Shown one piece after another: positions 1 to 64,000 of a stretch of DNA of 64,000 nucleotides. Positions within the stretch are counted from its first letter, which is position 1. Each line of letters opens with the position of its first letter. The stretch covers positions 496 through 64,495 of the forward strand of contig JANPCG010000012.1 of the NCBI GenBank assembly GCA_031430855.1, read 5' to 3'. The notes below the pieces were generated by a model. It worked only from the letters and a program-made list of their open reading frames with translations. It did not search any database and was not told the DNA's origin. Source of the stretch: Candidatus Kaiserbacteria bacterium (lineage in GTDB: Bacteria > Patescibacteriota > Minisyncoccia > Phycocordibacterales > UBA918). Made by a program: the position numbers and the translations under genes.

Positions 1-140
1 ACCAGGAACAACGGTTGATGACATCACTGAAAGGGGCTGTGAGTCGCGCCCGGGGTTTGTATGGACCGAAACACAAATACCAAGAGCAGGCGGAGCTACA
101 CAAACAACCTGTATCTATGCACCGTAAGTTTTATTTGAAT

Positions 141-869
141 CTAGCGATGTTTACGAACAAAGATTTCTTGAATGAGGGTCACCACATTACTCACGACAAA
201 GTAGAGCGCAATTGCAGCTGAAAAGGTATACGCAATAAATACAATCATAATCGGCATAACATATTTCATTTGGAGTTGCATATTCCGCATAAAATCATCC
301 TTGAAGTCAGCCGGTGCACCATCCACTTTCGGAGGGAGAGCTGGCATCGCAAAATACATTGAGATAAATTGGGTTATTCCCGCCAATAGAGCGAGTGGGA
401 GATTTTTACCCGTAATGTCAATTTGACCTAAAAAATTCATTGATGCGAGAGCGGGGTTGGGAATAAATGAATAGAGAATTTCAGTGTTAATTTGTGGCAA
501 AATAACACCACCACCTTTCGATACTGCTAAATAGAGCGCAATCACAAATGGTAATTGAATGAAGATAAGCAGAATACTTGCAAACGGATTCATTCCGGCC
601 TCTTTATATACCTCCATCATTGCCTTAGCTTGTTCTTCTCGCTTATCTTTAAACTCAGCTTTAATAGCTTTGAGTTTTGGCTCCAACTCCTTCATTAACT
701 TTTGGGTTTTAACTGCTTTAATGGAAAGGGGGAATAGAATAAGTTTTACGACCGCTACCGTCGCAATAATGGCAAGTCCAACATCCCCACCCGGAATAAC
801 GTCAATAAAAAATACCAGTCCGTTATAAACTGGATCAAAAAATATGGTGTGCCAAATATATGTAAACAT
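141..869 (-). CDS. yidC: YidC/Oxa1-family membrane protein insertase (short form)
   Basis: 242 aa multi-TM ORF with YidC-like core; classic synteny rpmH-rnpA-yidC beside dnaA. Confidence 0.8.
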   Translation of the reverse strand: MFTYIWHTIFFDPVYNGLVFFIDVIPGGDVGLAIIATVAVVKLILFPLSIKAVKTQKLMKELEPKLKAIKAEFKDKREEQAKAMMEVYKEAGMNPFASILLIFIQLPFVIALYLAVSKGGGVILPQINTEILYSFIPNPALASMNFLGQIDITGKNLPLALLAGITQFISMYFAMPALPPKVDGAPADFKDDFMRNMQLQMKYVMPIMIVFIAYTFSAAIALYFVVSNVVTLIQEIFVRKHR

Positions 870-880
870 GTGGGGCTATT

Positions 881-1222
881 CTACCGTGCTTTAGGGAGAT
901 AGGCGAGACAAAGGGTTTGTGCACATTCTTTGGCGAGGTCTGCTCGAGTAAGTGCCCCCGCTTGCGGCTTGGCAATGACAATACAAACCCCTTCTGCTAT
1001 AGCGTTTTCTTCTTTAAAACGGGCTACGCTCGCATAGAGACGTCGCCTTGTGCGATTTCTCTCCACCGCTGATTTAGAGACCTTTTTTCCCACCACTATA
1101 GAAATTTGAAAGGAAATGTTAGGGGTATATACCAGCGTTAGGGCAGGGGACTGGAATCGGCGCCCTCGTTTAAAAAACTCGGTGAATTTTGTGCGATTGA
1201 GACGCTCGGCTTTTTTAAACAT
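881..1222 (-). CDS. rnpA: RNase P protein component
   Basis: 113 aa basic protein (KKAERLNRTKF..RRRL) immediately downstream of rpmH, canonical position. Confidence 0.8.
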   Translation of the reverse strand: MFKKAERLNRTKFTEFFKRGRRFQSPALTLVYTPNISFQISIVVGKKVSKSAVERNRTRRRLYASVARFKEENAIAEGVCIVIAKPQAGALTRADLAKECAQTLCLAYLPKAR

Positions 1223-1292
1223 ACGTGTGCACTTTCAAAGTGATACCTATAATTTTATACCATTTCTGGGTGACTGGTGGTACAAAAAAGCC

Positions 1293-1448
1293 CCGGCGGG
1301 GGCGTTTCTGGGTTATCGTGCTTTTGAAGGCTTTACGGTTAACAAAGCTCGTCCTTTTCGTCGTCTCGCCGCAATTATCTTAGCCCCAGCTGCAGTGGCC
1401 ATTCTGACCAAAAACCCGTGGGTTGTGGCACGCTTTTGCTTACTTGGT
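1293..1448 (-). CDS. rpmH: 50S ribosomal protein L34
   Basis: Hand translation of minus strand gives [51 protein letters not shown], matching the L34 signature; absent from the ORF track because it is under 60 aa. Confidence 0.85.
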
Positions 1449-1553
1449 TGATAGGTTCTCTTACTCATATGGATTTAGAATTAGTGGTAGAACTATACAT
1501 GAAATATTTCAGTTTGCAACTAGGGGAATGTCCCCGATAGTCTGTTTAAAAAG

Positions 1554-1573
1554 TTATGCACAGCTTATACACA
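1554..1573. promoter_or_regulatory. DnaA-box pair upstream of dnaA (TTATGCACA, TTATACACA)
   Basis: Two 9-mers, each one mismatch from TTATCCACA, in the rpmH-dnaA intergenic region. Confidence 0.55.
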
Positions 1574-1657
1574 GTTGCGAATTTGGGGTGGTTGGGGAGG
1601 GGTACTTTTTGGTCGTTTTGTCCCGCGGGAGTTTACAGTTTTTGGTGTACCGGTATA

Positions 1658-3064
1658 ATGCTGTACACACATCCGCACATGCCTCCTACTACTCATCCAC
1701 ATCCGCAAAACAGCATTGTTCGCACTGAACAAATTGATGTTAAACAGTTGTGGGATAATGCGTTGGTAAAAATTGAACTTTCAATTACTCCGGCAAATTT
1801 TAAAACGTGGTTTCGCGACACACACATCATTTCTTTAGAAGACGGTACTCTAACTATTGGGGTTCCAAGTGTATTTGTGCGCGATTGGTTGGCAGATAAA
1901 TTCCAATCAATGATCTTGAAGACACTACGTGAAATTACACCGTATGTTCGGAGTATTGAGTATGCCGTCATGCAACGAAGTGATAGACGTGGGGAAGGAA
2001 CAAAAACGCAAACAATTAACGCAGCTCTACCACTTGAAGACTACTACATTAACAAGAGTGATAATCTTAATCCTAAGTATTCATTTGAAACGTTCGTGGT
2101 TGGGCCATATAACGCACTGGCTCATGCCGCCGCTAAAACCGTAGCCGAGAAACCAGGGATTGCCTATAATCCACTCTTTATCTATGGAAAAACTGGTCAT
2201 GGTAAAACTCACCTCATTCAAGCTGTTGGTAACCAAATTAAAAAGTCGGGTAAAAAAGTATTTTATGTCACCAGTGAGCGGTTTGCCGTTGATTACTTTA
2301 ACTCCCTCCAGAGTGGTACCGCAAACAGTTTTAAGGATAAATACCGTCAGTACGATGTCCTTATTATGGACGACGTGCAATTCTTGGCAACAAAAGAAAA
2401 AACGCAAGAAGAATTATTTCATCTTTTTAATGCACTTCATGATACCAATAAACAAATTGTGTTCTCGAGTGATATGCACCCAGCACTCCTTGCTGGTTTA
2501 GAAGATCGTCTCCGTTCACGATTTGGGCAGGGGATGATTGTTGATATTCCAGCCCCAGATAGCGAATCACGTGCCGCAATCCTACGTGCCAAAGCGGCTC
2601 AGAATAGTATCTCTCTCCATGATGACGTCGTAGAGCACCTCGCCCACACCATTGAAGGAAATATCCGTGAACTTGAAGGTGCCCTCAATACCATAATGTG
2701 TCAGTCACAACTATTAGGGAGGACACTCACTATCGATGAAGTAAAAGCTATTATTAAAAATAGTAGCCGCCCACGTAAAACTCTTGCTGTTTCTGATGTA
2801 GTTGATAAAGTTGCCCGCTTCTTTGATATCGACCAAGCGAGTATTTATGAAAAAACCAGGCGTAAAGAGGTGGTTAAACCACGACAAATTATCATGTATA
2901 TCCTACGGGAGGATTTCCAGGTTTCTTACCCTGCGATAGGGAAGAAATTAGGTGGTCGCGACCACACAACGGTCATTCACTCGTGTGAGAAGATTAAACG
3001 AGACCTTAAAGTAGATTCAGAACTTGAAGAAGAAATCACTCAAGTTCGACTCCTCCTTAAATAA
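1658..3064 (+). CDS. dnaA: Chromosomal replication initiator DnaA
   Basis: N-terminal QLWDNALVKIELSITPANFKTWF; AAA+ Walker A GKTGHGKTHL; C-terminal DNA-binding domain. Start is at ATG 1658 or 1679, and the track start 1556 lies inside the DnaA boxes. Confidence 0.9.
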   Translation: MLYTHPHMPPTTHPHPQNSIVRTEQIDVKQLWDNALVKIELSITPANFKTWFRDTHIISLEDGTLTIGVPSVFVRDWLADKFQSMILKTLREITPYVRSIEYAVMQRSDRRGEGTKTQTINAALPLEDYYINKSDNLNPKYSFETFVVGPYNALAHAAAKTVAEKPGIAYNPLFIYGKTGHGKTHLIQAVGNQIKKSGKKVFYVTSERFAVDYFNSLQSGTANSFKDKYRQYDVLIMDDVQFLATKEKTQEELFHLFNALHDTNKQIVFSSDMHPALLAGLEDRLRSRFGQGMIVDIPAPDSESRAAILRAKAAQNSISLHDDVVEHLAHTIEGNIRELEGALNTIMCQSQLLGRTLTIDEVKAIIKNSSRPRKTLAVSDVVDKVARFFDIDQASIYEKTRRKEVVKPRQIIMYILREDFQVSYPAIGKKLGGRDHTTVIHSCEKIKRDLKVDSELEEEITQVRLLLK

Positions 3065-3097
3065 AAAACATTGGTCCTCGGGACCAATGTTTTTTAT
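3064..3097 (+). terminator. Rho-independent terminator after dnaA
   Basis: Hairpin aaaaaacattggtcc-tcg-ggaccaatgtttttt followed by a T-run. Confidence 0.7.
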
Positions 3098-3189
3098 TTC
3101 TACACCCCATTGGTATAGCGTGGGGAAAAACAATGATAAAGCTGTTTATTTAGCCCTGAATAACCGCACAATCTTATCTCCAAGTGACC

Positions 3190-3390
3190 TTAAAACTGTG
3201 TATAAAAAGAGTTTTAATCCACAGCCCTTAAGACGAAGAGTAGTTATCCCTCTCCTTGTAAACACTATCCCCAAAGAAATACACAAGTATTGCGAAATAA
3301 TCAATGCTACAGTAGCGTTATAAATACAACATATATTTGCTTTATGCACACTTCCACACCCCTAATAAAGAAGAGTAAAATAATAAAAAA
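3190..3390. promoter_or_regulatory. Candidate oriC/DNA-unwinding region between dnaA and dnaN
   Basis: DnaA boxes TGTGTATAA (3197-3205, reverse) and TTATGCACA (3342-3350) plus a very AT-rich stretch at 3300-3390. Confidence 0.5.
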
Positions 3391-4485
3391 ATGAAAATAA
3401 CTATCAACCAACAAAAACTTATACACACACTAGAACTGATCACGAGAGTGAGTATCAAACATGTCACCTTACCGGTCTTGCAGTGTGTACTTATTACAGT
3501 GAAAGATTCACAAGTTACCTTTAAAGCCACTAATCTTGAAATCAGTATTGAAGTAACGAATGAAGCCCAAATAGAAACTGACGGAATTGTTGCGGTTTCT
3601 GCCACTACCCTACTTCAAGCAATTCAATACATCACAAAAAAAGATGTTGTATTATCAGTTGTTGATGGCGTATTAAGTGTTGATAGTGGAAGTGGAAAAA
3701 CGACTATTAATACTATGCCGTATGATGAGTTTCCATCTATAACAAAACTTACTACCCCAGGGGCGACGATTCAAAAACAATTTTTCTCCCTCGGTATCAA
3801 AACAGTTGGGTTTGCTGCGTCGCAGTCATCAATTAAACCAGAACTTGGAAGTATTTTTATCCAACAAAAAAGAGAACACTCTCTCACCTTTGTGGCAACA
3901 GATAGTTTTCGCCTAATGGAAAAGACAGTCCCGCAAAAAAACTTTGTTCTTGATCAAACATTACTTATTCCGCAAAAGAACGCAGTGGAGCTCGCTCGAA
4001 TTTGTGATTTACTTGAAAGTGACCCTGTACTCATAATTACTGAAAACCAATGTGCTCTCGCTTTTTCAGAAGGGGTCTATATAACGTCACGACTCATCTC
4101 AGGTTCATTTCCTGACTATGAGCAGATAATTCCTAAAGAGTACAGTACACACACCACTGTGCTCAAAAATGACCTTCTCCAGGCCTTTAAAAAGACTCAG
4201 GTGTTTCTTAATAAGTTTATGCAAGTAACGATGAATGTTTCAGTTGCTACCTTAGTCGTTTCTTCTCAAAATGGAGAAGTGGGCACCACAACTGATACTG
4301 TATCTGTCCAAACGAATGGAAATGATTTATTGCTTAACTTTAACCAACAGTATTTAATTGATCCACTTTCACACATCAGTGACGAAAGTATTATCTTGCA
4401 TTTTGCGGGGATTGGTCGACCACTCGTGATTCAAGGAGTATCTGATACAACGTTACGCTATTTAGTGATGCCAATGAATAAATAA
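3391..4485 (+). CDS. dnaN: DNA polymerase III beta sliding clamp
   Basis: 364 aa; MKITINQQKL start; three-domain clamp length; directly after dnaA. Confidence 0.9.
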   Translation: MKITINQQKLIHTLELITRVSIKHVTLPVLQCVLITVKDSQVTFKATNLEISIEVTNEAQIETDGIVAVSATTLLQAIQYITKKDVVLSVVDGVLSVDSGSGKTTINTMPYDEFPSITKLTTPGATIQKQFFSLGIKTVGFAASQSSIKPELGSIFIQQKREHSLTFVATDSFRLMEKTVPQKNFVLDQTLLIPQKNAVELARICDLLESDPVLIITENQCALAFSEGVYITSRLISGSFPDYEQIIPKEYSTHTTVLKNDLLQAFKKTQVFLNKFMQVTMNVSVATLVVSSQNGEVGTTTDTVSVQTNGNDLLLNFNQQYLIDPLSHISDESIILHFAGIGRPLVIQGVSDTTLRYLVMPMNK

Positions 4486-4587
4486 AATAAAACAACGACC
4501 GCTAGGTTGTATGTTTTATTTTATTCCCGATTTTCTATTCCTAATGAAAATCGCTGGAACGATAAATCTTAAATAGAGATAACCCGT

Positions 4588-4905
4588 ATGTATAAAAATA
4601 CACCCCCACACCCTAAAAAATCTCGACGGGGAGAAATTACAAAAATTTCGGACCTGTTTGAAAAATATAAAGTTACTTTACGGGCTCCACAGGGTGTTGT
4701 AGTAAAAGAGGTGATCGAAGTCATTACAGACTTAACAGGAATTACTCTACAATCGAAATATATCAAGTATGCCGTCTCTACAAAAACAATTTCTATTACT
4801 GCTCCGAGTATTGTGAAGCAGGAAATTACGTTACACCAAACAGAAATACTTTTGCATCTAAAAGCCCGACTCGGAGAAAAAAGTGTCCCAAAGATTATTT
4901 TTTAA
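4588..4905 (+). CDS. DUF721/DciA-like small protein
   Basis: 105 aa; C-terminal pattern ISITAPSIVKQEITLHQTEILLHLKARLGEKSVPKIIF resembles the DUF721 consensus; position after dnaN as in many bacteria. Confidence 0.4.
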   Translation: MYKNTPPHPKKSRRGEITKISDLFEKYKVTLRAPQGVVVKEVIEVITDLTGITLQSKYIKYAVSTKTISITAPSIVKQEITLHQTEILLHLKARLGEKSVPKIIF

Positions 4906-4938
4906 AAAACCCGCACACTTACTGTAAGGGTTTTTTAA

Positions 4939-7221
4939 TTAGTTTCGTGATCGGCGCGATCGTGGGGCGTCTTCTACTACTTCTTCCACCACCTCTTCTG
5001 GTGTCGTAGTGGCGTTGATGATACTTCCATAGGTCTCATTTTTCCATTTCTGAACGGCGTATTCCCAGTTTACATACGCATCGTCCGTTGCTGGATTAGA
5101 AGGGTTCGGTCCGCGTGGATTATTACGATTTACAAAGTGGAGGATATTATGAATGTTATTAATTACTCCTGAAAGATTCGGAACGCTGGAGCTTGCTTGG
5201 GCTTCTGCGAGGATCATGGTGGTATCAATGTAATCACCGCGAATGATTGGCTTTACGCCACTGAGGTCAATTTGTGGTTGGGCAAAACGTTCGTCAGGGA
5301 TTTTTGTGAGCGCAAAATCAAAGAACTCCCGCCACATTGGTGTCACAATAAGACCAGAGAGACCGCCTCCCATTGGTCTATTATCGTTATTTCCTACCCA
5401 CGTTCCGACCGCTAAATTTGGGGTGTATCCCATGAGCCACGCATCACGTAAGTTGTTTGTACTACCCGTTTTTGAGGCGACATCCCGTTCAGTGAAGTTA
5501 ACGAGTGAATTAGCTCCCCATAACGGAGTTCGAGCTACGTTATCAGTAAGAACGTCACTAATCATCAGGGTGGTATTTCGATCAAGAACTTGTTTTGTAA
5601 CGACCGTATTTTCAAATACAACCGCGCCGCTTGGGTCTTCTACCCGGAGGATACTCCTTGGTTCAGCGCGCAATCCTTCATTAGCAAATACACCGTACGC
5701 GTGGGTCATATCAAGGAGTCGAACCTCACCTCCGCCAAGGACAAGAGTAAGACCATATCGTTCAGGGTCATTTAGGGTAGTTAGTCCCATATCAGCGGCT
5801 AACTTGAGGGCATTTTTAGGCCCAGCGAGATAGAGTGTTTTAACTGCGGGAATATTAAGAGATTGGGCCATAGCGTTACGCATACTCACCGGACCAAGAA
5901 ACTTACCATTGTAGTTATTTGGTGAGTAACATGGTGACTCTGAACTGGTACTATCAGGAGGACAGAGCGGTGAGAACTGTGTTTTAACGTCAAAAACAAT
6001 GGTATTTGGGAGAAATCCCTTGGCGAATGCTGCGGCATAGATAAATGGCTTAATAGAAGAGCCTGGTTGTCGTTCAGCGAGTGCAATATTGAAGTTTCCG
6101 TCAATGTCTTCACTAAAGTAATCCTTTGAACCCACCATCACCAGCACGTCGCCGTTTTTAGGGTCAGTCGCCACCATTCCAGCATTATCCGCTTTAAAAC
6201 GTGTCACGTTAATTTCGGCGTGTTTCTTTACAATTCTCTCTGCCTCTTCCTGAAACTCATAGTTGAGGGTGGTAATAACCCTAAGACCGCGTTCAGCAAG
6301 GGCCTCTTCGCCAAATTGTTTAACCAGCTGTTCCCGAACAAACATAACAAAGTGAGGAGCCCGAATCCCAGAAATTGCTTGCGGGAGAAAGGTGACTTCA
6401 GAATCTTTAGCCTCATTATATTCGTCAGCAGTAATGAGTCCATTTTCTAACATTCGATTAAGTACGGTGTTTTTGCGAGCATCAAGATCTTCTCGATTAT
6501 TACCATACGGAGAGAGGTAGGTAGGTGCTTGGGGGAGGGCGGCAATATACGCCGCTTCTGCCAAAGTTACATCTGCTGAAGACTTACCAAAAAAAGCTTG
6601 CGAGGCCTCCTCAACTCCGTAAATCGTCCCCCCATACGGTGATTCATTAAGATAGATAGCGAGAATTTCATCTTTTGATAAGACACGTTCGAGTTTAACA
6701 GAAAGAATAGCCTCTTTAATTTTTCTGGTTAATTTTTTCTCGCGTTGTAAAACAGAATTTTTGATTACCTGTTGGGTAAGTGTCGAACCACCCTGTCCAC
6801 CAAGGAGGTTACCATCAGTAATGTTAACGTAGGCGGCACGCATAATTCCCCGAATATCAACCCCGGGGTGACTATAAAATCGCTCATCCTCAATCGCGAC
6901 CGTCGCGTTCTTTAAATAACGAGAAATTTTTTCGAAAGGAACAATCGTTCGCTTTACATCCTGATGGAGATCGTAGAGGAGGACTTCACCTGTGCGATCA
7001 TAGATTTTAGTTGACTGAAGGATTCTACGGTCTTCAAAAGAAGATAAATCAGGGATTTCCATAGTGGAAATCCAGATGAGGAGGGCGCTTATCCCAACCA
7101 CAAGCACAACAAAAAATACAATAATCGTATCGAGAATAAGTCCTTTATAGTGTTTCTTCCACCACTCTCGTGTAATAAATTTTTTCAACATAAACATACG
7201 TATATGGCCCAATAGTAGCAT
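4939..7221 (-). CDS. mrcA: Class A penicillin-binding protein (transglycosylase/transpeptidase)
   Basis: 760 aa; N-terminal TM; GT51 motifs (EDERFYSHPGVD, QGGSTLTQQ); transpeptidase domain. Confidence 0.85.
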   Translation of the reverse strand: MLLLGHIRMFMLKKFITREWWKKHYKGLILDTIIVFFVVLVVGISALLIWISTMEIPDLSSFEDRRILQSTKIYDRTGEVLLYDLHQDVKRTIVPFEKISRYLKNATVAIEDERFYSHPGVDIRGIMRAAYVNITDGNLLGGQGGSTLTQQVIKNSVLQREKKLTRKIKEAILSVKLERVLSKDEILAIYLNESPYGGTIYGVEEASQAFFGKSSADVTLAEAAYIAALPQAPTYLSPYGNNREDLDARKNTVLNRMLENGLITADEYNEAKDSEVTFLPQAISGIRAPHFVMFVREQLVKQFGEEALAERGLRVITTLNYEFQEEAERIVKKHAEINVTRFKADNAGMVATDPKNGDVLVMVGSKDYFSEDIDGNFNIALAERQPGSSIKPFIYAAAFAKGFLPNTIVFDVKTQFSPLCPPDSTSSESPCYSPNNYNGKFLGPVSMRNAMAQSLNIPAVKTLYLAGPKNALKLAADMGLTTLNDPERYGLTLVLGGGEVRLLDMTHAYGVFANEGLRAEPRSILRVEDPSGAVVFENTVVTKQVLDRNTTLMISDVLTDNVARTPLWGANSLVNFTERDVASKTGSTNNLRDAWLMGYTPNLAVGTWVGNNDNRPMGGGLSGLIVTPMWREFFDFALTKIPDERFAQPQIDLSGVKPIIRGDYIDTTMILAEAQASSSVPNLSGVINNIHNILHFVNRNNPRGPNPSNPATDDAYVNWEYAVQKWKNETYGSIINATTTPEEVVEEVVEDAPRSRRSRN

Positions 7222-7382
7222 AATTTATACTCGTTACCGCATAGTAAAAGTAGTGTACCCTACCGGTTAAAACAACCCACACTCATCTCAGGTCGAGAAA
7301 CGTTTTATATAATGAATAGTAATGACGTCAATTTTTAATTCATTTCATTTTATTACGTACGGAAGTTGGTATTTATTCCATC

Positions 7383-7414
7383 AAAAAAGCGATACCATGA
7401 GGTATCGCTTTTTT
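7383..7414. terminator. Bidirectional rho-independent terminator
   Basis: aaaaaagcgatacc-atga-ggtatcgctttttt, with A-run and T-run on either side. Confidence 0.7.
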
Positions 7415-7430
7415 GATAGTTGGATTACTG

Positions 7431-7708
7431 TTACAGTTCGTCGATGTCGTCAAACGCATCGAATTCAACATCTTCAGCGTCGTCCTCGAGCTCTGCATCT
7501 TCATCTTCATTTTCCTCCTTCTCCTCTTCGTCATCATCATCTTCTTTAATTGGAAGAATTCCAAACCCTTCTAATGCTTCATCTTCTTCTTCAACCTCTA
7601 CTCCTGCCACCTCATCAAGTAAATCATCAGCCAAAGTCGCGTCGTCATCACTAAGTTCTTCTGGTTCTTCTATCTCATCATCATTGTGGCTAACAAAATT
7701 ATTGATCA
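7431..7708 (-). CDS. Highly acidic small protein (about 60% Asp/Glu), function unknown
   Basis: 92 aa from ATG 7708: MINNFVSHNDDEIEEPEEL...DAFDDIDEL; the longer track ORF from 7823 has an implausible N-terminus; terminator follows. Confidence 0.5.
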
Positions 7709-7924
7709 TACAAATTATTTTTATGTACAAGTTGTAGCAAAGGCGCTCATTTTTTGCAACCCTAATAACGTGACTTGTAAAATTTAGCCAGAAGATAGCG
7801 AGTCTGTACAATACCTCAGGCACGTAAATCTGACGTAGTTCTAGGTGCCGAGATAAAATGAGACGAAAATGTACATCTGTACGTTGAGTTTATTTTTTCT
7901 TGTTAACAACGAAATGCGTTAGAT

Positions 7925-8407
7925 TTACGTGCCTGAGCGACCATATTGGGCAAGGCAGGTTATACCAACTGCAATAGCATCATATTCGTCATCAAGAGCA
8001 TGGGTGGGTACGTTTGGAACTAAACGAGTAACCATCGCAAATACAGCCGCCTTATCACTACCTCCATGACCCGTTACGGCCACCTTTATTTCTTGTGGGC
8101 CAAACTCATAGACAACACAGCCCGCTTTTTTTGCCAGGTAGATAATGATACCTCGGGCTTGTGCGACACCAATTGCGGTTTTAATATTTTTATTAAAAAA
8201 TAACGTTTCGATACCAACGGTATCAGGTTCGTGCTGAGCAATCAGTACTTCCACCTCCTTCCCCATACTATGGAGACGATCAGGGAGGGTTTGTTTCTTG
8301 TCCGTTAAAACACACTCAGAATGAAGGAGGTGTTCTCGTCCATCGCGGTATTCCATTATCGCGACTCCAAGGCGGTCGTATCCAGGATCTATTGCGAGTA
8401 CTTTCAT
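7925..8407 (-). CDS. ruvC: Holliday junction resolvase RuvC
   Basis: 160 aa; MKVLAIDPGYDRLGVAI start and RuvC fold. Confidence 0.85.
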   Translation of the reverse strand: MKVLAIDPGYDRLGVAIMEYRDGREHLLHSECVLTDKKQTLPDRLHSMGKEVEVLIAQHEPDTVGIETLFFNKNIKTAIGVAQARGIIIYLAKKAGCVVYEFGPQEIKVAVTGHGGSDKAAVFAMVTRLVPNVPTHALDDEYDAIAVGITCLAQYGRSGT

Positions 8408-8448
8408 AATTATCCTCAGTGTATCACTGAATGAAAACGAATGAGTAA

Positions 8449-8997
8449 TTACCCAGTTTCTTCGAGTGTGTCTGCGGTTGTATAAACCTCCTGCACGTCA
8501 TCCTGGTCTTCGAGAGCTTCAATGAGGTTGGCTAATTTCTCACCATCTTCATCGCTCAGGTCAACAGAATTTTGTGGGACATACCCATCATTGGTTTTAG
8601 TGAACGCCCAGCTGGCACTGCCTGGTCCGCCAAGAGCCAGTCCGGCTTTGGTAAAGATGTTGCGGATTAGAGGGGCGGTACGATTGTTATTGTCGGTTAC
8701 GGCCAGAATTAAAATAGCTGTGCCGCCTGGGCCAAACGCCTCAAACATCACTTCAGTTAATGCGACTCCACTACCGCCAGCACCTTTAGCAATGGCTCGA
8801 TCAATATTTTCTTTTGGCATAGAATCTTTTTTAGCTCGTTCTATTACCGCAGCAAGACCGGGAGAGGTGATATTACCATTTGCTTTTCTTGATTCCATTG
8901 CTATCAACGTTGAATGTTTTGAAAAAATTTTACTGCGCACACCATCAGTGGCTGCTTTTTTGTGTTTAATCTTTGACCATTTATTATGTCCACTCAT
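8449..8997 (-). CDS. yebC: YebC/PmpR-family transcriptional regulator
   Basis: MSGHNKWSKIKHKKAA N-terminus typical of YebC; 182 aa, shorter than usual. Confidence 0.75.
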   Translation of the reverse strand: MSGHNKWSKIKHKKAATDGVRSKIFSKHSTLIAMESRKANGNITSPGLAAVIERAKKDSMPKENIDRAIAKGAGGSGVALTEVMFEAFGPGGTAILILAVTDNNNRTAPLIRNIFTKAGLALGGPGSASWAFTKTNDGYVPQNSVDLSDEDGEKLANLIEALEDQDDVQEVYTTADTLEETG

Positions 8998-9006
8998 AAC
9001 GTACTA

Positions 9007-9999
9007 TTATTTATTTTCTAAATGACTATAGGCAAGAGCACTTACAATTCGACCGCGTGGTGTTCGTTCAAGGAGTCCTTGGCGAATGAGGTATGGTTCA
9101 ATTACATCTTCAATGGTTGATTGTTCTTCTCCGGTCGCAGCGGCAATGGTGTTAAGGCCAACCGGGCCGCCACTGAACTTATGCATAATTGCTTCGAGTA
9201 CGGCTCGATCAGGAGCTCCGAGACCAAGCGTATCAATTTCAAGGAGAGTAAAGGTTCGATCGACAATGGTGGCATTTAGCTCTCCTTTTTCTAGCTGGGC
9301 TAGATCTCGGCAGCGCTTTAAGAGGTAGTTAGCCGTTCGGGGTGTTGCCCTGCAGCGGGTAGCAATATTCTGCATTACTGCGGGGGTGGCCTGCACCTTC
9401 AAGAGGGCGGCTGAACGCGTGAGAATCTCAGCGATTTCTGTGTCAGTATAAAATTCAAGCCTGAAGGTCCCCCCAGAGAAGCGACTCCGCAAAGGAGCTG
9501 ACAGGAGTGAAATCCGCGTCGTCGCAGCCACGAGAGTGAAGGGGGGGAGTTCAAGCTGTACGGTTCGAGCAGACGGTCCCTTCCCAATGATGATATCAAG
9601 TACGCCTGACTCCATGGCGGGGTAGAGCACCTCTTCTATGCTTTTTGAGAGGCGATGAATCTCATCGATAAAAAGAACATCCCCTGGAGAAAGATTGGTT
9701 AATATCGCTGCCAAATCCCCAACCCGTTCAATGGCTGGTCCTGAGGTCGTGCGCATATTGGTACCTAACGTCTTTGAGATCAGATGAGCGAGGGTGGTTT
9801 TACCCAATCCCGGTGGACCATAAAGGAGGATGTGTTCCGCAGCATGGCTCCGTTCTCGAGCGGCAGTAAGAAGAATACGGAGATTTTCTTTAATTTTACT
9901 TTGACCAACGTATTCCTCCCAGCTTTGCGGTCGCAGGGTTTGATCCAGGTGACCGGCATCATCGCGGGTAATTTTTGAACTTGAGAGCGGGGTCGTCAT
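9007..9999 (-). CDS. ruvB: Holliday junction branch-migration ATPase RuvB
   Basis: 330 aa; Walker A GPPGLGKTT; RuvB N and C domains. Confidence 0.9.
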   Translation of the reverse strand: MTTPLSSSKITRDDAGHLDQTLRPQSWEEYVGQSKIKENLRILLTAARERSHAAEHILLYGPPGLGKTTLAHLISKTLGTNMRTTSGPAIERVGDLAAILTNLSPGDVLFIDEIHRLSKSIEEVLYPAMESGVLDIIIGKGPSARTVQLELPPFTLVAATTRISLLSAPLRSRFSGGTFRLEFYTDTEIAEILTRSAALLKVQATPAVMQNIATRCRATPRTANYLLKRCRDLAQLEKGELNATIVDRTFTLLEIDTLGLGAPDRAVLEAIMHKFSGGPVGLNTIAAATGEEQSTIEDVIEPYLIRQGLLERTPRGRIVSALAYSHLENK

Positions 10000-10075
10000 A
10001 GTAGCGTTAGTATAGCAATCTGAGGTTTATTTTGCACATCAGAGTACGTACTCAGAAAGGAAGAAGAAGGAGAGG

Positions 10076-10104
10076 TCTTGACAATTACAATAGACTATGC
10101 TAAT
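10076..10104 (+). promoter_or_regulatory. Sigma70-like promoter (TTGACA-17-TAATAT)
   Basis: cTTGACAattacaatagactatgcTAATATaac; near-consensus -35 and -10 with 17-nt spacing. Confidence 0.5.
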
Positions 10105-10442
10105 ATAACAAATGAAGCGCAGGTAGCCCTGCAACGCTCATTCATAAAAAACGATCATAGAACGCCAACCCTGGCGGAATTTTTTATGTCAGCTGTCGTT
10201 CGAGCAGATAACTCTCTAAGCAACTTGAATACGTTGCGAGGATTACGTGGCGCCTACCCTAGAGTAGGAGTGCTGGGTAATCCCTTAGCGCGGTATTCAC
10301 TTTCAATGCGGAAGCATTGCTTAGAGAGTTATACACTTGAACGGATCAAAAAACTGGATGATGACTCTTTTCTGAAACGACTATATCACAGTAGAAATAA
10401 AATACAGCTTGACCGCAGTAAAATGTAACGTCAGGTTGTAAT

Positions 10443-10472
10443 AAAAAAAGCGACCGGTATGGTCGCTTTTTT
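10443..10472. terminator. Bidirectional rho-independent terminator
   Basis: aaaaaaagcgacc-ggta-tggtcgctttttt. Confidence 0.7.
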
Positions 10473-10475
10473 ACA

Positions 10476-12221
10476 CTACACTATATGACTGGTGAAATCG
10501 TCCTCGCCATTCACGGCAGTTGGAGGGAGTGGGGTCATTTCACTGATGTTACCTTTAGTGTTTGAGAGATCAACCACTCGTTCCAATTCATCGAGTGAGG
10601 TCATGCCACTGAGTACTTTTGTGACACCGTCTTGAGCCATGGTGGGAATCCTTTGCCCTTTAGCAGCCTCTAGAATAAGATGTTCGCGCGGGTCACGAAT
10701 TACTACTTCTTCAACCGCGTTATCGATTATTACTGCTTCAAACACACTTGCGCGTCCCTTAAATCCGGTGTTTCCACACGCTGCGCAACCGACCGATTTA
10801 AATAATATCAAAGGTGAAGGAACTATTAACGGTTCAGGATAATCTTGGGCAATGCGGGTTACTAATTCCATCTCTCGCTGCCCGGCTTCATATGATTGTT
10901 TGCACTCAGTACAGAGAACTCGGACCAGTCGTTGCCCCAACATGATATTAACCGAACTACCGATAATTCGGGGATCAACCCCCAAGTCTATGAGTCGGGG
11001 GAAACCCCCAACAGCACTATTGGTGTGGAGAGTTGAAAATACCAAGTGCCCCGTTTGGGCGGCATGAATAGCCGTTTCTGCTACTTCATGGTCACGAATT
11101 TCCCCAATCATAATGATGTCGGGGTCTTGCCGAAGAATGGCGCGCAGGCCAGACGAGAACGAATAGTCAGGTCCAACTTGGGTTTGTACAATTCCCTCGA
11201 GTTTATATTCAACAGGGTTTTCAATGGTAATAATTTTCTTTTCACTGTCATGAACCGCCCGCAAAAAAGCATAGAGTGCGGTGGTCTTACCCGATCCGGT
11301 TGGACCAGTAGTAATAATCAAACCGTTTGGTCGTTTGAGTTGATCCTGCATTACCTTTAGTAAGAGAGGATTAAGATCTAATTTATCCATGCTAAAACTG
11401 GCAACGCCAGGATCAAGTAAACGCATTACCATTGATTCGCCAACCGCACCCGGAATAATCGAAGCCCGCACCTCAATCTCACGTTCGCCAAACACAAACT
11501 GAAAGCGCCCATCCTGCGCTTCTTTTCGCTGATTAAGCGTCATCCCAGAGAGTAGTTTTAAGCGAGAGATGATTCGTCCATATAACATCTGTTCCAAATT
11601 AAAGATATCGAGGAGCACTCCATCGAGACGATACCGTAAACGAATTGTTTGGTTTTCCGGTTCGATGTGAATGTCCGACGCCTTTAAAGCGAGTGCCCCA
11701 GCAAAAATAAGTTCTAGTGTTTCAGATATGCGCCGGGGACTATTAATGGTGCCAATGTGGTTAAAGGCAGCTGCAACATCAGAAATATTAGAAATTACCT
11801 TAGCAGACTTGAGGATGTCGTCGGGGTTTATGTCCAGCACACCGCGCTTGCTCGCGGTGGCGTTTTTGTGGTCAGCGTACCGAGCAATACCGTGATCAAA
11901 ACTACTTCCAGAAACTAAATAAATTTTTGGTTCCAAACCACGAGTGCGAATGAGTTCGAGTATGCGAATGGTGTCAGGACTATTAGGGCTCGTGGTTCCG
12001 ACCGAAATAATATTTCGGGCTAAATCAAATCCTACAATGCGCCCCAGTCGAGCCTCAGCTTCGGGAATCTTCATTAATGCTTCGGGGTTAATGGTGTAGC
12101 CGTGCAAATCGATATACTCGTATCCGTACTGAGGGGCCATGGCCTGGACCAATTTTTCCTCCCCGCGCTTACGGAGTTCTGCGATATGGGCATTTGAAAC
12201 AGCGTCGTTAAATTGAGGCAT
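10476..12221 (-). CDS. pilB: Type IV pilus assembly ATPase PilB (GspE family)
   Basis: N1 domain, Walker A GPTGSGKTT, tetra-Cys CxxC..CxxC; start placed at MPQFND (ATG 12221) with AGG upstream, whereas the track start 12326 adds an implausible basic leader. Confidence 0.85.
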   Translation of the reverse strand: MPQFNDAVSNAHIAELRKRGEEKLVQAMAPQYGYEYIDLHGYTINPEALMKIPEAEARLGRIVGFDLARNIISVGTTSPNSPDTIRILELIRTRGLEPKIYLVSGSSFDHGIARYADHKNATASKRGVLDINPDDILKSAKVISNISDVAAAFNHIGTINSPRRISETLELIFAGALALKASDIHIEPENQTIRLRYRLDGVLLDIFNLEQMLYGRIISRLKLLSGMTLNQRKEAQDGRFQFVFGEREIEVRASIIPGAVGESMVMRLLDPGVASFSMDKLDLNPLLLKVMQDQLKRPNGLIITTGPTGSGKTTALYAFLRAVHDSEKKIITIENPVEYKLEGIVQTQVGPDYSFSSGLRAILRQDPDIIMIGEIRDHEVAETAIHAAQTGHLVFSTLHTNSAVGGFPRLIDLGVDPRIIGSSVNIMLGQRLVRVLCTECKQSYEAGQREMELVTRIAQDYPEPLIVPSPLILFKSVGCAACGNTGFKGRASVFEAVIIDNAVEEVVIRDPREHLILEAAKGQRIPTMAQDGVTKVLSGMTSLDELERVVDLSNTKGNISEMTPLPPTAVNGEDDFTSHIV

Positions 12222-12336
12222 AGGTGGCCTTATTGTAGCATTACGTCTCCACCGTCTGGAGGAAACTCTGTTACCAAAGTAACCGAAAAACTGCCACCTC
12301 GCCTTGCGTCTTCCTATCAGGTACAATGCCTTTACT

Positions 12337-12789
12337 ATGGAGACTCAAACAATTTCGACAGTTGACGAGCTCGGGGTGTTTTCAGAGGAACTCCTCACCC
12401 GGTGGCGCAAAGAAACTGCCGACACTGGCGCTTTGGTGGTTGCCTTACACGGAGATTTGGGTGCGGGTAAAACAACATTTGTACAAACTGTTGCAAAGGC
12501 GCTTGGTGTCATTGATACCGTGACGAGTCCAACGTTTGTGGTGATGAAATCATACGAAACAACAGACTCCATTTTCTCAACATTGGTGCATATCGATGCT
12601 TACCGGATTGAAGATAGTGATGAAATGCGCCCGTTGTATTTTGATCAGATAGTACTGACGCCGAACACACTCGTGTGTGTTGAATGGGCTGAAAAAATCG
12701 CTGCGAAGTTACCCGAGCAGGCGTACCACATTACGTTTATTCACCAGCATGAAGATGAACGAACACTTACCTATGGCTTCAAAAAATAA
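12337..12789 (+). CDS. tsaE: tRNA t6A biosynthesis protein TsaE
   Basis: P-loop GDLGAGKTTF and SPTF motif; start at METQT (track ORF starts 12304). Confidence 0.75.
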   Translation: METQTISTVDELGVFSEELLTRWRKETADTGALVVALHGDLGAGKTTFVQTVAKALGVIDTVTSPTFVVMKSYETTDSIFSTLVHIDAYRIEDSDEMRPLYFDQIVLTPNTLVCVEWAEKIAAKLPEQAYHITFIHQHEDERTLTYGFKK

Positions 12790-15169
12790 TTCAGATAAAA
12801 AAACGTTAGTCTTGCTTGATTCTCACGCAATTTTACATCGGGCGTATCATGCGCTACCCGATTTTGCGTCACCGTCAGGCGAGCCGACTGGGGCGCTCTA
12901 TGGTGTGGTCGCTATGCTCTTAAAAATTATTGAAGATTTTAAACCTGACTATATCGCGGCCTGTTTTGATCTTCCTGAACCAACCTATAGGCATGAGGCC
13001 TACGCCTTATATAAAGGAACACGGAGTAAAACTGATGACTCCCTGGTCGCACAAATTAATCGCTCCCGAGATATATTTGCCGCGTTTGGGATTCCCATCT
13101 ATGAACATCCGGGTTTTGAAGCTGACGATATGTTGGGTACGATTGCGTATCAAACGAGAGATGATAAAGATCTACGGGTAATCATTGCCTCAGGTGATAT
13201 GGATACTATGCAGTGTGTTGATAAAAAACGGGTACAGGTATATACCTTAAAGAAGGGTATCAAAGACACCGTGTTGTATGACGAAGAGGCAGTTAAAGAT
13301 CGGTTTGGCTTCCTTCCTAAACTCGTTCCTGACTACAAAGGACTACGCGGTGATACGTCAGATAATATTCCAGGGATAGTTGGAATTGGAGAAAAAACCG
13401 CTACTGATTTAATTACCCAGTTTGGTTCAATTGATGATATTTATAAAAAATTAAAAAAAGATGAAACGCAGTTTCTCGCAGCAGGCATTAAACCTCGGAT
13501 TGTAGGGCTATTAAAAGCCGGTGAAGAAGAGGCTCAATTTTCAAAAATGTTGGCTACTATCCGGACGGACGCCCCGGTTACCTTTGTGCCGCATACCACG
13601 CATTGGCAGGAGCGAGCAGACACAGAGGCGATTCTAAATTTATTTAGTGAGTTAGGGTTCCGCACCTTAGGGGCTAAAATTAAAACCCTCTTTGCGCTCG
13701 CGGCTGATGTTCCGGATGATCCAGCGGAACGAGGAGTCTCTCCGGAGTCGGTACACAAGGCAGCTGTTTTGCTCTGGCTTTTGGAATCAGAACGTACTAA
13801 CGCCAGCTATACCGATATTATTGATTATGGTCGATCGTATTTTGAAACGGCTGATTTTATTCAGATTTTAGAAAAATTAGAAACGGCGGTAATGGGTGAC
13901 CCTGGCCTGGCTTCAGTCTATGTCACGATTGAAGCGCCTCTCATGCATGTTCTCTCTCATATAAATGCCACCGGCATCACACTCGACGTTTCGTATTTAG
14001 CGGGACTCTCTAAAACGATGCACACAGAGTTAACAACACTCGAGGTAAAAATCTACAAACACGCCGGTCGAGAATTTAATATCAACTCCCCTAAACAAAT
14101 GGGAGATGTCCTCTTTGATGATTTAAGACTAAAACCAAAAAACCAAAAGAAAACCGCCGGAGGGCAACGTTCGACCAAAGAATCAGAATTAGATAAGATG
14201 CGAGAGGACCATCCAATTATTACTGATATTTTACGTTATCGAGAATTACAAAAATTAGTTTCAACCTACATAGATAACCTGCCACCACTTGTTAGTTCTG
14301 ATGGTCGTTTACGGACAACCTTTGTACAAACGGGGGCAGCAACTGGGCGAATGGCTTCGCAGAACCCAAATTTACAAAATATTCCAATTCGTACCGAAGA
14401 GAGCAAGGCAATCCGCCAGGCATTTATTGCATCTCCGGGATATACGATTGTTTCCATCGATTATTCTCAGATTGAATTACGGATTGCTGCTATCCTTTCT
14501 CAAGATGAAAAGATGATTGAAATTTTCACTCGGGGAGAAGATGTGCATACGGGTGTTGCGGTTCGTGTGTTTGGTGTGAAGCCTGAGGAAGTGACTCGCG
14601 AGATGCGCCGCAAAGCCAAAGTCATTAACTTCGGTATTCTGTATGGAATGGGAGTAAACGCGTTGCGGGGAAATTTAGGTGAAGGGACGACAAGAGAAGA
14701 GGCTCAGGAATTTTTTAATGCGTACTTCAACACTTTCACCCGACTGGCTGAATATCTAGAAGAAACCAAAGCCTATGCCCGCACCAATGGTTTTACTGAA
14801 ACCTTATTTGGACGTCGTCGTCATTTTCCTGGTATGCAATCGACCGCTCCTTTTATTCGGGCCCAGGCAGAGCGCATGGCAATTAATGCGCCCGTGCAAG
14901 GTACGGCTGCGGATGCGATGCGGGTAGCAATGAATCGAGTATATACATACCTTGGAAACGAACAGAAGTTAGACGACGTACGGATTCTTCTTCAGGTTCA
15001 CGATGAATTGTTATTTGAAATTAAAGATGATGTCCTCAAGGAAGAGATTCCAAAACTAGTTACCCTGATGGAGGGTGTTCTTGATCAGTATGAAACGTAC
15101 GGTATACCACTTCAGGCAGATGTCGCTGTCGGTCCAAATTGGGGAATGATGAATGATTGGGAGGGGTAG
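12773..15169 (+). CDS. polA: DNA polymerase I
   Basis: 5'-nuclease N-terminus (LLDSHAILHRAYHAL); family A polymerase motifs (RRKAKVINFGILYGMG, QVHDELLFE); start at MASKNN, overlapping the tsaE end. Confidence 0.9.
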   Translation: MASKNNSDKKTLVLLDSHAILHRAYHALPDFASPSGEPTGALYGVVAMLLKIIEDFKPDYIAACFDLPEPTYRHEAYALYKGTRSKTDDSLVAQINRSRDIFAAFGIPIYEHPGFEADDMLGTIAYQTRDDKDLRVIIASGDMDTMQCVDKKRVQVYTLKKGIKDTVLYDEEAVKDRFGFLPKLVPDYKGLRGDTSDNIPGIVGIGEKTATDLITQFGSIDDIYKKLKKDETQFLAAGIKPRIVGLLKAGEEEAQFSKMLATIRTDAPVTFVPHTTHWQERADTEAILNLFSELGFRTLGAKIKTLFALAADVPDDPAERGVSPESVHKAAVLLWLLESERTNASYTDIIDYGRSYFETADFIQILEKLETAVMGDPGLASVYVTIEAPLMHVLSHINATGITLDVSYLAGLSKTMHTELTTLEVKIYKHAGREFNINSPKQMGDVLFDDLRLKPKNQKKTAGGQRSTKESELDKMREDHPIITDILRYRELQKLVSTYIDNLPPLVSSDGRLRTTFVQTGAATGRMASQNPNLQNIPIRTEESKAIRQAFIASPGYTIVSIDYSQIELRIAAILSQDEKMIEIFTRGEDVHTGVAVRVFGVKPEEVTREMRRKAKVINFGILYGMGVNALRGNLGEGTTREEAQEFFNAYFNTFTRLAEYLEETKAYARTNGFTETLFGRRRHFPGMQSTAPFIRAQAERMAINAPVQGTAADAMRVAMNRVYTYLGNEQKLDDVRILLQVHDELLFEIKDDVLKEEIPKLVTLMEGVLDQYETYGIPLQADVAVGPNWGMMNDWEG

Positions 15170-15219
15170 TGAATGCCACTCATCTATTGAATTAAATTCT
15201 TTGTTACAATACCCGCACT

Positions 15220-15921
15220 ATGATTCATCTCTATTTTGGTAATGATACAGTCGCTGTAAGGCAGCAGGCTCTTCGGGCAGTCGAGTCTCTTGCGTTAGAT
15301 GACGTGCGGGTCACGCGAATTGAAAGTGCGCAATTTGAGCCGGGAATGATTACTAATTTATTAGGGGCAACGTCATTATTTGGCGGTACCGAACTCTATG
15401 TTTTGGATACTCCTTCGGATGATGGGGAATTCTATCGTGAAATTATTGCACAGGTTCCCGCCATGGGGGAGTCCCATAATACCTTTGTAATTATCGAAGG
15501 AGCACTCCTCGCTCCAGAACGGAAGAAATTTGAAAAATACGCATCAGTTGTTGTGGAGTCTAAACGTGAAGCAGGGGAACGATTTGATGTGTTTAAAATG
15601 GCTGAGGCCCTCAGTAAGCGAGATAAAAAGACGCTGTGGGTATTGCTCCAAGAGGCAAAACGAGCAGGACTTTCGGCCGAAGAAATCATTGGTACCTTGT
15701 GGTGGCAACTCAAGACATTGCGGATAGCTGCCCAAACTGCAAGCGCAGAAGCAGCGGGGATGAAGTCGTATCCGTATGACAAAGCGAAGCGTGCGCTTGG
15801 TGGTTTTAAAGTTGGAGAGATCGAGAAATTATCAATTGATTTGTTGCTGGTCTATCACGAAGGTCACGGGGGAGTACGGGATACCGATGAGGGTTTGGAG
15901 GAGTGGGTGTTGCGGGGGTAA
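15220..15921 (+). CDS. holA: DNA polymerase III delta subunit-like
   Basis: 233 aa with a delta-like N-terminal domain; short for HolA. Confidence 0.4.
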   Translation: MIHLYFGNDTVAVRQQALRAVESLALDDVRVTRIESAQFEPGMITNLLGATSLFGGTELYVLDTPSDDGEFYREIIAQVPAMGESHNTFVIIEGALLAPERKKFEKYASVVVESKREAGERFDVFKMAEALSKRDKKTLWVLLQEAKRAGLSAEEIIGTLWWQLKTLRIAAQTASAEAAGMKSYPYDKAKRALGGFKVGEIEKLSIDLLLVYHEGHGGVRDTDEGLEEWVLRG

Positions 15922-15924
15922 TAT

Positions 15925-15960
15925 AAAAATGGAGTCGCCTCAGTGAGGCGACTCCATTTT
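15925..15960. terminator. Bidirectional terminator hairpin
   Basis: aaaaatggagtcgcctca-gtg-aggcgactccatttt. Confidence 0.65.
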
Positions 15961-16157
15961 CAGTCTTTGTTGTTGCTTGGTCCAAGTACGCAAGCAGTGA
16001 TTGCGGCTTGGGCTTCCGGACTGATATTGCGAGCAGTAGGTAGACCAACATCAGAGGCAGGATCAAAGGCGGGGAGACGTGTTTCGGCGGCATGTCTCAG
16101 AAAAGCAGCTACCTCCGGATCGGATGCAGCAACTTCTGCGAGGGTTTGTCTTGGCAT
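15960..16157 (-). CDS. Small GC-rich hypothetical protein (65 aa)
   Basis: AGGAA Shine-Dalgarno 7 nt before the ATG; locally elevated GC; no recognisable domain. Confidence 0.3.
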   Translation of the reverse strand: MPRQTLAEVAASDPEVAAFLRHAAETRLPAFDPASDVGLPTARNISPEAQAAITACVLGPSNNKD

Positions 16158-16598
16158 GACACATTCCTTTCAGGGTTTCTGTAGAAAGTATACTATAGGA
16201 TTAGAAAGTGGACACGGGTTGCTAAGCATATTCGTTCGTTCTTTATTTGCATCAGGGGGTATCGGTCCCTACGAGACCAGTATAAGTAGGTTTTTTGTGG
16301 TCACGGTAAAACATAATCCCATTATGTTTTACCTAACTATAATCATTTGCTACACTCTAATTCTAGTAAGTACTCGCGACATTACCTCGCGGTTTCTGGC
16401 CCTAGGAAGGGTCCAGAAACATCGCTGTGTTTAGCACTAGAACACGTATCTGCCGCAGGGCAGGTGGTCACGGGTTACTAAGTAAAATATTTCACTCCGT
16501 TCATATTTATACTAAGTACCCTCGACCCCGCCTCGACTGTCGCAAGGCGACATGTCTCCGTCTCGCACAGACGCCACACCTGCCGCAGGGCAGGTGCT

Positions 16599-16640
16599 AA
16601 AACAAAACCACGGCTACATTCGTAGCTGTGGTTTTGTTTT
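16599..16640 (-). terminator. Long hairpin terminator downstream of tRNA-Lys
   Basis: aaaacaaaaccacggctac-att-cgtagctgtggttttgtttt, 19-bp stem. Confidence 0.6.
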
Positions 16641-16647
16641 GCGTCTG

Positions 16648-16720
16648 TGCGCCCACCAGGGATCGAACCTGGGACCTTCTCCTTAAAAGGGAGCTGCTCT
16701 ACCGGCTGAGCTATAGGCGC
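16648..16720 (-). tRNA. tRNA-Lys (anticodon UUU)
   Basis: Hand-folded cloverleaf: acceptor GCGCCTA/TGGGCGC, D-arm GCTC/GAGC, anticodon loop CTTTTAA, T-arm CCAGG-TTCGATC-CCTGG; no encoded CCA. Confidence 0.85.
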
Positions 16721-16873
16721 ATGTGTATTCAGTTGTATGCGGAGCTTTTCCTTAATAAGGGCAAAGTGCATGGGATGCAGTTTGCGCGGACCGAGGTGAG
16801 CTAAAAGCGCATGTGTATTTCCTCATTCTTACTTTTTGCTTGTATGCTCAAAAAGTTGCTGCACTATACCATA

Positions 16874-17311
16874 TTAAATCGGTAAATCAAACGCAAGAAT
16901 GCCAGCTCCCGTAATAAACAGGCTCGCAGAAATTGCTAATAATAGGATGAGTGAGAGAGGAGATGGAATGCTCCCGTTAGGAAATCGTTTATGCCAAATG
17001 AGCAGCTTCATACCCAAACCAATACTCATAATAGCTGCGACTTGTGTGAAGAGACCAAGGATAAATAATCCCCCAATGATACATTCACAAATGATTATCA
17101 GGGTGAGAATTATTTTGCCATTTTTTATAATTGGCCAGTGAATCTGGGGAGCTATAGTATTAAAAGTAATACCCTGTTTACGGGCCTGGTGTAAAAACAC
17201 GATACCAATAACAATGCGTAAGAGAGTATAGGCAATTAATGAGAGGAATTGGAGTGGGAAGAGGTTTAGCATAGCAGTTTGTGGTAGTCTACCATGAATG
17301 AAATACGTCAT
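16874..17311 (-). CDS. DoxX-like 4-TM membrane protein
   Basis: 145 aa with four predicted TM helices. Confidence 0.35.
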   Translation of the reverse strand: MTYFIHGRLPQTAMLNLFPLQFLSLIAYTLLRIVIGIVFLHQARKQGITFNTIAPQIHWPIIKNGKIILTLIIICECIIGGLFILGLFTQVAAIMSIGLGMKLLIWHKRFPNGSIPSPLSLILLLAISASLFITGAGILAFDLPI

Positions 17312-17759
17312 TTTGCATGATATTCGCAGTCACTATAACGTCGGAGCGATTTTTCGTACTTGTGATGGAGCCGGAGTAGATAAAGTATTTATAACAGGCT
17401 ATACTCCCGCTCCGCTCGATCGGTTTGGTCGAGTGGTACCTGAAATCCATAAAACATCTCTTGGTGCGAGTAGTATGGTTCCGTGGGAAAGGTTCGAAAC
17501 TACCGAAGCGGTGGTGTCTGATTTTAAAAATAAAGGAGTGGCAGTAATTGCGGTTGAGCAGAGTCCGAAGTCTATATCTTTGTATGATTTTACTCCGAAG
17601 GGTGATGTGGCGTACATATTTGGAAATGAAATTGAGGGAGTGCCACAATCTATTTGTGCGGTGGCTGATGCGGTGCTCGAGATTCCGATGAGAGGTCAAA
17701 AGGAGTCACTCAATGTATCAGTTACGGCTGGTATTGTATTATTTCATAGTCCGGTATGA
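17298..17759 (+). CDS. trmL: SpoU/TrmH-family tRNA 2'-O-methyltransferase (TrmL-like)
   Basis: 153 aa SPOUT fold: VILHDIRSHYNVGAIFRTCDGAG, IFGNEIEGV, SLNVSVTAGIVLFH. Confidence 0.75.
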   Translation: MKYVILHDIRSHYNVGAIFRTCDGAGVDKVFITGYTPAPLDRFGRVVPEIHKTSLGASSMVPWERFETTEAVVSDFKNKGVAVIAVEQSPKSISLYDFTPKGDVAYIFGNEIEGVPQSICAVADAVLEIPMRGQKESLNVSVTAGIVLFHSPV

Positions 17760-19267
17760 ACAACGTGTATAAAATATCAAAAAAATACCTAACCTCCGCA
17801 TTATTTGTGGCAATTATAACGGGAATTGCCTTGGGAATTGGTTTTATTGTGCCACCACTTGCGGGTCTCGCAGTAGTAGGGGTTGTGGGTTGTATCTATC
17901 TCATTGAGGGGGCAAAAAATCCCTGGTGGGCAGGAGTTTATATTGGTATCGCTTGGACGATAAAGTCTCTCTGTTCTATTTTATGGTTCTGGGCAGCGTA
18001 CCCAATTTCCTGGATAACGCTCACTTCACCGGTTACAGAAATTTTTATTATTTTTCTTCATTGGATGACCGGGGCTCTCTGGCTAGGGGCTGGTGGCGTT
18101 TTTTTTGGCATCGGATTAAAATATATAGAAGGGGTAAAAATCCTTCCCCGCCCCCTTTGGTATATTTTAGTTCCCGTATGGTGTGTGGTCGGTGAACTTG
18201 CTGGTGCCCTGACTTTTTCCTTTATTGGTTTAGGGCCAGGCTCTTACCTGCAAACCTATTTTAGTTTTGGTTTTATTGGCTACCTGCTTGGGTATTCGCC
18301 ATTTGGCATTGCAATAGCCCCGTATGGAGGGGTATATACCCTTACCGCCATAATGGCTTCGCTCGGGGTTTTCTTTTTTGTGGTACTTAAGAATCGTTCG
18401 TATCAGATTGGTTTGGCAGGCCTTGTCGGCGTAATCATTTGTGCGGTTGTGCCATTTTCCCTTCCTCCCACCCCCAGTAGTAATATGAGTGTCATTAGTA
18501 TCAATACTCGTTTTGACGCCTATTATCTAAGTAATCAAGCCGGGCAGCAGGGGAGAGCACAAACTCTCGAGACTGCGGTTACCGAAGCTCTCGTCTATAA
18601 TCCTCAATTTATTATCTTGCCCGAAGATTCTCGGTACCTGATGAGTCAGTTTGGGTCAGTACAAGAGAATAGTATTGTTAATAAATTTCTATTTACGCAC
18701 CCGGACGGTCGTTCAATTATTATTGATAGTGGACGAGAGGATTTATTAGATGGCACAAGTGTATTGCGAGCCCATCTTTTAGATGCTACCAATAACCAGT
18801 TTTTACAATTTGATAAACAGTATCTTGTTCCGCAAGGAGAGTATGTCCCGGCCCTTTACGGTGCAGCCATGCATTTGTTTGGGTATGGTCCCTTTGTTGA
18901 AAAGATTGAACAAAATAATTCCTATCGGCCAGGGCCATTCCTGCAAAGTGAAACTGTCCCGGCACATTTACCGGCAATACTTTTTTGTTTTGAAAGTGTC
19001 CGTCCAGATGGAGTTCAGTCGATTACTCATAATCGGCAGGTGCCATTCGTCGCTCATCCCATTTCTCATGCCTGGTTTCATTCATCGAAGGTGTTATGGC
19101 AACAACTTGATGTGATGCTTCAAATTCAGGCTCGCCAGTCTGGTGTACCGATAGTGAGTGCGGGAAATATGGTACCGGGCAAACTGTACTTACCTGACGG
19201 CACTATAGAGACCGGAGAATTACTAGTGGAGGGAGAGCGGTACGAACTCCGTTTATTTTCTTTTTAA
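17756..19267 (+). CDS. lnt: Apolipoprotein N-acyltransferase-like (multi-TM plus CN-hydrolase domain)
   Basis: About 230-aa polytopic N-terminus followed by a nitrilase-like domain with ILPE and ILFCFES (Glu/Cys) motifs. Confidence 0.5.
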   Translation: MNNVYKISKKYLTSALFVAIITGIALGIGFIVPPLAGLAVVGVVGCIYLIEGAKNPWWAGVYIGIAWTIKSLCSILWFWAAYPISWITLTSPVTEIFIIFLHWMTGALWLGAGGVFFGIGLKYIEGVKILPRPLWYILVPVWCVVGELAGALTFSFIGLGPGSYLQTYFSFGFIGYLLGYSPFGIAIAPYGGVYTLTAIMASLGVFFFVVLKNRSYQIGLAGLVGVIICAVVPFSLPPTPSSNMSVISINTRFDAYYLSNQAGQQGRAQTLETAVTEALVYNPQFIILPEDSRYLMSQFGSVQENSIVNKFLFTHPDGRSIIIDSGREDLLDGTSVLRAHLLDATNNQFLQFDKQYLVPQGEYVPALYGAAMHLFGYGPFVEKIEQNNSYRPGPFLQSETVPAHLPAILFCFESVRPDGVQSITHNRQVPFVAHPISHAWFHSSKVLWQQLDVMLQIQARQSGVPIVSAGNMVPGKLYLPDGTIETGELLVEGERYELRLFSF

Positions 19268-19279
19268 GAGGCACTACTT

Positions 19280-20557
19280 TTAACTCTCTCGTTTTGCAAG
19301 TTCTTCTTGAACCACCTGGGCATCGCTCCAGGGAATACGTGTGTTGTTTGGCCCCATAATATAAGGATCAGTTCCTTTACCTGATATGAGAACGTACCCG
19401 CCGTCAGGTACTTTTTGTAAAGCGGTAGCAATGGCAGTTCTACGGTCCATAATAATCTCAAGCTTACTCTGGTCTTCAATACCCTTTTTCATAGCTTCTA
19501 CAATTGCTCGAGGATTCTCATCGTACGGATCTTCATTGGTGAGAATGATATGATCACAATATCGTTCAGCGATGGCTCCCATTTCTGGCCGCTTCCAAGT
19601 ATCTCGTCCACCACCCGTATTGCCTAAGATACAAATCTTTGGTACTTCTGGAAAGGCTTTATAAAATTGCTCTAATGAGTCTGGTGTGTGGGCGTAGTCC
19701 ACTACGGCGGTAATCTGTTTTGCTGCAGTTTTGCTTGAATAAAAGTGCTCCACGCGACCCTTGAGTGGGGGAAGAGCACGAAGGGCTCCCTCAATTGTTT
19801 TCATAGAGACACCTAAGGCTCGGGTCAAGGTAATAGCGGCCAGCGCATTGTAGACATTAAAGAGTCCAACCAGAGGAACCCGGACGGTAGTATCCTCAAC
19901 TACTAAGGTCACGCTATCCTTATGTAGGGAATAGAGGGATACATCATGCAGACTATACGGAAGGGCATGTTCAACGGGAAAGTTAAGGAAGTCAGCCCCG
20001 TGCTCATTGTCTATGTTAGCGATGAGATAACGAGGACGTTTTTTGGATTGTGCTACCGCAGCCGCAATTTTTAATTTTGCATTTTTGTAATTCTCAAACG
20101 AACCATGTGACTCGATATGTTCTGGCGTGAGATTGGTAAATACCAGGGCATCAAACTCAATAAAACAATGTCGGAATTGTTTTGCCCCCTCGGATGTCAT
20201 TTCTAGAACGGCATACGTACACCCTGCGTCAACTGCCTGGCGGAGAAATCTTTGGACAAAGAACCTCCCCGGGGTAGTCATTTTAAATAAATTGGGCTTT
20301 GTCTTGTCACCAATAACAAACTGAATGGTAGAAAGGGAGGCAACTGAATTACCGTTCGCTCGTAGAATGGTAGCGATAATTTCAGTTACTGATGATTTCC
20401 CTTTTGTTCCAGTAACTGCCAAAACGGTGATATGTCGACTGGGATGCCGATAAATAACACTTCCGATAAACGCCAGTAAGTAATGGTATGCCGGACGAAT
20501 AACTGAGATGATTTGTCGTGGTAGTATTTTCTTTAGTGTATATAATAAGGTGTCCAT
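19280..20557 (-). CDS. Mur ligase family protein (MurE/MurT-like)
   Basis: P-loop TGTKGKSS near residue 50, LEMTSEGAKQ and NIDNEHG motifs; lacks the usual N-terminal domain. Confidence 0.55.
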   Translation of the reverse strand: MDTLLYTLKKILPRQIISVIRPAYHYLLAFIGSVIYRHPSRHITVLAVTGTKGKSSVTEIIATILRANGNSVASLSTIQFVIGDKTKPNLFKMTTPGRFFVQRFLRQAVDAGCTYAVLEMTSEGAKQFRHCFIEFDALVFTNLTPEHIESHGSFENYKNAKLKIAAAVAQSKKRPRYLIANIDNEHGADFLNFPVEHALPYSLHDVSLYSLHKDSVTLVVEDTTVRVPLVGLFNVYNALAAITLTRALGVSMKTIEGALRALPPLKGRVEHFYSSKTAAKQITAVVDYAHTPDSLEQFYKAFPEVPKICILGNTGGGRDTWKRPEMGAIAERYCDHIILTNEDPYDENPRAIVEAMKKGIEDQSKLEIIMDRRTAIATALQKVPDGGYVLISGKGTDPYIMGPNNTRIPWSDAQVVQEELAKRES

Positions 20558-20626
20558 TCATTTAGTATACGGACGAATTATGTTTTTGCCAAAGCATCAA
20601 ACCACCGGTTTTAAACGGTACTAGAT

Positions 20627-21589
20627 ATGAACACCTATTTTTTTAATAAAGGTATAAGTGTATTTCTCCCACTTTCTATAATCGGATTGACGTTTGTCAT
20701 GATGGGTTCCAATACTACGCAGTGGACCCTCCTCTTAATGATGGTGTTTACCTTGGGCTATACGCACTATTTTATTGGTGGATATTATCAAATAAAAGGT
20801 TTTTTGCGACATGAAAAGGCGGTTCGTTTAATGGCCGCTTTTGTTGTCTGTGTGATTTTTTCCGCCTTTTTGATTACTGTGGCACAGGTGTACGGATATA
20901 TGTGGTTAGTGGCATTTTTTGCCATTCCCTATTTTATGTTACATGGCTATTTTAATGAGATTACCCTCTTCGAGAAAAGTAGTGCCCTCTTTGTACCGCG
21001 AGGAATATTCCTGTCCGGAAGTTTGTTTTTTACCGGGCTCACGATGTTTGCGTTTACGCATCCTAGTGCCTACTTTGGTTATGATTTATCTTTTCTGTCA
21101 CCATTTGAGATAGCCTTCCAGCAAAGCGTACAGACCGTCAGTCTATTAATCGGGGATGCGTTAGCTGTTACGTTACTCGTAATGGGGGTTTTTGTAGCTT
21201 CGTATTATTTGTATACCGAGCGCCAGTATCGAAGTTTTCTTTTCATGTTGTTATTAATAGAGCTTGTAGCCATTAGTCTGGTGACTCTGGGACGTCCGAA
21301 TTATACGTACTTTTTCTTCCTCCTTTTGTCGTATCACTTTACTACCTGGGCCTTATTTTATGGTCAGCAGTTTTATACACGATCAACCAAAGCGTTTTTT
21401 CGGTATATCATTTTTCATGTGATTATTGTGAGTGGTGCCATTTTTGGCTATTGGTTGTTTGCGTATCTTGGTATTAAAAATCCATCCATCCTTGTCTTTA
21501 ATGGTAATGTCTTTCTATTTCTCACTATGGTACATATCACATCCTCGTTTTTAAATGATGCATGGTGTAGAAGGCTGCTTGGTACTTAG
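20627..21589 (+). CDS. Polytopic integral membrane protein, hypothetical
   Basis: 320 aa with about 9-10 hydrophobic helices. Confidence 0.4.
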   Translation: MNTYFFNKGISVFLPLSIIGLTFVMMGSNTTQWTLLLMMVFTLGYTHYFIGGYYQIKGFLRHEKAVRLMAAFVVCVIFSAFLITVAQVYGYMWLVAFFAIPYFMLHGYFNEITLFEKSSALFVPRGIFLSGSLFFTGLTMFAFTHPSAYFGYDLSFLSPFEIAFQQSVQTVSLLIGDALAVTLLVMGVFVASYYLYTERQYRSFLFMLLLIELVAISLVTLGRPNYTYFFFLLLSYHFTTWALFYGQQFYTRSTKAFFRYIIFHVIIVSGAIFGYWLFAYLGIKNPSILVFNGNVFLFLTMVHITSSFLNDAWCRRLLGT

Positions 21590-21617
21590 CTAGAGGGATA
21601 ACTATATTTTAAAATAC

Positions 21618-22454
21618 GTGGTGGCGTTATACTATTTATATATGCCACCAAATCAAGATGAACCAATTGTGTACGAAAAAAAACCAACGTCCCCTGTAGC
21701 CAAGGTTGTCCTTGGTCTTATGATTGGATTTATAGTATTAGTCTGTGTAGGTTTTATTCTTACACAAACTACCAAAAATACCGATGTGCCGACTCCTGTC
21801 GTTGATGATCCAGAGGCGCAGCTGCAAGCAGAAATTGCTCGGATTAAAGCTGAGGCAGAAGGAAAACCTTTTGTCTTTACGGCTGTGTCTGACGCACTTA
21901 ATCAAATTTCACTCCCACCCCCACCTTCAAGCAATGACAATGATGCAACAGTATATGCACAACTAAAAGCAACAACGACAGTATCCGAGGCAGTAGTGCA
22001 GGATGATGTGGTTTTTAATCTTGCGCCTCTTGGTATCTCATATATTGATTATCTCAATAACCTTGATAATCCAAGTGAAATTTACCAACTTACCGACGAA
22101 TTACATCAATTAACGTTAGCTTTAAACGAAAAGTATAAACGACCGCCGTTAGCAGAAAGAATTCAGGGAGTGATTCAAATAGCGCCACTTGATACAATTG
22201 TGGCAGGTAATGAAACCCCCTCGGTGTATCCAAGTATCCGAGCGGTTGATGCTTTTTTGGCGCTTGAAATTATGGCACGCATCGATCCTGAGAATGCTGC
22301 TCTTTATGAGGCTGCAACTATGGGTGTTATTAATCGGGGAATCGGCTATGGGCTGTATGGACAAAGTGATGTCGATGCTGCACGGTCGCTCGTAACACAG
22401 TATATGAATATCTACGCAGCCTCTTCGACTGAAGCGGTAACAGATAAAAATTAA
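21618..22454 (+). CDS. Membrane-anchored hypothetical protein
   Basis: One TM helix then a soluble domain; start may be ATG 21642 rather than GTG 21618. Confidence 0.4.
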   Translation: MVALYYLYMPPNQDEPIVYEKKPTSPVAKVVLGLMIGFIVLVCVGFILTQTTKNTDVPTPVVDDPEAQLQAEIARIKAEAEGKPFVFTAVSDALNQISLPPPPSSNDNDATVYAQLKATTTVSEAVVQDDVVFNLAPLGISYIDYLNNLDNPSEIYQLTDELHQLTLALNEKYKRPPLAERIQGVIQIAPLDTIVAGNETPSVYPSIRAVDAFLALEIMARIDPENAALYEAATMGVINRGIGYGLYGQSDVDAARSLVTQYMNIYAASSTEAVTDKN

Positions 22455-22457
22455 TTT

Positions 22458-23480
22458 ATGATTTATTCCTTAAAAAAACAAACGCCAGTTTTTATTCTCC
22501 TGAGCTGTCTGCTTGGTGTTCTCGTAATGAGTTCTCCTGTTTTTGCTGGTGGAGGAGCTAGTAGTGGGGGTAGTGGAGGTAGTGGAGGTTTTAGCAATGG
22601 CGGCACTAGGGTTGTAGGCGGTGCTACAGCGGTAGGAAATTGGAGTAGTGCAAACCGAATTTCAAATAGTGTAGCGGAGTATAACAATAACAATAATTCT
22701 AGACCAGGAGGAACGTGGGAAGCAAGAACTTCCTATAACCCAAGTACGGGTACGTACACCTCAAGCGCTGTATTCACTCGTGAATCATCTGGTGGCAACG
22801 GTGGTGGAAATACTTTTACGCCAATTCGAACTACTCCCCCAGGTGGTGGTACTCCACCCTCACCACCTCCACCTCCACCTCCACCTCCAGTCCCACCGAC
22901 ACTCAGTTTGGCAGCAGAAGTTAATGACGCTCGTGACTACAACGCAAACACAACAATTCGTGTGGCACCGAGTGATAAAATAGATTTGACATGGAACTCT
23001 ACCAGAGCTACTACGTGTACCAATAACTTTGGTGGTACGGGTCTCAATAACACAATTGCCATTAATCCAAACGCCATCGTACCGGGGACATCACGCTTAT
23101 TCCAAATGTTGTGTTCGGGAGCAGGGGGGAGTATTGCGCGCATGATTACAGCTGAGGTGCCTGGTGTAGTAATAAATCTAACAGCCGATAAAAATTTAGT
23201 CCGGTATGGTGAAACGGTCACGTACACATGGACGGTTGCGCTCAGTTCACCTTTGTCGAGCGTACCAAGTACGACACCGTATCCAATGAACTGTGTCCTA
23301 AGCGGGGGAGCAAACACAACCTTTAATGCGACGACAGAACCAACGGGAAGTATTACATCAGAAGCACTCACGAACTCTAGGCAGACTACACTTACGTGTA
23401 CTGAAACAGCAGCTGGTACTGGCTATCGGGTGAGTGATTCAATTATTATTGAAATCATTCCGCGATCAGAAGAGACCTAA
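22458..23480 (+). CDS. Secreted/surface protein with Gly-Ser-rich and poly-Pro linker
   Basis: Signal peptide; GGSGGSGG repeats; PPSPPPPPPPPPVPP encoded by a (CCACCT)n microsatellite. Confidence 0.5.
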   Translation: MIYSLKKQTPVFILLSCLLGVLVMSSPVFAGGGASSGGSGGSGGFSNGGTRVVGGATAVGNWSSANRISNSVAEYNNNNNSRPGGTWEARTSYNPSTGTYTSSAVFTRESSGGNGGGNTFTPIRTTPPGGGTPPSPPPPPPPPPVPPTLSLAAEVNDARDYNANTTIRVAPSDKIDLTWNSTRATTCTNNFGGTGLNNTIAINPNAIVPGTSRLFQMLCSGAGGSIARMITAEVPGVVINLTADKNLVRYGETVTYTWTVALSSPLSSVPSTTPYPMNCVLSGGANTTFNATTEPTGSITSEALTNSRQTTLTCTETAAGTGYRVSDSIIIEIIPRSEET

Positions 23481-23534
23481 TTATTTTTCTGAAAGAAGAG
23501 TAAAAGTCACCATATTGGTGGCTTTTTATGTCTA

Positions 23535-24107
23535 TTAAGATAGTTTTTGGAGTGCTTTCCGAACGACGCTACTCGTTGATTCAGTAATATCTAATTCTTC
23601 TAATGCCCGCCTGATGTTTATTGGGTTATATCCCAACGTGAGGAGGGTATCAAATACATCATTATAAGCGCTGATATTTTGTTCGGTGTTTGGGGCGGCT
23701 GCAACAAACGTGAGGGTTTCAACCTTGTCTTTGAGTTCGGTGACAATTTTTTCAGCTGTCTTCCTCGTGATGCCAGAGAGTTTATGTAAATGTGCCGCGT
23801 CACCCAAATTCACTGCTTCGAGGATAAGGGTAACGTCAGCCGCGTCTAATATTTGGATAGCAGACTTTGGTCCAATTTTTGAAATTCCGAGCAAAAGTTC
23901 GAAACAGTCAAGTTCAATTTCGGTTAAAAACCCATATAAATCAAGGGCGTTTTCACGGACAGCGAGGTGAGTATGAAGGGTAATCTGATCTCCAGAAATA
24001 ATCCCTGATTTTTTGGTGGTCCGTACTAAGTACCCGAGATTATTGCACTCAAGAACAACCCCCTGAGGGGTGACGCGCACGACAATACCGGAAATGAGCC
24101 GAATCAT
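23535..24107 (-). CDS. ruvA: Holliday junction DNA helicase subunit RuvA
   Basis: MIRLISGIV start; OB fold plus HhH domains. Confidence 0.8.
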   Translation of the reverse strand: MIRLISGIVVRVTPQGVVLECNNLGYLVRTTKKSGIISGDQITLHTHLAVRENALDLYGFLTEIELDCFELLLGISKIGPKSAIQILDAADVTLILEAVNLGDAAHLHKLSGITRKTAEKIVTELKDKVETLTFVAAAPNTEQNISAYNDVFDTLLTLGYNPINIRRALEELDITESTSSVVRKALQKLS

Positions 24108-24199
24108 AGTATGAGCATTGTACCCCAATTAAGGCTTCTGCCCCAGAGGTTGATTTTTTTTTATAAATACGGTACAGTTCCCTAACTTAAATATATTAT

Positions 24200-24469
24200 A
24201 TGGCAATTACCAGAGGAGCAAAAAAAGCAGTACGTAGTAGTGACCGCAAGCGCGTTTACAACATCCGTACTACGAGCGCAATGCGTGACGTGGTTAAAGA
24301 TATCAAAAAAGCAATTGTAGCCGGCAACGGAGCTGAAGCAAAAACGATGCTCCCTGCCGCGTACAAAGCGATTGACAAAGCAGCCAAGCGTGGAGTTATC
24401 AAAGATAACACCGCAGACCGAAAAAAGTCTCGACTCTCAGCCGCTATCAAAAAGGCAACGGCAAAGTAA
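24200..24469 (+). CDS. rpsT: 30S ribosomal protein S20
   Basis: 89 aa, MAITRGAKKAVRSSDRKR...AAIKKATAK. Confidence 0.85.
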   Translation: MAITRGAKKAVRSSDRKRVYNIRTTSAMRDVVKDIKKAIVAGNGAEAKTMLPAAYKAIDKAAKRGVIKDNTADRKKSRLSAAIKKATAK

Positions 24470-24472
24470 CAA

Positions 24473-24498
24473 AAAAGACCCCGAGGGGGTCTTTTTTG
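24473..24498 (+). terminator. Rho-independent terminator after rpsT
   Basis: aaaaaagacccc-gag-ggggtctttttt. Confidence 0.75.
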
Positions 24499-24644
24499 TT
24501 GAGTTAGAGGGAGATTCTTTATCCTAATGAAATTATTCCTCTAGTCTAAAATATTATCCAAAAACGAGAAGGGAGATTCGGTCGTTAACACGACCAGTAC
24601 CCCAATTGGATAGTTTACCTCGCTTCGCTCCCAAACTATCTCAA

Positions 24645-24668
24645 TCGGGCTTCGAATCTCCCTCTCTC
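24645..24668 (+). repeat. tRNA-Ser 3'-end copy (att-like), inverted relative to the tRNA-Ser gene
   Basis: cttcgaatctccctctctc is an 18-19 nt perfect reverse complement of the gagagagggagattcgaa in tRNA-Ser at 39105-39123. Confidence 0.6.
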
Positions 24669-24871
24669 GCGCAAAATACAACAAAACCCAAACAAGGCTC
24701 AAGCTTTGTTTGGGTTTTGGTATTTGCGGGCTAGGTGAGTTAAGTACCCCCATGCTCAAGCCTTGTAAGGGTATTCTAGCACTTTTAGGGTAGGTCGATT
24801 TAGGTACGTGGGTCGGGGTCTGTGTATCGGAAAGGACGGCTCTTTTGCTCAGAATGAGACAAATGAGACAC

Positions 24872-25567
24872 CTACGCGTATTTGCCACCTCCTGTCTCGT
24901 CTGGGGCTATATAGAAGTCTATACGGGTCGCACCACTGTCACCGACAGGATCGTCAAAGGAGACAATCGGAGGCTTTCCCCTCGCTGAGTATTCAAGGGT
25001 TCTAAAGAGGTATCCAAGGTAGGATCCGGTATAGCGGTACCTGAGCATACATCCGACAATATGAGCGGTAACCTCATCAGGGTAGCCCTTCCACTTGTAT
25101 ATCTGAGGATAGAGATCCATCCAGTCATTCACGACATACGTCACCCATGTCACCAGTTCATCCCGAGCGCAGGTATTACCTTTCTGTGCTAACCGCACTA
25201 ACGACACAGTCATCTTGTTACAAATCTCCTTATCCTTGCCATCACTCCGAACGATAAACAGATAGAGCTTGTCTTTGTATTTAGCGAGGACTTTATCAAC
25301 TTCTTCCTGCTTCTCATAGAAACGAATCTTTTTGCACTTATACCGTACCCACTTCTTCTGGTACCTGCGGTCCAGCTGTTCCGTAATCGCATCCCAATCG
25401 GGAGTATCTTGCTCAGTTCTGAAGTGTTTGGTAACGCACAGGTAGACTGGCTGGGACTGTTTAAAAATCCACGAACTCGTAAATGTCTCTGGATTATGTG
25501 ACGCTAGGAGGTCATTGAGTTTTTGGATTGCGGTATGTATTTCAATGGAAATAGTATATCGAATTTT
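24872..25567 (-). pseudogene. Hypothetical protein, apparently 5'-truncated (open for 232 codons with no ATG/GTG/TTG upstream of residue 120)
   Basis: Hand translation is open from 25567 down to the M at 25213; the first candidate start leaves only 113 aa. Confidence 0.35.
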
Positions 25568-25950
25568 TTATAGCTGTGGAAAACTATTTCAAAATCAGGT
25601 GTACGGAGAAACCCTTATTTCGTATGTCTATTATCGCTGAAATAATTATAACCCTCCTGATAATAAAACAGTGAAAAACTGCGATTATAACACTGCCTAA
25701 CTTTTGTAATCTTTGCTAGGGTATTAATGCAGGTACGCTTGCGCAAAGATATACGCACGGATTGTCTAAGTGCAGTTAATGAAGACAATGGTGTATACGC
25801 CTCATATGGTGAGGAGTTTGAATACCAAATATAACCTTGATTCCAACGTGAAAGGAATCAAAACAATTTTTAGAGCAACCGATATCGGACTGAGTTGCTC
25901 GCATAATACCTAACTGCAAAAGACACACTTAATAATTAAGTGATTTTGCC

Positions 25951-27315
25951 ATGTCCAATGAAACAACAACGCTGGGAAACGAGCGTGATCTTAAGATCGA
26001 ATACGTTTCCATCTCGGAACTAACGTCACCAGAATACAACCCTCGGTTCTGGAGTGAAGAAAATAAGGAAGAACTTAAACAAAGCATTATTCGCTATGGA
26101 GTGGTAGATCCACTTCTGGTAAATAGTGCAGAAGAACGAAAAGGAATTGTGATTGGAGGAAACTTCAGACTCAGTGTCTTGAAGGAACTTGGTCACGATA
26201 CAGTACCAGTTGTATATATCTCCATCCCTGAACTCGAAAAAGAAAAGGAGCTGTGTCTTCGATTGAACAAAAACCAAGGTGAGTGGAACATGGAACTCCT
26301 GGCTCAATTCGATGAGACGTTCTTGTCTGACCTCGGCTTTGATTCAACAGAGCTCGATAAAGTTTTTGAAGAAGACGACAACGAAGAACAGTTTGACCTG
26401 AAGAAAGAATTGGAGAAAGTCGGTATTGATAATATTACCGTAGAGAAAGGTGACGTCTACGATCTCGATGGGTCACGCCTTATGTGCGGAGACTCCACTA
26501 TCGAAGCAGACATGCTCAAGCTATGTGGCGAACACAAGATAGATATGGTCATGACTGATCCGCCGTACATCCTCGATTATCTTCACGGCAAGACCAAGAA
26601 AGATGGAGAAGCTGTGACCGGCTTTGGTGCCAAGAAGAATCGTCGCTACCTTGAGACTGATGTATTGCCTGATAACTTCACGGAGTTATGGATGGATAAC
26701 GTGGTGAAGGTACAAAATGAGAACTTCTCAATTATCGTCTATGAGAACTGGAAGAATATTCGTACCGTTTGGGACGAGCTTGAAAAGCATTGGAAGGTAC
26801 GCAATATGCTCGTCTGGCATTTACCGAATCGTAACCAAGGATATGCGGGAAAGCTTAAGTTCTTCTCCAAGTACGACATCGCCATGGTTGCTACTTCAAC
26901 TGAAGAAACCGTGCCTGATGTTGAAACTGAGGATATCGAACTTGTTCAAAACGAGTACGATACCGCACTCTTTGCTATCTCTGGAAAACCGCAATGGGAG
27001 GGTTATCAGAAAGGATCAAAGTACTGCCCGACTGACTTCATTGAGTACAACGCTTCCGATGAGAAGTCGTCTGGTCAAGGAATCATCTTTGGCACGAAGC
27101 CAATTCAGATATTGATTCCGTATATCAAGATACTTACTAAACGAGACCAATTAGTATTGGAACCTTTTGGTGGTAGTGGCTCAACTCTGATTGCCTCAAC
27201 GAAACTAAGTCGGCGTTGCTTCATCATGGAAAAGTCTCCTGTCTATGCAGAGGTGATTCTTAATCGCTGGGAAAAGCTGACAGGAAAGAAGCGAGTTAAG
27301 GTCAATCATGAGTAG
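25951..27315 (+). CDS. ParB-like nuclease domain fused to a beta-class DNA methyltransferase
   Basis: N-terminal ParB/Srx fold (VDPLLVN..IVIGGNFR); C-terminal DPPY motif IV preceding FGGSGST motif I (circularly permuted order). Confidence 0.75.
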   Translation: MSNETTTLGNERDLKIEYVSISELTSPEYNPRFWSEENKEELKQSIIRYGVVDPLLVNSAEERKGIVIGGNFRLSVLKELGHDTVPVVYISIPELEKEKELCLRLNKNQGEWNMELLAQFDETFLSDLGFDSTELDKVFEEDDNEEQFDLKKELEKVGIDNITVEKGDVYDLDGSRLMCGDSTIEADMLKLCGEHKIDMVMTDPPYILDYLHGKTKKDGEAVTGFGAKKNRRYLETDVLPDNFTELWMDNVVKVQNENFSIIVYENWKNIRTVWDELEKHWKVRNMLVWHLPNRNQGYAGKLKFFSKYDIAMVATSTEETVPDVETEDIELVQNEYDTALFAISGKPQWEGYQKGSKYCPTDFIEYNASDEKSSGQGIIFGTKPIQILIPYIKILTKRDQLVLEPFGGSGSTLIASTKLSRRCFIMEKSPVYAEVILNRWEKLTGKKRVKVNHE

Positions 27316-27862
27316 ACTTCATGAAAAATCTAAAATCCTTCAAATACTCAGTGAGACACCACTGGTATCTTTGTCGTGCAAGAAGATTGGGGTGTCGCGA
27401 GCCACCTATTACCGCTGGTACAAAGATGACAAGAGCTTCCGAGATCAGGCGGATCAAATACTGGATATCGGCAGAAAGAATATAAATGATTTGGCTGAAC
27501 AATCACTCATCAAAGAGATAGCAAAAGGTAACATGGTGGCTGTACGCTTTTGGCTCCAGCACAATGATAAAAGATATGTACCTATCAGAACTACGTATGT
27601 ACCTCCTACAAATCACTTCCATAGATTAAATGTTGGAGAAGTTTGTTCGACGTGTGGTTATAGAGAAAAGGATCCAAAAGAACTTACATTGATTGCTAAC
27701 CACTCTGACGAACTCAAGGAAATAGAAACGGTTAAAAAGATGAGTAGAAAAGAACTTCATAAGAAGATTCTTGAAAAGAAAGCTATATTGCCAAGTAAAG
27801 AGCTGACCCAATATATGAACGAATTGTATAAGCGCAATAACCCAAGTGGTTATGACCTGTAG
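27308..27862 (+). CDS. HTH DNA-binding protein (terminase-small-subunit/regulator-like)
   Basis: CKKIGVSRATYYRWYKDD helix-turn-helix; start overlaps the methyltransferase stop. Confidence 0.5.
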   Translation: MSRLHEKSKILQILSETPLVSLSCKKIGVSRATYYRWYKDDKSFRDQADQILDIGRKNINDLAEQSLIKEIAKGNMVAVRFWLQHNDKRYVPIRTTYVPPTNHFHRLNVGEVCSTCGYREKDPKELTLIANHSDELKEIETVKKMSRKELHKKILEKKAILPSKELTQYMNELYKRNNPSGYDL

Positions 27863-27880
27863 TAATGGCTCAACATGAAC

Positions 27881-28135
27881 TTATTTAATTAAGATTAAAA
27901 ACAATAGGATAAATATAGTAACGAGGACTAAAGTAGTTACTTTTAGTAAAGTCTTAATGCTGAGTAAAGTGGCAACTGATTCAATTGACTTAGACTTAAT
28001 ATCTTCGATAACATCAAACAAAGTGTCGGTTGTAAATCCTTGTGTTAAGTTACGTTCAATGTTCGAAAGTCTGCCAACATCTTCTGAGATGGATAAAAGG
28101 AGTTCTTTCTCGGTGTACTGTTCAATATTTTTCAT
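27881..28135 (-). CDS. Small protein with C-terminal TM anchor
   Basis: 84 aa with a hydrophobic C-terminus. Confidence 0.25.
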   Translation of the reverse strand: MKNIEQYTEKELLLSISEDVGRLSNIERNLTQGFTTDTLFDVIEDIKSKSIESVATLLSIKTLLKVTTLVLVTIFILLFLILIK

Positions 28136-28437
28136 AAATCTTTGGACGGATTTTGTTGATAATGCGGACTAGGCAGGTAGCAAAAAGCTCCTAACCAGGC
28201 CGACACACCCCGTGAGGTATGCCCATACCAGTTTCCCAGTATGACCGTCCAAAGTAGCTCTGATTAGGAGTTCTTTACTTTGGACAGATTTGCGACCATA
28301 TCCTCAAGCGAACTTGAGGGGTTAGGTCTATATATTCAGTTGTTCTACGATGACAATAATAGCAAAAATATCGCTATCAGTCAGTACCTTAGCTTAGATT
28401 CCGAGCCTTGCGAAGGGGTCTGTTGCCAACACCTTAT

Positions 28438-29166
28438 CTAGCAAACCGTTGAGCCAATTGTCTCAAGTTTCTCCTTCACCTTCTCCCATTTAGGGAACTT
28501 CTGATCAAGGAAGGTAAAGAATCTTTTATCGTGATTCTTATACTTCATATGGCAGAGTTCGTGAACGATAACGTAGTCGATACAGTCCTTTGAAGTGTGA
28601 ATCAGTTTAGGGTTGAGGAATATCTTGTCTTGGTTCAAGAAACTACCCCAACGCTTCTTCATTTCTCGAATAGATAGCTTCGGCGTACTCTTGAAATCAA
28701 AGCGAGTAAGCATCTCGGTAAACCTATCTTGAAAGATGAGGTTAGTTTTCTCTGCAAACCAATTCTCGATAAGCTTCTTGTTGTGTTTGCCGTCGGTAAC
28801 TGATTTTGTTGTGAGAACAACGAGTTGACCTCGGGTAAGCGAAACAGAATCCTCTCTAGCTTTTCGAACAATGAGTTTGTATTGTCTACCGAGGTATAGG
28901 TATCCCTCGCCTGACACATATTCTTTTTCGTACATCTTTCGCTGGTACTTCTTAAAGAACGAAAGTTGCTTCTCTAGCCAGAACCACTTCTTTTGGAGAA
29001 AGGCTTCAATTCTTTCGCCTTCAGCTTTGAGGGGACACTTTACGATAATGCGTAAATCTGGAGTAACCGTGAGGCTCAGCGTTTTACGGTCTTGTTTAAT
29101 AAGTTGATATTCGTATATGAATGTTCCGAAGATAAATTCCTTCATATGATTATAAGAACAAATCAA
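28438..29166 (-). CDS. DUF45/YgjP-like zinc metallohydrolase (HExxH)
   Basis: VIVHELCHMKYKNHD motif; this family is commonly encoded beside type I hsdR. Confidence 0.6.
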   Translation of the reverse strand: MICSYNHMKEFIFGTFIYEYQLIKQDRKTLSLTVTPDLRIIVKCPLKAEGERIEAFLQKKWFWLEKQLSFFKKYQRKMYEKEYVSGEGYLYLGRQYKLIVRKAREDSVSLTRGQLVVLTTKSVTDGKHNKKLIENWFAEKTNLIFQDRFTEMLTRFDFKSTPKLSIREMKKRWGSFLNQDKIFLNPKLIHTSKDCIDYVIVHELCHMKYKNHDKRFFTFLDQKFPKWEKVKEKLETIGSTVC

Positions 29167-32100
29167 AATTATGCTCTGCTAGGAGCAGGGCGGTTTCAAT
29201 AACAACCTTGATCTGGTCGTTATCAATATCAATACCTTTCTCTCCCTTCACGATGTCATACAGATAGTCGTCAATACTATTTCGCATCTTGCGCTTCACG
29301 TCCGCATTTTTATACCAGTCGACGATTGCCTCGTTCTTGATGATGGTGAATATGTCGAGAATAGTAGCGATATAGACTTCCTCGCTGAGGTTCAGGTTAT
29401 CAAGTTCGACTCGAAGATTACGGTAGAACACATCTGAACCCTTTTGCGATTCAATCTGTTCTGGAAGGCTTTCATCTTTCTTGTTCACCACGTCGTCACT
29501 AATGAGTTTCATTTGCTTCAACGCTTCAACATCAGCGAGTTTGCCTTGACGCATCTTCTCAAGAATCTCTGAAATCTTCTTAGAAAACTTCTCGTAGAAT
29601 TCAGGATCACTATCCATTTTCTCTGAAATGGTTCTTTCAGTTTGTGCCGCGATTGCCTCAGCTTTTGACTTGTCAGAACCAAGGTTAGCCACCGCTTCCT
29701 CAAACTGCTTTCTGTCGGTAATGTTTACCTGCTTTGTGAGCAACTCAACGCCACGAGCATCAACATATTTATCAAGGATATTAATGAGTGATTGTTTGTA
29801 CTCAAGTAGATCAACACGGTCGGCATACTTTAGACTCGCAGACTTACGAAGTTCCAAGAACTTCTTGAGTTCACGCTTGTAGAGGTCGAGGTGATCGAAT
29901 TCATGAACGAAGTCTTGTAGCACAAAACACTCGTTCAGGTTTTTAATGAATGCATTAAGAGTCTTGTAGAACGTCTCACGTTTTGGTTGGTCAGATAGGA
30001 ATTGGAGATAGACTTCATCATCGGTTGATCCTTTGATTTCATTAAATAAATCATGGACGGTTCCATAACTCTGTTCTAGGTCTTGTATCTTCTCAGACAC
30101 ATCAATCAGAGTGCCTTTAACATCAGTCTCATCATAGTTACCGAAAAGCTTCATCGCTGTGTCGATGTTCTTAGCATTCTCGGAATAGTCCATGATGTAT
30201 CCGGCAGTCTTAGGCTTTTCCTTCTTGTTCTCAAACAAACGGTTTACACGCGCAATAGCCTGAAGCAAGTTGTGATCTTTTAGATCCTTGGCGAGATAGA
30301 GTACGGTGTTGCGTGGTGCATCAAAACCAGTGAGTAGTTTGTCGCACACAATAATGACCTCGATGCCATCGTCGTTATACTTAAAACTCCCGACGACATC
30401 CTTTTCGTATTTATCGACGCTACTGTGATTCTTACGAACTCCTTCTAGGTATCCGACTACTTCTTTCTTGTGGAGATTCTCCTCGTCTCCGTCTTCATGT
30501 TCATCAGAAATAATAACCGCCGTACGAATATTTCCCCGAGTCTCAAAGAACTTCTGGAAAAGGATGGCTGAGTATTTCGATGGAGCAACAATCTGAGCCT
30601 TGAGTCCGGTGTACTGGAAGTTCCTAATAAAGTGCGTTTCTATATCGTACGCAATTTCGACAATACGCTGAGGATTGTCTTTAATTATCTTACTTCCAAT
30701 GTATCGTTGTAGCTCTTTCTTCTGCTTCTCATTAAGTCCTTCGGTGATACGTTCAACATGGCGGTCTATTTGTTCCGCATTCTGAATGAGGTCTACATAC
30801 CGACCCTCATAGATAAGAGGGAGAATGATGTTATCAGCGAGAGCGTCATCAATGGTGTACTTATCGATGTAATCACCGAACTTCTTCCAACTCTCTCGGT
30901 CTTTCTTCATGAGTGGCGTACCAGTAAATCCGATGTAACAGGCATTTGGAATGATTCGATTCATCTCAAAGTTCGCCATACCGTTCTGACTTCGGTGTGC
31001 CTCATCAATAAGCACAAAGATATTTTTATCGTCGTCAACAAATCCCGTGCTCTTTTTTGCCGCAGATTCAAACTTCTGGACAAGCGTAGTTACTACCGAT
31101 AGATCCTTCTCTTTAATGAGGTCAATCAAGTGCTGACCACTGGTAGCCTGAACAACCTCTTTCTTGAGGTTACAGTTCTTAAACGTATCTTTGATCTGTT
31201 TATCCAAGTCACGACGGTCTGTCACAATAATGACTCGTGGATTGAGAATATGAGGATCCTCAATAAGAGCCTTCACAAACATCACCATAGTCAGTGACTT
31301 ACCTGATCCTTGGGTATGCCAGACGAGCCCACCTTTTCGGCGAGTGATCTCGTGGTCAGTTACTTCTTCCTCTTCCACTCGCTTCAACATCTTATGGATA
31401 GCAAAATACTGCTGGTAGCGTGAGAGCTTCTTTACTCCTGCGTCAAAGAGAATGTAATTTTTGGTCAAATCCAAAAGGCGTTTCGGCTCAAAGAGTGAAA
31501 ACACCCCTCGGTCTTGTTCTGTAGGGAGGCGGTCGGTTCTTTGTTTGTGACCATCCGTATAGCCGTTGAGGTCTTGTAGTACCTGAGCGTACACATCAGC
31601 ATCAATAGGCTTCTGAATCAGAGCGGTTACTTGTTCGTTAAATGTTTCTAGATCTGTGCCTTTTTCTTTCCATACCGCATAGAATTTGTTCGGTGTGCCA
31701 GTTGTTCCGTACTGTAGTTCCTTGCCGTTGGTAGCCACAAGGAGCTGGGTGTATGTGTACAGATTAGGGCAAAACTCAGAACTTTGGTTACGGTTCATTT
31801 GGTTAATCGCTTCACTTACCGCAACGCTCGACTTCTTGTTTTCAATGACTGCAAAAGGTAGCCCGTTAACGAACACCACGATATCTGGTCGTATGTTCTG
31901 CTTACCACTACAAGCATATTCAACAGATACGTGAAAAGCGTTATTGGCAATGTTTTCAAAATCTATGAACCGAAAGTTCTTTGATACTTTTTTACCGCCA
32001 TTATTAACCTTAATGGTCTTACCACCACTCGTCGGCATGATGGTGTTGTATATCTTCTGAGCAGTATCTATGAGTCCTTCGTATTGGATATGCTCAAGTT

Positions 32101-32341
32101 CATCAATAGCGTCACGTACATCTTTCTCACTGAATTTATAATCAGTACCATCGACCTCGTATCCATTGATCTCCATCAGTTTCTCTGTAGCAATATCAGC
32201 CAAGATGAAGTTTGAAGTATTGCCACGTTGCTTCAAAGCCTCCTCAACAGAAACATAGGTGTAGCCCGTATTCAGAAGAAGCTCCACAAATGGAAGTTGC
32301 GATTGTCGTGCCTCGTCAAAATTTACTTTATCTAATGTCAT
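29150..32341 (-). CDS. hsdR: Type I restriction enzyme R subunit
   Basis: 1063 aa; helicase motif I HTQGSGKSLT and DEAH (VLIDEAHRSQ). Confidence 0.9.
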   Translation of the reverse strand: MTLDKVNFDEARQSQLPFVELLLNTGYTYVSVEEALKQRGNTSNFILADIATEKLMEINGYEVDGTDYKFSEKDVRDAIDELEHIQYEGLIDTAQKIYNTIMPTSGGKTIKVNNGGKKVSKNFRFIDFENIANNAFHVSVEYACSGKQNIRPDIVVFVNGLPFAVIENKKSSVAVSEAINQMNRNQSSEFCPNLYTYTQLLVATNGKELQYGTTGTPNKFYAVWKEKGTDLETFNEQVTALIQKPIDADVYAQVLQDLNGYTDGHKQRTDRLPTEQDRGVFSLFEPKRLLDLTKNYILFDAGVKKLSRYQQYFAIHKMLKRVEEEEVTDHEITRRKGGLVWHTQGSGKSLTMVMFVKALIEDPHILNPRVIIVTDRRDLDKQIKDTFKNCNLKKEVVQATSGQHLIDLIKEKDLSVVTTLVQKFESAAKKSTGFVDDDKNIFVLIDEAHRSQNGMANFEMNRIIPNACYIGFTGTPLMKKDRESWKKFGDYIDKYTIDDALADNIILPLIYEGRYVDLIQNAEQIDRHVERITEGLNEKQKKELQRYIGSKIIKDNPQRIVEIAYDIETHFIRNFQYTGLKAQIVAPSKYSAILFQKFFETRGNIRTAVIISDEHEDGDEENLHKKEVVGYLEGVRKNHSSVDKYEKDVVGSFKYNDDGIEVIIVCDKLLTGFDAPRNTVLYLAKDLKDHNLLQAIARVNRLFENKKEKPKTAGYIMDYSENAKNIDTAMKLFGNYDETDVKGTLIDVSEKIQDLEQSYGTVHDLFNEIKGSTDDEVYLQFLSDQPKRETFYKTLNAFIKNLNECFVLQDFVHEFDHLDLYKRELKKFLELRKSASLKYADRVDLLEYKQSLINILDKYVDARGVELLTKQVNITDRKQFEEAVANLGSDKSKAEAIAAQTERTISEKMDSDPEFYEKFSKKISEILEKMRQGKLADVEALKQMKLISDDVVNKKDESLPEQIESQKGSDVFYRNLRVELDNLNLSEEVYIATILDIFTIIKNEAIVDWYKNADVKRKMRNSIDDYLYDIVKGEKGIDIDNDQIKVVIETALLLAEHNFDLFL

Positions 32342-32345
32342 ATGT

Positions 32346-33623
32346 TTATGAGGTTATTTTGGCTGATAATGTTTCAGGTGTTCGGATGGTCCCAGTGATT
32401 AGGTTGTTGAGGAGATATCTTTTCTGTTCTTTGATGATGGACAGTTTCTTTTCCAGCTCGGTTATTTCTTTATCTGCGGTTATTAATATTTTTACAATGG
32501 CTTCTTGTTCTTCAATAGGAGGGAGTTTTAATTCAAACTTTGCCATATCCGATCCATACAGGTGAAAGACTGTGGTGCCTGAAACAAGTTTGATGACGTC
32601 TTTTTTATTTAGATTAACTAGGTAACAAAAGAAGAGTCCATTCAAACTACCATTGGATCTTATGATTAAGATATCTCCTCCTAAAATGATCCCATCTTTA
32701 TCTAGATAACTTGCTGTAGACAAACCTCGGGGAGTAACATCGGAAGTTGGCATGAGGATATCGTTTACTTTCGAAAGAACCATACCTTTATTGTAGTTTG
32801 TTTTGCTTATGATGTTCTCTATATACTCAGCGTACTTAGTAAATAGCTCTCCATAATGTATGGCTTCGTATTTTCCTTCAGAATCTAGGTCGTTCTTAGG
32901 CAAACCTTTACCTTTTTTAAATGACGCAATTTCTCCAAGTTTTACAGACTTCCACTTCTCACCAAATCCAGTTAATCGTCTTTTACCAGTTAGTAAATCC
33001 TGCATCAGACTTTTCTTGATCTGCTTTTTTACTTCAATTTTTCGCGTAAGCCTTTTAATTATCTGGTCCCAAGTTTCTATAACAGAGATAATACGACTTT
33101 GTTCTAGTAGGGGTGGGAGAGCAAGTTTGAATTTTTTAATCAACGGAATCGTCAATTGTGGCTGGGCACTGCCGAATGATACTCGCTTGAGCTCTCTTAA
33201 GAAATGAGACGAAATAAAATATTTATAGAGGAAGGCAGTCTCTAAATCAGTATCTACAGTTTTGTTTCTTAGTATTGCCATCCCAGAGTTAATCCTTACA
33301 TCAGCAAAAGGAACGTTCTCAGAATATGAAGCCACACTACCGATTGTGCCTCTGGTTGTAATCACAAGATCACCTCTTTCGAGCCTTCCTTTATTCATTG
33401 ATGAGTCCTTTGCTTTTGAAATAAATTGATTCTCACTAAAATTAAAACCTTGTTTTGTAACATTTGTGGCAGTAAGAAAAAGACAAAAACCATCAGTTGA
33501 AAAATCATCCTGATGCGGGTAGTTTTTACCCCTATCGCCGTCAATAACTTTTACCCCAACTTCCTGCAAAGTTAAATTTCTCCATCCTTGGGGTATATTT
33601 TTTTGTGATTGGTTAGTTTTCAT
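32346..33623 (-). CDS. hsdS: Type I restriction-modification specificity subunit
   Basis: Two TRDs separated by conserved LALPPLLEQ / LKLPPIEEQ coiled-coil spacers. Confidence 0.85.
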   Translation of the reverse strand: MKTNQSQKNIPQGWRNLTLQEVGVKVIDGDRGKNYPHQDDFSTDGFCLFLTATNVTKQGFNFSENQFISKAKDSSMNKGRLERGDLVITTRGTIGSVASYSENVPFADVRINSGMAILRNKTVDTDLETAFLYKYFISSHFLRELKRVSFGSAQPQLTIPLIKKFKLALPPLLEQSRIISVIETWDQIIKRLTRKIEVKKQIKKSLMQDLLTGKRRLTGFGEKWKSVKLGEIASFKKGKGLPKNDLDSEGKYEAIHYGELFTKYAEYIENIISKTNYNKGMVLSKVNDILMPTSDVTPRGLSTASYLDKDGIILGGDILIIRSNGSLNGLFFCYLVNLNKKDVIKLVSGTTVFHLYGSDMAKFELKLPPIEEQEAIVKILITADKEITELEKKLSIIKEQKRYLLNNLITGTIRTPETLSAKITS

Positions 33624-33625
33624 AA

Positions 33626-34936
33626 TTAACTCCCATTTAAAACCACATCTTGCCTAGCCTTAGCAACACAAATGTTATTCTTTATGGCATAGCACTCAAC
33701 ATAATGATTGCCAGAATATTTTGTATCCTCTATTTCATTTTTAGTTCGATTATCAGTTATTTCTCCTCTTGGCTGATCACAAGAACTATCGTTCTTAACT
33801 TTCCATTTAAAGATATTTACATCTGGAGAGTTTCCCGATATTAAGAATTTAATCTTCCTGTCTACGCTAATTAGCCCAATTTTATCTAGAATAAATTCTC
33901 TAAAACCACCCCTGCGCACTTGGACTTCTCCGCAGATCTTAAAATTGTATTGTTCTTCAAGTAAAGTTTTAATATTTTCGTCAAATATAAATTTCTCAGA
34001 CGGCGATCTCTTGTAAAAAGAAATATCTACTAGATTATCTGTAGAGTCTGAATCTCTCAGGTTTTCAAGTTTTATTAAAAAACCATCTCGAGCACAGAGT
34101 ATCTTTTCTTTCTGATCGGGTGTGAGTTTCGCTAGGTAATCATCAATAAATTTCGCACTATTTGCTCTATCTTGAATTTGATTAGGGGTATTAACAACGT
34201 TTGGTAAGTTTATAAAAAATGTAAAAATGGCATCAAAAATTTCAATGTTTGGATTTTGTTTAAATATTTTTGTAATTACTTGCTCAAGGTGAAAAGACTT
34301 GAGTTTCAAGTTTTGATCTTTATCGCATAGATTATTTTTCCATCTTTTAACAAACTTCACTGTCTTTCTAAAATCACTATTTATACCAACCTCAGTAGCA
34401 ACTTTAATGTATCCTCTAGGATCAGAGTTAATCCAAGCGTTTGTATCAGAAGCATTCCAAGTCAAAGTATTACGTTTGTTGTGGTTTCTCTCTTTAATCA
34501 CTTCCGGAACCTTATATGTATCCTGATTGAACTCATTTTTTCCGTATGAATAAGCAGGAACAATATCAACTGATAAAATCATGTCAGTGTTTTGCCAAAA
34601 CTCTACAGTAACTGAGTGTGTCTGTAGAGAAACCTTCTTCATGTAGCTTGTCGGATTTCTATAGCTACCACTTATTTCATTAAATAATTTTTGAAGTGTT
34701 GCTGAAGGTGAGTGATCATTTTCATCCCAAGAACCAAGAATATATAGAATATCCAGATCATGAATAGGTGTTATTGCTGTGAAGCGAGGATATGATCCTA
34801 TTTGAATACAGTTATTTACACCAAATAGGTCATTAAAAGACTGGTAGACTTTACCTATCAAATCTTGCTCGGTAGGTTTAGGTGAGAGTGTCTTCGCATA
34901 CTCTCGCAATTTTGAGTTGAATTTATCTTTTGTCAT
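33626..34936 (-). CDS. cGAS/DncV-like nucleotidyltransferase (CD-NTase/SMODS-type Pol-beta NTase)
   Basis: IGSYPRFTAITPIHDLDILYIL (GS-x11-DxD) and a third acidic motif SVDIVPA 52 aa later; 436 aa with a long helical C-terminus; coupled between hsdS and the 2-TM gene. Confidence 0.55.
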   Translation of the reverse strand: MTKDKFNSKLREYAKTLSPKPTEQDLIGKVYQSFNDLFGVNNCIQIGSYPRFTAITPIHDLDILYILGSWDENDHSPSATLQKLFNEISGSYRNPTSYMKKVSLQTHSVTVEFWQNTDMILSVDIVPAYSYGKNEFNQDTYKVPEVIKERNHNKRNTLTWNASDTNAWINSDPRGYIKVATEVGINSDFRKTVKFVKRWKNNLCDKDQNLKLKSFHLEQVITKIFKQNPNIEIFDAIFTFFINLPNVVNTPNQIQDRANSAKFIDDYLAKLTPDQKEKILCARDGFLIKLENLRDSDSTDNLVDISFYKRSPSEKFIFDENIKTLLEEQYNFKICGEVQVRRGGFREFILDKIGLISVDRKIKFLISGNSPDVNIFKWKVKNDSSCDQPRGEITDNRTKNEIEDTKYSGNHYVECYAIKNNICVAKARQDVVLNGS

Positions 34937-35468
34937 AACTTGTGCTCAGTAGAGTTGTCACTATGTCATTAATAAGACGACCTCGCATATTAACAATAGT
35001 AGTAAATTGCTGATTGTTTATTGCCTTCATCATTTCTGGAGAAATCACAATTGATGGGGGTGTGAACTCAGGAAAGTAAAAAATAAAACCCGCATTTGAT
35101 TTCTTGTTTGAAAGAATAGTTTTTATCTGGTCTTCAGTAAAAGACTGATAGTGTACTAACGCCAATGTAGTTTCTTTTACTTTTGACAGTGTGTCCGGTT
35201 TGATTTGGTAGATATTTTTTTCTCTAAAAACACCCGTGTCAACTAAATCTGTCTTTAACGATGAAAACATATCGTCATTAGCCACTATCGCAATTTTTCT
35301 ACTCCAACGACCAAACCCTAACCTTAAAAAGAGTGGATATACACCAAGAGTCCAACTCGTTATCGCCCAGATGAAAAGACATATAGCAAAGATCGTTGTT
35401 AGCGCTCCGACAATATTTACAAATATAGTTAAGAAATTTAGTAGAGTCATATATTTATTTAATTCCAA
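34923..35468 (-). CDS. 2-TM membrane protein with C-terminal alpha/beta domain, candidate effector partner of the NTase
   Basis: Two N-terminal TM helices (residues about 8-52) then an about 125-aa soluble domain; overlaps hsdM stop and NTase start by 14 nt each. Confidence 0.45.
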   Translation of the reverse strand: MELNKYMTLLNFLTIFVNIVGALTTIFAICLFIWAITSWTLGVYPLFLRLGFGRWSRKIAIVANDDMFSSLKTDLVDTGVFREKNIYQIKPDTLSKVKETTLALVHYQSFTEDQIKTILSNKKSNAGFIFYFPEFTPPSIVISPEMMKAINNQQFTTIVNMRGRLINDIVTTLLSTSYDKR

Positions 35469-36963
35469 GTTCTTTTAGATAAACAGCCATTTGTTTTTCA
35501 AGCTTCTGTAGCTCTGGTTCAAGTTCTGCAAGTTCTTTCAGGTTCGCAGTAATATCTACAGGGGCTTCTTCGGTGAAAGTATCTACGTAACGAGTGATGT
35601 TGAGGTTGAAATCGTTCTCCTCAATCTCTTTAAGACTCACTTTGCGAGCAAACTTTGCTACATCTTTACGAGTCTTGTAGGTAGAGTAAATCTTCTCGAT
35701 GTTTTCATCGGTCAGAATGTTCTGAGCCTTATTTGCCTTGAACTCCTTAGATGCTTCGATAAAGAAGACATCTTTCTTGCTTTCATTCTCTCCGCCTTTT
35801 TCTCGCGAACGGTCTAAGACGAGAATTGCTACTGGAATACCTGTGGTCTGGAATAGTCCGGCTGGGAGCCCAATAACTGCTTCGACGACGTTTTCCTTTA
35901 GAAGTTGTTCACGGATTTTACCCTCGGCTCCACCTCGAAAGAGAACACCATGAGGAACAATAACGGCAATGCGCCCTGTCTTTGGTTTTGCTGTTTCCAC
36001 CATGTGCGTGATAAAGGCAAAGTCACCTTTATCCTTCGGTGGAGTACCACGCCAGAAGCGCTTGTACTTGTCTGCATCCGCATGTTCCGCACCCCATTTC
36101 TTGAGAGAGAATGGTGGGTTCGATACTACCGTGTCGAACTTCATTAGACGATCGTCTTCAACGAGAAGTGGATTGTTGAGTGTGTCACCCCATTCCAGAC
36201 GAGCAGAATCCTTTCCGTGGAGGAACATATTCATGCGAGCAAGTTGATAGGTTGAACCTGTTGATTCCTGACCATACAGAGCGTAGTTTTTAGAGCCTTG
36301 TTTCTCTACTTCTTCACCAGCAAGGAGGAGGAGACCACCCGATCCGGCACAAGGGTCACAGATACGTGCGCCAGGCTTTGGTTCGGCAAGCCGTGCTACG
36401 AGATGAGCTACATTGCGAACGGTAAAAAATTCACCAGCTTTTTTACCTGCGTCTGCACCAAACTTCTCAATCAGGTACATGTAAGAGTTACCGATGATAT
36501 CGTCATTTACTCCTGTGAGATCAATCTTTGCAAAATCTTGTACGAGGTTGCGGAGCATCTTGTTACGCTCAGCAAGTTTGCCGAGGTTTGCTTCTGAGTT
36601 GAAGTCTACAGAAAATACACCATCAAGCTTTTCCTTGTTATGGTCTTCAATACGATGGAGTGCCTTGTTTATTTCTTCACCAAGGTTGTCTTGTTCGATG
36701 ATTGAGTAAATGTAATCAAACGATGACTTCGGAGGGAGGTAGAAGCGATCCAGCTTCATTTTTTCCTCGATACGCTTTTCGTCGCCAGCGAACCGCTTTT
36801 TGTATTCGTCGTGTGCTGTCTTTGATTTATCACTAAGATACTTCAAGAAAAGCATCGGAAGTACGTAGTTCATGTAGTCCGCCGCATTGAGCTGACTGCG
36901 TGAAGAGTTTGCCGAATCCCAAAGGGTCTTATTGAGGTCTTCCTGAGTGTATTTCTTAGTCAT
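35455..36963 (-). CDS. hsdM: Type I R-M N6-adenine DNA methyltransferase subunit
   Basis: Motif I DPCAGSGGLL and motif IV NPPF. Confidence 0.9.
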   Translation of the reverse strand: MTKKYTQEDLNKTLWDSANSSRSQLNAADYMNYVLPMLFLKYLSDKSKTAHDEYKKRFAGDEKRIEEKMKLDRFYLPPKSSFDYIYSIIEQDNLGEEINKALHRIEDHNKEKLDGVFSVDFNSEANLGKLAERNKMLRNLVQDFAKIDLTGVNDDIIGNSYMYLIEKFGADAGKKAGEFFTVRNVAHLVARLAEPKPGARICDPCAGSGGLLLLAGEEVEKQGSKNYALYGQESTGSTYQLARMNMFLHGKDSARLEWGDTLNNPLLVEDDRLMKFDTVVSNPPFSLKKWGAEHADADKYKRFWRGTPPKDKGDFAFITHMVETAKPKTGRIAVIVPHGVLFRGGAEGKIREQLLKENVVEAVIGLPAGLFQTTGIPVAILVLDRSREKGGENESKKDVFFIEASKEFKANKAQNILTDENIEKIYSTYKTRKDVAKFARKVSLKEIEENDFNLNITRYVDTFTEEAPVDITANLKELAELEPELQKLEKQMAVYLKELGIK

Positions 36964-36964
36964 A

Positions 36965-37567
36965 TTATTGGTTAATTAAATTAAAGCTGGCGTTGATAAT
37001 GGTTTTTTGGATCTCTTGCTTTCGTTTGTGTATTCGTTCTTGGTCGGTGATGTTTTCCTGAAGGGCTATGATCGACTTCTGTGTATGTACTGGCGGTAGG
37101 GGTATTTCAAAGTCGTTGAGGTTTTTTACGAGGATGCTCTGTATGTATGAGGCACCTGTAACTATTTGCGATAGTGCCTTTTGTCCGTCTGTTGAATTGA
37201 GATAAAGACAGACATACTTAGGTAGCGCAGTGACGTCTTTGATTCGAATGACATGAACCGATGATGATGGCATCACACGCATCTCATTTGAGGCAAAGAC
37301 AGCAGAGCGAAACGAACCAGCTCCTGAGCCTCTTGAAACAAGCAAAATATCGTTATACTGCAAAAAGTAGGGGGTTCTGAGTGATTTACCTGAAAACAGG
37401 GTCAGATCGCCCGTTTCAACCACTTCTTGATTCGGAGAGATATTCTTGGCTTGGAGCACGAAGATGTCGCCTTTAGGGTCATTTTCAATCGGTCCACGGA
37501 ACGTGTACCCAGAAGATATGTCTGCTATTTGGCTCAATTCCTTGTGCATGTATGGAGTGTACTGCAC
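36965..37567 (-). CDS. Half-size HsdS-like specificity protein (single TRD)
   Basis: 200 aa with one TRD plus conserved IPLPPVHTQKSIIALQ spacer; 1 nt upstream of hsdM. Confidence 0.6.
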   Translation of the reverse strand: MQYTPYMHKELSQIADISSGYTFRGPIENDPKGDIFVLQAKNISPNQEVVETGDLTLFSGKSLRTPYFLQYNDILLVSRGSGAGSFRSAVFASNEMRVMPSSSVHVIRIKDVTALPKYVCLYLNSTDGQKALSQIVTGASYIQSILVKNLNDFEIPLPPVHTQKSIIALQENITDQERIHKRKQEIQKTIINASFNLINQ

Positions 37568-37657
37568 TTATTGTAAAAAAGCAAATTCTGGTCAATTTGG
37601 CAACCTACATGAGTCGCACTGGACTCTTTAGGCGTTCGGCGTCATTGATGTGTTTGT

Positions 37658-38986
37658 ATGAATCAAGCAATATCAATGCCATACGGCACCAAAATACAGG
37701 AGGTAGTACCCGTAAAGGTGAAATACTGCCTTTACGCAAGAAAATCAACGGAATCAGAAGAACGCCAAGTTCTCTCTATAGATAGCCAGATTAAGGAGAT
37801 GCTCCAGCTGGCAGACCGAGAGTGCTTGGAGGTGGTGACAATGAAGCGAGAAAGTCACTCCGCGAAGGAGACTGGGCAACGACCAGTCTTTAACGAAATA
37901 GTCGAAGAGATAGGAGAAGGTAAATACAATGGAATTCTGACATGGGCACCAGACCGTATCAGCAGAAATGCCGGCGACCTTGGGAGAATTGTAGACTTAA
38001 TGGACTCAGGCAAGCTCGAAGAAATACGCACCTTCGGGCAGAAGTTCGGCAATAATCCAAACGAGAAGTTCCTGCTGATGATTTTGGGATCACAGGCAAA
38101 ACTCGAGAATGACAACCGCGGTATCAATGTGAAGCGAGGTTTGAGAACAAGAGCTGAGATGGGACTATGGTCGGGACAAGCTCCCTTAGGTTATCTAACC
38201 CAAGGGCTAATGGATAAGAAATGCCAGCTGATTATTGACCCACTCCGAGCATCAGCAGTGAAGCAGATGTTTGAAAAAGTAGCCTACGAACAATGGTCAG
38301 GACGCAAGGTATACAACTGGCTCCGCTTCGAGCTCAACTTCTATACAAGAGGAAATAAACCTCTCACCCTCGGAGGTGTGTACCGCATCCTAGAAAACCC
38401 TTTCTACTACGGCGTCTTCGAGCGACCACGTAAAAGTGGAAACTGGTATCAAGGTAAACATACGCCACTCATCACACAGGAGTTATTCGAGAAATCAAAA
38501 GCCCAGCTCAAGCGTGATCAGATAGTGCGTGAGACTAAAGAATTTGCCTTCACGAAACTTTTCACCTGCGGATACTGTGGATCAGGTATATCAGCTGAAG
38601 AGAAATGGAAACAACTCAAGGATGGTGGAGCAAATAGATACATATACTACTCCTGCTCACGAGCGCGAGACCGCAACTGCAAGAACATGTATATCCGCGA
38701 AGAAGATTTAATACTAGAACTCCTGAAGATATTGGATAAGGTAAATATCAATGAGCTTGGTATGAGGCAGAAGCTTGAGGATGAAATTGCACGGTTCAAT
38801 ATTTTCCAACGGTCGGTACTTGGAGCCAAAGAAAAGATAAAAACAGATGCAGATACTGATATACGAAACTACGCAAAGTACATACTGAAAGAAGGTACGA
38901 CGATTGAGAAACGTGAACTACTGGCGAACTTACGATCACGGATAATGTACAAAGATAAAACGCTCACCTTGATAGATGAGCGTTAA
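37658..38986 (+). CDS. Large serine recombinase (integrase/resolvase family)
   Basis: Catalytic YARKSTESEE..SIDSQ N-terminal domain, recombinase domain and C-terminal zinc ribbon (CGYCG..CSRARDRNC); likely start at MPYGTK (37676). Confidence 0.85.
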   Translation: MNQAISMPYGTKIQEVVPVKVKYCLYARKSTESEERQVLSIDSQIKEMLQLADRECLEVVTMKRESHSAKETGQRPVFNEIVEEIGEGKYNGILTWAPDRISRNAGDLGRIVDLMDSGKLEEIRTFGQKFGNNPNEKFLLMILGSQAKLENDNRGINVKRGLRTRAEMGLWSGQAPLGYLTQGLMDKKCQLIIDPLRASAVKQMFEKVAYEQWSGRKVYNWLRFELNFYTRGNKPLTLGGVYRILENPFYYGVFERPRKSGNWYQGKHTPLITQELFEKSKAQLKRDQIVRETKEFAFTKLFTCGYCGSGISAEEKWKQLKDGGANRYIYYSCSRARDRNCKNMYIREEDLILELLKILDKVNINELGMRQKLEDEIARFNIFQRSVLGAKEKIKTDADTDIRNYAKYILKEGTTIEKRELLANLRSRIMYKDKTLTLIDER

Positions 38987-39096
38987 ATCATAAAAGTTCG
39001 GTATCTCACGTACCTCAAGCTAAGTGGGTCAAAAGACTCGCTTAATTTTTTGGCTTGAAATAAGGGTACTCGGGTCACACCGATACTTAGTTCTAT

Positions 39097-39186
39097 TGGC
39101 GGAGAGAGGGAGATTCGAACTCCCGAGGAGGTTTCCCCCCTGACAGTTTTCAAGACTGTTCCATTCAACCGCTCTGGCATCTCTCC
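39097..39186 (-). tRNA. tRNA-Ser (anticodon UGA), type II with long variable arm, CCA encoded
   Basis: Reverse complement GGAGAGATGCCAGAGCGGTTGAATGG...CAGTCTTGAAAACTG...GGGAGTTCGAATCTCCCTCTCTCCGCCA folds as a class II tRNA. Confidence 0.85.
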
Positions 39187-39275
39187 AAATATGTAATTTT
39201 CTGCCGTCCGTTAGGAACAGATACTAGCAAATAATGGTGAAAATGTATACAGCTCTCATGCTACAATAATTCGTA

Positions 39276-39746
39276 ATGGATTCAATTGCACGCAGTGTGA
39301 CTTGGGATGCTCCTGAGCATCATCATATTGAAAAAGGGGGGGATTGGTTTTTCTCGCTTTTAATTATTACTATTGCGGTCGTTATTGCTGCCGTTTTCTT
39401 TAGTAATCTGTTATTTGCAATTTTGTGTGGTGTGGGTGGGGGAGTGCTCGCTATTGCTGCGAGTAAGCGACCAAAAATAATCCCCTATGCAGTGACTGTA
39501 CGAGGGATTCGGATTGGTGAAGCGTTGTACCCATATACCACCCTTCGATCGTGGCACATTGATGAAGATAATCCTCGTGGTCCTCAGCTCCTTGTGCTAT
39601 CAAAGAAGTACTTCATGCCCCTTTTGGTGCTCCCTATTCCCGAAGAGTATGTTGATGATATCGAAGATATTATTGCCGAACGCCTGGGCGAAGAATTTAT
39701 TGAAGAAACGTTCTTCAATATGTTTATGGAATTTCTCGGTTTTTAA
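39276..39746 (+). CDS. Hypothetical 2-TM membrane protein
   Basis: 156 aa; two TM helices then an acidic C-terminus. Confidence 0.35.
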   Translation: MDSIARSVTWDAPEHHHIEKGGDWFFSLLIITIAVVIAAVFFSNLLFAILCGVGGGVLAIAASKRPKIIPYAVTVRGIRIGEALYPYTTLRSWHIDEDNPRGPQLLVLSKKYFMPLLVLPIPEEYVDDIEDIIAERLGEEFIEETFFNMFMEFLGF

Positions 39747-39818
39747 TTAAAGAGAATCAAGTGACAGTCATAAAGCTCTGTGGTATTATCGCAGCACTCT
39801 GAAAAAGAGTAACAGACT

Positions 39819-39890
39819 GCTCTCATAGTTTAATGGATAGAATGCCAGTTTGCGGAATTGGCGATTCAGGTTCGATTCCTGGTGAGAGCA
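39819..39890 (+). tRNA. tRNA-Arg (anticodon reads GCG in my fold; unusual, uncertain)
   Basis: Acceptor GCTCTCA/TGAGAGC, T-arm TCAGG-TTCGATT-CCTGG, anticodon loop TTGCGGA; D-stem has two G-T wobbles. Confidence 0.55.
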
Positions 39891-40100
39891 CGAGTACAAA
39901 AATGAGCACCCTTCTGGGGTGCCATTTTTGTTCGTGCTCTCACAGAAACTGTGCCTGCGCACAGTTGCGACAGGAATCGAAAGTCGGAGTCATGTCGCTT
40001 TAGCGACAGACGAGACAGGGTCGTGAGTGACATAATTTTAGGGAGTGAAACGACCATAAAATTAGTCGACTCCTGACCGAACTTCCTGGTGAGAGCGGGT
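39884..40100 (+). repeat. About 210-bp tRNA-associated repeat, copy A, ending in a tRNA 3'-end copy
   Basis: About 85% identical to 40782-41000; begins in the tRNA-Arg 3' end and ends with cttcctggtgagagc. Confidence 0.7.
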
Positions 40101-40324
40101 CGAGAGTACTCAGTAACTCGTGACCGATTCCGCACGTGTACAATAAAACCTGGGAGGCTTTAGGACAAAAATCGAAGCCCGATTGAGCCCGTTTGTGAAC
40201 TGAAAGCGAAACAAAATAACAATTGGGTACACTGTTCATGTAATGAAAGTTCTCTAGCGAAGACACAGTCTAGCGAGACCTACTGAGAGGCTTAAACACC
40301 TTATAAACATAAATAATTCAATTT

Positions 40325-40618
40325 ATGAAGAAACACGTCATATTTTTCTCACTCCTATTATTTATAGCAATAGGAACACTATTGATTGTCCAAAATCAGC
40401 AAAATGTTGCAGGAAAACAAGAAAATCAATGCCTTGCTTCAGGTGGAGGGTGGGCGCCTTACTGGGATCAGATAGACTGTAATGGAAACAAACTTTTATC
40501 AAATTCTGATTTAGTTAATAGAGATAAGACATGTTGGTGCCATTCGCTAAACACGTGCTGGAACGGTACTGACTGCGTTTCTCGAGAGAGCAGTACACAA
40601 CCGTCCGAAAAAAATTGA
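40325..40618 (+). CDS. Small secreted Cys-rich protein (bacteriocin-like?)
   Basis: Signal peptide MKKHVIFFSLLLFIAIGTLLIV plus an about 70-aa mature part with 6 Cys; sits between the two repeat copies. Confidence 0.4.
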   Translation: MKKHVIFFSLLLFIAIGTLLIVQNQQNVAGKQENQCLASGGGWAPYWDQIDCNGNKLLSNSDLVNRDKTCWCHSLNTCWNGTDCVSRESSTQPSEKN

Positions 40619-40781
40619 GTCAGCATCACTTGCTCTACTAGCCACTTCTCAAAACTCCTAGGTTGTACGATATGTCTGGCTTACTCCATTAATAGATCCT
40701 ACTGACAGACCTTATTAAATGCTGGCCTGATTAGCTTAAAGACTCCTACAGGGCTTGATGAAAGATTTTTCCAGCCCGAGA

Positions 40782-41000
40782 GAGAGCACAAGCACAAAAA
40801 TGAGCACCCCTTAAAAAGGGTGCTATTTTCATTCGTGCTCTCACAGTAATTGTGCCTACGCACAGGTACGTCAGGAATCGAAAGTCGGAGTGATGTGAGT
40901 TTATGAACAAGTGAGACAGGGTCGTGAGCGACATATTTTTAAAGAGCGAAGCGATTATGAAAATAGTCGACTCCTGGCCGATTCCTGGCGACAGAACTGC
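40782..41000 (+). repeat. About 210-bp tRNA-associated repeat, copy B
   Basis: Homologous to 39884-40100; ends with gattcctggcgacag (a degenerate tRNA 3' end). Confidence 0.7.
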
Positions 41001-41121
41001 AAGGTATCCTTATCTCCTACACGAGTGAGTACAAGAATCTAATGTGAGATATAAAAAATGGACTGACATCGCACGAAGCGATGTCAGTCCAGCTACACAA
41101 GCGCCAGGTTTGCAACGGGTA

Positions 41122-41862
41122 TCAGACGTGCGCCACGCTCCGCAGGATGTGTCCTGCCGCAGTGGTTTTGCGATCGAGGCGAGTCAAGTCATGCAGCTGC
41201 ATCTTGATCGATGGACCCATCGATTGAGGTAGGCCGAAGTGGAGCAAGAAGTTCTGACCAAGACCGTGTCGCAAAAACGACTCGGTTTCTTCGGCAATTA
41301 CTTCTGGTTTGTCGCCCATACCTGCCCGAATCACACACTCTGGCATCTCTGCCATTTGACAGCTGCAGCCACAGCCGTGACCCAGAATACGCCCGGTCGC
41401 CACGTTGATGGTCGTTTGTACATCGAAGTACAGGCGACTGCAGAGCGGCAATGCATGAAGCATCGAGTCTGCAATTTGCCAGTTCATGGCGTCGGGGAGT
41501 AGATGTTCGATTTCAGGAATCCGCTCCTCAACCGTCGGATCTTCACGGGTGCCAAGAAATGCCAACGTAGCATAGAACTGTCTCGGCAGCCGGTCGTGGA
41601 AGCGCTGGAAGATGTGTTTCATTGCACCCAAATATTCCGTCTTTAGCCGAAACAGTGGGTCTCTCAGGCGGGGCTGATATTCATCGAAAGTAAAGCTCGA
41701 AACCCCGAGGTATCCAGCCGCGAACCGTTCCGCGATTTCTTGCCCCAGTCTGCACTGGTGCATGGTGTGCATATGCTCCATGAAGCCTTGCAGTGAAGCG
41801 ATGAGATCGGGATAGAAACCGTCCTGCTTGAGGATTTCAAGCGAGGGAGTTGTATGGGGCAT
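41122..41862 (-). CDS. Hypothetical protein with GHGCGCSC Cys cluster in a GC-rich (about 55%) block
   Basis: 246 aa ORF; strong compositional contrast with its flanks. Confidence 0.4.
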   Translation of the reverse strand: MPHTTPSLEILKQDGFYPDLIASLQGFMEHMHTMHQCRLGQEIAERFAAGYLGVSSFTFDEYQPRLRDPLFRLKTEYLGAMKHIFQRFHDRLPRQFYATLAFLGTREDPTVEERIPEIEHLLPDAMNWQIADSMLHALPLCSRLYFDVQTTINVATGRILGHGCGCSCQMAEMPECVIRAGMGDKPEVIAEETESFLRHGLGQNFLLHFGLPQSMGPSIKMQLHDLTRLDRKTTAAGHILRSVAHV

Positions 41863-41942
41863 GTTAGACCTCCTCTAAGGAACAAATTAGTGGCATCATT
41901 GCCACCCCTCTATACCCATAAGATACAGAGGGGTGAGAACGA

Positions 41943-42784
41943 TTAATGATGAGCAAACTTGTGATTGCGTGTAAATTTCATTCTGGTACGAACTAATCGA
42001 TTGTTGTTATTTAATGTCTGAGCTACGGTAACTATTTCTTCAAGCTCGTCTTGCCACTCTAATACTGTTCCCGAAGGGTTTCTTTGTACATTATTACTCT
42101 CTGGTAGATACACTACTGGAGTAATTCCTAATTCTTTCTCAATGAAATCTTTGTCCTCGCTATCACTAATTTTGTTGCCAACAAATAAATATGGTGTTTG
42201 ATAAAAGTCCATCAGTCCAGCAATCTGTTTGGCGGTTTTAATGCTGTGAAGGGATGGTTCGCAGACAATTACTCCAATATCAATACCCGTTACTATTCCT
42301 GTTGTAACACCATCCGCTCCTGCTTTTTCATCAACGACGACCACTTCATTTTCCTGAAGAGTTAAAAGCGGCAAGTACACCTTGAGTGCCGTGGACAAAC
42401 TGTGACTACATGCCTTGCCATATAAAACAGTATCAGTTTGGGGGCCGGCTGCCATTAAGTACATAGTAGTATTTATTTTTTTGTATATTGGGTAGTTATT
42501 ATATCTGCAGGAGAAAGAGAAAATTGTGCAGTAATATCAACCAAAAATGCTTCTGAATACTTACTGCTGTCCGGCAAATTAATAAACGTTTGCATATCTT
42601 TCAGGCTTCCACCGATATACTTCATTTCTGGCAACTGCCCATTACAAAGATTGTATGAGAGGTCCATATTATGGTCGGCATCGACAGCTAAAACAGTTTT
42701 CCCCTGAGTATGAAAAAAAAGCGCCATCTGTGTTGCCGCTGATGATTTTCCGCTGCCTCCTTTACCTAAAAATCCAATAATCAT
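41943..42784 (-). pseudogene. CooC/MinD/ParA-family P-loop ATPase, split by a stop and frameshift
   Basis: 42473-42784 encodes a Walker A KGGSGKSS N-terminus; a stop and a 2-nt frame offset precede 41943-42464, which encodes the CooC-like C-terminus. Confidence 0.45.
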
Positions 42785-42977
42785 ATTTGCAAATTAGTTG
42801 CATTAATATATCAGAATTATTTCATAATGCAACTAAATTGCATTATGGGAGGTCTTTCATCGTACACTTGTAGTCAGTATTTTTTCTGAGTAAATCTATA
42901 GCCAACTATTAATGTATCATTTAGTTAAAATATTTCTCTACCTTTATCTATTTCGTATAACCCGTTACAATACCCTC

Positions 42978-43358
42978 ATGCGATTACTTGGTATTGATTA
43001 TGGATCTAAAAAAACAGGCCTAGCTCTCACCGATGAATCGGGAAGTATGGCCTTTCCTCATAGTGTTATCCCAACAAATGCTGACCTATTAAAGACTGTA
43101 GAAGCCTTGATCGTAAGAGAAAAGGTTGGAGAGATAGTACTTGGGTACTCACTCAATCGAGACGGAGAGCCAAATAAAGTACATGAAGCAGCCTCCGAGT
43201 TACTATTGGATCTCACGCTGGCGACCGGTCTGCCTGTCCATCTACAACCAGAACAATACACCACCCAGGCCGCTATCAGGCTGCAGGGGAAATCAGTCAT
43301 GACGGATGCCGCTGCTGCTGCATTAATATTGGATAGTTTTATTACTCAAAAAAAATAA
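42978..43358 (+). CDS. ruvX: YqgF/RuvX-like Holliday-junction-resolvase-fold nuclease
   Basis: MRLLGIDYGSKKTGLALTD start typical of YqgF. Confidence 0.8.
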   Translation: MRLLGIDYGSKKTGLALTDESGSMAFPHSVIPTNADLLKTVEALIVREKVGEIVLGYSLNRDGEPNKVHEAASELLLDLTLATGLPVHLQPEQYTTQAAIRLQGKSVMTDAAAAALILDSFITQKK

Positions 43359-43360
43359 TT

Positions 43361-43693
43361 ATGGATACTATTACATACGAGGATTTTGCGAAACTAGAAA
43401 TTGTGATTGGAACTATTACGGCTGTTGAAGTAGTGCCAGATTCATCAAAACTGCTTAAATTAACCGTGGATATTGGAACTGATACCCCACGACAAATATT
43501 GTCAGGTATTAAAAAATACTTTGAAGACCCGCAGTCACTCGTCGGGGTACAGACACCTTTTTTAATAAATTTAGAAACAAAAGTAATCGCAGGACTCGAG
43601 AGTCAGGGTATGATTTTGGCTGCGGGTACTGATGAAGAGTTTGCCTTGCTGACGACAGTGACTCACATAAGTTCTGGCGCTAAGGTAAGATAA
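43361..43693 (+). CDS. tRNA-binding OB-fold protein (CsaA/Trbp111-like)
   Basis: KLEIVIGTITAVEVVPDSSKLLKLTVDIG pattern of the EMAP/CsaA tRNA-binding domain. Confidence 0.6.
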   Translation: MDTITYEDFAKLEIVIGTITAVEVVPDSSKLLKLTVDIGTDTPRQILSGIKKYFEDPQSLVGVQTPFLINLETKVIAGLESQGMILAAGTDEEFALLTTVTHISSGAKVR

Positions 43694-43697
43694 GGGA

Positions 43698-44312
43698 ATG
43701 AACAGTTCTCCTTTTGACGAACAACATTCACTACAAGAAGTGGCACTTTCTCGAGGTGAGAAGTTGTTACGATCTCGGTACGGCTTGTATGGACTTGGAT
43801 TAATTTCTTATGCGGAGTCGGTATTACCAATTCCAATTCTGACTGATCCTTTTCTCGTAGTATACATTCTTGCTAATCGTAAAAAAGCGATATTGGCGAT
43901 CATCGTTGCTACCCTTACTTCATTGGCGGGAGGTGTGACGGCTTATTATTTAGGCTATCTCTTTGCTGATATGTTTTTACCGCTGCTTGGTCCAGAAACC
44001 CTGGAGCAATTTAATGCATTGGCGGTGCGTGTGCACGATGAAACTTTTATTCTTACTATTCTTGGAGCATTAACACCTGTTCCCTATACAGGCGTAGCGG
44101 TGGCAGCTGGTTTTGTGCACGGAAATTTTATGGCATTTGTTGCTGGATCACTTCTCGCGAGAATACTCCGCTACGGTCTCGTCGGGTACCTTACGTATTA
44201 TTTTGGAGCCCAGTGCATGAATATATTAAAAAAGCACACTGTATCATTAACTCTCGGGACTATTGTACTGATTGGTTTGTATGTTGCGTACCGAATGTGG
44301 TTATCGGTGTAG
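43698..44312 (+). CDS. YqaA/DedA-like membrane protein
   Basis: 204 aa polytopic; ISYAESVLPIPILTDPFL VTT-like motif. Confidence 0.4.
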   Translation: MNSSPFDEQHSLQEVALSRGEKLLRSRYGLYGLGLISYAESVLPIPILTDPFLVVYILANRKKAILAIIVATLTSLAGGVTAYYLGYLFADMFLPLLGPETLEQFNALAVRVHDETFILTILGALTPVPYTGVAVAAGFVHGNFMAFVAGSLLARILRYGLVGYLTYYFGAQCMNILKKHTVSLTLGTIVLIGLYVAYRMWLSV

Positions 44313-44363
44313 TTGTGAGTTGTTTGTATAATCCGTGCCATCAAGAGCGTATACTATAGAGTA

Positions 44364-45458
44364 ATGTCTGTCCTTTTAACTTTAGAAAAAATTATTCCAC
44401 CACCGTCGTTTTTGATGATGCCGAGTACGGGTGTTGATATTTCTGACACCTCACTCAAATACATCCGATTTGCACCAACTGCAAAACCGGGGGCAAAACG
44501 ACAACTCCAAGCTTGGGGTGAGGTTGATATTCCCGATGGAGTATTAAGTCGAGGATCGGTTTTGGATCAAAAAAAATTGATTAGTGTGTTGGAAGAATTT
44601 AAATCTAAAACGAATATCGATCATATTCGAGTATCATTACCAGAAGAGCGAGCCTACCTTTTTGAAACCGAAATAAAACGATCTACTCCAGCTAAAGAAA
44701 TCAGGGGGTTACTTGAGTTTCGTCTTGAAGAAAATGTTCCTATCCCAGCCCGTGAAGCATTTTTTGATTATGATATTCTTGAAGATCGTACAACCGATCA
44801 GTCATTGCGGGTGGTAGTAGCAGCGTATTCTCGCGAAACAATCCTAAATTATTATGATGCCTGTATTGCAGCTAAACTCACACCAGTTTCTTTTGAAGTT
44901 GAGGCTCAGGCAATGGTTCGCTCAGTTTTGCCGCATCATGCTCCTGGTGCCCATATGCTGGTTGATTTTGGGAAAACAAGAACGGGTATCGGTATTGTTC
45001 TTGGTGGGGTACTCATGTATACCTCGACAATTGAATTTGGCGGAAATCAACTTTCTGAAATCCTGCGAAAAGAACTGGGTGAGTTATCAGAATCAGAAAT
45101 AACGCAAATAAAAAACACTCAAGGTCTCATTAAAGGCGTCATTGATACGAGGAGTTATGATGCGTTAATTTCTACTATTTCAGTTATTAAGGATGAAATT
45201 TCTTCCCGTATTCAGTATTGGCATTCTACTCGAGAGGAGAATGGTGTGCGAAGAATTTCTTCGGTAGTACTTTGTGGAGGGAGTGTGAACCTAAAAGGTT
45301 TGCCTGAATATTTAACCGAAGCGCTTGGAATACCGACAGAACGAGCTAATGTTTGGCAAAATGCATTTAGTTTAGATACAGTAATTCCGCCCATAGATTT
45401 GCGACACTCATATGGTTACGCGACGGCAATCGGTTTGGCTCTCAAACGGACGGTATAA
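44364..45458 (+). CDS. pilM: Type IV pilus assembly protein PilM
   Basis: Actin-like ATPase fold, VDISDTSLKYIRF N-terminus; the real start may be ATG 44415. Confidence 0.7.
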   Translation: MSVLLTLEKIIPPPSFLMMPSTGVDISDTSLKYIRFAPTAKPGAKRQLQAWGEVDIPDGVLSRGSVLDQKKLISVLEEFKSKTNIDHIRVSLPEERAYLFETEIKRSTPAKEIRGLLEFRLEENVPIPAREAFFDYDILEDRTTDQSLRVVVAAYSRETILNYYDACIAAKLTPVSFEVEAQAMVRSVLPHHAPGAHMLVDFGKTRTGIGIVLGGVLMYTSTIEFGGNQLSEILRKELGELSESEITQIKNTQGLIKGVIDTRSYDALISTISVIKDEISSRIQYWHSTREENGVRRISSVVLCGGSVNLKGLPEYLTEALGIPTERANVWQNAFSLDTVIPPIDLRHSYGYATAIGLALKRTV

Positions 45459-45462
45459 TTAT

Positions 45463-46011
45463 ATGATAAATCTCCTCCCCCCAACCGCACGAAGAAGTAT
45501 TGTCCGAGAATATTGGCTTCGGGTAGCTACTGTATGGATGTTTCTTTTAGGGACCGGCTGCCTAATTATTGCTGCCTTACTTTTACCTACGTACGTACAA
45601 ATTCATATTCAACTCAGGGCACTTTCTGAGTCAGTAAATGCTTCAACTGAAATGATTACGTCGTATGATACTCTCGCTCAGGAGTTACTGACTGCAAACG
45701 ATCGCGCTAAAATATTAATCAATGCTGCCAGCTCGACGCCATTTTCAACGTATGTTAATTCCATAGAGGAGCTATCCGGCCAAGCTATTTCGATTAATAC
45801 GTATACGTTCACTCGACCAAAAACAGGCGAGGCTACCATCACCGTTTCTGGTGTAGCTCGCACCCGACAGGAGCTCGCTGATTTTAAAGATGTACTCAGT
45901 ACCGATGGAGCATTTAGTCGAGTAGAGCTCCCGATTTCAAATCTCATAAAAGAAAAAGATTTACTCTTTTCTATGCAGCTCATTGTTTCTACAAGTACAA
46001 ATCCACTATGA
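45463..46011 (+). CDS. pilN: Type IV pilus assembly protein PilN
   Basis: MINLLPPTARR N-terminus plus a single TM. Confidence 0.7.
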   Translation: MINLLPPTARRSIVREYWLRVATVWMFLLGTGCLIIAALLLPTYVQIHIQLRALSESVNASTEMITSYDTLAQELLTANDRAKILINAASSTPFSTYVNSIEELSGQAISINTYTFTRPKTGEATITVSGVARTRQELADFKDVLSTDGAFSRVELPISNLIKEKDLLFSMQLIVSTSTNPL

Positions 46012-46538
46012 CAAAAAGCACCAAAACAACATCTATTATAGCGGCAAGTTACTTTACTTTATTTGCTGGAATGCTTTCCTGTGCACTCTATTTAGTCCAT
46101 CAGCAAGGCTCTTCTCTTGATGAAACACGCCATGCTTTGGCAGAGCATTCTGCCAAAGAAGTCGCATACAACTCGGTGGTTAGCATAACTGAAAATAGTC
46201 AGACAAAGCGAGAAGAATTGGCCGGGTATTTTATTACTGAGCGTGATACGGTTGGCTTTATTGCTGATATAGAAAGTGCTGCAGCTATCATTGGAGTTGG
46301 GTTTATTACTACCGAGTTATCCGTAACTGAACTACAGTCAATAGACGGAGTTGTTGTTCCTGCAACACTCGTAGTAGGGAGTAAATTTACCGGCACAAAA
46401 ACGGCTGTTAATAAATTCCTAATCTTATTAGAAAATTTACCCTATCACACCAACATTCCTTCCGTTACGTTATCAAATCAGTCGGAGGATGGGACGTATA
46501 CTGGACAGGCTGAAATAATACTCACGATAAAACCATGA
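46008..46538 (+). CDS. pilO: PilO-like pilus assembly protein
   Basis: 176 aa; N-terminal TM; operon position after pilN. Confidence 0.5.
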   Translation: MTKSTKTTSIIAASYFTLFAGMLSCALYLVHQQGSSLDETRHALAEHSAKEVAYNSVVSITENSQTKREELAGYFITERDTVGFIADIESAAAIIGVGFITTELSVTELQSIDGVVVPATLVVGSKFTGTKTAVNKFLILLENLPYHTNIPSVTLSNQSEDGTYTGQAEIILTIKP

Positions 46539-46996
46539 TAGAAACTAAAGATATAACCAAAATGGTGCAACATGTCGTACGGCGAAAACGCGGTATTGCT
46601 GATCCACAAATTATGCACCCCATGCGGGAGTGGGTGATTGGAATTGGAGTAGCAGCAGCGGTTGTAACAGCTGGCTCCGTTCTCGCTGCGACTCTCTATA
46701 ACTATTATGATGAAAAGCGAGATACCATTATTACGGTAAGTGAAACATTGGTGCCCTACAACGCCGCCTTGATAGAATCAGCGCTTACTCAGTATCGTCA
46801 AAAGCAGCAACAGTATAATCTAATTGTAGGAACGAGTATCTCGTCAGTGCCCACTACTGAGTCGACTAAAGAAACGGCTACCTCAACTGAAACGACAGAG
46901 AGCGGTGTTGTTAAAGATGAAATTCGAATTCCAGAAATAATCCCACAAGAAACCGTTGATGCAGAAGCTGTGACGACTCCTGATTTAGCAATATAG
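46535..46996 (+). CDS. Pilus-operon membrane-anchored hypothetical (PilP-like position)
   Basis: 153 aa with one TM and a Thr/Ser-rich tail. Confidence 0.35.
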   Translation: MIETKDITKMVQHVVRRKRGIADPQIMHPMREWVIGIGVAAAVVTAGSVLAATLYNYYDEKRDTIITVSETLVPYNAALIESALTQYRQKQQQYNLIVGTSISSVPTTESTKETATSTETTESGVVKDEIRIPEIIPQETVDAEAVTTPDLAI

Positions 46997-47118
46997 GAAA
47001 AAGAAAAATAGAATTAAAGTTTGTGCCATAGACCAGAACGCTCTCGTGTGTCTGGTTGGTCATTTGTGTCCAGGCAAGGAATCTAACATTATCTGTTCAG
47101 TACAGGTTGTCGATATTG

Positions 47119-47190
47119 TGCCTCCGCTAGGAATCGAACCTAGAATAACGGCTTAGAAGTCCGCAGTTATATCCATTTAACTACAAAGGC
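47119..47190 (-). tRNA. tRNA-Arg (anticodon UCU)
   Basis: Reverse complement GCCTTTGTAGTTAAATGGATATAACTGCGGACTTCTAAGCCGTTATTCTAGGTTCGATTCCTAGCGGAGGCA; anticodon loop CTTCTAA. Confidence 0.75.
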
Positions 47191-47289
47191 AATTTTAAAA
47201 GTTCTTATGGCTGGAATCGAAACGTACCGTTTCAGTACAGGTTGTCACTATTTTAGTGCACGAATGCAAAAAATACTAGCAACCTCTTG

Positions 47290-47385
47290 ATACCGTATCC
47301 CATACTGTATCAACCTAGTATAACGGCTTAGAAGTCCGATGAAATCGGCTCCCCGCAGATTTCATTATCCATTTAACTACCGGGA
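47290..47385 (-). repeat. Degenerate partial copy of tRNA-Arg(UCU) with an inserted hairpin (pseudo-tRNA)
   Basis: Shares taacggcttagaagtccg and ccatttaactac with the intact tRNA; has an atgaaatcggctccccgcagatttcat insertion; T-arm destroyed. Confidence 0.55.
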
Positions 47386-47482
47386 CAGGGTAGGTACATT
47401 ATGTATGCACGTGGCGTTAGAATAGCAGAAAATTATAGAGGAGGAAACCAGATGGGGAAGCAGGTCTGATATAGTAGAAGGC

Positions 47483-48229
47483 ATGAAATTGATTAATCTA
47501 AATGTGGAAGGGCTTATTCACTCTGAAAAAATATTCCCTTTTTTATTAACAGAATCAGCTGACGTGGTCTGTTTGCAAGAGGCGGCTGCGATTCATGTTA
47601 AATTTCTCCAAGAAAATGGCTACTCTGTTGTATTTGAGGAGCGGTGTATCCGTGAACAAAATGGAGTAGAATTTATTGACGGACTCCTATTCGCTACCAA
47701 GAAACCAGCTTCGGTTTCGATGTTCTGCTATCACAAACCAGGTTTGCCAGTAGAGACAGAGAATTTTAATTACGAGACCGAACGGAATCCTACACCGCGA
47801 CATATTCTTGTAGGAAGTGTCTCAATTGATGGGGTCGAATTTGTAATCGGGACGACACACTTTACTTGGACACGCGACGGCGATGTAGCTTGCGCGGCAC
47901 AGCAAGAAGATATGCAGAAGTTTTTAGGGTGTGCCAAAGACCTACCCGACCATATTATGTGTGGCGATTTTAATATTCCGCGTCACTACAATTCTATGTA
48001 TCAGGAATTACTGGATGTGTATACTGACGAAATACCCGAGTCATATAAAACAAGTCTTGATGCTTCATTTCATCGTTTAAATCAAGACGAAGTAAAAAGA
48101 GAGAAGCTCGATCGGTATATGGTTGATTACGTATTTCAAACTAAAGGGTATCTCATCAATAATATCCGTTTAGAGTTTGGATTAAGTGACCACGCTGCCA
48201 TTGTGGCAGAGGTAGGGAGGGGTAAATAA
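47483..48229 (+). CDS. Endonuclease/exonuclease/phosphatase (EEP) family protein
   Basis: N-terminal LNVEGL, internal CLQE, C-terminal SDHAAI motifs. Confidence 0.65.
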   Translation: MKLINLNVEGLIHSEKIFPFLLTESADVVCLQEAAAIHVKFLQENGYSVVFEERCIREQNGVEFIDGLLFATKKPASVSMFCYHKPGLPVETENFNYETERNPTPRHILVGSVSIDGVEFVIGTTHFTWTRDGDVACAAQQEDMQKFLGCAKDLPDHIMCGDFNIPRHYNSMYQELLDVYTDEIPESYKTSLDASFHRLNQDEVKREKLDRYMVDYVFQTKGYLINNIRLEFGLSDHAAIVAEVGRGK

Positions 48230-48411
48230 CGTTACGTCTTTCAAGTCTCTACGCAAATGATTTTCTGTGGTCACGAGTTACTCAATATTCAATTGATTGA
48301 GGGCTCGGTCACAGATAATTTTCTTCGAAAATTTCTGTGACCACGACTCGCTCGTAAACATCGCTGCGTCTTTCGAGCCCCTACGCAAGCAACGCAGGTT
48401 GCTTGCTCATC

Positions 48412-48459
48412 GCGCACAAATGCAAAAACCGCCTGATGGCGGTTTTTGCATTTGTGCGC
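48412..48459 (-). terminator. Long perfect hairpin terminator abutting the tRNA-Val 3' end
   Basis: gcgcacaaatgcaaaaaccgcc-tgat-ggcggtttttgcatttgtgcgc. Confidence 0.7.
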
Positions 48460-48527
48460 GATGAGGGGCTCGAACCCCCGACCTTTTCAGTGTAAATGAA
48501 CTGCTCTACCAACTGAGCTAATCGCGC
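48455..48527 (-). tRNA. tRNA-Val (anticodon UAC)
   Basis: Reverse complement GCGCGATTAGCTCAGTTGGTAGAGCAGTTCATTTACACTGAAAAGGTCGGGGGTTCGAGCCCCTCATCGCGCA. Confidence 0.85.
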
Positions 48528-48624
48528 AAAAGCCCATGCCAACAATTTGCTGGTAGCCACCATAGTACGCGGTTTTCAGAATATTTCAATATCCCCCCGA
48601 GGGAGGTATACTACGACGACATTT

Positions 48625-48897
48625 ATGACCGAACTTTATGCGATTGTGACAGGGATAGTACAAGGGGTTCGTTTTCGTGATTTTGTGCAAGTGTCTGCTA
48701 CAACGCTTGGGTTAACGGGCTTTGTGCGAAACAATACCGATGGTACGGTCACCGTTGTGGCTCATGGTCTGCCTGATGAATTAAAGTCGTTTGTGGAATA
48801 TCTTCATGAGGGTTCGCTGCAGGCTAAGGTGGAGGGTGTGTCGGTAGAGTGGCGAACTGCCCGTGCAACGTACGATGATTTTTCAGTGTTACAGTAA
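48625..48897 (+). CDS. acyP: Acylphosphatase
   Basis: VTGIVQGVRFRDFV..GLTGFVRNNTDGTV signature; GGAGG Shine-Dalgarno upstream. Confidence 0.75.
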   Translation: MTELYAIVTGIVQGVRFRDFVQVSATTLGLTGFVRNNTDGTVTVVAHGLPDELKSFVEYLHEGSLQAKVEGVSVEWRTARATYDDFSVLQ

Positions 48898-48970
48898 CAT
48901 AAGCAAAAGCACATATTGCCAAATTGGCTTTTGATTGTTACTTTGTGACAACTAACTACATAAAAAATCC

Positions 48971-49666
48971 ATGCCTGACACAAATCAAAAAACCCCAGCA
49001 CTCGATTGCGTGGGATTTATCATGGATGGAAATAGACGCTGGGCAAAAGAACGTGGACTGCCAACTATGGAGGGTCATAAGCAAGGAGAAGATACGTTTT
49101 ACCAGTCCGCGCGCTGGATTAAAGAAATGGGAATACCACACGCGGTTTTTTACGCTTTTTCTACTGAAAATTGGCTTCGAGACAAAGCCGAAGTCGATTA
49201 TTTGATGGAGCTCTTTGTTTCGTTTATAAAAAAAATGAAAGCTGAGATTCACACTGATAAAGTCAGGATAAAAGTTATTGGTGAGCGGACAAAATTTAGT
49301 CAAGAATTACAAGATCTCATTAAAGAATCCGAAGAGATGAGTGCTGAGTACACGGACACTACTATCTGGGTAGCGCTTTCATATGGAGGTCGAACTGAAA
49401 TCCTTTCAGCCTGTAATCAGGCCATTAAGGCAGGGGTACCCATTGATGAGAAGACGTTTGCTTCACTTCTTTATACTGCCGGGATGCCTGACCCTGACCT
49501 CATTATTCGTACCGGGGGAGACCTGCGCACGTCTAATTTTTTACCGTGGCAAGCAGTCTATAGTGAACTCTATTTCACCGATACCTATTGGCCGGCATTT
49601 ACGAAAGACGAATTTACGCGTATTGTAGCGCAATATGGAGAAAGACAACGAAGGCGTGGAAAATAA
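48971..49666 (+). CDS. uppS: Undecaprenyl-diphosphate synthase
   Basis: GFIMDGNRRWAKERG and FSTENW motifs. Confidence 0.85.
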   Translation: MPDTNQKTPALDCVGFIMDGNRRWAKERGLPTMEGHKQGEDTFYQSARWIKEMGIPHAVFYAFSTENWLRDKAEVDYLMELFVSFIKKMKAEIHTDKVRIKVIGERTKFSQELQDLIKESEEMSAEYTDTTIWVALSYGGRTEILSACNQAIKAGVPIDEKTFASLLYTAGMPDPDLIIRTGGDLRTSNFLPWQAVYSELYFTDTYWPAFTKDEFTRIVAQYGERQRRRGK

Positions 49667-49670
49667 AATG

Positions 49671-50411
49671 GCAGAGCCAGTTGTCCTGTTTGAGGACTCG
49701 GGTATTATGGTGGTGAGTAAACCATACGGCATGCTCGTGCATGAAGATTGGGGGTCGGGCAGTGAAGGGACCCTGGTTGATTGGTTTCTAAAACAAGTGC
49801 CGACAGCGAAAGGGGTAGGAGAACAGACGGTAACAACAACAGGCAAAGTACTTGAACGTTCAGGGGTGGTACATCGTCTGGATCGAGAGACTTCTGGAGT
49901 CATGGTATTGTCTAAAACCGCAGAAGCCCATGCTCACCTAAAAGCACAATTTCATGATCGGTTGGCAAAAAAAGAATATCGGGCATTTGTGTATGGTCGC
50001 ATGCATGAGCGGTGGGGGACTATAGATCGACCAATTGGTCGGAGCAACAAAGACTTCAAACTCCGTTCTGCCCAAAGGGGGGCTAAAGGAACTCTCAGAC
50101 CCGCGGTCACTGATTGGGAACGGATTGTATCCGGAGAGTATGAGGGTGAAATATTCTCGTACCTTAAACTAATTCCCAAAACTGGACGTACCCACCAGTT
50201 ACGGGTGCATCTTAAGGCTAACGACCGCCCAATCGTACAAGATGTACTCTATTCGGGTAAAAAACGCGAACAATCAAATAACCTCGGGTTGACGCGGTTA
50301 GCACTTCACGCCCATATCCTCGAGATTGCCCTCCCAACTGGACAAATTGAACGGTTTATAGCACCGGTACCGCATGAATTTGAGCTGGCAGCCGAACGTA
50401 TTGCAGAATAG
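49671..50411 (+). CDS. RluA-family pseudouridine synthase
   Basis: HRLDRETSGVMVL catalytic motif. Confidence 0.8.
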   Translation, partial: AEPVVLFEDSGIMVVSKPYGMLVHEDWGSGSEGTLVDWFLKQVPTAKGVGEQTVTTTGKVLERSGVVHRLDRETSGVMVLSKTAEAHAHLKAQFHDRLAKKEYRAFVYGRMHERWGTIDRPIGRSNKDFKLRSAQRGAKGTLRPAVTDWERIVSGEYEGEIFSYLKLIPKTGRTHQLRVHLKANDRPIVQDVLYSGKKREQSNNLGLTRLALHAHILEIALPTGQIERFIAPVPHEFELAAERIAE

Positions 50412-50467
50412 GGGTCGCTGTGGTAGATTATGGCACGTTTTAGACGGACACATTACTTTAAATTATT

Positions 50468-51100
50468 ATGACAACAACACTCGCGGGGGTAATTACCTCA
50501 CCAGTTCAGATGGAAGATCGTAAGTCGCTTGGCATCAAAGCTGGTGATACGGTTAAGGTACACCAAAAAATCGTCGATAAGGGTAAGACCCGTATCCAGA
50601 TTTTTGAAGGACTCGTATTGGCTCGAAAGCATGGTGACGAACCAGGAGCCACCTTTACTGTACGAAAAGTATCAAGTGGTATTGGTGTTGAGAAAATCTA
50701 CCCCCTCTATTCTCCTTTGATTGAGCAAATTGAAATTGTAAAGCGAGCCAAAGTTCGTCGTGCTAAGCTGTACTACATTCGTGAGAAAGTGGCTCGTGAG
50801 ATTAAGCGTCAAATGCGACGTATGTCACTCGTTTCTATGTCAACTGAATCCGAGACTGACGCAACTGCTCGAATTGACGCTGAGGCCAAAGTAGTAGCAG
50901 AAGCAGCCGCTCTAGCCGAAGCCGAAGCGGTAAAGGCAGCCACTCCAGAAGTAGAAGAAGTGGTAATTGAAGTTGTTCCGGAAGTTGAAGTAATTCCAGA
51001 GGCAGAGGTTGCAGAGGCAGCTACTCCTGAAGTAGCCGAAGTCGAATTTGCTCCAGAAGCACCTGCAGTTGAAACACCAACGGAAGAAAAGAAAGACTAA
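50468..51100 (+). CDS. rplS: 50S ribosomal protein L19 with about 95-aa Ala/Glu/Val/Pro-rich C-terminal extension
   Basis: L19 core (KAGDTVKV..IQIFEGLV..FTVRKVS..KLYYIRE) plus a low-complexity tail. Confidence 0.8.
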   Translation: MTTTLAGVITSPVQMEDRKSLGIKAGDTVKVHQKIVDKGKTRIQIFEGLVLARKHGDEPGATFTVRKVSSGIGVEKIYPLYSPLIEQIEIVKRAKVRRAKLYYIREKVAREIKRQMRRMSLVSMSTESETDATARIDAEAKVVAEAAALAEAEAVKAATPEVEEVVIEVVPEVEVIPEAEVAEAATPEVAEVEFAPEAPAVETPTEEKKD

Positions 51101-51112
51101 TGATTCAATAAG

Positions 51113-51141
51113 AAAAACCCCGACCTCGGTCGGGGTTTTTC
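51113..51141. terminator. Bidirectional terminator
   Basis: aaaaaccccgacc-tcg-gtcggggttttt. Confidence 0.75.
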
Positions 51142-51873
51142 TTATTCAACATCTTTGGCAGATCCAGTAAGTTTTTTACGAAGCATTGCTCCAATAATAC
51201 CAACCGTAAGACCAAAGAATACGAGTGCCGTAAACCGGGCCAGTATCATCACAATCGTACCACCAGTAGTAAGAGGATTTGGATACGTTCGGTCACCAAT
51301 AATGACTTGAAATACCCAGTACATTCCATGGAGGATAGTTGGTGCATCCCCATGTTCTTCCGTTAAATAAAATAGTGTACCAATAGTCACTATTGCAATG
51401 GTAAGTACAACAATATAAATTTCAAAATTTAACCCCAGTACAGCCTGGCTGCCGGCCTTTTTATCTGAAAAACGAGCTACCTTAATGAGTCGTAGGGTTC
51501 GTAACATTCGAACCACTCGAATGGCACGAGCAACCTTCAGGAAGGTGAGGTTTGTTAAACCCAGATACGTAGGCACAATAGCCAAAAAATCAATCATTCC
51601 ATAGAAGCTAAAAATGTACCCAACGCGATTTTTAGCGTAGTAAATACGTCCTAAGTACTCTGCTGTAAATATCCCTACGGTAATGTACTCAACGAGTCGT
51701 AGCCAGATTAACCAATCAGTAAGTTCAGGAACTGTTTCGAGAATAATTGCACATACCGATATTACGGTAACAAAGCCGAGACTATAGTTGAGCGGCAAGA
51801 AATAGCGGTGGCGAGGATTTTCTAGAGCTCGGTATAGATTATAAGTAAATGATTTTTGGTGAGACATATACAA
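51142..51873 (-). CDS. Voltage-gated ion channel-family protein (6-TM)
   Basis: S4-like RAIRVVRMLRTLRLIK, with Arg at every third position; pore region is not canonical K+ or Na+. Confidence 0.55.
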   Translation of the reverse strand: MYMSHQKSFTYNLYRALENPRHRYFLPLNYSLGFVTVISVCAIILETVPELTDWLIWLRLVEYITVGIFTAEYLGRIYYAKNRVGYIFSFYGMIDFLAIVPTYLGLTNLTFLKVARAIRVVRMLRTLRLIKVARFSDKKAGSQAVLGLNFEIYIVVLTIAIVTIGTLFYLTEEHGDAPTILHGMYWVFQVIIGDRTYPNPLTTGGTIVMILARFTALVFFGLTVGIIGAMLRKKLTGSAKDVE

Positions 51874-51930
51874 AAAAGTATATCATTTTGTCTAGGTAGA
51901 ATTTACCTAGTATTCCTATATGATAAAGCT

Positions 51931-52770
51931 ATGACTATTGAAGAGAAATTTCACACGCTCATTTCGTTGGTTGAAACTGAAGGCTTAAAAGCCCGGGCCT
52001 ACTTTGACGATAATCAAAACGCCAACGAACAAAAAGCTGACGGTTCAGTGGTGACGCAGATTGATACAGATATTGAAGATGCCATTGTTGGATTTGTACG
52101 GACATATTTTCCTGAAGATACGATTATAGGAGAAGAGAGTGCTGGATATATCGGTACAAGTGATTTTGTGTGGCATATTGATCCAGTCGATGGGACCGAT
52201 AACTTTCTGCGTCGGATTCCGTTTTGCGCTATTTCCGTCGCTCGTCTTGGGAGTACGACTGAAGATTCATTTGGGATTGTCCATAACCCAATTACCAACC
52301 AAACCTTCGCAGCCTTGATGGATAATGGTGTTTATGAAAGAGAACATGTCCATGTGCTAACCAACGAATTGCTTGGTGGGAGAGCTGTATTTTCAATTAG
52401 TAGAGGAAGGGACGACTGGATGAAATCAGCTGCCTTTAATCTATTTAAAGTTATCGGTACCAGCTTAGGTAAATGCAGTATATTTAATTGTACAGCGTTA
52501 GAATTAGCTTATATTGCAGCTAATCGGATTGATGGACAACTAATATTTGGTTTACATTCCTACGATTACGCTGCTGGACTATTCCTAGTTAAAGCTGCTG
52601 GTGGACAAATTAGCGTCTTCCGTAATGGAGTCTGGTCATCCTGGACTGGTAGTCTTAAAGAACTCTGTGCTGTCCACGGCGAAATCATGTTCATTTCCCA
52701 TAGTGGGATTCACGACGATGCTCTGAAACTTATTGGTGATCCGAGAACTTGGTCAGACGAATCAGCTTGA
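51931..52770 (+). CDS. Inositol monophosphatase family (SuhB/CysQ-like)
   Basis: DPVDGTDNF and GEES motifs. Confidence 0.75.
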   Translation: MTIEEKFHTLISLVETEGLKARAYFDDNQNANEQKADGSVVTQIDTDIEDAIVGFVRTYFPEDTIIGEESAGYIGTSDFVWHIDPVDGTDNFLRRIPFCAISVARLGSTTEDSFGIVHNPITNQTFAALMDNGVYEREHVHVLTNELLGGRAVFSISRGRDDWMKSAAFNLFKVIGTSLGKCSIFNCTALELAYIAANRIDGQLIFGLHSYDYAAGLFLVKAAGGQISVFRNGVWSSWTGSLKELCAVHGEIMFISHSGIHDDALKLIGDPRTWSDESA

Positions 52771-52826
52771 AGTATCGAGCCGTTTAGGGCATAATGGCGC
52801 CACCTCAAAAGAACGAACGGATAGAT

Positions 52827-52908
52827 GCCCAGGTGGGGAAATTGGTAGACCCACTACCTTGAGGTGGTAGCGCTTTCGGGCATGCTGGTTCAAGTCCAGT
52901 CCTGGGCA
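52827..52908 (+). tRNA. tRNA-Leu (anticodon GAG)
   Basis: GCCCAGG..CCTGGGCA acceptor, anticodon loop TTGAGGT, long variable arm. Confidence 0.75.
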
Positions 52909-52916
52909 CACGAGCG

Positions 52917-52960
52917 AAAATTAAAATCACTAGTCTTTTAAAAGACTAGTGATTTTAATT
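52917..52960 (+). terminator. Long hairpin after tRNA-Leu
   Basis: ttaaaatcactagtctttt-aa-aagactagtgattttaa; a second hairpin follows at 52962-52985. Confidence 0.65.
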
Positions 52961-53274
52961 TAGTACCTGCCTTGCGGCAGGTACGGCGCTTGTGTGAACC
53001 GCAGCGATGTTTCTTTTTCACCCAGAAAAAGAAACCGCGAGGTGGGGTCGAGAACACTTGGTAGATTAGGAGCAAAGCGAACTAATATACCTAGTGATTC
53101 GTGACCAAGAAATAAATCTATCACAGAAACTTGACCCAAAGCGAAAAATTAAAGTTAGTAACTCGTGACCAATAGAAACATATTTCCATCCCAAACAATC
53201 CCCAAGTAAATGTAAAGCTAACTTGACATTAGCCACTGCTCATATATTCTAGGTTTATAACCTAATTATTTTAT

Positions 53275-53934
53275 ATGAAAAATTCGCAAGGCTTTGGAGT
53301 ATTAGCAGTAGTAGGAATTATTGCTGTTGTCGCACTGATTGGAGGCTTCGTTTTTGTGACCGGTCAAAATAGTGATAAAGCGGCCATGGAAGCTAAAGTG
53401 ATGGAGGATAAAATGAAAATGGAAGAAGGGGCAATGATGGAGAAAAAAGCGATGGAAGAAAAAGCTATGACTGATAAAGAAATGGGAGTTGGACAAGAAG
53501 GAGACAAGATGGAAACAGAAGCAGATACAATGATGAAAAAAGATGATGCTATGAAAGCAGACGACAGTAATATGAAGAAAGATGAAGCAGGGACAATGAT
53601 GAAAAAGGATGATAGTGCCATGATGGAAAAAACAGGAACGTATGCAACGTATAGTGCCAATACCTTAGCAATAGCCCAAAAAGGAAGAGTAGTATTATTT
53701 TTCCACGCTGGCTGGTGTCCAACCTGCCGATCAGCTGATTCTGATATTACTGCAGGAGCAGCTACCATTCCAGCTGGCGTAACTATTCTCAAGACAGACT
53801 ATGACAAAGAAATTGCTCTCAAAAAGAAATACGGCGTAACGACACAGCACACGTTTGTTGAAGTTGATGCAAATGGTACCTTGATTCAAAAGTGGTCAGG
53901 GGGAAATTTAGCAGGCATTATTGCTAAGTTATAA
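53275..53934 (+). CDS. Membrane-anchored thioredoxin-like protein with Met/Lys/Asp-rich linker
   Basis: N-terminal TM, MxxM-rich low-complexity region, Trx fold with WCPTC. Confidence 0.6.
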   Translation: MKNSQGFGVLAVVGIIAVVALIGGFVFVTGQNSDKAAMEAKVMEDKMKMEEGAMMEKKAMEEKAMTDKEMGVGQEGDKMETEADTMMKKDDAMKADDSNMKKDEAGTMMKKDDSAMMEKTGTYATYSANTLAIAQKGRVVLFFHAGWCPTCRSADSDITAGAATIPAGVTILKTDYDKEIALKKKYGVTTQHTFVEVDANGTLIQKWSGGNLAGIIAKL

Positions 53935-53943
53935 TCTATCGAG

Positions 53944-54669
53944 ATGACATTCTTTGTAATCTCATTTTTGGCAGGAATGCTTACAGTCTTGGCTCCGTGC
54001 ATTTTGCCGTTGCTGCCGGTCGTGATTGGGGCTGGTGCTACTGGCCGAAGTAAAGTAACGCCGTACATTGTGATAGCTAGTTTAGGAGCATCAATAATTA
54101 TCTTTACTTTTCTACTTAAAGTTAGTACCGCCTTTATTACCATTCCACCCAGTTTTTGGACGTATCTCTCCGGCGGAATCCTTGTTGGTTTTGGACTGAT
54201 TCTTTTGTTTCCTTCTCTGTGGGAGAGGCTGCCCGGAATGGCTAAACTATCAGGCCGGTCAAACAAATTAGTTGGCGCCGGGTATCAAAAAAAGACGATT
54301 TGGGGCGACATGATTATTGGGGCCGCTCTTGGTCCGGTATTCTCGACGTGTAGTCCAACGTACTTTGTTATTCTCGCCACCGTACTGCCGGCGAGTTTCT
54401 TGCTCGGGACGGTATATTTACTAGCCTACATTTTTGGTTTGTCGCTCGTATTGCTCCTAATTTCACTCCTTGGACAAAAATTTGCTGATAGACTGACGAA
54501 ATTTTCGGACTCTCGTGGGGGTGTGAAAATTGTCATGGGTATTTTATTTGTGATTTTAGGTTTTCTGATAATGGCAGGCTTGGACAAAAAAATTGAAATA
54601 TACATCCTGGATAGTGGCTACTTCGATGTGACTAAAATTGAACAAAAATTACTTGAAACAACACAATGA
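53944..54669 (+). CDS. ccdA: CcdA/DsbD-family thiol-disulfide transporter
   Basis: LAPCILPLLP TM1 Cys motif; 6-TM. Confidence 0.7.
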   Translation: MTFFVISFLAGMLTVLAPCILPLLPVVIGAGATGRSKVTPYIVIASLGASIIIFTFLLKVSTAFITIPPSFWTYLSGGILVGFGLILLFPSLWERLPGMAKLSGRSNKLVGAGYQKKTIWGDMIIGAALGPVFSTCSPTYFVILATVLPASFLLGTVYLLAYIFGLSLVLLLISLLGQKFADRLTKFSDSRGGVKIVMGILFVILGFLIMAGLDKKIEIYILDSGYFDVTKIEQKLLETTQ

Positions 54670-55445
54670 AAATTGTCCTTATGTTAATTGGGGTACTATT
54701 AATTGGTTCGGGGATATATCTTTTTGTTGTCCAAATAAGTACTGCACCACAACCAAGTAAAGTAATTGATTTTTCATCAGCTCCTAAAATAGTAGCTGAT
54801 GAAATGTGTACCTCAACTGCTTGTATGAATAAGGCTGAACAAATTGCTCAAAATACCGCTATTAGCATGCCTGTAGAAGCAGAATCAGCTGAGTCAGAAA
54901 AACCCGTTGTAGCGAAAAATCCTATCACACAGGCAGTAGCTGAAACGATCAAAAAGGAAATTTCTAAACCACATGTGACACCGCCAAAAGAAAACAATAA
55001 ATATACCGAGTTTGTAAATCCGAGTGGTTTTGTGAATAGCGAACCATTCACGATGGCGGATTATGTCGGCAAAAAAGTTATTCTCGTTGAATTTATCACC
55101 TACACTTGTATTAATTGTCAGCGGACCTTTCCCTCTATGAAACAGTGGAATGAGACCTATGCTAAAGATGGTTTACTGGTCATAGGAATTCATACGCCAG
55201 AGTTTGCCTACGAACGTGACCGGGATAATGTTATTGCAGCTATGAAAAAAGAAGGAATAACATTCCCCATTGTGCAAGATAACGATTATGCCACCTGGAA
55301 TGCGTACAAAAACCGGTTTTGGCCACACCGGTATGTCATTGATTATGATGGCAATGTCGTCTTTGACCACATTGGAGAGGGGGCGTATGCTGAGACAGAA
55401 GCTGTTATTCAAAAGCTGTTGCAAAAGAAACCGGTAGAGGTATAA
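54666..55445 (+). CDS. Membrane-anchored redoxin/thioredoxin-like protein (CxxC = CINC)
   Basis: EFITYTCINCQ active-site region. Confidence 0.55.
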   Translation: MKIVLMLIGVLLIGSGIYLFVVQISTAPQPSKVIDFSSAPKIVADEMCTSTACMNKAEQIAQNTAISMPVEAESAESEKPVVAKNPITQAVAETIKKEISKPHVTPPKENNKYTEFVNPSGFVNSEPFTMADYVGKKVILVEFITYTCINCQRTFPSMKQWNETYAKDGLLVIGIHTPEFAYERDRDNVIAAMKKEGITFPIVQDNDYATWNAYKNRFWPHRYVIDYDGNVVFDHIGEGAYAETEAVIQKLLQKKPVEV

Positions 55446-55485
55446 GTAGCATAGATATCTGCTTGGATATTGTTGTATTAATGAG

Positions 55486-55695
55486 GTGGGGATTATATCG
55501 AATATGCTTAATAATTTAGTCCATACAAAACGAAAAGCGGTCGGTATCACTCAAGAAGATTTAGCGGTGGCAATCGGAGTTACTCGCCAAACTATTATTT
55601 CCATTGAAAAGGGCAACTACGTACCGTCAGTATTACTCGCACTAAAAATCGCAGACTTCTTCAAGGTTCCTGTTGAAGAGGTGTTTTATATATAA
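55486..55695 (+). CDS. XRE-family HTH transcriptional regulator
   Basis: ITQEDLAVAIGVTRQTIISIEKG Cro/C1-type HTH. Confidence 0.75.
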   Translation: MGIISNMLNNLVHTKRKAVGITQEDLAVAIGVTRQTIISIEKGNYVPSVLLALKIADFFKVPVEEVFYI

Positions 55696-56059
55696 TCGTA
55701 TTATGACAAAAGATATTCTGGTTCCCATTACTGTGATTGTGTCAGCGTTGGCATTTATTGATCCGTTTATGTATTTGATGCCGAGTGTAATGGTCTCAGT
55801 GGTGTTAGGGGTTTTAATGGTGTCGTCACTCGGATATGCTTTAATTGTTTTTAAAGAGGGAGCCCGAGATGAGCGAGAAGTGAGTTTGCGGGCGTTTGCA
55901 GACAGAATAACGTGCTTGGTTGGAACGACCGTTTTGGTAGGAGTAATTGTGTATCAAGTGCTGGTTATCCATCGGGTTGATACCTTTATCGTCGTAATTT
56001 TACTCGTGATGATTGTGACAAAGTTTCTGGCTCATTTATACGCTGACCGGCGATTATAA
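55673..56059 (+). CDS. Small 4-TM membrane protein paired with the XRE regulator
   Basis: Overlaps the XRE gene; start likely MTKDIL at 55703. Confidence 0.4.
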   Translation: MKRCFIYNRIMTKDILVPITVIVSALAFIDPFMYLMPSVMVSVVLGVLMVSSLGYALIVFKEGARDEREVSLRAFADRITCLVGTTVLVGVIVYQVLVIHRVDTFIVVILLVMIVTKFLAHLYADRRL

Positions 56060-56119
56060 GTAGATAACCTTGATGTATTTGCCGGATTTTAAAATCGGTA
56101 TTCTGTTATACTGTGCAGC

Positions 56120-56560
56120 ATGCAAACAAAAATCGTTCACTCATACGGTATCATCCCAATTCGGAAAACAGATACCGGATTAGAGATGCTCGTGATTCAT
56201 ATGTATGGGAGCGCTGGTGGTACCCATTGGACATTCCCCAAAGGTCGGCCGGAAGTAGGGGAGACACCGATTGTGAGCGCACTTCGTGAGTGTAAAGAAG
56301 AAGTTGGTATTACTCCCGCTACCGTATGGGAGGATGCCCCAATTGTTGAATCATATACATTCGTTCATGATGATACTCAGGTTGAAAAAACGGTCACCTT
56401 CTACATTGGTATGGTCGAAAACTCCGACATCACTATTCAGCCGGAAGAAATAAAAGAAGCCTTTTGGTTGCCGGTAGGGGAAGTGATGGAGAAGTTGACC
56501 CACGATAGTTCGAAGTCAATTTTCATCCAGGCAAAGACTCTAATGGCGAAGAGAATTTAA
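56120..56560 (+). CDS. NUDIX hydrolase
   Basis: Nudix box GRPEVGETPIVSALRECKEEVGI. Confidence 0.8.
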   Translation: MQTKIVHSYGIIPIRKTDTGLEMLVIHMYGSAGGTHWTFPKGRPEVGETPIVSALRECKEEVGITPATVWEDAPIVESYTFVHDDTQVEKTVTFYIGMVENSDITIQPEEIKEAFWLPVGEVMEKLTHDSSKSIFIQAKTLMAKRI

Positions 56561-57549
56561 CGTTTGATTGCTCGTACTGACGCAATGTACGCAATGCTGA
56601 TGCAAACGAGGCCAATGAGACCAGTGAGCGTTGTTGGTACTGGTATAATGACCCCTACGAGCATTGCGATTGCGAGACCAAGGATGGCCCACTGAGCACC
56701 TTGTTCGAGATAAATTAAGTGGGAAAGAGTTTTTTGAGCAACGAGAAATACGGTAAGGGATCGCACAAAAAGTGCGCCGACCCCAAGTCCAACCATGATA
56801 ATGAGGAGGTTCGTCGAAAGTGCAAAAGCACCAATGACGCCATCGAGTGAAAAAGCCGAGTCCAATACATTGAGGTAGACAAATAATGCTAAGCCGCCAC
56901 CGATGAGGCGATGTTTTTTGAGTGAGACTATATACGACACACCCTCCATCACTATAAATAGAAGTATTCCAATCAGTCCAGCACTGAGTATTTCAAGTTG
57001 CGGGTGATCGGTCGCTAATGAGACGCCTGTTAGTATCAAGACGGCGAGGGCAACCTCAATGACGCCAACCCGACACCAGTGTTCTAGATGACGTTCTGCG
57101 TTACTCACAAAGGGAATTGATTTACCTAGTCGGAAAAAATACGCGAGTGATACCATCAGTAAAAACATCCCCCCAAACGTTGTAATAGAGCCCTCGATAC
57201 TTGAAAGGAGGAGGCTGTAGGTCTCAGGGTCACTCAGGGCCAGATAGGTAATAGTAAAGGGAGATACTGCTGCGGCAATACTCACAATCAAAATAGGTAA
57301 CAAAAACCGCGTCCCAAAAACCGCAATCAAAATTCCCCAAGTGAGAAATCGCTTTTGCCAGAGTGGATCCATGCGCTCCAGAGTACGAGCGTTGACGACT
57401 GCATTATCAAATGAGAGAGTTACTTCTAAAATGCAGAGGGTGATTACTAGGAATAATCCTGTCAGGCCCGCTTCGTACCAAACGACCGCAAAACCTACAA
57501 CCGCAATGATGCTTGGCCACAAAAAAAGTGAATGGTGAGAGGGGGTCAT
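56557..57549 (-). CDS. TerC-family integral membrane protein
   Basis: Paired motifs LSFDNAVV and DSAFSLDGV. Confidence 0.5.
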   Translation of the reverse strand: MTPSHHSLFLWPSIIAVVGFAVVWYEAGLTGLFLVITLCILEVTLSFDNAVVNARTLERMDPLWQKRFLTWGILIAVFGTRFLLPILIVSIAAAVSPFTITYLALSDPETYSLLLSSIEGSITTFGGMFLLMVSLAYFFRLGKSIPFVSNAERHLEHWCRVGVIEVALAVLILTGVSLATDHPQLEILSAGLIGILLFIVMEGVSYIVSLKKHRLIGGGLALFVYLNVLDSAFSLDGVIGAFALSTNLLIIMVGLGVGALFVRSLTVFLVAQKTLSHLIYLEQGAQWAILGLAIAMLVGVIIPVPTTLTGLIGLVCISIAYIASVRAIKR

Positions 57550-57593
57550 GAGGGGTAGTACAACCCTGTAAGTATAACTTACTCAGAATCAGG

Positions 57594-58280
57594 TTACGTG
57601 TAGTGTGCTTCTCTCAGTTTATAGATACCAACCGCAAAAAATATTAATGCCACTACTGCTACTGACAAAAATCCTTCTTTGTTATCAACGGTCTTGATAT
57701 CAATGACATACGGAATCAAAAAGGTAGTGACGAGCATTCCAAGACTCACAATAAATTTAACCCGTACCGACGAGAGAAATACGCGCCAGGGATTACCACC
57801 TTCAGTAATCTGCGCCACTTCGTAATTAGCCCGAAAGGCGGGGAACCAGGTTGTAAACAGACTATCTGAAACGGTGGTATTAGGTGCTATAGAGGTTCCA
57901 AGAATTTTTTTCTGGTAGGTACGCGCCATAATAATATTAACTGCCCCGGCCGCGCACCAGCCAAAGAAAATAGTAGCAATCGTACCAACAAATACTAATG
58001 GTCCTCCGGCCTGAGAAAGGATGGTAAGAATAAGGATAATCGTAGACCCCGGGAAGAAGTTACCAAAGAAGTAGAGTCCCTCGAGGAAAATTGCTAAAAA
58101 GGCAGCAATGTAAATGTATATCCCATCTGCGTTTTCGAGAAAACCGACAAGCTCCTCTACGCCGGGGATTCCAACATCAAGTATTCCTAAGAGGCCGTAG
58201 GTCGAGAGGGCACAGCCAGAAACTATCCATACCAAGGCTCCGTAATATCGTGATGTGTGTGGGGTTACTGTGGTATTCAT
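57594..58280 (-). CDS. DedA/VTT-family membrane protein
   Basis: FLEGLYFFGNFFPGSTIIL motif. Confidence 0.6.
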   Translation of the reverse strand: MNTTVTPHTSRYYGALVWIVSGCALSTYGLLGILDVGIPGVEELVGFLENADGIYIYIAAFLAIFLEGLYFFGNFFPGSTIILILTILSQAGGPLVFVGTIATIFFGWCAAGAVNIIMARTYQKKILGTSIAPNTTVSDSLFTTWFPAFRANYEVAQITEGGNPWRVFLSSVRVKFIVSLGMLVTTFLIPYVIDIKTVDNKEGFLSVAVVALIFFAVGIYKLREAHYT

Positions 58281-58348
58281 GGCTCTGATTGTAGCAGACT
58301 ATCGTTAAAGTACTACTGCGTATGGGTATGCGGTATAATGCCGGGTAT

Positions 58349-59737
58349 ATGACACTTGTATTACCTGTCGACTATCGTCGAGCCTTTAAAGACGCTGATA
58401 TTAGAGGTGTGTATCCCGAAGAAATTAACGAAGAGCTTGTCGAAGCGGTGGCGCGTGCTTTTGTGGAAGCCCATTCGTACAAAACGGTCGTTGTTGGTTG
58501 CGATATGCGTCTCTCGTCTCCTGTACTACATAAAGCTTTTATTGCGGGTGCACGAGCCTCCGGTGCGACGGTGATTGATATTGGTTTGGTTGCTACCCCG
58601 CAGCTTTACTTTGTTTCAGGTTCACAAAATCTCCCGGGAGTAATGATTACTGCATCGCACAGCCCAAAAGCTTATAACGGATTGAAGTTGGTACATCCAC
58701 AAGCCATCCCACTTACAAAACGGACTGGACTCAACGAAATTTTAAAATTGGTAAAACAAGGGACAAGAAAAGATTCAAAAATTCGAGGGGGACTTATGAA
58801 AAAAAATATCGACGGAGCGTACCAAAAATTTGTCTTTAAGGGAGTGAAGGCCAATCGATACAAAGGAATCACCGTGGCGACAGATATTGGAAACGGAATG
58901 GCTCATGATTTGATTCCGCTCATGCGAGAAAAGCTTGATATCCATTTCGACACCCTCTACTCAAAACTGGATGGTCGATTTCCGAATCGTGATTCTGATC
59001 CCAACTTACGTGAGAATCAAATTGACCTTGATAAAAAAATTGACACCGGTCATTATGATTTCGGAATTTCATTTGATGGTGATGCTGATCGGATTGCCTT
59101 TTTAGATGAGGCAGGAAATTACGTTAATAGTGCTGCAATTGGTGCATTGATTGCAAAGCGTATTCTTGCTCGAGAACCCAAAGCATTGATTGCAAGTACT
59201 AATTTAAATAGCCGGATTTATGATGAAACTATTCGCATCCATGGCGGTAAGGTTGTTATGGCGCGAACCGGTCACACGTTTGTAAAGGAAGCGATGCGAA
59301 AGCGTGAAGCGGTATTTGGGTGTGAGTACTCAGGACACTTTTTCTTTCGAGATTTTTTCTATACTGATTCCGTTGAACTAACCTTCCTCGAAGTAACAAA
59401 TGCCTACCTTGAAGCTAAAGCAGTGGGGCAGACATTTGGCGAGATGATGGCGCCGTATTTAGTGTATGCGCAAACTGAAGATATTGTGGTAAAAGTTGCT
59501 GATAAAGACGTGGCTATGGAAAAACTGTACCAGTATCTGGTTTCTCTTAACCCGAAAACACTTAAGAAATTTGATGGCTACTTTGTCGATTTTGGTGACG
59601 TGTGGGGAGCTGTGAAAATGAGTGTGACTGAATATGGCGTGAAGCTGATGTTTGAGTCATTCCAAAAATCAAAAGCCGTAAAACTCCAAAAACAAATCCG
59701 CACATTCGTTCAGTCAATCGCAAAAGACACCCAGTAA
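58349..59737 (+). CDS. Phosphomannomutase/phosphoglucomutase (alpha-D-phosphohexomutase)
   Basis: Active-site TASHSP, metal-binding FDGDADR. Confidence 0.8.
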   Translation: MTLVLPVDYRRAFKDADIRGVYPEEINEELVEAVARAFVEAHSYKTVVVGCDMRLSSPVLHKAFIAGARASGATVIDIGLVATPQLYFVSGSQNLPGVMITASHSPKAYNGLKLVHPQAIPLTKRTGLNEILKLVKQGTRKDSKIRGGLMKKNIDGAYQKFVFKGVKANRYKGITVATDIGNGMAHDLIPLMREKLDIHFDTLYSKLDGRFPNRDSDPNLRENQIDLDKKIDTGHYDFGISFDGDADRIAFLDEAGNYVNSAAIGALIAKRILAREPKALIASTNLNSRIYDETIRIHGGKVVMARTGHTFVKEAMRKREAVFGCEYSGHFFFRDFFYTDSVELTFLEVTNAYLEAKAVGQTFGEMMAPYLVYAQTEDIVVKVADKDVAMEKLYQYLVSLNPKTLKKFDGYFVDFGDVWGAVKMSVTEYGVKLMFESFQKSKAVKLQKQIRTFVQSIAKDTQ

Positions 59738-59750
59738 TGCGGCGGTATGA

Positions 59751-60005
59751 TTAAATAGAAAACTTTTGACGCCTTGAGGTAACTTTAGATACTGCTTCGT
59801 GTTTACTGCGGTCACCGTTTCTACTTTCTACCCGCTTTCTCCATCGGATATACGTTTTTGGTGATTGGTTTGTGTGCATAAATTGAATCACCTGATTTTC
59901 GGTGAGTCCCCACTCTCGGAAAATTGTTTCAAACGAAATGGTGTCACCCCAGGCCATAAGGATGATTTGCTCAATTTCTATATCAGTAAAAACTCGTTTC
60001 TTCAT
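59751..60005 (-). CDS. Small conserved hypothetical protein
   Basis: 84 aa, basic C-terminus. Confidence 0.3.
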   Translation of the reverse strand: MKKRVFTDIEIEQIILMAWGDTISFETIFREWGLTENQVIQFMHTNQSPKTYIRWRKRVESRNGDRSKHEAVSKVTSRRQKFSI

Positions 60006-60042
60006 GTTCTCATTTTAGCGTAAATGTTGCTAGAATACTCGC

Positions 60043-60522
60043 ATGAGAAAACTTTGGAACCGACCAAATCAAGCCGTGTGGAGTTTGGCGACAACTGACC
60101 AAAATGAGGTAGGGAATATGAATATCTGCACCTATGTAAGTGCGGTATCTATGGAGCCAAAACTCATGATGGTGGCGGTATATCACAACACAAAAACCCA
60201 TGCGAACGTTATTGCTTGCAGACGAGCAGTGCTGCAGCTCCTTTCTGAAGACCTGGCTTCAGTCACAAAAGTATGCGGCCATCTTTCAGGTAATAGTGTC
60301 GATAAAGTTACACGACTCAAAAAACGTTTTCCCCTTAGTGATTGTAACGGAATTCCCTATTTTACTGGTTGCGTGGGGTATCTAGAGCTCGAGCTTCAAA
60401 AGCTTCTTCCGATTGACGGTGACCATGATCTCGCTATTTTTAACGTACTGAAGCATAAAAACTTACACGATACACCAATACTGACCACTGACTATATGCG
60501 GTCAAAAGGTTTGCTCCGCTAA
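60043..60522 (+). CDS. Flavin reductase-like (FMN-binding split barrel) protein
   Basis: WSLATTDQNEVGNMNICTYVSAVSMEP pattern. Confidence 0.5.
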   Translation: MRKLWNRPNQAVWSLATTDQNEVGNMNICTYVSAVSMEPKLMMVAVYHNTKTHANVIACRRAVLQLLSEDLASVTKVCGHLSGNSVDKVTRLKKRFPLSDCNGIPYFTGCVGYLELELQKLLPIDGDHDLAIFNVLKHKNLHDTPILTTDYMRSKGLLR

Positions 60523-60528
60523 ATGTCC

Positions 60529-61167
60529 CTATTCGATTGGAATCAAAATTTCATTACGAAGTGTGAGTGGCATGGTGATTGGGGGATTGTAGCGAGCTGT
60601 CTCAATTTCGCCCGCTACTGTTTGACCATCACGCGTGAGGTACTGTAGGAGCATAGCTTTTTTGACCTCAGTCCGGCTGGCAGTAGGGTACCAGGTGTAC
60701 CTGAGAACAGCTACTTTTCTAGCTGGGACGGCGATTAGTTTCACGGCTTCATTGTTTGGTTGGGGTAGAGTATCTAAGGTATATTTTGACGGTACCACAA
60801 ACGCTATGGTGCGGGTGGCATTACCGGTTGCTAATTCAAGTACTGGTACGGTCATGGCAATTTTTTCTGACCTATCAACAGTAGTACTTTCTAGTACCGG
60901 TGTCGTCATGGCAATACTTTCCCGTTTTGTATTATTACCAAAAATATAATCAGCGATAATTCGAAAGCCTTGATTGGTTGCTCGATCATAATCACCAGTC
61001 ACGGTGGTAGCCGCCATAATATAAGGCGCATACTTCCTGATTTCGTACCCGTCTCGTTTCTCAAGTACCGAATACGCTGGTTCCTCAATTGTCCAGATGA
61101 CTACATAACTTCCAATTGTCCACACCAAAAGTCCAATCAAGAGTGCGCCTAAAATGTAATAGTACAT
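60529..61167 (-). CDS. SOUL/HBP heme-binding family protein
   Basis: YEIRKY..AMTTPV..internal duplication..RNE pattern; N-terminal TM. Confidence 0.5.
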   Translation of the reverse strand: MYYYILGALLIGLLVWTIGSYVVIWTIEEPAYSVLEKRDGYEIRKYAPYIMAATTVTGDYDRATNQGFRIIADYIFGNNTKRESIAMTTPVLESTTVDRSEKIAMTVPVLELATGNATRTIAFVVPSKYTLDTLPQPNNEAVKLIAVPARKVAVLRYTWYPTASRTEVKKAMLLQYLTRDGQTVAGEIETARYNPPITMPLTLRNEILIPIE

Positions 61168-61259
61168 GTGAGTAGTATACTCCTAAATGAAAATATAGGT
61201 GTCGCACATAAAAAATTCTCAGAACGTAATAAAACACATCGCAATACGTCAAGTACAGT

Positions 61260-61823
61260 ATGATTAAAATTCTTTTTGGCCTGGCGGTGGTGTTGGCAGT
61301 ACTCGGCGGAGTGGCTCTCTATAATCGAGAAGGTACTTCCGCTGTTGAAAATACTAAAGTGGTAAATACTGTTCGTACTAAAGAAACTGGGTCAATGAGT
61401 AGAAATAGTACTGACGACGAAACGATGTCTGAATCGACCAGCAATCGTGTTGTGGTTGATTTAAGTAATACTGGTCTTACAAAAACGCCGATGGATATCT
61501 TTAGTAAAACGAGCACCGAAGAGCTTAATCTCTCAAAGAATGGTCTCGCCGGTTCGCTCCCTGCAGAAGTTCGCCTGTTACAGAATCTCAAGGTGCTTAA
61601 TTTAAGCAATAATCAGTTTACTGGAGTGCCTGCTGAAATTGGTCAGCTTGAGAATCTTGAGGTACTTGATCTTTCAAATAATAAAATTACAGGCTTACCT
61701 AATGAGCTCGGTAACTTAAGTAAATTAAAAATACTTAATTTAAAAGGGAACAACTATTCAGAAGCAGATCTTACTGGTATCAAATCTCGTTTACCAAAAA
61801 CGGCTGTGATTCTCGTTGATTAA
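61260..61823 (+). CDS. Leucine-rich-repeat protein, secreted/anchored
   Basis: LxxLxLSNNxxTGxP repeats x5. Confidence 0.7.
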   Translation: MIKILFGLAVVLAVLGGVALYNREGTSAVENTKVVNTVRTKETGSMSRNSTDDETMSESTSNRVVVDLSNTGLTKTPMDIFSKTSTEELNLSKNGLAGSLPAEVRLLQNLKVLNLSNNQFTGVPAEIGQLENLEVLDLSNNKITGLPNELGNLSKLKILNLKGNNYSEADLTGIKSRLPKTAVILVD

Positions 61824-61833
61824 TTTTAATCAA

Positions 61834-62267
61834 CTAATTGTTAATAATTTGAACAATTTCCCCGGCCGCTACTTTTTCATGGGGCTGCATCGATAGTGAA
61901 GCAAGTTCATCGGTATACCAAAATGCAAAACCGCAGCCTTCGCTTAACTGAATCATTTTTAGTGGCCAGATAAATTCCGCGGTATATAGATAAAGCGGTA
62001 CCGTCTTTCCATCTTTTGTTGTGGTCGGTATCTCTGTAGCAAATTGTAATTGTTCGTCTGCTAGTATGATATTGAGCTCTTCAAGAATTTCTCGTTTTAT
62101 ACAAGTGGCGGGATTTTCTTTATTTTCAAGGCGCCCCCCAAATGGGGTCCATACATCAATACCTCGCCACCCGCGGTCTTTTTTTGAAGAAGTATTTGGG
62201 TGCCAAAGTCATCTCTACGATAAAAATAAATTGCTGCGTAGCCTAACATTGGATTCATTAAGTACAT
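61834..62267 (-). pseudogene. NUDIX hydrolase interrupted by a frameshift in an A7 homopolymer
   Basis: N-terminus MNPMLGYAAIYFYRRDDFGTQILLQKK is in one frame; the Nudix box GGRLENKENPATCIKREILEELNI continues in the -1 frame after the AAAAAAA at about 62180-62186; one extra A would restore a 140-aa ORF. Confidence 0.6.
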
Positions 62268-62298
62268 TATATCCTTACCTCTTGCTAAGATAAATCTC

Positions 62299-62823
62299 CT
62301 AAGAATTATGGTTCACAAATTTCTTTTTAAATATGTACGTTACGATACTGGCACAAACTGAGCCGATAATTGCGCCAGCTACAATGTCCGAGAGGTAGTG
62401 AACGCCTGCAACTACTCGCGACAAAATGACAACTGTTGAAAGTAGCAATACGATCAAACCTAAACGCTTATCAAAAAAATATATTGCTGTTGCAAATGCA
62501 AATAATAACGTTGCATGTCCTGAAGGAAACGACCATTCATGAACAATAAAAAGGGGATGGATTTGGCTTGATTCGAGAAATGGCCGAGGGCGATTATAAA
62601 ACAAACGTATCGCTTCGGTAACTATTCCGCGAGCCACAAAAGTAGAGATACTAACACAGACTAAGACGAACATATTTCGCATCATTGAGCCTGAGAGTAA
62701 CCAAACAAAGGCAATTGCCACAATAATCCATGTTAAATATACGGCATTAAAATAAATCAATCCATCATAGAATGGAGAGAGGCCGAGGTAACTATTGAGT
62801 TTTAGCGCTATCGAGAGATCCAT
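62299..62823 (-). CDS. PAP2-family phosphatase (undecaprenyl-diphosphatase-like)
   Basis: PSGH and SRVVAGVHYLSD motifs. Confidence 0.75.
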   Translation of the reverse strand: MDLSIALKLNSYLGLSPFYDGLIYFNAVYLTWIIVAIAFVWLLSGSMMRNMFVLVCVSISTFVARGIVTEAIRLFYNRPRPFLESSQIHPLFIVHEWSFPSGHATLLFAFATAIYFFDKRLGLIVLLLSTVVILSRVVAGVHYLSDIVAGAIIGSVCASIVTYIFKKKFVNHNS

Positions 62824-63057
62824 GCGGTGAGTATACCAGGTTGTGCTGGATTCTATGCATTCGACACTATATTATAGCTCAATAAAATTTTTGGATACAA
62901 AAACCTAAAGAATCCGTGAATAGGGGACGATTATTGGTAAATTACAATTCAAATCAAAATACTCATTTTGGTTGCCAATCCTAAATAATGGAGTAGGATA
63001 CTCGCGGATACAGGTACTTAGTATCTGAGGCCTTTTCATCGCAAACAGGAGGAATCC

Positions 63058-64000
63058 ATGCGCTACATATCGACACGCGGTCAAGGAAAACCACTTTCGT
63101 TCAATGACGTCCTGCTGGCAGGTCTCGCGCCTGATGGTGGCCTCTATGTCCCCGAGGAATATCCTCAGCTGACATGGAAACACATCGAACAGATGAAGGG
63201 CTGGAGTTATCATCAAATCGCTTTCCATGTCATCAGAATGTATGTCGACAGGGCAGATATCAACGATACTGCTTTGCGGTTGCTCATTGAGCGTTCTTAC
63301 GATTCTCGTCTCTTCGGCAGTGCCGACATTACGCCGATCCAACCGCTTTCCAAAGGAGTGGGCTTGCTGAAACTATCGAACGGGCCTACCTTAGCGTTCA
63401 AGGATATTGCCCTGCAACTTGTTGCAAACCTGATGGACCATGTCCTTCAGGAGCGTGACGAGTACCTCAACATCCTTGGTGCGACCTCTGGCGACACTGG
63501 TTCAGCGGCAGAAGAGGCAGTACGCGGTCGGGAACGGCTCCGTATTTTCATGCTTTCGCCATTTGGACGAATGACACCGTTTCAGCAGATGCAGATGTAC
63601 CGGATCGATGACCTGGCCGTCTTCAACCTGGTTGCAAACGGCAATTTTGACGATTGTCAGACGGCGGTGAAGCTGGTGAATAGCGACGCCAACTTCAAAA
63701 CCAAGTATTCGATTGGTGCCGTGAACTCAATCAACTGGGCGCGTGTCATGGCCCAGGTTGTCTACTACATCTACGGATACACGAGGGTGATGACCGATCC
63801 GTGCGAAACTCTGACAATAGCGGTGCCGTCGGGTAACTTCGGCAATGCGCTCGCTGCTTATGTGGCGGGCAAGATGGGGCTTCGTATCAACGTCGTCGTG
63901 GCCACCAATAAGAACGATGTGCTTCATGAGTTCTTCAAGCACGGAGTATATCGGGTACGAAAAGGCGACGAGGTTAAAGCGACATTCAGTCCTTCCATGG
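63058..64000 (+). CDS. thrC: Threonine synthase (partial, runs off the window)
   Basis: MRYISTRGQGKPLSFNDVLLAGLAPDGGLYVPEEYP N-terminus; strong AGGAGG Shine-Dalgarno; GC about 55%; absent from the track because no stop lies in the window. Confidence 0.8.
   Translation, partial: MRYISTRGQGKPLSFNDVLLAGLAPDGGLYVPEEYPQLTWKHIEQMKGWSYHQIAFHVIRMYVDRADINDTALRLLIERSYDSRLFGSADITPIQPLSKGVGLLKLSNGPTLAFKDIALQLVANLMDHVLQERDEYLNILGATSGDTGSAAEEAVRGRERLRIFMLSPFGRMTPFQQMQMYRIDDLAVFNLVANGNFDDCQTAVKLVNSDANFKTKYSIGAVNSINWARVMAQVVYYIYGYTRVMTDPCETLTIAVPSGNFGNALAAYVAGKMGLRINVVVATNKNDVLHEFFKHGVYRVRKGDEVKATFSPSM

What the first reader, a model, noticed from the sequence alone, without database searches (positions are those of the whole stretch)
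24500..39190. About 14.6-kb island integrated at tRNA-Ser with large serine recombinase and tRNA 3'-end repeats
The recombinase gene ends 110 bp from the 3' end of tRNA-Ser(UGA). The 3'-terminal tRNA sequence agagggagattc(g) recurs at 24503-24518 and 24565-24582 just after the rpsT terminator, about 14.6 kb away. The segment carries mobile-element cargo: orphan ParB-MTase, HTH protein, truncated gene, type I R-M and a defence module. This fits an integrative element or defence island.
Basis: partly seen in the sequence, partly recalled or inferred. Interest (0 to 1): 0.7.

Follow-up and report, generated by a model that had tools for sequence, protein, structure and literature searches.

The report
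Serine-recombinase defence island in tRNA-Ser
A 14.4-kb mobile island carrying anti-phage defence genes sits precisely at the 3' end of a serine tRNA gene of a Patescibacteria (CPR) bacterium, apparently put there by a large serine recombinase, an enzyme class hardly known to target tRNA genes, and relatives of this recombinase lie next to serine tRNA genes in most related CPR loci examined.

Summary
Contigs of the same species (99.8-99.9% identical flanks) carry an empty rpsT/tRNA-Ser junction. Comparison gives a precise 14,373-bp insertion, window 24730-39102, bounded by a 4-bp core GCGG (24726-24729 and 39099-39102). They are resident tRNA-trailer features, not att repeats.

The recombinase is a bona fide large serine recombinase. 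The reconstructed attP has dyad symmetry (TACTTA-N11-GG-N11-TAAGTA) centred on GG, which is tRNA positions C71-C72. The island end supplies C75 and A76, so CCA becomes genome-encoded.

Cargo:
- a complete type I R-M system with a two-gene type I CBASS inserted between hsdM and hsdS
- a YgjP-like peptidase
- a LOOT RNA
- a ParB-methyltransferase
- a terS-like HTH protein

Relatives of the recombinase (67-95% identity) occur at at least 562 places in species-representative genomes, mostly Patescibacteria. In 50 of 80 loci a convergent tRNA-Ser, of any isoacceptor, lies within 4 kb downstream. Where checked it abuts a conserved attP arm. No paper describing this family turned up.

The parts
24704..24755 (.). 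attL: B arm (tRNA-Ser terminator/trailer, up to 24727), proposed crossover dinucleotide GG at 24728-24729 (core GCGG 24726-24729), then the P' arm GCTAGGTGAGTTAAGTACCCCC from 24730.
   Evidence: Alignment to the empty site breaks exactly at 24729. The P' arm motif is conserved in about 25 related loci.
24730..24871 (+). Conserved left-end leader of the element family: P' arm, GGGTCGGGGTC at 24810-24820, AATGAGACAAATGAGACAC at 24853-24871.
   Evidence: blastn and regex hits in L014, L026, L042, L069, L071, L074, L075, L077-L080, L082, L088 and L090. In the small elements this leader lies about 260 nt upstream of the recombinase gene.
24872..25546 (-). Gene of about 224 aa, unknown function. It is full length, with ATT at the position of the homologues' ATG.
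   Evidence: Homologues at 46-52% identity in L033, L015 and L024, always next to an att site. No Pfam or PHROG hit.
25951..27315 (+). ParB-N domain fused to an N6/N4 DNA methyltransferase.
   Evidence: Pfam PF02195 and PF01555; phrog_498 E=3e-72; present in 19 of 80 related loci.
27308..27862 (+). HTH protein resembling a small terminase subunit or transposase HTH.
   Evidence: PF13022 E=3e-7; phrog_24579 terS E=5e-7.
27881..28135 (-). 84-aa ORF downstream of the LOOT RNA, unknown function.
   Evidence: no family hits.
28202..28328 (-). LOOT RNA (Rfam RF03000).
   Evidence: 74.2 bits against a gathering score of 46.4. Relatives in about 19 of 80 recombinase loci with my own covariance model.
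28438..29166 (-). YgjP-like metallopeptidase, linked to hsdR.
   Evidence: PF01863 E=2e-52. Conserved beside HsdR in L028 and L044.
29150..32341 (-). Type I restriction subunit HsdR.
   Evidence: PF04313, PF18766, PF22679; PADLOC REase_I E=1e-145.
32346..33623 (-). Type I specificity subunit HsdS with two target-recognition domains.
   Evidence: PF01420 twice; PADLOC Specificity_I E=3e-65.
33626..34936 (-). CBASS oligonucleotide cyclase (CD-NTase, SMODS plus AGS-C).
   Evidence: PADLOC PDLC00785 E=4e-184; PF18144, PF18134. GC is 0.334 for the two CBASS genes (33626-35468) against 0.433 for the host.
34923..35468 (-). CBASS 1-TM effector.
   Evidence: PADLOC PDLC00664 'Effector 1TM' E=2e-53.
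35455..36963 (-). Type I methyltransferase HsdM.
   Evidence: PF02384 E=6e-100, PF12161; PADLOC MTase_I E=3e-123.
36965..37567 (-). Half-size HsdS with a single target-recognition domain.
   Evidence: PF01420 E=4e-10. Conserved in L028 (79%) and L044 (56%).
37658..38986 (+). Large serine recombinase (integrase), 442 aa; predicted nucleophile Ser30 in the motif YARKS.
   Evidence: PF00239, PF07508, PF13408; phrog_95 integrase E=2e-57; SPbeta SprA/YokA structure 9dxh E=6e-14; sequence.
39055..39128 (.). attR: P arm (...GGGTACTCGGGTCACACCGATACTTAGTTCTATTGGC), proposed crossover GG at 39101-39102 (core GCGG 39099-39102), then the B' arm, which is the tRNA-Ser acceptor and T-arm.
   Evidence: The empty-site alignment resumes at 39094, a 9-nt near-identical overlap. 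P arm conserved in 53 sequences.
39097..39186 (-). tRNA-Ser(UGA), the target gene. It remains intact. C75 and A76 come from the island end: the gene reads CCGCCA when occupied and CCGCAA when empty.
   Evidence: ARAGORN gives 90 nt here and 88 nt in the empty sites; sequences.
24506..24719 (.). NOT part of the island. Resident rpsT/tRNA-Ser spacer holding tRNA 3'-end echoes (24506-24517 direct, 24567-24581 direct, 24651-24668 inverted), a strongly folding element at 24565-24672, and the tRNA terminator hairpin at 24682-24719.
   Evidence: Identical in empty-site contigs. Folding -57.1 kcal/mol, z = -7.4 on the minus strand. In the empty site it is part of a palindrome that gives a 77-nt, 87%-identical reverse self-match with the tRNA 3' end.

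Best explanation
Window 24730-39102 is a 14,373-bp integrative element in the chromosome of a Patescibacteria (CPR) bacterium. It was inserted by its own large serine recombinase (37658-38986) into the extreme 3' end of tRNA-Ser(UGA).

Inferred mechanism:
- The circular element carries attP. This is the P arm ...CCGATACTTAGTTCTATTGGC, then GG, then the P' arm GCTAGGTGAGTTAAGTACCC.
- Recombinase dimers bind attP and attB. attB is the tRNA's terminator and trailer on one side and the DNA for the acceptor stem and T-arm on the other.
- The recombinase cuts both sites at a 2-nt crossover, most likely the GG that encodes C71-C72, then rotates and religates the ends.
- Because GCGG is common to both sites, the tRNA sequence is unchanged up to C74. 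The P arm then supplies C75 and A76.
- The tRNA loses its native palindromic terminator, which now lies 14.4 kb away at attL.

The element carries no capsid or conjugation genes. Its payload is defence: a type I R-M system whose hsdM-hsdS gap holds a type I CBASS. It also has a backbone shared with relatives: a leader, a 224-aa protein, a ParB-methyltransferase, a terS-like HTH protein and a LOOT RNA.

Shown: the precise presence/absence polymorphism, the junction sequences, the domain content, and the family-wide link to tRNA-Ser with conserved arms.

Inferred: catalysis by this protein, the exact crossover dinucleotide, current mobility, and how the element moves between cells.
For: 1. Empty sites. 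L001, L002, L003 and L008, from four samples, are 99.8-99.9% identical to the flanks. Alignments stop at 24729 and resume at 39094.
2. The attB rebuilt by joining 24679-24729 to 39103-39153 occurs exactly in L001.
3. The same left junction and the same recombinase-side cargo are present in sample SRR20217180 (L004, L011).
4. The recombinase has the complete large-serine-recombinase domain set.
5. The reconstructed attP has its best dyad symmetry (13 of 24) centred on the GG of GCGG.
6. Consensus half-sites from 53 P arms, 25 P' arms and 58 tRNA arms share conserved bases in the same register about that GG.
7. Family link:
   - at least 562 related stretches in species-representative genomes;
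   - in 80 loci, 16 have a convergent tRNA-Ser less than 300 bp after the recombinase gene and 34 more have one within 4 kb, with anticodons tga, gct, cga and gga, plus one tRNA-Asp;
   - nearly all of those tRNAs whose flanks were printed abut the conserved P arm CCGATAnnAAnTTGTCnnGGCGG.
8. Foreign origin. Tetranucleotide distance z = 11.1; GC 0.410 against 0.433.
9. Horizontal spread. The recombinase is 74-83% identical where host rpsT is 43-54% and RuvA 33-44% identical (L026, L033, L065).
Against: - No excised circle of this particular element was found. The exact attP junction has 0 hits in viral contigs and in metagenome contigs. Raw reads could not be searched.
- No recombination directionality factor was identified.
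- attB has no obvious dyad symmetry. Its B arm is just a T-rich terminator region, which is unusual for characterised large serine recombinases.
- The crossover could be any dinucleotide within GCGG.
- Presence/absence alone cannot tell a recent insertion from a recent precise excision.
- In 17 of 80 loci the recombinase gene sits directly beside hsdM, so a role connected to the R-M locus cannot be formally excluded.
Confidence: 0.85

Rival explanations
1. One reading: a tRNA-targeting island of the classical kind, whose ends are direct repeats of the tRNA 3' end at 24503-24582 and in the tRNA itself, giving an island of 24500-39190.
For: The repeats are real and non-random. Two of them are in direct orientation relative to the tRNA.
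Against: All three copies sit unchanged in the empty-site contigs. The insertion point is 24729/24730, 150-220 bp to their right. No tyrosine integrase is present. Similar echoes of a tRNA's own 3' end lie downstream of tRNA-Arg(gcg) and tRNA-Val in this window, with no island there, and at tRNA-Ser of a related species.
Confidence: 0.03
2. The recombinase is a DNA invertase that phase-varies the type I R-M specificity genes (an hsdS shufflon). The island arrived by some other route.
For: A half-size hsdS lies next to the recombinase gene and a full hsdS lies 3.3 kb away. hsdM is the immediate divergent neighbour of the recombinase gene in 17 of 80 loci. Some sources annotate relatives as 'DNA invertase Pin-like'.
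Against: Both hsdS genes are on the same strand and share no inverted repeats. The protein has the large C-terminal Recombinase and Zn-ribbon domains of integrases. Its conserved P arm abuts tRNA-Ser whether or not an R-M system is present. Elements of 2.9-4.4 kb have no R-M system at all.
Confidence: 0.04
3. The segment is a decayed prophage or a phage satellite that uses a serine integrase. Its ParB-methyltransferase and terS-like genes are what remains of a phage, and it moves by hijacking a helper phage's capsids.
For: Hits to phage families: ParB-MTase phrog_498 E=3e-72, terS-like phrog_24579 E=5e-7, integrase phrog_95. Small-terminase-like genes are typical of satellites (general knowledge).
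Against: No capsid, portal, large terminase, tail or lysis genes in 14.4 kb. The closest recombinases in 50,697 phage records are only 25-29% identical. The island's right-end sequence and its attP junction are absent from viral contigs. This reading is compatible with the best explanation for integration; it differs only on how the element transfers.
Confidence: 0.15
4. The island is ancestral and fixed, and the 'empty' contigs are deletion or assembly artefacts.
For: Metagenome assemblers can collapse or skip strain-variable segments.
Against: Four independent contigs from different samples give the same junction to the base. That junction reconstitutes a complete tRNA-Ser with its palindromic terminator. 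The composition of the segment is foreign.
Confidence: 0.03

Closest known systems
Large serine recombinase integrases of phages and islands (SPbeta SprA/YokA, A118, Bxb1, phiC31, TP901-1, Wolbachia phage WO)
   Same: The same three-domain architecture (Resolvase, Recombinase, Zn ribbon). The gene sits next to one att site. The junctions share only a very short identity, and attP has imperfect dyad symmetry. There is a significant sequence match to the solved SprA structure.
   Different: Only 25-29% identical to any recombinase in the phage collection. The target is the 3' end of a tRNA gene. [quoted passage not shown] Mageeney 2020 (PMC7192596) found 14 such cases among 297 and called them unreported and in need of proof. 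The B arm appears unconstrained apart from being T-rich.
phiRSM filamentous phage integrase of Ralstonia (small, resolvase-like serine recombinase)
   Same: It is a serine recombinase shown experimentally to integrate at the 3' end of a tRNA-Ser gene. Its attP/attB core is TGGCGGAGAGGGT (PMC3816273). That is the sequence class found at attR here (TTGGCGGAGAGAGGG).
   Different: phiRSM Int is a small recombinase without the Recombinase and Zn-ribbon domains. It shares a 13-nt core with its target and belongs to an inovirus of Betaproteobacteria. It did not appear among the 25 best of 296 tblastn hits in the phage collection. Any relationship beyond the catalytic domain was not tested.
Classical tRNA-gene genomic islands with tyrosine integrases (Islander type)
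   Same: The island lies at the 3' side of a tRNA gene. The integrase gene is at the tRNA-proximal end. The tRNA is preserved by sequence carried on the element. The cargo consists of accessory and defence genes.
   Different: There is no tyrosine integrase, and no displaced tRNA fragment at the far end: only GCGG (9 nt with one mismatch) is shared. The crossover lies in the last acceptor-stem base pairs rather than in the anticodon or T loop.
SCCmec and Ccr recombinases (serine recombinases inserting at the 3' end of rlmH); comparison from general knowledge, not tested here
   Same: Serine-recombinase-driven cargo islands that insert at the 3' end of a conserved housekeeping gene without inactivating it, and that can form tandem or composite arrays.
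   Different: A different target (a protein-coding gene), different hosts (staphylococci), paired Ccr recombinases, and longer direct repeats.
Type I R-M loci with embedded defence genes, and type I CBASS
   Same: hsdR, hsdS, hsdM and a YgjP-like gene, with a CD-NTase and a 1-TM effector inserted between hsdM and hsdS. The same slot holds other modules in sister elements L028 and L044.
   Different: Nothing unusual in the systems themselves. The notable point is that they ride on a serine-recombinase element in a CPR genome.

Membership tests
Large serine recombinase (serine integrase) | N-terminal resolvase catalytic domain with a serine nucleophile | tested here: met
   PF00239 E=3e-17, residues 25-170; motif LYARKS(30)TESEERQ in the translation.
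Large serine recombinase (serine integrase) | C-terminal Recombinase domain and zinc-ribbon domain | tested here: met
   PF07508 E=3e-11 and PF13408 E=2e-9. Aligns over residues 26-380 with SPbeta SprA.
Large serine recombinase (serine integrase) | Short att sites with a 2-bp crossover, imperfect inverted half-sites, and no long direct repeats at the element ends | tested here: met
   The junctions share only GCGG. attP symmetry is centred on GG. Half-site consensuses are in register. The exact crossover is inferred, not measured.
Large serine recombinase (serine integrase) | Catalyses unidirectional attP x attB recombination, with excision needing a directionality factor | not testable with these tools
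Tyrosine-integrase tRNA-gene island (Islander type) | Tyrosine (Phage_integrase) recombinase on the island | tested here: not met
   No such domain in any island ORF scanned.
Tyrosine-integrase tRNA-gene island (Islander type) | A displaced tRNA 3' fragment forms a direct repeat at the distal end | tested here: not met
   The tRNA-like repeats are also in the empty site. The true distal junction shares only GCGG.
Invertible hsdS shufflon (phase-variable type I R-M) | hsdS copies in opposite orientation that share inverted repeats | tested here: not met
   Both hsdS genes are on the minus strand, with no inverted repeat between them.
Type I restriction-modification system | HsdR, HsdM and HsdS genes present and full length | tested here: met
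   (E values from 1e-145 to 3e-65).
CBASS type I | CD-NTase cyclase and an adjacent effector, with no Cap2/Cap3 or HORMA/TRIP13 accessory genes | tested here: met
   PDLC00785 E=4e-184 and 1-TM effector PDLC00664 E=2e-53, adjacent and overlapping. The neighbouring genes are hsdM and hsdS.
LOOT RNA (Rfam RF03000) | Score above the Rfam gathering threshold over the full model | tested here: met
   74.2 bits against 46.4, model positions 1-121 of 121. Compensatory changes in 17 of 23 predicted pairs among 13 relatives.
Prophage, or ICE/IME | Capsid, portal and large terminase genes, or relaxase and type IV secretion genes | tested here: not met
   None found with Pfam or PHROGs. There are only ParB-MTase and weak terS-like hits.
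phiRSM-type small serine recombinase integration module | Small (resolvase-size) recombinase with a 13-nt attP/attB core equal to the tRNA-Ser 3' end | tested here: not met
   The protein is 442 aa with large C-terminal domains and the shared core is 4 nt. The target gene class is the same.

The most novel reading that the evidence does not exclude
The window holds one member of a very widespread, so far undescribed family of Patescibacteria integrative elements, defined by four things:
- A highly conserved large serine recombinase (67-95% identity across CPR classes).
- A target made of the nucleotides that define every tRNA-Ser acceptor end (G73, C72, C71, U70...). This would let one enzyme use any serine isoacceptor in very distant hosts.
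- A conserved leader next to the P' arm.
- A LOOT RNA, a structured RNA that, as far as I recall (not verified here), had no assigned organism or function.

The elements range from 2.9-kb minimal units to 14-kb defence carriers. They pile up in tandem, possibly because the P' arm resembles the tRNA half-site, so that attL can act as a second attB.
Probability: 0.4. Interest if true: 0.75.

Novelty: new variant of a known kind. Interest (0 to 1): 0.62.

Why it matters
- **Target choice.** tRNA genes are the textbook targets of tyrosine integrases. For large serine recombinases the literature I could read says this is either unknown (PMC4383910) or rests on 14 unverified computational calls (PMC7192596). 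Here one precise empty/occupied pair and about 50 related loci show a large-serine-recombinase family dedicated to tRNA-Ser 3' ends.
- **A possible genetic tool.** CPR/Patescibacteria are very hard to manipulate genetically. A single-protein, cofactor-free integrase with a natural landing site in each of the CPR genomes examined here could make a practical integration vector.
- **Defence spread in tiny genomes.** The island shows how reduced CPR genomes acquire and swap defence systems: type I R-M with an exchangeable slot holding CBASS or other modules.
- **LOOT RNA.** The association gives this orphan RNA a genomic home on a mobile element.

Tried and rejected
- **tRNA-end repeats as att sites.** Rejected, because they are present in the empty site.
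- **The 24565-24672 structure as a tRNA pseudogene or known RNA.** ARAGORN finds nothing there. The best Rfam E-values are above 0.2. The 16-bp outer stem is not tRNA-like. It remains unexplained. Its inverted copy belongs to a palindromic tRNA trailer that is also seen in related species L092.
- **hsdS shufflon.** Rejected: no inverted hsdS repeats.
- **Exact attP junction and island right end in viral contigs.** 0 hits.
- **Exact attP junction in metagenome contigs.** 0 hits.
- **Locating far ends of related islands by dyad symmetry alone.** Too weak: it works only for the window. It was replaced by a search for the P' motif.
- **Circular contigs.** None of the attP-bearing contigs has a terminal overlap, so no episomal form was shown. 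L098 shows that at least some attP-like junctions come from tandem arrays.
- **Synteny in a related species** (L092, RuvA 74% identical). The locus there has a different 4.3-kb insert and no recombinase. This was useful only for the trailer architecture.
- **Literature searches** for Patescibacteria or CPR serine recombinases at tRNA-Ser returned nothing relevant.

Full report
**1. The observation**

ARAGORN places tRNA-Ser(tga) at 39097-39186 on the minus strand. A 442-aa ORF at 37658-38986 (+) ends 110 nt from the tRNA 3' end. It carries the Resolvase, Recombinase and Zn_ribbon_recom domains of a large serine recombinase.

AGAGGGAGATTC lies at 24506-24517 and AGGGAGATTCG at 24570-24580. The 10-mer AGGGAGATTC occurs four times in the window against 0.18 expected, and no shuffle reaches four.

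The cargo list is right. It comprises a ParB-methyltransferase, an HTH protein, and HsdR, HsdS, HsdM plus a half-size HsdS. The defence module is identified by PADLOC as a type I CBASS, with cyclase E=4e-184 and 1-TM effector E=2e-53.

**2. The decisive test: an empty site**

I looked up contigs that encode exactly the same S20 protein. This returned contigs of the same species in which rpsT is followed after about 250 bp by tRNA-Ser and then by the 156-aa gene that lies at 39276 in the window.

- L001, L002, L003 and L008 come from four samples and are 99.8-99.9% identical to the window flanks.
- Their alignments stop at 24729 and resume at 39094. The overlap is 9 nt: TATTTGCGG against TATTGGCGG.
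- Joining window 24679-24729 to 39103-39153 gives a sequence that occurs exactly in L001.

The island is therefore a precise 14,373-bp insertion (24730-39102) flanked by the core GCGG at 24726-24729 and 39099-39102. L004 and L011, both from sample SRR20217180, carry the occupied state.

Composition agrees. The island's tetranucleotide distance from the host is 11 sd above that of host windows of the same size. GC is 0.410 against 0.433, with the CBASS genes at 0.334.

**3.

All three tRNA-like copies, and the strongly folding element between them (24565-24672; -57.1 kcal/mol, z = -7.4 on the minus strand), are present base for base in the empty site. They cannot be products of this integration.

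In the empty site the inverted copy, the hairpin at 24682-24719 and the tRNA 3' end form one long palindrome, seen as a 77-nt reverse self-match at 87% identity. The island has split its right arm.

The same arrangement recurs elsewhere:
- An inverted copy of a tRNA's own acceptor 3' strand, 36-52 nt downstream and just beyond a terminator-like hairpin, occurs at tRNA-Arg(gcg) and tRNA-Val in this window.
- tRNA-Arg(gcg) also has a direct 12-mer echo at 40085-40096.
- A related species (L092, RuvA 74% identical) has the same arrangement at its tRNA-Ser, with different sequence.

The inverted copy is thus a host feature of tRNA trailers. The two direct copies are unexplained; they could be scars of older events.

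The 'truncated gene' at the left end is full length against three homologues. It has ATT where they have ATG.

**4. Anatomy of the recombination sites**

- attB: ...GGTTTTGGTATTT GCGG AGAGAGGGAGATTCGAAC...
- attL: ...GGTATTT GCGG GCTAGGTGAGTTAAGTACC...
- attR: ...CCGATACTTAGTTCTATTG GCGG AGAGAGGG...

The reconstructed attP has its best dyad symmetry (13 of 24) centred on the second GG of the core, as TACTTA-N11-GG-N11-TAAGTA.

Numbering the tRNA from its 3' end gives:

| Window position | tRNA position |
|---|---|
| 39097 | A76 |
| 39100 | G73 |
| 39101-39102 | C72, C71 |

The proposed crossover therefore lies in the last two acceptor-stem pairs. In the empty site the gene reads ...CCGCAAATACC, so CCA is not encoded (ARAGORN nt). 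In the occupied site it reads ...CCGCCAATAG (90 nt). The element therefore donates C75 and A76.

This geometry is what a serine recombinase predicts and what a tyrosine integrase does not: a 4-bp shared core, no displaced tRNA fragment, and the recombinase gene next to the P arm.

**5. The family**

The recombinase has thousands of close relatives. The top 120 protein clusters are all at least 81% identical. In the species-representative genome collection at least 562 stretches encode a relative. The best 80 are 67-95% identical, and most carry Patescibacteria names (Saccharibacteria, Paceibacteria, Magasanikbacteria, Nomurabacteria, Uhrbacteria and others). A minority carry other names; those may be mis-binned contigs, which I did not check.

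The host of the window is itself a Patescibacteria member. The named RuvA relatives are Patescibacteria, Parcubacteria and Paceibacteria.

*Link to tRNA-Ser in the 80 loci:*
- 16 have a convergent tRNA-Ser less than 300 bp after the recombinase gene.
- 34 more have one within 4 kb.
- One has tRNA-Asp.
- Anticodons include tga, gct, cga and gga.
- Nearly all of those tRNAs whose flanks were printed are preceded by the same arm, CCGATAnnAAnTTGTCnnGGCGG|AGAG.

*Conserved left end.* The left end is conserved too: core, then a P' arm (G/T)(C/G)TA-N5-GTT(A/C)AGT(A/G)CC, then GGGTCGGGGTC, then AATGAGACAAATGAGACAC. It was found in about 25 loci.

*Element size.* Pairing left and right ends gives elements of 2.9 kb to more than 14 kb. 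In the smallest, the leader lies directly upstream of the recombinase gene.

*Half-sites.* Consensus half-sites for P (n=53), P' (n=25) and the tRNA arm (n=58) share bases in one register about the GG. The B arm (n=16) is only T-rich and is often the tRNA's terminator.

*Horizontal spread.* The recombinase is far better conserved than host genes in the same contigs: 74-83% against 43-54% for S20 and 33-44% for RuvA. Together with the different isoacceptors and flanks, this indicates horizontal spread rather than one ancient insertion.

**6. Backbone and cargo**

- A ParB-methyltransferase occurs in 19 of 80 loci.
- hsdM is the divergent neighbour of the recombinase gene in 17 of 80.
- L028 and L044 carry the same R-M system (HsdR 85-92% identical). 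The hsdM-hsdS gap there holds other genes: a SMODS-like nucleotidyltransferase with DUF4160, or an AAA_15/AAA_21 ATPase. The CBASS here is therefore one filling of a variable slot.
- The LOOT RNA at 28202-28328 (Rfam 74.2 bits) is a family component. nhmmer and a covariance model built from 13 copies find it in about 19 of 80 loci, almost always on the strand opposite the recombinase gene. New hits outside the training set score 38-88 bits, and 17 of 23 predicted pairs show compensatory changes.

**7. Mobility state**

- The exact attP junction of this element was not found in viral or JGI metagenome contigs. Raw reads could not be searched.
- A degenerate attP pattern found 26 metagenome contigs, and similar junctions occur in six genome contigs.
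- None has the terminal overlap of a circular assembly.
- L098 has two recombinase-bearing elements in tandem beside tRNA-Ser.
- L110 reads recombinase - attP - ParB-methyltransferase - HTH. That is the order expected both for a circle of a window-like element and for a tandem array.

Excision is therefore plausible but not shown.

**8. Comparison with what is known**

The protein is a member of the large serine recombinases by every sequence criterion. It is remote from characterised ones: SPbeta SprA E=6e-14 and at most 29% identity to any phage-encoded relative.

Literature on tRNA targets for serine recombinases:
- Mageeney et al. 2020 found 14 of 297 such cases and asked for experimental proof.
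- The one experimentally supported precedent I found is the small serine recombinase of Ralstonia phage phiRSM. Its core, TGGCGGAGAGGGT, is the 3' end of tRNA-Ser(UCG). That is the same target class, but a different protein architecture and a much longer core.
- Five literature searches found nothing on such elements in Patescibacteria. The library lacks most subscription-journal papers, so prior description elsewhere cannot be excluded.

**9. Verdict**

The island and its link to the recombinase and the tRNA are real.

As a single locus this is a defence island on a serine-recombinase element, which is a known kind. The tRNA-Ser target, the 4-bp core inside the acceptor stem, the spread across the CPR and the LOOT RNA association make it a new variant worth following up, especially as a possible integration tool for CPR genetics.

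Noticed in passing
window 28202-28328 (-); also L066, L052, L051, L038, L026, L025, L014, L053, L048, L027, L033, L012, L044, L069, L083, L064, L091, L061, L018: The LOOT RNA (Rfam RF03000, function unknown) lies inside the island. It recurs in about 19 of 80 related recombinase loci, almost always on the strand opposite the recombinase gene and often near the ParB-methyltransferase/HTH module. It looks like a component of this mobile-element family.
   Followed up: partly
window 24565-24672: A roughly 108-nt element in the resident rpsT/tRNA-Ser spacer folds very strongly (-57.1 kcal/mol, z = -7.4 on the minus strand). It has a 16-bp outer stem made of a tRNA-Ser 3'-end copy and its complement, two inner hairpins, and a U5 run after it on the minus strand. 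There is no Rfam match. It is present in the empty-site contigs, and its function is unknown.
   Followed up: partly
window 39878-40096, 48400-48454, 24651-24668; L092 1106-1180: Several tRNA genes (Ser, Arg-gcg, Val) are followed, 36-52 nt downstream and beyond a terminator-like hairpin, by an inverted copy of their own acceptor 3' strand. tRNA-Arg(gcg) also has a direct 12-mer echo at 40085-40096. A related species shows the same layout at tRNA-Ser with different sequence, which suggests a conserved trailer structure.
   Followed up: partly
window 24640-24655 (-) and 40172-40187 (+): An identical 16-mer, TCGAAGCCCGATTGAG, is shared between the structured element downstream of tRNA-Ser and the region downstream of tRNA-Arg(gcg). 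It may be a small repeated element linked to tRNA trailers.
   Followed up: no
window 33626-35468; L028 6015-7763; L044 5613-7424: The gap between hsdM and hsdS of one conserved type I R-M backbone holds three different inserts in three elements. Here it is a type I CBASS. In L028 it is a SMODS-like nucleotidyltransferase, a 155-aa ORF and a DUF4160 protein. In L044 it is an AAA_15/AAA_21 ATPase.
   Followed up: partly
L098 5152-9363; L069 2-1969; L067 14393-15002; L042 9018; L074 9604; L077 9642; L082 7397; L096-L121: Complete attP-like junctions (P arm + GCGG + P' arm) occur inside chromosomal contigs. These include two recombinase elements in tandem (L098) and units of about 1 kb repeated three times (L069). 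This suggests tandem accretion, perhaps because the P' arm resembles the tRNA half-site.
   Followed up: partly
L092 1241-5477: In a related species (RuvA 74% identical) the same rpsT to tRNA-Ser 3' interval holds a different 4.3-kb insert of two large genes (443 and 970 aa). They have no Pfam match and there is no recombinase. The interval may be a general hot spot.
   Followed up: partly
window 25544-25546 (-): The 224-aa left-end gene has ATT where three homologues have their ATG start. This is either a rare ATT start or a recent start-codon loss. Homologues of this gene always lie next to an att site, on either side of it.
   Followed up: partly
L027, L037, L039, L041, L050, L067, L069: ARAGORN calls several of the targeted genes tRNA-Ser with anticodon 'act', which is not a normal serine anticodon. 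This may be a miscall or an unusual tRNA in these CPR genomes.
   Followed up: no
L008 1417-1515 versus window 39883-39981: The last 99 nt of this short empty-site contig match the window in reverse orientation just after tRNA-Arg(gcg). This may be an assembly artefact at the palindromic tRNA trailer or a local inversion.
   Followed up: no

Follow-up and report, generated by a model that had tools for sequence, protein, structure and literature searches.

We found that the two genes lying between hsdM and hsdS in a type I restriction-modification (R-M) operon of the window (that is, the entire 64,000-nt stretch of DNA analyzed) encode what is, by its profile matches, a recognized type I CBASS, composed of a cyclase and an effector. 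The pair is quite likely an autonomous abortive-infection module that a mobile R-M operon carries, and expresses with its own genes, as exchangeable cargo between hsdM and hsdS. The locus is a tidy case of a pattern already documented, not a system of a new kind.

RESULTS

The R-M operon and its neighborhood

Open reading frames (ORFs) and Pfam matches define seven genes on the minus strand, in the order half-HsdS, HsdM, membrane protein, nucleotidyltransferase (NTase), HsdS, HsdR, and YgjP/DUF45. The first gene (36965..37567) starts with GTG and encodes a half-HsdS of 200 aa with one target-recognition domain (TRD) (Pfam Methylase_S, E 4e-10; PADLOC Specificity_I); in almost every orthologous locus, a half-HsdS of ~190-200 aa likewise precedes hsdM. 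The second gene (35455..36963) encodes HsdM, a type I N6-adenine DNA methyltransferase of 502 aa (Pfam HsdM_N and N6_Mtase, E 6e-100; PADLOC MTase_I, E 2.5e-123), whose translation shows the NPPF and DPCAGSGG motifs. Downstream of the inserted pair are the genes for a full-length HsdS of 425 aa (32346..33623; Pfam Methylase_S in two stretches, E 1.3e-35; PADLOC Specificity_I, E 3.4e-65) and for HsdR, the restriction/translocase subunit of 1063 aa (29150..32341; Pfam HSDR_N, SWI2_SNF2, ResIII, and T1R_D3-like; PADLOC REase_I, E 1.2e-145), in which the DEAH motif is apparent. The joint presence of HsdM, HsdS with two TRDs, and HsdR, all with full-length Pfam and PADLOC matches, identifies a type I R-M system. 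The last gene of the operon (28438..29166) encodes a YgjP-like (DUF45) metallopeptidase (Pfam YgjP-like, E 1.7e-52; no match in NCBIfam) and follows hsdR in most orthologous loci as well.

In operon order, the junctions are a 1-nt gap, a 4-nt gap, a 14-nt overlap, a 2-nt gap, a 4-nt gap, and a 17-nt overlap. These values, together with the gene coordinates and identities, bear out an earlier note on this DNA that described seven tightly packed minus-strand genes, and the ORF coordinates agree with its placement of the NTase and membrane protein genes exactly between hsdM and hsdS. Judging by this spacing, a single transcript for all seven genes is plausible. In a consensus scan, promoter- and terminator-like sites were not enriched inside the operon (10 promoter-like sites observed vs 23.4 in shuffles; no convincing terminator), which is compatible with one transcript, although such a scan is uninformative for a non-model host lineage.

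Against a GC content of 0.428 for the whole window, the GC and GC3 values are 0.347 and 0.31 for the membrane protein gene and 0.330 and 0.27 for the cyclase gene, compared with 0.447 and 0.44 for hsdM and 0.424 and 0.47 for hsdR. The pair is indeed more AT-rich than these two genes, as noted earlier, and hsdS (0.365 and 0.32) is AT-rich too.

Divergent from the operon, on the plus strand, is a gene for a large serine recombinase (37658..38986; Pfam Resolvase, Recombinase, and Zn_ribbon_recom), which adjoins a tRNA-Ser gene (39097-39186). A homologous recombinase occupies the same position in seven other loci (L001, L007, L087, L088, L094, L100, and L102), and this enzyme may mobilize the whole hsd island. 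A repeat search over 32000-39200 detected only short, chance-level repeats, none of them flanking the CBASS cassette, and no inverted repeats between half-hsdS and hsdS; hence there is no evidence of a recombinase-driven hsdS shufflon.

The cyclase

The NTase gene (33626..34936, minus strand), the start of which overlaps the effector stop by 14 nt, encodes a 436-aa CD-NTase, that is, a CBASS oligonucleotide cyclase, with a C-terminal AGS-C fusion, as indicated by PADLOC, Pfam, profile, and fold comparisons. Residues 1-434 match the PADLOC cyclase model PDLC00785 (E 4.4e-184), Pfam reports SMODS (E 4e-7) and AGS_C, and the profile of the protein matches Pseudomonas aeruginosa CdnD (E 1.9e-13). 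The best Foldseek matches of the AlphaFold model (pLDDT 81.6) are CdnD, CdnC, and cGAS (E 1.6e-10). In an alignment of 16 sequences that are 54-74% identical to the window cyclase and include it as the first row (alignment A1), the catalytic residues G47-S48, D60-x-D62, and D124 (codons within 34565..34798, minus strand) are invariant down to 54% identity and align with the GS/DxD region of CdnD. The protein accordingly has the pol-beta fold and the G[G/S]...[D/E]x[D/E]...[D/E] catalytic residues of CBASS cyclases. The AGS-C domain (residues 326-432; 33641..33961, minus strand; Pfam AGS_C, E 2.9e-16) is all-beta, with only strands modeled across residues 331-433. This domain is found in ~40% of type I CBASS cyclases, in which it alters phage specificity (bioRxiv 10.1101/2023.05.21.541620).

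The NCBIfam models CBASS_cyclase_a (NF041116) and CBASS_cyclase_b (NF041117) gave 48.8 and 87.6 bits, respectively, below the 200-bit cut-off; judged by these scores, the cyclase belongs to a CD-NTase subfamily other than those captured by the two narrow models. The two scores are elsewhere quoted in the reverse order (87.6 and 48.8 bits), both well under 200.

The effector

The effector gene (34923..35450, minus strand) has an alternative TTG start at 35468 (34923-35468). The ATG at 35450, which yields 175 aa, is most likely the actual start considering that the homologs are 175 aa long and that an exact 175-aa product is on record for the contig. From this ATG, the gap to hsdM is 4 nt; if the TTG were used, the two genes would overlap by 14 nt. 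The protein matches the PADLOC CBASS effector model PDLC00664, labeled "1TM," over its full length (E 2e-53). The AlphaFold model (pLDDT 87.5) predicts an N-terminal membrane helix followed by a cytosolic CheY-like (beta-alpha)5 domain, in which invariant Arg-rich loops are located where the beta-strands end. DSSP assigns a single long helix to residues 3-43 of the model (35322..35444, minus strand), corresponding to the transmembrane (TM) segment and a juxtamembrane stretch, and 19-residue Kyte-Doolittle means exceed 1.6 solely in windows within residues 1-40. Hydropathy, the model, and the PADLOC label all indicate that the partner, previously described as a 2-TM protein, probably has one TM helix. 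Cap15 has a beta-barrel architecture.

The helix leads into a conserved RLGFGRWxRK motif, in which R43, G45, R48, W49, and R51 are invariant in the family alignment (A2, with the window effector as the first row). In the CheY-like domain (residues 50-172; 34935..35303, minus strand), H100-Y101, Y125-P127, and N154-R156-G157-R158 are invariant and lie at the C-terminal ends of beta3, beta4, and beta5. A true REC/CheY receiver was considered and ruled out by these conserved residues: the domain does not show the receiver hallmarks, namely a phospho-acceptor Asp where beta3 ends, two acidic residues following beta1, and the conserved Thr/Ser and Lys. The effector matched no Pfam family at E 0.01 and no NCBIfam model. 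Because the domain resembles receivers by general fold only (6-15% identity) and has no Pfam family, nucleotide sensing by the effector is an assumption; by analogy, the CheY-like domain is presumed to sense the signal nucleotide.

Spread of the CBASS pair

The effector gene is directly upstream of the cyclase gene, and the neighbors of the pair are hsdM and hsdS, with no Cap2/Cap3, HORMA/TRIP13, or type IV genes beside it. The PADLOC run suggested in the earlier note called the pair as a CBASS cyclase (PDLC00785) and effector (PDLC00664). That note had proposed a minimal CBASS-like or uncharacterized module; the former description holds, and the latter does not, given full-length PADLOC matches for both proteins. 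Neither ORF is a housekeeping gene or a fused hsd domain.

Effector and cyclase stay together in the majority of the 74 species-representative loci, where their genes typically overlap by 14 nt as they do here, and orthologs with 81-86% identity show the same intact arrangement. In about two thirds of the species-representative loci, the pair is a stand-alone two-gene operon beside unrelated genes, which speaks for a module that functions independently of R-M. The remaining third (~20 of the ~58 non-redundant loci) are associated with R-M operons of types I, II, and III. We rejected the possibility that the insert is specific to the position after hsdM, considering that the pair lies after hsdS in Flavobacterium, after hsdR in L050, and before hsdR in L032. 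The family does not appear to be typically phage-borne, with two good matches in a scan of 2.9 million viral contigs. Literature searches returned no experimentally tested member of this CBASS subfamily.

The hsdM-hsdS interval as a cargo slot

Comparison with orthologous loci delineates the CBASS cassette as the content of a variable slot that extends from the hsdM stop to the hsdS start (33624..35454, minus strand). By blastn, homology to the nearest hsd ortholog, L087 (HsdM 96% identical), breaks off at the hsdM stop (window position 35447) and picks up again within hsdS (33119); the slot of L087 holds PD-T7-4 and a different CBASS. The suggestion that the pair is a later, exchangeable insert is supported by these breakpoints.

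Among 80 hsd loci fetched, 52 carried both hsdM and hsdS, and in all 52 of these close orthologs the interval contained variable cargo of 670-3918 nt. The cargo comprises 162 ORFs in 75 protein clusters, nearly all co-directional, with PADLOC matches to PD-T7-4, PDC-S05, PDC-S13, GajB, SduA, AriA/AriAB, PtuA, AbiLi, and Old, as well as to a second CBASS cyclase family (PDLC00801). The CBASS family described here was found in 4 of the 80 fetched loci and a different CBASS cyclase in another 4. None of these intervals is empty; in this hsd family, the region between hsdM and hsdS behaves like a slot reserved for cargo. A cGAS-like NTase with a membrane partner in this position had been regarded as unusual, but a defense module there is not, given the presence of variable cargo in all 52 loci, in many cases with matches to known or candidate defense models.

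DISCUSSION

Relationship to known systems

It is documented as a general phenomenon that type I R-M operons harbor embedded defense genes (bioRxiv 10.1101/2024.01.29.577857; PMC11411939; PMC12707154); such genes are common, and 96.7% are co-oriented with the host system (bioRxiv 10.1101/2024.01.29.577857). Like PrrC in the EcoprrI type IC locus, the pair is an abortive-infection module nested co-directionally between hsd genes, but PrrC is a tRNA (anticodon) nuclease that occurs almost only within R-M loci and is under the control of the R-M complex (PMC12707154), whereas the pair is a nucleotide-signaling module from a family that is stand-alone in about two thirds of loci. TgvAB, a GmrSD-like type IV system in the type I R-M operon of Vibrio cholerae VPI-2, is similarly an independent, co-oriented two-gene module (PMC11411939). 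Among the candidate HEC/PDC systems identified through "guilt-by-embedding" by Payne et al. (bioRxiv 10.1101/2024.01.29.577857), PDC-S05 and PDC-S13 are also part of the orthologous slot cargo. Unlike these, the cargo in the window is an already classified system. In the preprint of Payne et al., the term CBASS is absent from the main text, figures aside.

With type I AGS-C CBASS, the pair shares the two-gene cyclase and effector operon free of Cap2/Cap3 and HORMA/TRIP13 genes, the Pol-beta-type GS/DxD/D residue set, the C-terminal all-beta AGS-C domain, and a small membrane-anchored effector. Unlike type I operons that have been screened, such as CdnB-Cap15 and CdnD12-4TM (bioRxiv 10.1101/2023.05.21.541620), it is effector-first with a 14-nt overlap. 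The predicted combination of one TM helix and a CheY-like domain differs from the 2-TM/4-TM layout of most type I operons (bioRxiv 10.1101/2023.05.21.541620) and matches none of the Pfam effector families at E 0.01. In addition, this copy lacks its own promoter region because of its location inside the hsd operon.

Full-text literature searches, with Burroughs 2015, Millman 2020, and the published Richmond-Buccola 2024 outside their scope, found no paper on a CBASS nested in an hsd operon. It is possible that this exact arrangement was described earlier. The abstract of Burroughs et al. 2015 (NAR) is said to mention nucleotide-signaling systems "sometimes combined with restriction-modification."

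Proposed function and alternatives

By analogy, we infer that phage infection would activate the CD-NTase, with the AGS-C domain influencing to which phage cue the enzyme responds, and that the active enzyme would synthesize a cyclic oligonucleotide to be bound by the effector, a single-pass membrane protein, through its cytosolic CheY-like domain. The effector would then oligomerize and disrupt the membrane, so that the infected cell is stopped. R-M would act first, against unmodified incoming DNA, and the putatively co-transcribed CBASS would provide a second layer of anti-phage activity against phages that escape restriction. The sub-threshold NCBIfam cyclase scores and the lack of a Pfam family for the effector count against autonomous CBASS cargo.

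The recurrence of homologous pairs within R-M operons of three types or immediately downstream of them, usually with the methyltransferase gene just ahead of the pair, could instead suggest a PrrC-like guardian: the pair would be restrained by, or would monitor, the methyltransferase/restriction complex and fire when a phage anti-restriction protein disables that complex. Such pairs are embedded in type I (L001, L004, L007, L008, L033, L052, and L061), type II (L005 and L014), and type III operons, the latter in the order mod-[pair]-res (L009 and L058/L059), and the six additional homologs examined for genomic context, chosen for their long contigs, are all R-M-embedded. PrrC within EcoprrI is a precedent (PMC12707154), and the family resides in R-M operons far more often than most known defense systems in the per-system counts of Payne et al., which do not include CBASS, leaving room for real functional coupling. 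We nevertheless consider a guardian unlikely. About two thirds of the species-representative loci are stand-alone, beside housekeeping genes; with ~20 of ~58 loci R-M-associated, the family is not essentially only R-M-embedded as PrrC is; and the embedded members fall into at least nine separate clades, interleaved with stand-alone ones. Furthermore, type I operons carry the pair at different sites (behind hsdM, hsdS, or hsdR, or ahead of hsdR), and dozens of unrelated defense genes occupy the same slot, such that the position of the pair reflects the slot and not the cargo. To our knowledge, type I, II, and III R-M systems have no common inhibitor-binding surface, which also speaks against a guardian. 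We are equally doubtful that this CBASS family is specialized for work with R-M and that its repeated capture downstream of the methyltransferase gene reflects functional coupling, which could consist of a link to the methyltransferase, either translational or stoichiometric, or of guardian-like sensing of R-M failure. If such coupling were true, the pair would be a nucleotide-signaling analog of PrrC, not passive cargo.

The AT-rich composition, suggestive of recent foreign origin, and the frameshifted or split cyclases in other genomes (L064, L065, L068, L071, and L086) would fit a decaying remnant that hitch-hikes in an addictive R-M operon after losing its function. This is very improbable, however, for the pair in the window: both ORFs are full length with the 14-nt overlap preserved, the intact arrangement recurs in the 81-86% identical orthologs, and both proteins have all family-invariant residues, catalytic ones included, albeit by construction, as A1 and A2 each have the respective window protein as the top row. 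That the genes are not a defense signaling pair at all, but a housekeeping or toxin-antitoxin NTase (MNT/KNTase-like) or extra hsd domains, is effectively refuted. The Pfam SMODS match is weak when taken alone (E 4e-7) and the NCBIfam CBASS models stay under their cut-offs, but the full-length PADLOC cyclase match (E 4e-184), the CdnD/CdnC/cGAS fold, the AGS-C domain, and the obligate pairing with a CBASS effector family all oppose this interpretation, and the pair has no similarity to HsdM, HsdS, or HsdR.

Implications

If the pair is indeed autonomous CBASS cargo, the locus would be a clear natural case of layered immunity in which restriction comes first and abortive infection follows, with both layers apparently produced from one packed operon on an island that the adjacent serine recombinase may mobilize. 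Its relatives show how the layers are shuffled, as the slot swaps CBASS variants, PD-T7-4, Gabija-like, Shedu-like, PARIS-like, and uncharacterized genes. The unannotated slot cargo, for example, the 307-aa, 242-aa, and 163-aa families, offers ready candidate defense genes. For CBASS biology, the modeled combination of one TM helix with a CheY-like domain represents a candidate effector type. Current concepts are unchanged, and the documented patterns are extended to genomes whose closest named relatives belong to the candidate phyla radiation (Paceibacterota-like).

A type I CBASS within a type I R-M operon

The operon comprises seven consecutive minus-strand genes, identified in the window by ORF listing combined with Pfam and PADLOC scans. 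These encode a half-HsdS with one Methylase_S domain (36965-37567), HsdM (35455-36963), a small membrane protein (listed ORF, 34923-35468), a nucleotidyltransferase containing SMODS and AGS_C domains (33626-34936), full-length HsdS (32346-33623), HsdR (29150-32341), and a YgjP-like/DUF45 metallopeptidase (28438-29166). From the half-hsdS gene onward, adjacent genes are spaced by +1, +4, -14, +2, +4, and -17 nt, in agreement with the tight packing described in an earlier note; together with the absence of internal signals, this spacing suggests a single transcript. The hsdM stop codon TAA is followed by ATAT and an ATG at 35450, and that of the cyclase gene, also TAA, by TT and the hsdS ATG. 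Considering that the membrane protein homologues are 175 aa long and that an exact 175-aa product is recorded for the source contig, the ATG at 35450 is the likely effector start, which corrects the start codon of the listed ORF. A match to LOOT RNA (Rfam RF03000; 28202-28328, minus strand; 74.2 bits vs a gathering score of 46.4, E = 4e-12) immediately follows the YgjP-like gene, with which the operon ends.

Two hsdS genes are conserved across the hsd family, in the window and in loci fetched from other genomes and contigs (denoted by L-numbers: L056, L057, L060, L061, L063, and L087-L166): upstream of hsdM, one for a half-size protein of ~190-200 aa with a single target-recognition domain, and downstream, one for a full-length HsdS. 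The half-HsdS looks like a standing component rather than a recombination remnant, possibly giving a second specificity. No inverted repeats linking the half-hsdS and full-length hsdS genes were found.

The pair of genes between hsdM and hsdS is a type I CBASS consisting of a cyclase and an effector, without accessory genes. Residues 1-434 of the 436-aa cyclase match the PADLOC "Cyclase" model PDLC00785 (E = 4.4e-184). Its family is large, with 836 of the scored candidate proteins at E <= 1e-10. G47-S48, D60-x-D62, and D124 are invariant in a 16-member alignment (54-74% identity to the window protein), and the profile of this alignment matched Pseudomonas aeruginosa CdnD (6p82/6p8u; E = 1.9e-13). 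The best PDB matches of the AlphaFold2 model (mean pLDDT 81.6) are CdnD, CdnC, and then cGAS, in line with the cGAS-like identity suggested before. The Pfam match to AGS_C at residues 326-432 agrees with the model, which is all-beta over 331-433. The Ig-like AGS-C domain is present in ~40% of type I CBASS cyclases and alters which phages are restricted (bioRxiv 10.1101/2023.05.21.541620).

The PADLOC CBASS effector model PDLC00664 ("1TM") covers the full length of the membrane protein (E = 2e-53), for which a Pfam scan returned no family. In its structural model (pLDDT 87.5), a single long helix spanning residues 3-43 precedes a (beta-alpha)5 domain, so that the protein, initially described as 2-TM, probably has a single transmembrane helix. 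The soluble domain was rejected as a true receiver domain because it lacks the phospho-acceptor residues of receivers. Its invariant residues, H100-Y101, Y125-P127, and N154-R156-G157-R158, are arginine-rich and lie at the C-terminal ends of beta3, beta4, and beta5, where this fold usually binds its ligand, which suggests a putative nucleotide-binding site. With full-length CBASS model matches for both proteins, the proposed minimal CBASS-like module is substantiated but can no longer be called uncharacterised, and standard defense annotation is expected to call both systems.

The hsdM-hsdS interval is a hypervariable cargo slot

As previously stated, the effector and cyclase genes (GC 0.347 and 0.330; GC3 0.31 and 0.27) are more AT-rich than those for HsdM (0.447; 0.44) and HsdR (0.424; 0.47); the values are 0.365 and 0.32 for HsdS, and the whole-window GC is 0.428. 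A second compositionally odd segment (41000-41900, GC up to 0.53-0.54 vs 0.43 for the whole window), with a minus-strand ORF of 246 aa (41122-41862), is located just past the tRNA cluster.

A metagenome scan with the window HsdM yielded 80 loci (HsdM 73-96% identical). In all 52 loci carrying both genes on the contig, hsdM and hsdS are split by 670-3918 nt of added genes, never zero. This cargo, nearly all on the same strand, includes 162 ORFs in 75 protein clusters, and only four of the 80 loci (L099, L131, L151, and L164) contain the same effector-cyclase pair. PADLOC matches among the other cargo include PD-T7-4 (DUF4145), PDC-S05 (RhuM), PDC-S13 (Bro-N), GajB-like helicases, SduA, AriA/AriAB, PtuA, AbiLi, and Old. 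A defense module in this position is therefore nothing exceptional in this hsd family; the earlier note had considered a cGAS-like NTase with a membrane partner unusual there. Several clusters without a Pfam or PADLOC match, such as those of 307 aa (L113:5734-6657), 242 aa (L118:9324-10052), and 163 aa (L087:10060-10551), are candidate new defense genes.

The slot of the nearest orthologous locus, L087 (HsdM 96% identical), contains, at L087:8513-10551, PD-T7-4 (DUF4145) and a different CBASS cyclase (PDLC00801, E = 3.6e-88) with a 163-aa unannotated partner. This cyclase is shorter (294 aa), and the cyclase-first module was found in four loci. DNA homology between the window and L087 extends from the recombinase gene through hsdM, breaks off at 35447, 8 nt beyond the stop codon of hsdM, and starts again inside hsdS, at 33119. 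Given this break at the cassette and the variable cargo in 52 of 52 loci, the interval is a hypervariable slot and the pair a later insert, as had been proposed. A repeat search found no repeats flanking the cassette; hence, recombination within conserved flanking sequence is the presumed route of cargo exchange.

A large serine recombinase gene (37658-38986, plus strand), divergent from the operon, abuts tRNA-Ser(TGA) (39097-39186, minus strand), and a homologous recombinase is found in the same place beside many orthologous hsd operons. The recombinase gene and the hsd operon may together form an integrative island.

Genomic contexts of the cyclase family

Six further cyclase homologues (86-55% identity), chosen for long contigs, all reside in R-M operons, of differing types: type I, with the pair between hsdM and hsdS (L001, L004, L007, and L008); type II, with an ApaLI-like REase and N6_N4 MTase followed by the pair (L005); and type III, with the pair between mod and res (L009-L012). 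A species-level scan (one genome per species; ORF calling with phmmer and Pfam labelling) yielded 74 loci, in which the pair is nearly always intact and the two genes typically overlap by 14 nt, as in the window. About 20 of the ~58 non-redundant AGS-C-type loci are R-M-embedded or R-M-adjacent and co-directional; the others are two-gene operons that stand alone among unrelated genes, such as those for amidohydrolase, PQQ dehydrogenase, ABC transporter, HisA/F, and LexA-like proteins. These counts are based on ORF calling with table 11, seed-based labelling, and Pfam checks on 20 neighboring proteins, with contig-edge loci left unclassified and alternative-code loci (e.g., L008 and L167) outside the script; the L008 context comes from the separate contig look-up. 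In a neighbor-joining tree, R-M-embedded and stand-alone members are intermingled, the former making up at least nine separate clades. The position of the pair in type I operons is not fixed: it lies after hsdM, after hsdS (Flavobacterium loci L056, L057, L060, and L063), after hsdR (L050), or before hsdR (L032).

Several contexts recur or stand out. Genomes L040, L042, L043, and L044 and viral contig L168 share the order ~540-aa zinc-ribbon protein, LexA-like S24 peptidase/repressor, effector, cyclase, and ~424-440-aa unannotated protein, which suggests SOS-linked regulation in Pseudomonadales-like genomes. Some type I operons hold multiple cargoes, with further unannotated embedded genes besides the CBASS pair: L007/L017:9332-10920 (269 and 260 aa), L057:4438-7205 (461 and 459 aa), and L056:10439-13810 (529 and 560 aa). 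Shorter cyclases (L076-L085; ~337 aa, 32-38% identity) lack AGS-C and form a distinct three-gene arrangement, with a ~160-aa gene upstream and a ~243-aa gene downstream throughout; hsd genes adjoin two of these loci (L080 and L081). Under table 11, long ORFs are nearly lacking around the cyclase match of IMG/VR contig L167 and the Gracilibacteria gene of L008 does not give its recorded product, consistent with recoded stop codons (e.g., UGA as sense) in some carriers.

Probable autonomous defense in a shared operon

In the best explanation, the pair is likely an autonomous type I CBASS riding in the hsdM-hsdS slot and co-expressed with the R-M genes. The analysis demonstrates its family membership and fold, an unbroken set of catalytic residues, the conservation of the pairing and of the overlap, the limits of the cassette, and the variability of the slot. 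Recurrence of the R-M association across three R-M types could indicate that the pair monitors the R-M complex, as PrrC does in EcoprrI. However, the majority of the family loci are stand-alone, the position of the pair within operons varies, and many unrelated cargo families occupy the same slot, making such a guardian role unlikely. The poorly supported notions that the pair is an inactive passenger or that the nucleotidyltransferase serves a non-defense function appear improbable and highly improbable, respectively. By analogy with characterized systems, an autonomous CBASS would be triggered by a phage cue activating the cyclase, with AGS-C modulating; the cyclic oligonucleotide produced would bind the CheY-like domain of the effector, and effector oligomerization would then damage the membrane, resulting in abortive infection.

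The closest known systems include type I CBASS operons that combine an AGS-C cyclase with a TM effector, PrrC in EcoprrI (PMC12707154), and TgvAB in the VPI-2 type I R-M operon (PMC11411939). Another close comparison is the systematic analysis of embedded defense genes by Payne et al. (bioRxiv 10.1101/2024.01.29.577857). According to this preprint, genes are often embedded in BREX, DISARM, and type I R-M systems, and 96.7% of embedded genes share the orientation of the system around them; CBASS is not mentioned in its main text. A literature search, not extending to Burroughs 2015 or Millman 2020, found no paper on CBASS nested in an hsd operon. Modestly new, then, are the effector architecture, which lacks earlier characterization; the high rate of R-M embedding in this CBASS subfamily; and a slot that is never empty in this R-M lineage, of which the closest named relatives belong to the CPR (Paceibacterota-like bacteria).

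Follow-up and report, generated by a model that had tools for sequence, protein, structure and literature searches.

The 436-aa protein under study, encoded on the minus strand of a 64,000-nucleotide stretch of Candidatus Kaiserbacteria DNA (hereafter the window), very likely synthesizes the nucleotide second messenger in a type I CBASS anti-phage system made up of two genes, as judged from comparisons of its sequence and predicted fold. Together with the gene of a small membrane effector, the cyclase gene takes up all of the space that separates hsdM from hsdS in a tightly packed type I R-M operon (Table 1). The system itself is of an already catalogued kind, namely a type I CBASS whose AGS-C cyclase and 1TM effector are each represented by PADLOC models. 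The preliminary description of this DNA had recognized the cyclase, but it missed the AGS-C fusion, the adjacent effector gene, and the surrounding R-M operon. The case confirms that hand-read motifs are able to pick out CD-NTases.

Table 1. Features of the type I R-M operon, the CBASS pair that it contains, and the flanking genes (window coordinates).
Feature	Coordinates	Strand	Evidence and remarks
YgjP-like metallopeptidase	28438..29166	minus	Last operon gene; Pfam PF01863 1.7e-52
hsdR	29150..32341	minus	TIGR00348 475 bits (cut-off 285); Pfam HSDR_N, SWI2_SNF2, ResIII, T1R_D3
Full-length hsdS	32346..33623	minus	Two TRDs; Methylase_S 1e-35 in two stretches; PADLOC Specificity_I 3e-65
CD-NTase (SMODS) cyclase fused to C-terminal AGS-C	33626..34936	minus	436 aa; ATG start, TAA stop
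AGS-C Ig-like domain of cyclase	33635..33961	minus	Residues ~326-434
Cyclase catalytic codon D124	34565-34567	minus	
Cyclase catalytic codon D62	34751-34753	minus	
Cyclase catalytic codon D60	34757-34759	minus	
Cyclase catalytic codons G47-S48	34793-34798	minus	
CBASS effector	34923..35450	minus	175 aa from ATG; PADLOC "Effector 1TM" 2e-53
hsdM methyltransferase	35455..36963	minus	Pfam N6_Mtase 6e-100, HsdM_N; TIGR00497 261 bits (cut-off 243)
Half-size hsdS	36965..37567	minus	One TRD; first operon gene; Pfam Methylase_S 4e-10
Large serine recombinase	37658..38986	plus	Pfam Resolvase, Recombinase, Zn_ribbon_recom
tRNA-Ser (TGA)	39097..39186	minus	Flanks the recombinase/R-M block; ARAGORN

One of the key features of the protein is its active site. 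The string IGSYPRFTAITPIHDLDILYIL, which begins at residue 46, supplies G47, S48, D60, and D62, while SVDIVPA, which begins at residue 122, supplies D124. The GS-x11-DhD spacing originally claimed for the protein is exact. The third acidic motif is likewise present, although its placement about 52 residues later was only approximate, since 54 residues separate the two strings and 62 residues lead from D62 to D124. The GS-x9-13-DhDh pattern occurs only once when all six frames of the window are searched for it in stop-free stretches of 60 aa or more (39,665 residues), and the three-part motif pattern was recovered in none of 20,000 shuffles of the 436-aa protein. All five residues are invariant in an alignment of 41 homologues sharing 54-86% identity; hence, the loss of the catalytic triad upon alignment, which had been named in advance as evidence against a CD-NTase, was not seen. 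Furthermore, D60 and D62 align with the two Asp residues that are replaced in 6p8j, the D62N/D64N structure of CdnD.

Profile comparisons also support the CD-NTase/SMODS reading. The protein exceeds the cut-off of Pfam SMODS (PF18144) over residues 39-149, albeit by a narrow margin (30.8 bits against 26.5), and that of Pfam AGS_C (PF18134) over residues 326-432 (60 bits against 26.7). The PADLOC CBASS cyclase model PDLC00785, a 443-position profile, matches residues 1-434 (E 4.4e-184, 610.8 bits), and the protein is matched by 22 further PADLOC CBASS cyclase models. The best NCBIfam matches are two CBASS cyclase equivalogs at 87.6 and 48.8 bits, the former being CBASS_cyclase_b (NF041117) over residues 30-273. 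Because both scores fall far below the cut-off of 200, the cyclase appears to be a relative rather than a member of these curated equivalogs. Among PDB sequences, it matches only P. aeruginosa CdnD (6p8u, 6p82) and E. coli CdnC (6p80), and its profile matches there are confined to CD-NTase clades D and C. To our knowledge, clades F and H have no solved representative, and neither clade is found among these matches. A database search yielded 839 homologues. The family is represented in Patescibacteria, DPANN archaea, Pseudomonadota, Bacteroidota, Bdellovibrionota, and other groups, with orthologues in culturable hosts such as Brevundimonas diminuta SCAU 5, Flavobacterium hiemivividum, and Desulfogranum mediterraneum DSM 13871.

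The AlphaFold2 model, built on the homologue alignment (pLDDT 89.3, pTM 0.88), exhibits the bilobed cGAS/DncV-like fold, consisting of an NTase core and a helical lobe. When compared with the PDB by Foldseek, its top matches are CdnD, cGAS, and CdnC, each with probability 1.0, and it is nearest to the bacterial CD-NTases, ahead of OAS, PAP, and TUTases. The structural comparison proposed in the preliminary description thus turned out in favor of its reading. The same model corrects the suggestion that the C-terminus of about 280 aa could be a single helical lobe. Residues ~150-310 are indeed helical, but residues ~326-434 form a separate all-beta domain, which is identified as AGS-C by both the above-threshold profile and its Ig-like beta fold C-terminal to the cyclase. 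AGS-C is borne by approximately 40% of type I CBASS cyclases and its presence correlates with which phage families are restricted; the fusions occur in clades B, H, and parts of F and G, with none reported in C/D (bioRxiv 10.1101/2023.05.21.541620). The profile matches of our cyclase lie in clades C/D, even though the published AGS-C fusions do not. For the window cyclase, AGS-C is proposed to serve as a sensor or specificity domain.

The partner gene lies directly upstream and shares its final 14 nt with the beginning of the cyclase gene. Its homologues are almost all 175 aa, and therefore we take its true start to be the ATG at 35450, which lies four nt beyond the stop codon of hsdM, whereas the TTG listed as its start at 35468 is probably spurious. 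The predicted protein consists of a single N-terminal membrane helix followed by a cytosolic CheY-like (βα)5 domain (residues ~50-175). In structure comparisons, this soluble domain matches a generic CheY-like fold only, at ~10% identity, and has no match among solved CBASS effectors. It is for this reason that both its ligand binding and its disruption of membranes are assigned by analogy. No Pfam or NCBIfam family was found for the effector, including SLATT, and it contains neither the Cap15 beta-barrel nor the SLATT 2TM domain. Cap15 and SLATT effectors resemble it insofar as they are small, have a membrane segment at the N-terminus and a soluble domain at the C-terminus, and occur beside an AGS-C cyclase. 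However, the ligand domain of Cap15 is reportedly a beta-barrel, whereas the window effector is modeled as a five-stranded β/α CheY-like domain. Among the invariant positions in the homologue alignment are the juxtamembrane motif R-x-G-x-x-R-W-x-R and the motif N-x-R-G-R-L-x-N-D, both of which we infer to be candidate phosphate-binding sites; the arginines R43, R48, R51, R76, R156, and R158 are among the invariant residues. The effector also matches the PADLOC membrane-protein models C3a59 (4.7e-34) and Mem_04 (7e-7), one of which is described as occurring in type III operons. Such matches would be compatible with a cyclic-oligonucleotide receptor.

The association between the two genes is widely conserved. 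When 64 full-length cyclase-family loci were taken from species-representative genomes, an effector homologue was located directly upstream of the cyclase in ~55, usually overlapping it, and the remaining loci mostly encode a same-strand ORF of ~130-240 aa abutting the cyclase. Two independent metagenome contigs (L002 and L003) share the operon layout of the window, with a cyclase that is 86% identical and an effector that is ~91% identical. The adjacency of cyclase and effector within a single operon is a feature of type I CBASS, and both proteins match PADLOC models that encode the classification of Millman 2020. No Cap2/Cap3, HORMA/TRIP13, or type IV accessory genes were found in the operon by Pfam, PADLOC, or NCBIfam; its other genes are all hsdS, hsdM, hsdR, and YgjP, and the slot occupied by the pair has no room for a further ORF.

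Among known systems, the same two-gene design is found in type I CBASS with an AGS-C fusion and a TM effector (Richmond-Buccola et al. 2023/2024), which similarly combine a SMODS cyclase carrying an Ig-like AGS-C with a small membrane effector and lack Cap2/3 and HORMA/TRIP13. Unlike these, the window pair resides inside a type I R-M operon and its host is probably an uncultured member of the Patescibacteria. The type I CBASS of Lactococcus pUCCL631C, which is listed among verified antiphage systems (PMC11381338), has the same gene order and overlap, with the effector first and the cyclase start overlapping it. Its 408-aa NTase/AGS-C protein has the same architecture as the window cyclase and covers 97% of the query, but the two share only 24.8% identity. 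Its 190-aa effector is a SLATT-domain protein, whereas that of the window has a (βα)5 soluble domain and no SLATT match. The closest solved cyclases, CdnD (P. aeruginosa 6p82) and CdnC (E. coli MS115-1 6p80), belong to HORMA/TRIP13-regulated type III CBASS and lack AGS-C, while the window has AGS-C and no HORMA or TRIP13 genes. No characterized member of the cyclase cluster or of the "1TM" effectors was found in the literature searched. In the window, an AGS-C cyclase is thus far paired with an uncharacterized class of effector, which combines a single TM helix with a CheY-like domain that contains many invariant arginines.

By analogy with characterized CBASS, several steps can be envisaged for the operation of the system. 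Firstly, phage infection would switch the cyclase on. According to screens published for type I CBASS, the likely cues come late and involve proteins of virion assembly, for example the prohead protease, and the AGS-C domain may influence which phages are sensed. Secondly, the cyclase would produce a cyclic di- or tri-nucleotide from NTPs, and this signal could bind the effector at its cytosolic (βα)5 domain, which is rich in arginine. The effector would presumably then oligomerize and damage the inner membrane, such that the cell would be killed or arrested before phage release, resulting in abortive infection.

The operon that houses the pair encodes HsdM, HsdS, and HsdR, all of full length, and thus qualifies as a type I R-M system. 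Its genes are ordered as half-size hsdS, hsdM, effector, cyclase, hsdS, hsdR, and YgjP-like peptidase. The half-size hsdS is found upstream of hsdM in nearly all related loci, and a YgjP-like gene likewise follows hsdR in L002, L006, L012, L056-58, L088, and L091. The full-length hsdS is variable and low in GC (0.365), and it can be aligned with sister loci only in its conserved central and 3' portions; an inverton between the two hsdS genes was considered and rejected, as no inverted repeat lies between them. Intergenic gaps measure 1-4 nt, those flanking the effector and cyclase pair being 2-4 nt, and there are two overlaps of 14-17 nt, one between effector and cyclase and the other between hsdR and YgjP (with the listed TTG start). 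Promoter-like matches inside the operon number 11, compared with 25 ± 5.7 in shuffles, which is below chance, and no convincing minus-strand terminator was found within it. The serine recombinase gene lies upstream of the operon, is divergent from it, and adjoins the tRNA-Ser, and it is encountered beside the same R-M scaffold in many loci; the tRNA-Ser flank is homologous in L088 and L091. A search for att-like direct repeats of the tRNA-Ser 3' end that could mark island boundaries found none, the only copy of this end being an 18-nt perfect inverted one at 24651-24668.

When the operon is compared with its relatives, it is evident that the pair occupies a precisely bounded cargo slot, bordered in the window by hsdM on the left and the full-length hsdS on the right. 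The DNA of sister operons is homologous to that of the window as far as the hsdM stop codon (35447-35456), and homology reappears only in the conserved central and 3' portions of hsdS. The window HsdM belongs to a cluster of 68 proteins from Patescibacteria at an identity of at least 90%, and 80 more loci with an HsdM at 73-96% identity were sampled to survey the slot, the related hsdM loci numbering about 424 in all. In every one of the ~55 loci with both genes on the contig, the hsdM-hsdS gap is occupied, its contents spanning 670-3918 nt and comprising 1-5 same-strand ORFs. The 156 cargo proteins fall into 68 families, including ThsB_TIR and ThsA_Macro (Thoeris), other SMODS cyclases, SLATT_4, Shedu SduA_C, Abi_alpha, DUF3800, DUF4917, AAA_15/AAA_21 ATPases (OLD, Gabija, or AriA-like), caspase and trypsin-like peptidases, HerA, and UvrD. 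For example, the slot holds a ThsB-TIR cassette in L088-90, a different, short CD-NTase cassette in L091 and L092, and AntA together with the same CBASS pair in L006. Besides the window, the 1TM and AGS-C pair was found there in just four sampled loci. Given that 68 unrelated cargo families share the same position, the slot is best viewed as a general cargo site.

The borders of the slot offer some insight into how its contents are exchanged. At the left junctions (n=72), the first cargo ATG lies 1-9 nt past the hsdM stop, and at the right junctions (n=51) the cargo stops a few nt before the conserved hsdS start. Alignments of these 72 left and 51 right junctions revealed no conserved non-coding or att-like site. 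An integron-like site at the borders was rejected, as conservation is limited to the hsdM and hsdS coding sequence. Since there is no conserved non-coding border site, cargo is more plausibly exchanged by recombination within the neighboring hsd genes than by a mechanism of the integron type. The slot fits the published concept of embedded defense genes, which has been described for type I R-M, BREX, DISARM, and Hma operons (bioRxiv 10.1101/2024.01.29.577857). CBASS does not occur in the main text of this preprint. Like the window pair, PrrC (EcoprrI) and TgvAB, an embedded defense precedent from V. cholerae VPI-2 (PMC11411939), are same-strand cassettes between hsd genes, and the "guilt-by-embedding" systems (Payne et al. 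2024) similarly present many alternative defense cargos in the same place.

Does the shared operon imply a shared mechanism? It most likely reflects co-transcription and the provision of a second, sequence-independent layer of defense, and it does not appear to stem from any required physical link between the CBASS pair and R-M. One could alternatively envisage a PrrC-like arrangement, in which the pair is not autonomous and the cyclase is restrained by, or monitors, the HsdM/HsdS/HsdR complex, perhaps through AGS-C, and fires once a phage anti-restriction protein disables restriction. PrrC itself provides the precedent, being a type I-embedded effector that is regulated by the R-M complex (bioRxiv 10.1101/2024.01.29.577857), and the tight spacing of the pair within the operon, with no internal terminator and no promoters above chance, speaks for such a guard. 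Linkage to R-M also recurs within the family. The pair is operonic with hsd genes in 10 of the 53 usable species-representative loci and lies within 5 kb of hsd genes in 2 more. At least five arrangements are found among several phyla, including hsdM-[pair]-hsdS, hsdM-hsdS-[pair]-X-hsdR (Flavobacterium), and hsdR-[pair] (a Woesearchaeota MAG), while in the metagenome locus L004 the pair follows a type II ApaLI/N6-MTase pair. However, these same counts reject an obligate linkage of the family to R-M. Approximately three quarters of its members occur as two-gene units on their own, without R-M genes in the vicinity, unlike the (almost) exclusive type I R-M embedding that characterizes PrrC-type systems. 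Moreover, the slot accepts 68 unrelated cargo families, and AGS-C cyclases protect E. coli when cloned without R-M (bioRxiv 10.1101/2023.05.21.541620). As the majority of the family occurs in such isolated units and the slot accepts cargo of any sort, we favor co-transcription and layered defense and regard an R-M-coupled guard as quite unlikely.

It is less probable still that the cassette is a decaying or silent passenger, recently acquired and non-functional in its host. Its base composition is indeed distinct, with a GC of 0.33-0.35 for cyclase and effector (0.33-0.37 with the full-length hsdS) against 0.42-0.45 for hsdM and hsdR, and a GC3 of 0.27-0.31 (0.27-0.32 with the full-length hsdS) against 0.44-0.47. 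The low GC3 relative to the flanking genes does suggest a recent import. Yet both ORFs are intact and full length with respect to their profiles, with all catalytic and family-invariant residues retained, and the pair is conserved in the same layout in L002 and L003, which argues for purifying selection. Lastly, the notion that the protein is a non-signaling Pol-beta NTase (AbiEii/MNT-type, aminoglycoside NTase, or tailing enzyme) that merely shares GS...DxD...D is highly improbable, because a best profile of this kind, which the preliminary description had listed as evidence against itself, did not appear (no AbiEii, NTP_transf_2, aminoglycoside-NTase, or poly(A)-polymerase among the Pfam and NCBIfam matches at E <= 0.1), 23 CBASS cyclase models match, the top structural matches are all CD-NTases, the effector partner is conserved, and the AGS-C fusion is typical of signaling cyclases.

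With this pair, a type I CBASS that is complete and apparently intact is found in what is probably a lineage of Patescibacteria with small genomes. The precisely bounded slot in which it resides is a clear natural example of its kind, and comparing the dozens of alternative cargos could yield new defense genes and could also test whether embedded systems are coupled to restriction. A bolder proposition, which we consider unlikely on present evidence, is that the hsdM-hsdS junction of this R-M lineage is an obligatorily occupied, hypervariable defense slot whose cargo, in this case the CBASS pair, has a functional link with restriction. Such a link could take the form of co-transcription combined with activation when restriction fails or is inhibited. 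If true, the R-M operon would constitute a platform on which sequence-specific restriction is combined with interchangeable back-up systems that act by abortive infection.

When examining the gap between hsdM and hsdS of the type I R-M operon (the slot), it is evident that this position holds genes throughout the R-M lineage, defined here by HsdM proteins that are 73–96% identical. The slot was occupied in all of the approximately 55 loci compared, across which the cargo falls into 68 families unrelated to one another, among them Thoeris, Shedu, Abi, other CBASS, OLD/Gabija-like ATPases, DUF3800 and DUF4917. Cargo coding starts with an ATG 1–9 nt past the hsdM stop codon, and no conserved att-like site was found at the slot among the related R-M loci compared. 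Of the operon's two specificity genes, the half-size hsdS, which encodes one TRD, is retained in nearly all related loci. We found no inverted repeat joining it to the full-size hsdS within the window and therefore the pair forms no obvious phase-variable inverton.

Coordinates of features in the window, together with one relative from a compared locus
Feature	Position	Strand	Remark
tRNA-like 3' fragment	24629-24719	+	
LOOT RNA (Rfam RF03000)	28202-28328	-	full-length; 74.2 bits vs gathering score 46.4
Full-size hsdS	32346-33623	-	downstream of hsdM
hsdM-hsdS slot	33624-35454		compared with loci L088-L172
Effector	34923-35450	-	
Half-size hsdS	36965-37567	-	upstream of hsdM
Direct repeats	39871-40080 and 40769-40981		
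Cys-rich ORF, 97 aa	40325-40618		
Recombinase relative	L012 6177-7505		Bdellovibrionales MAG

Several RNA-related and repeat elements were also encountered. The LOOT RNA lies immediately 3' of the YgjP gene on the same strand, placing it at the R-M operon's 3' end. The tRNA-like fragment includes 18 nt (24651-24668) that perfectly copy the tRNA-Ser 3' end, from the T-arm to the acceptor region, in opposite orientation, being reverse-complementary on the + strand to 39102-39119, and this copy is followed by a strong hairpin (24682-24719). Neither ARAGORN nor Rfam called a tRNA at the fragment, which may be what is left of a tRNA or of an ancient att site. Furthermore, direct repeats of 41 nt and 164 nt (80–82% identity) are spaced approximately 900 nt apart, with the first copy beginning within the 3' end of tRNA-Arg (39819-39891). 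The Cys-rich ORF between them has a hydrophobic, signal-peptide-like N-terminus.

Within the AGS-C part (residues 378-423) of the cyclase, which is encoded at 33626-34936 on the - strand, W378, V380, N382, R390, T398, E403, C415 and C423 are invariant and represent candidate functional residues; C415 and C423 are predicted to sit on adjacent strands. For its partner, the single-TM CBASS effector, two further PADLOC membrane-protein models also gave matches, C3a59 (4.7e-34) and Mem_04 (7e-7), the latter described by PADLOC as a type III operon membrane protein that "could be a CARF domain diverged beyond recognition". This hints that CRISPR cOA signaling uses the same receptor family as the effector.

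Among the related cyclases, the SMODS subfamily of loci L068 and L072-L087 is shorter (~335 aa), more distant and devoid of AGS-C, and unlike the pair in the window it belongs to a three-gene architecture, in which a ~160-aa ORF abuts the SMODS gene on its 5' side and a conserved ~240-aa gene lies 3'. In the Bdellovibrionales locus L012, the window's large serine recombinase (37658-38986, + strand) has a close relative, with ~71% DNA identity and a phmmer E of 2e-236, that adjoins an hsdM-effector-cyclase block, the hsdM of which is of a different lineage from that of the window. Homology between the two loci at the DNA level (~70%) covers the recombinase as well as the stretch from the hsdM 3' end to the 5' half of the cyclase, which suggests that modules have been transferred between phyla.
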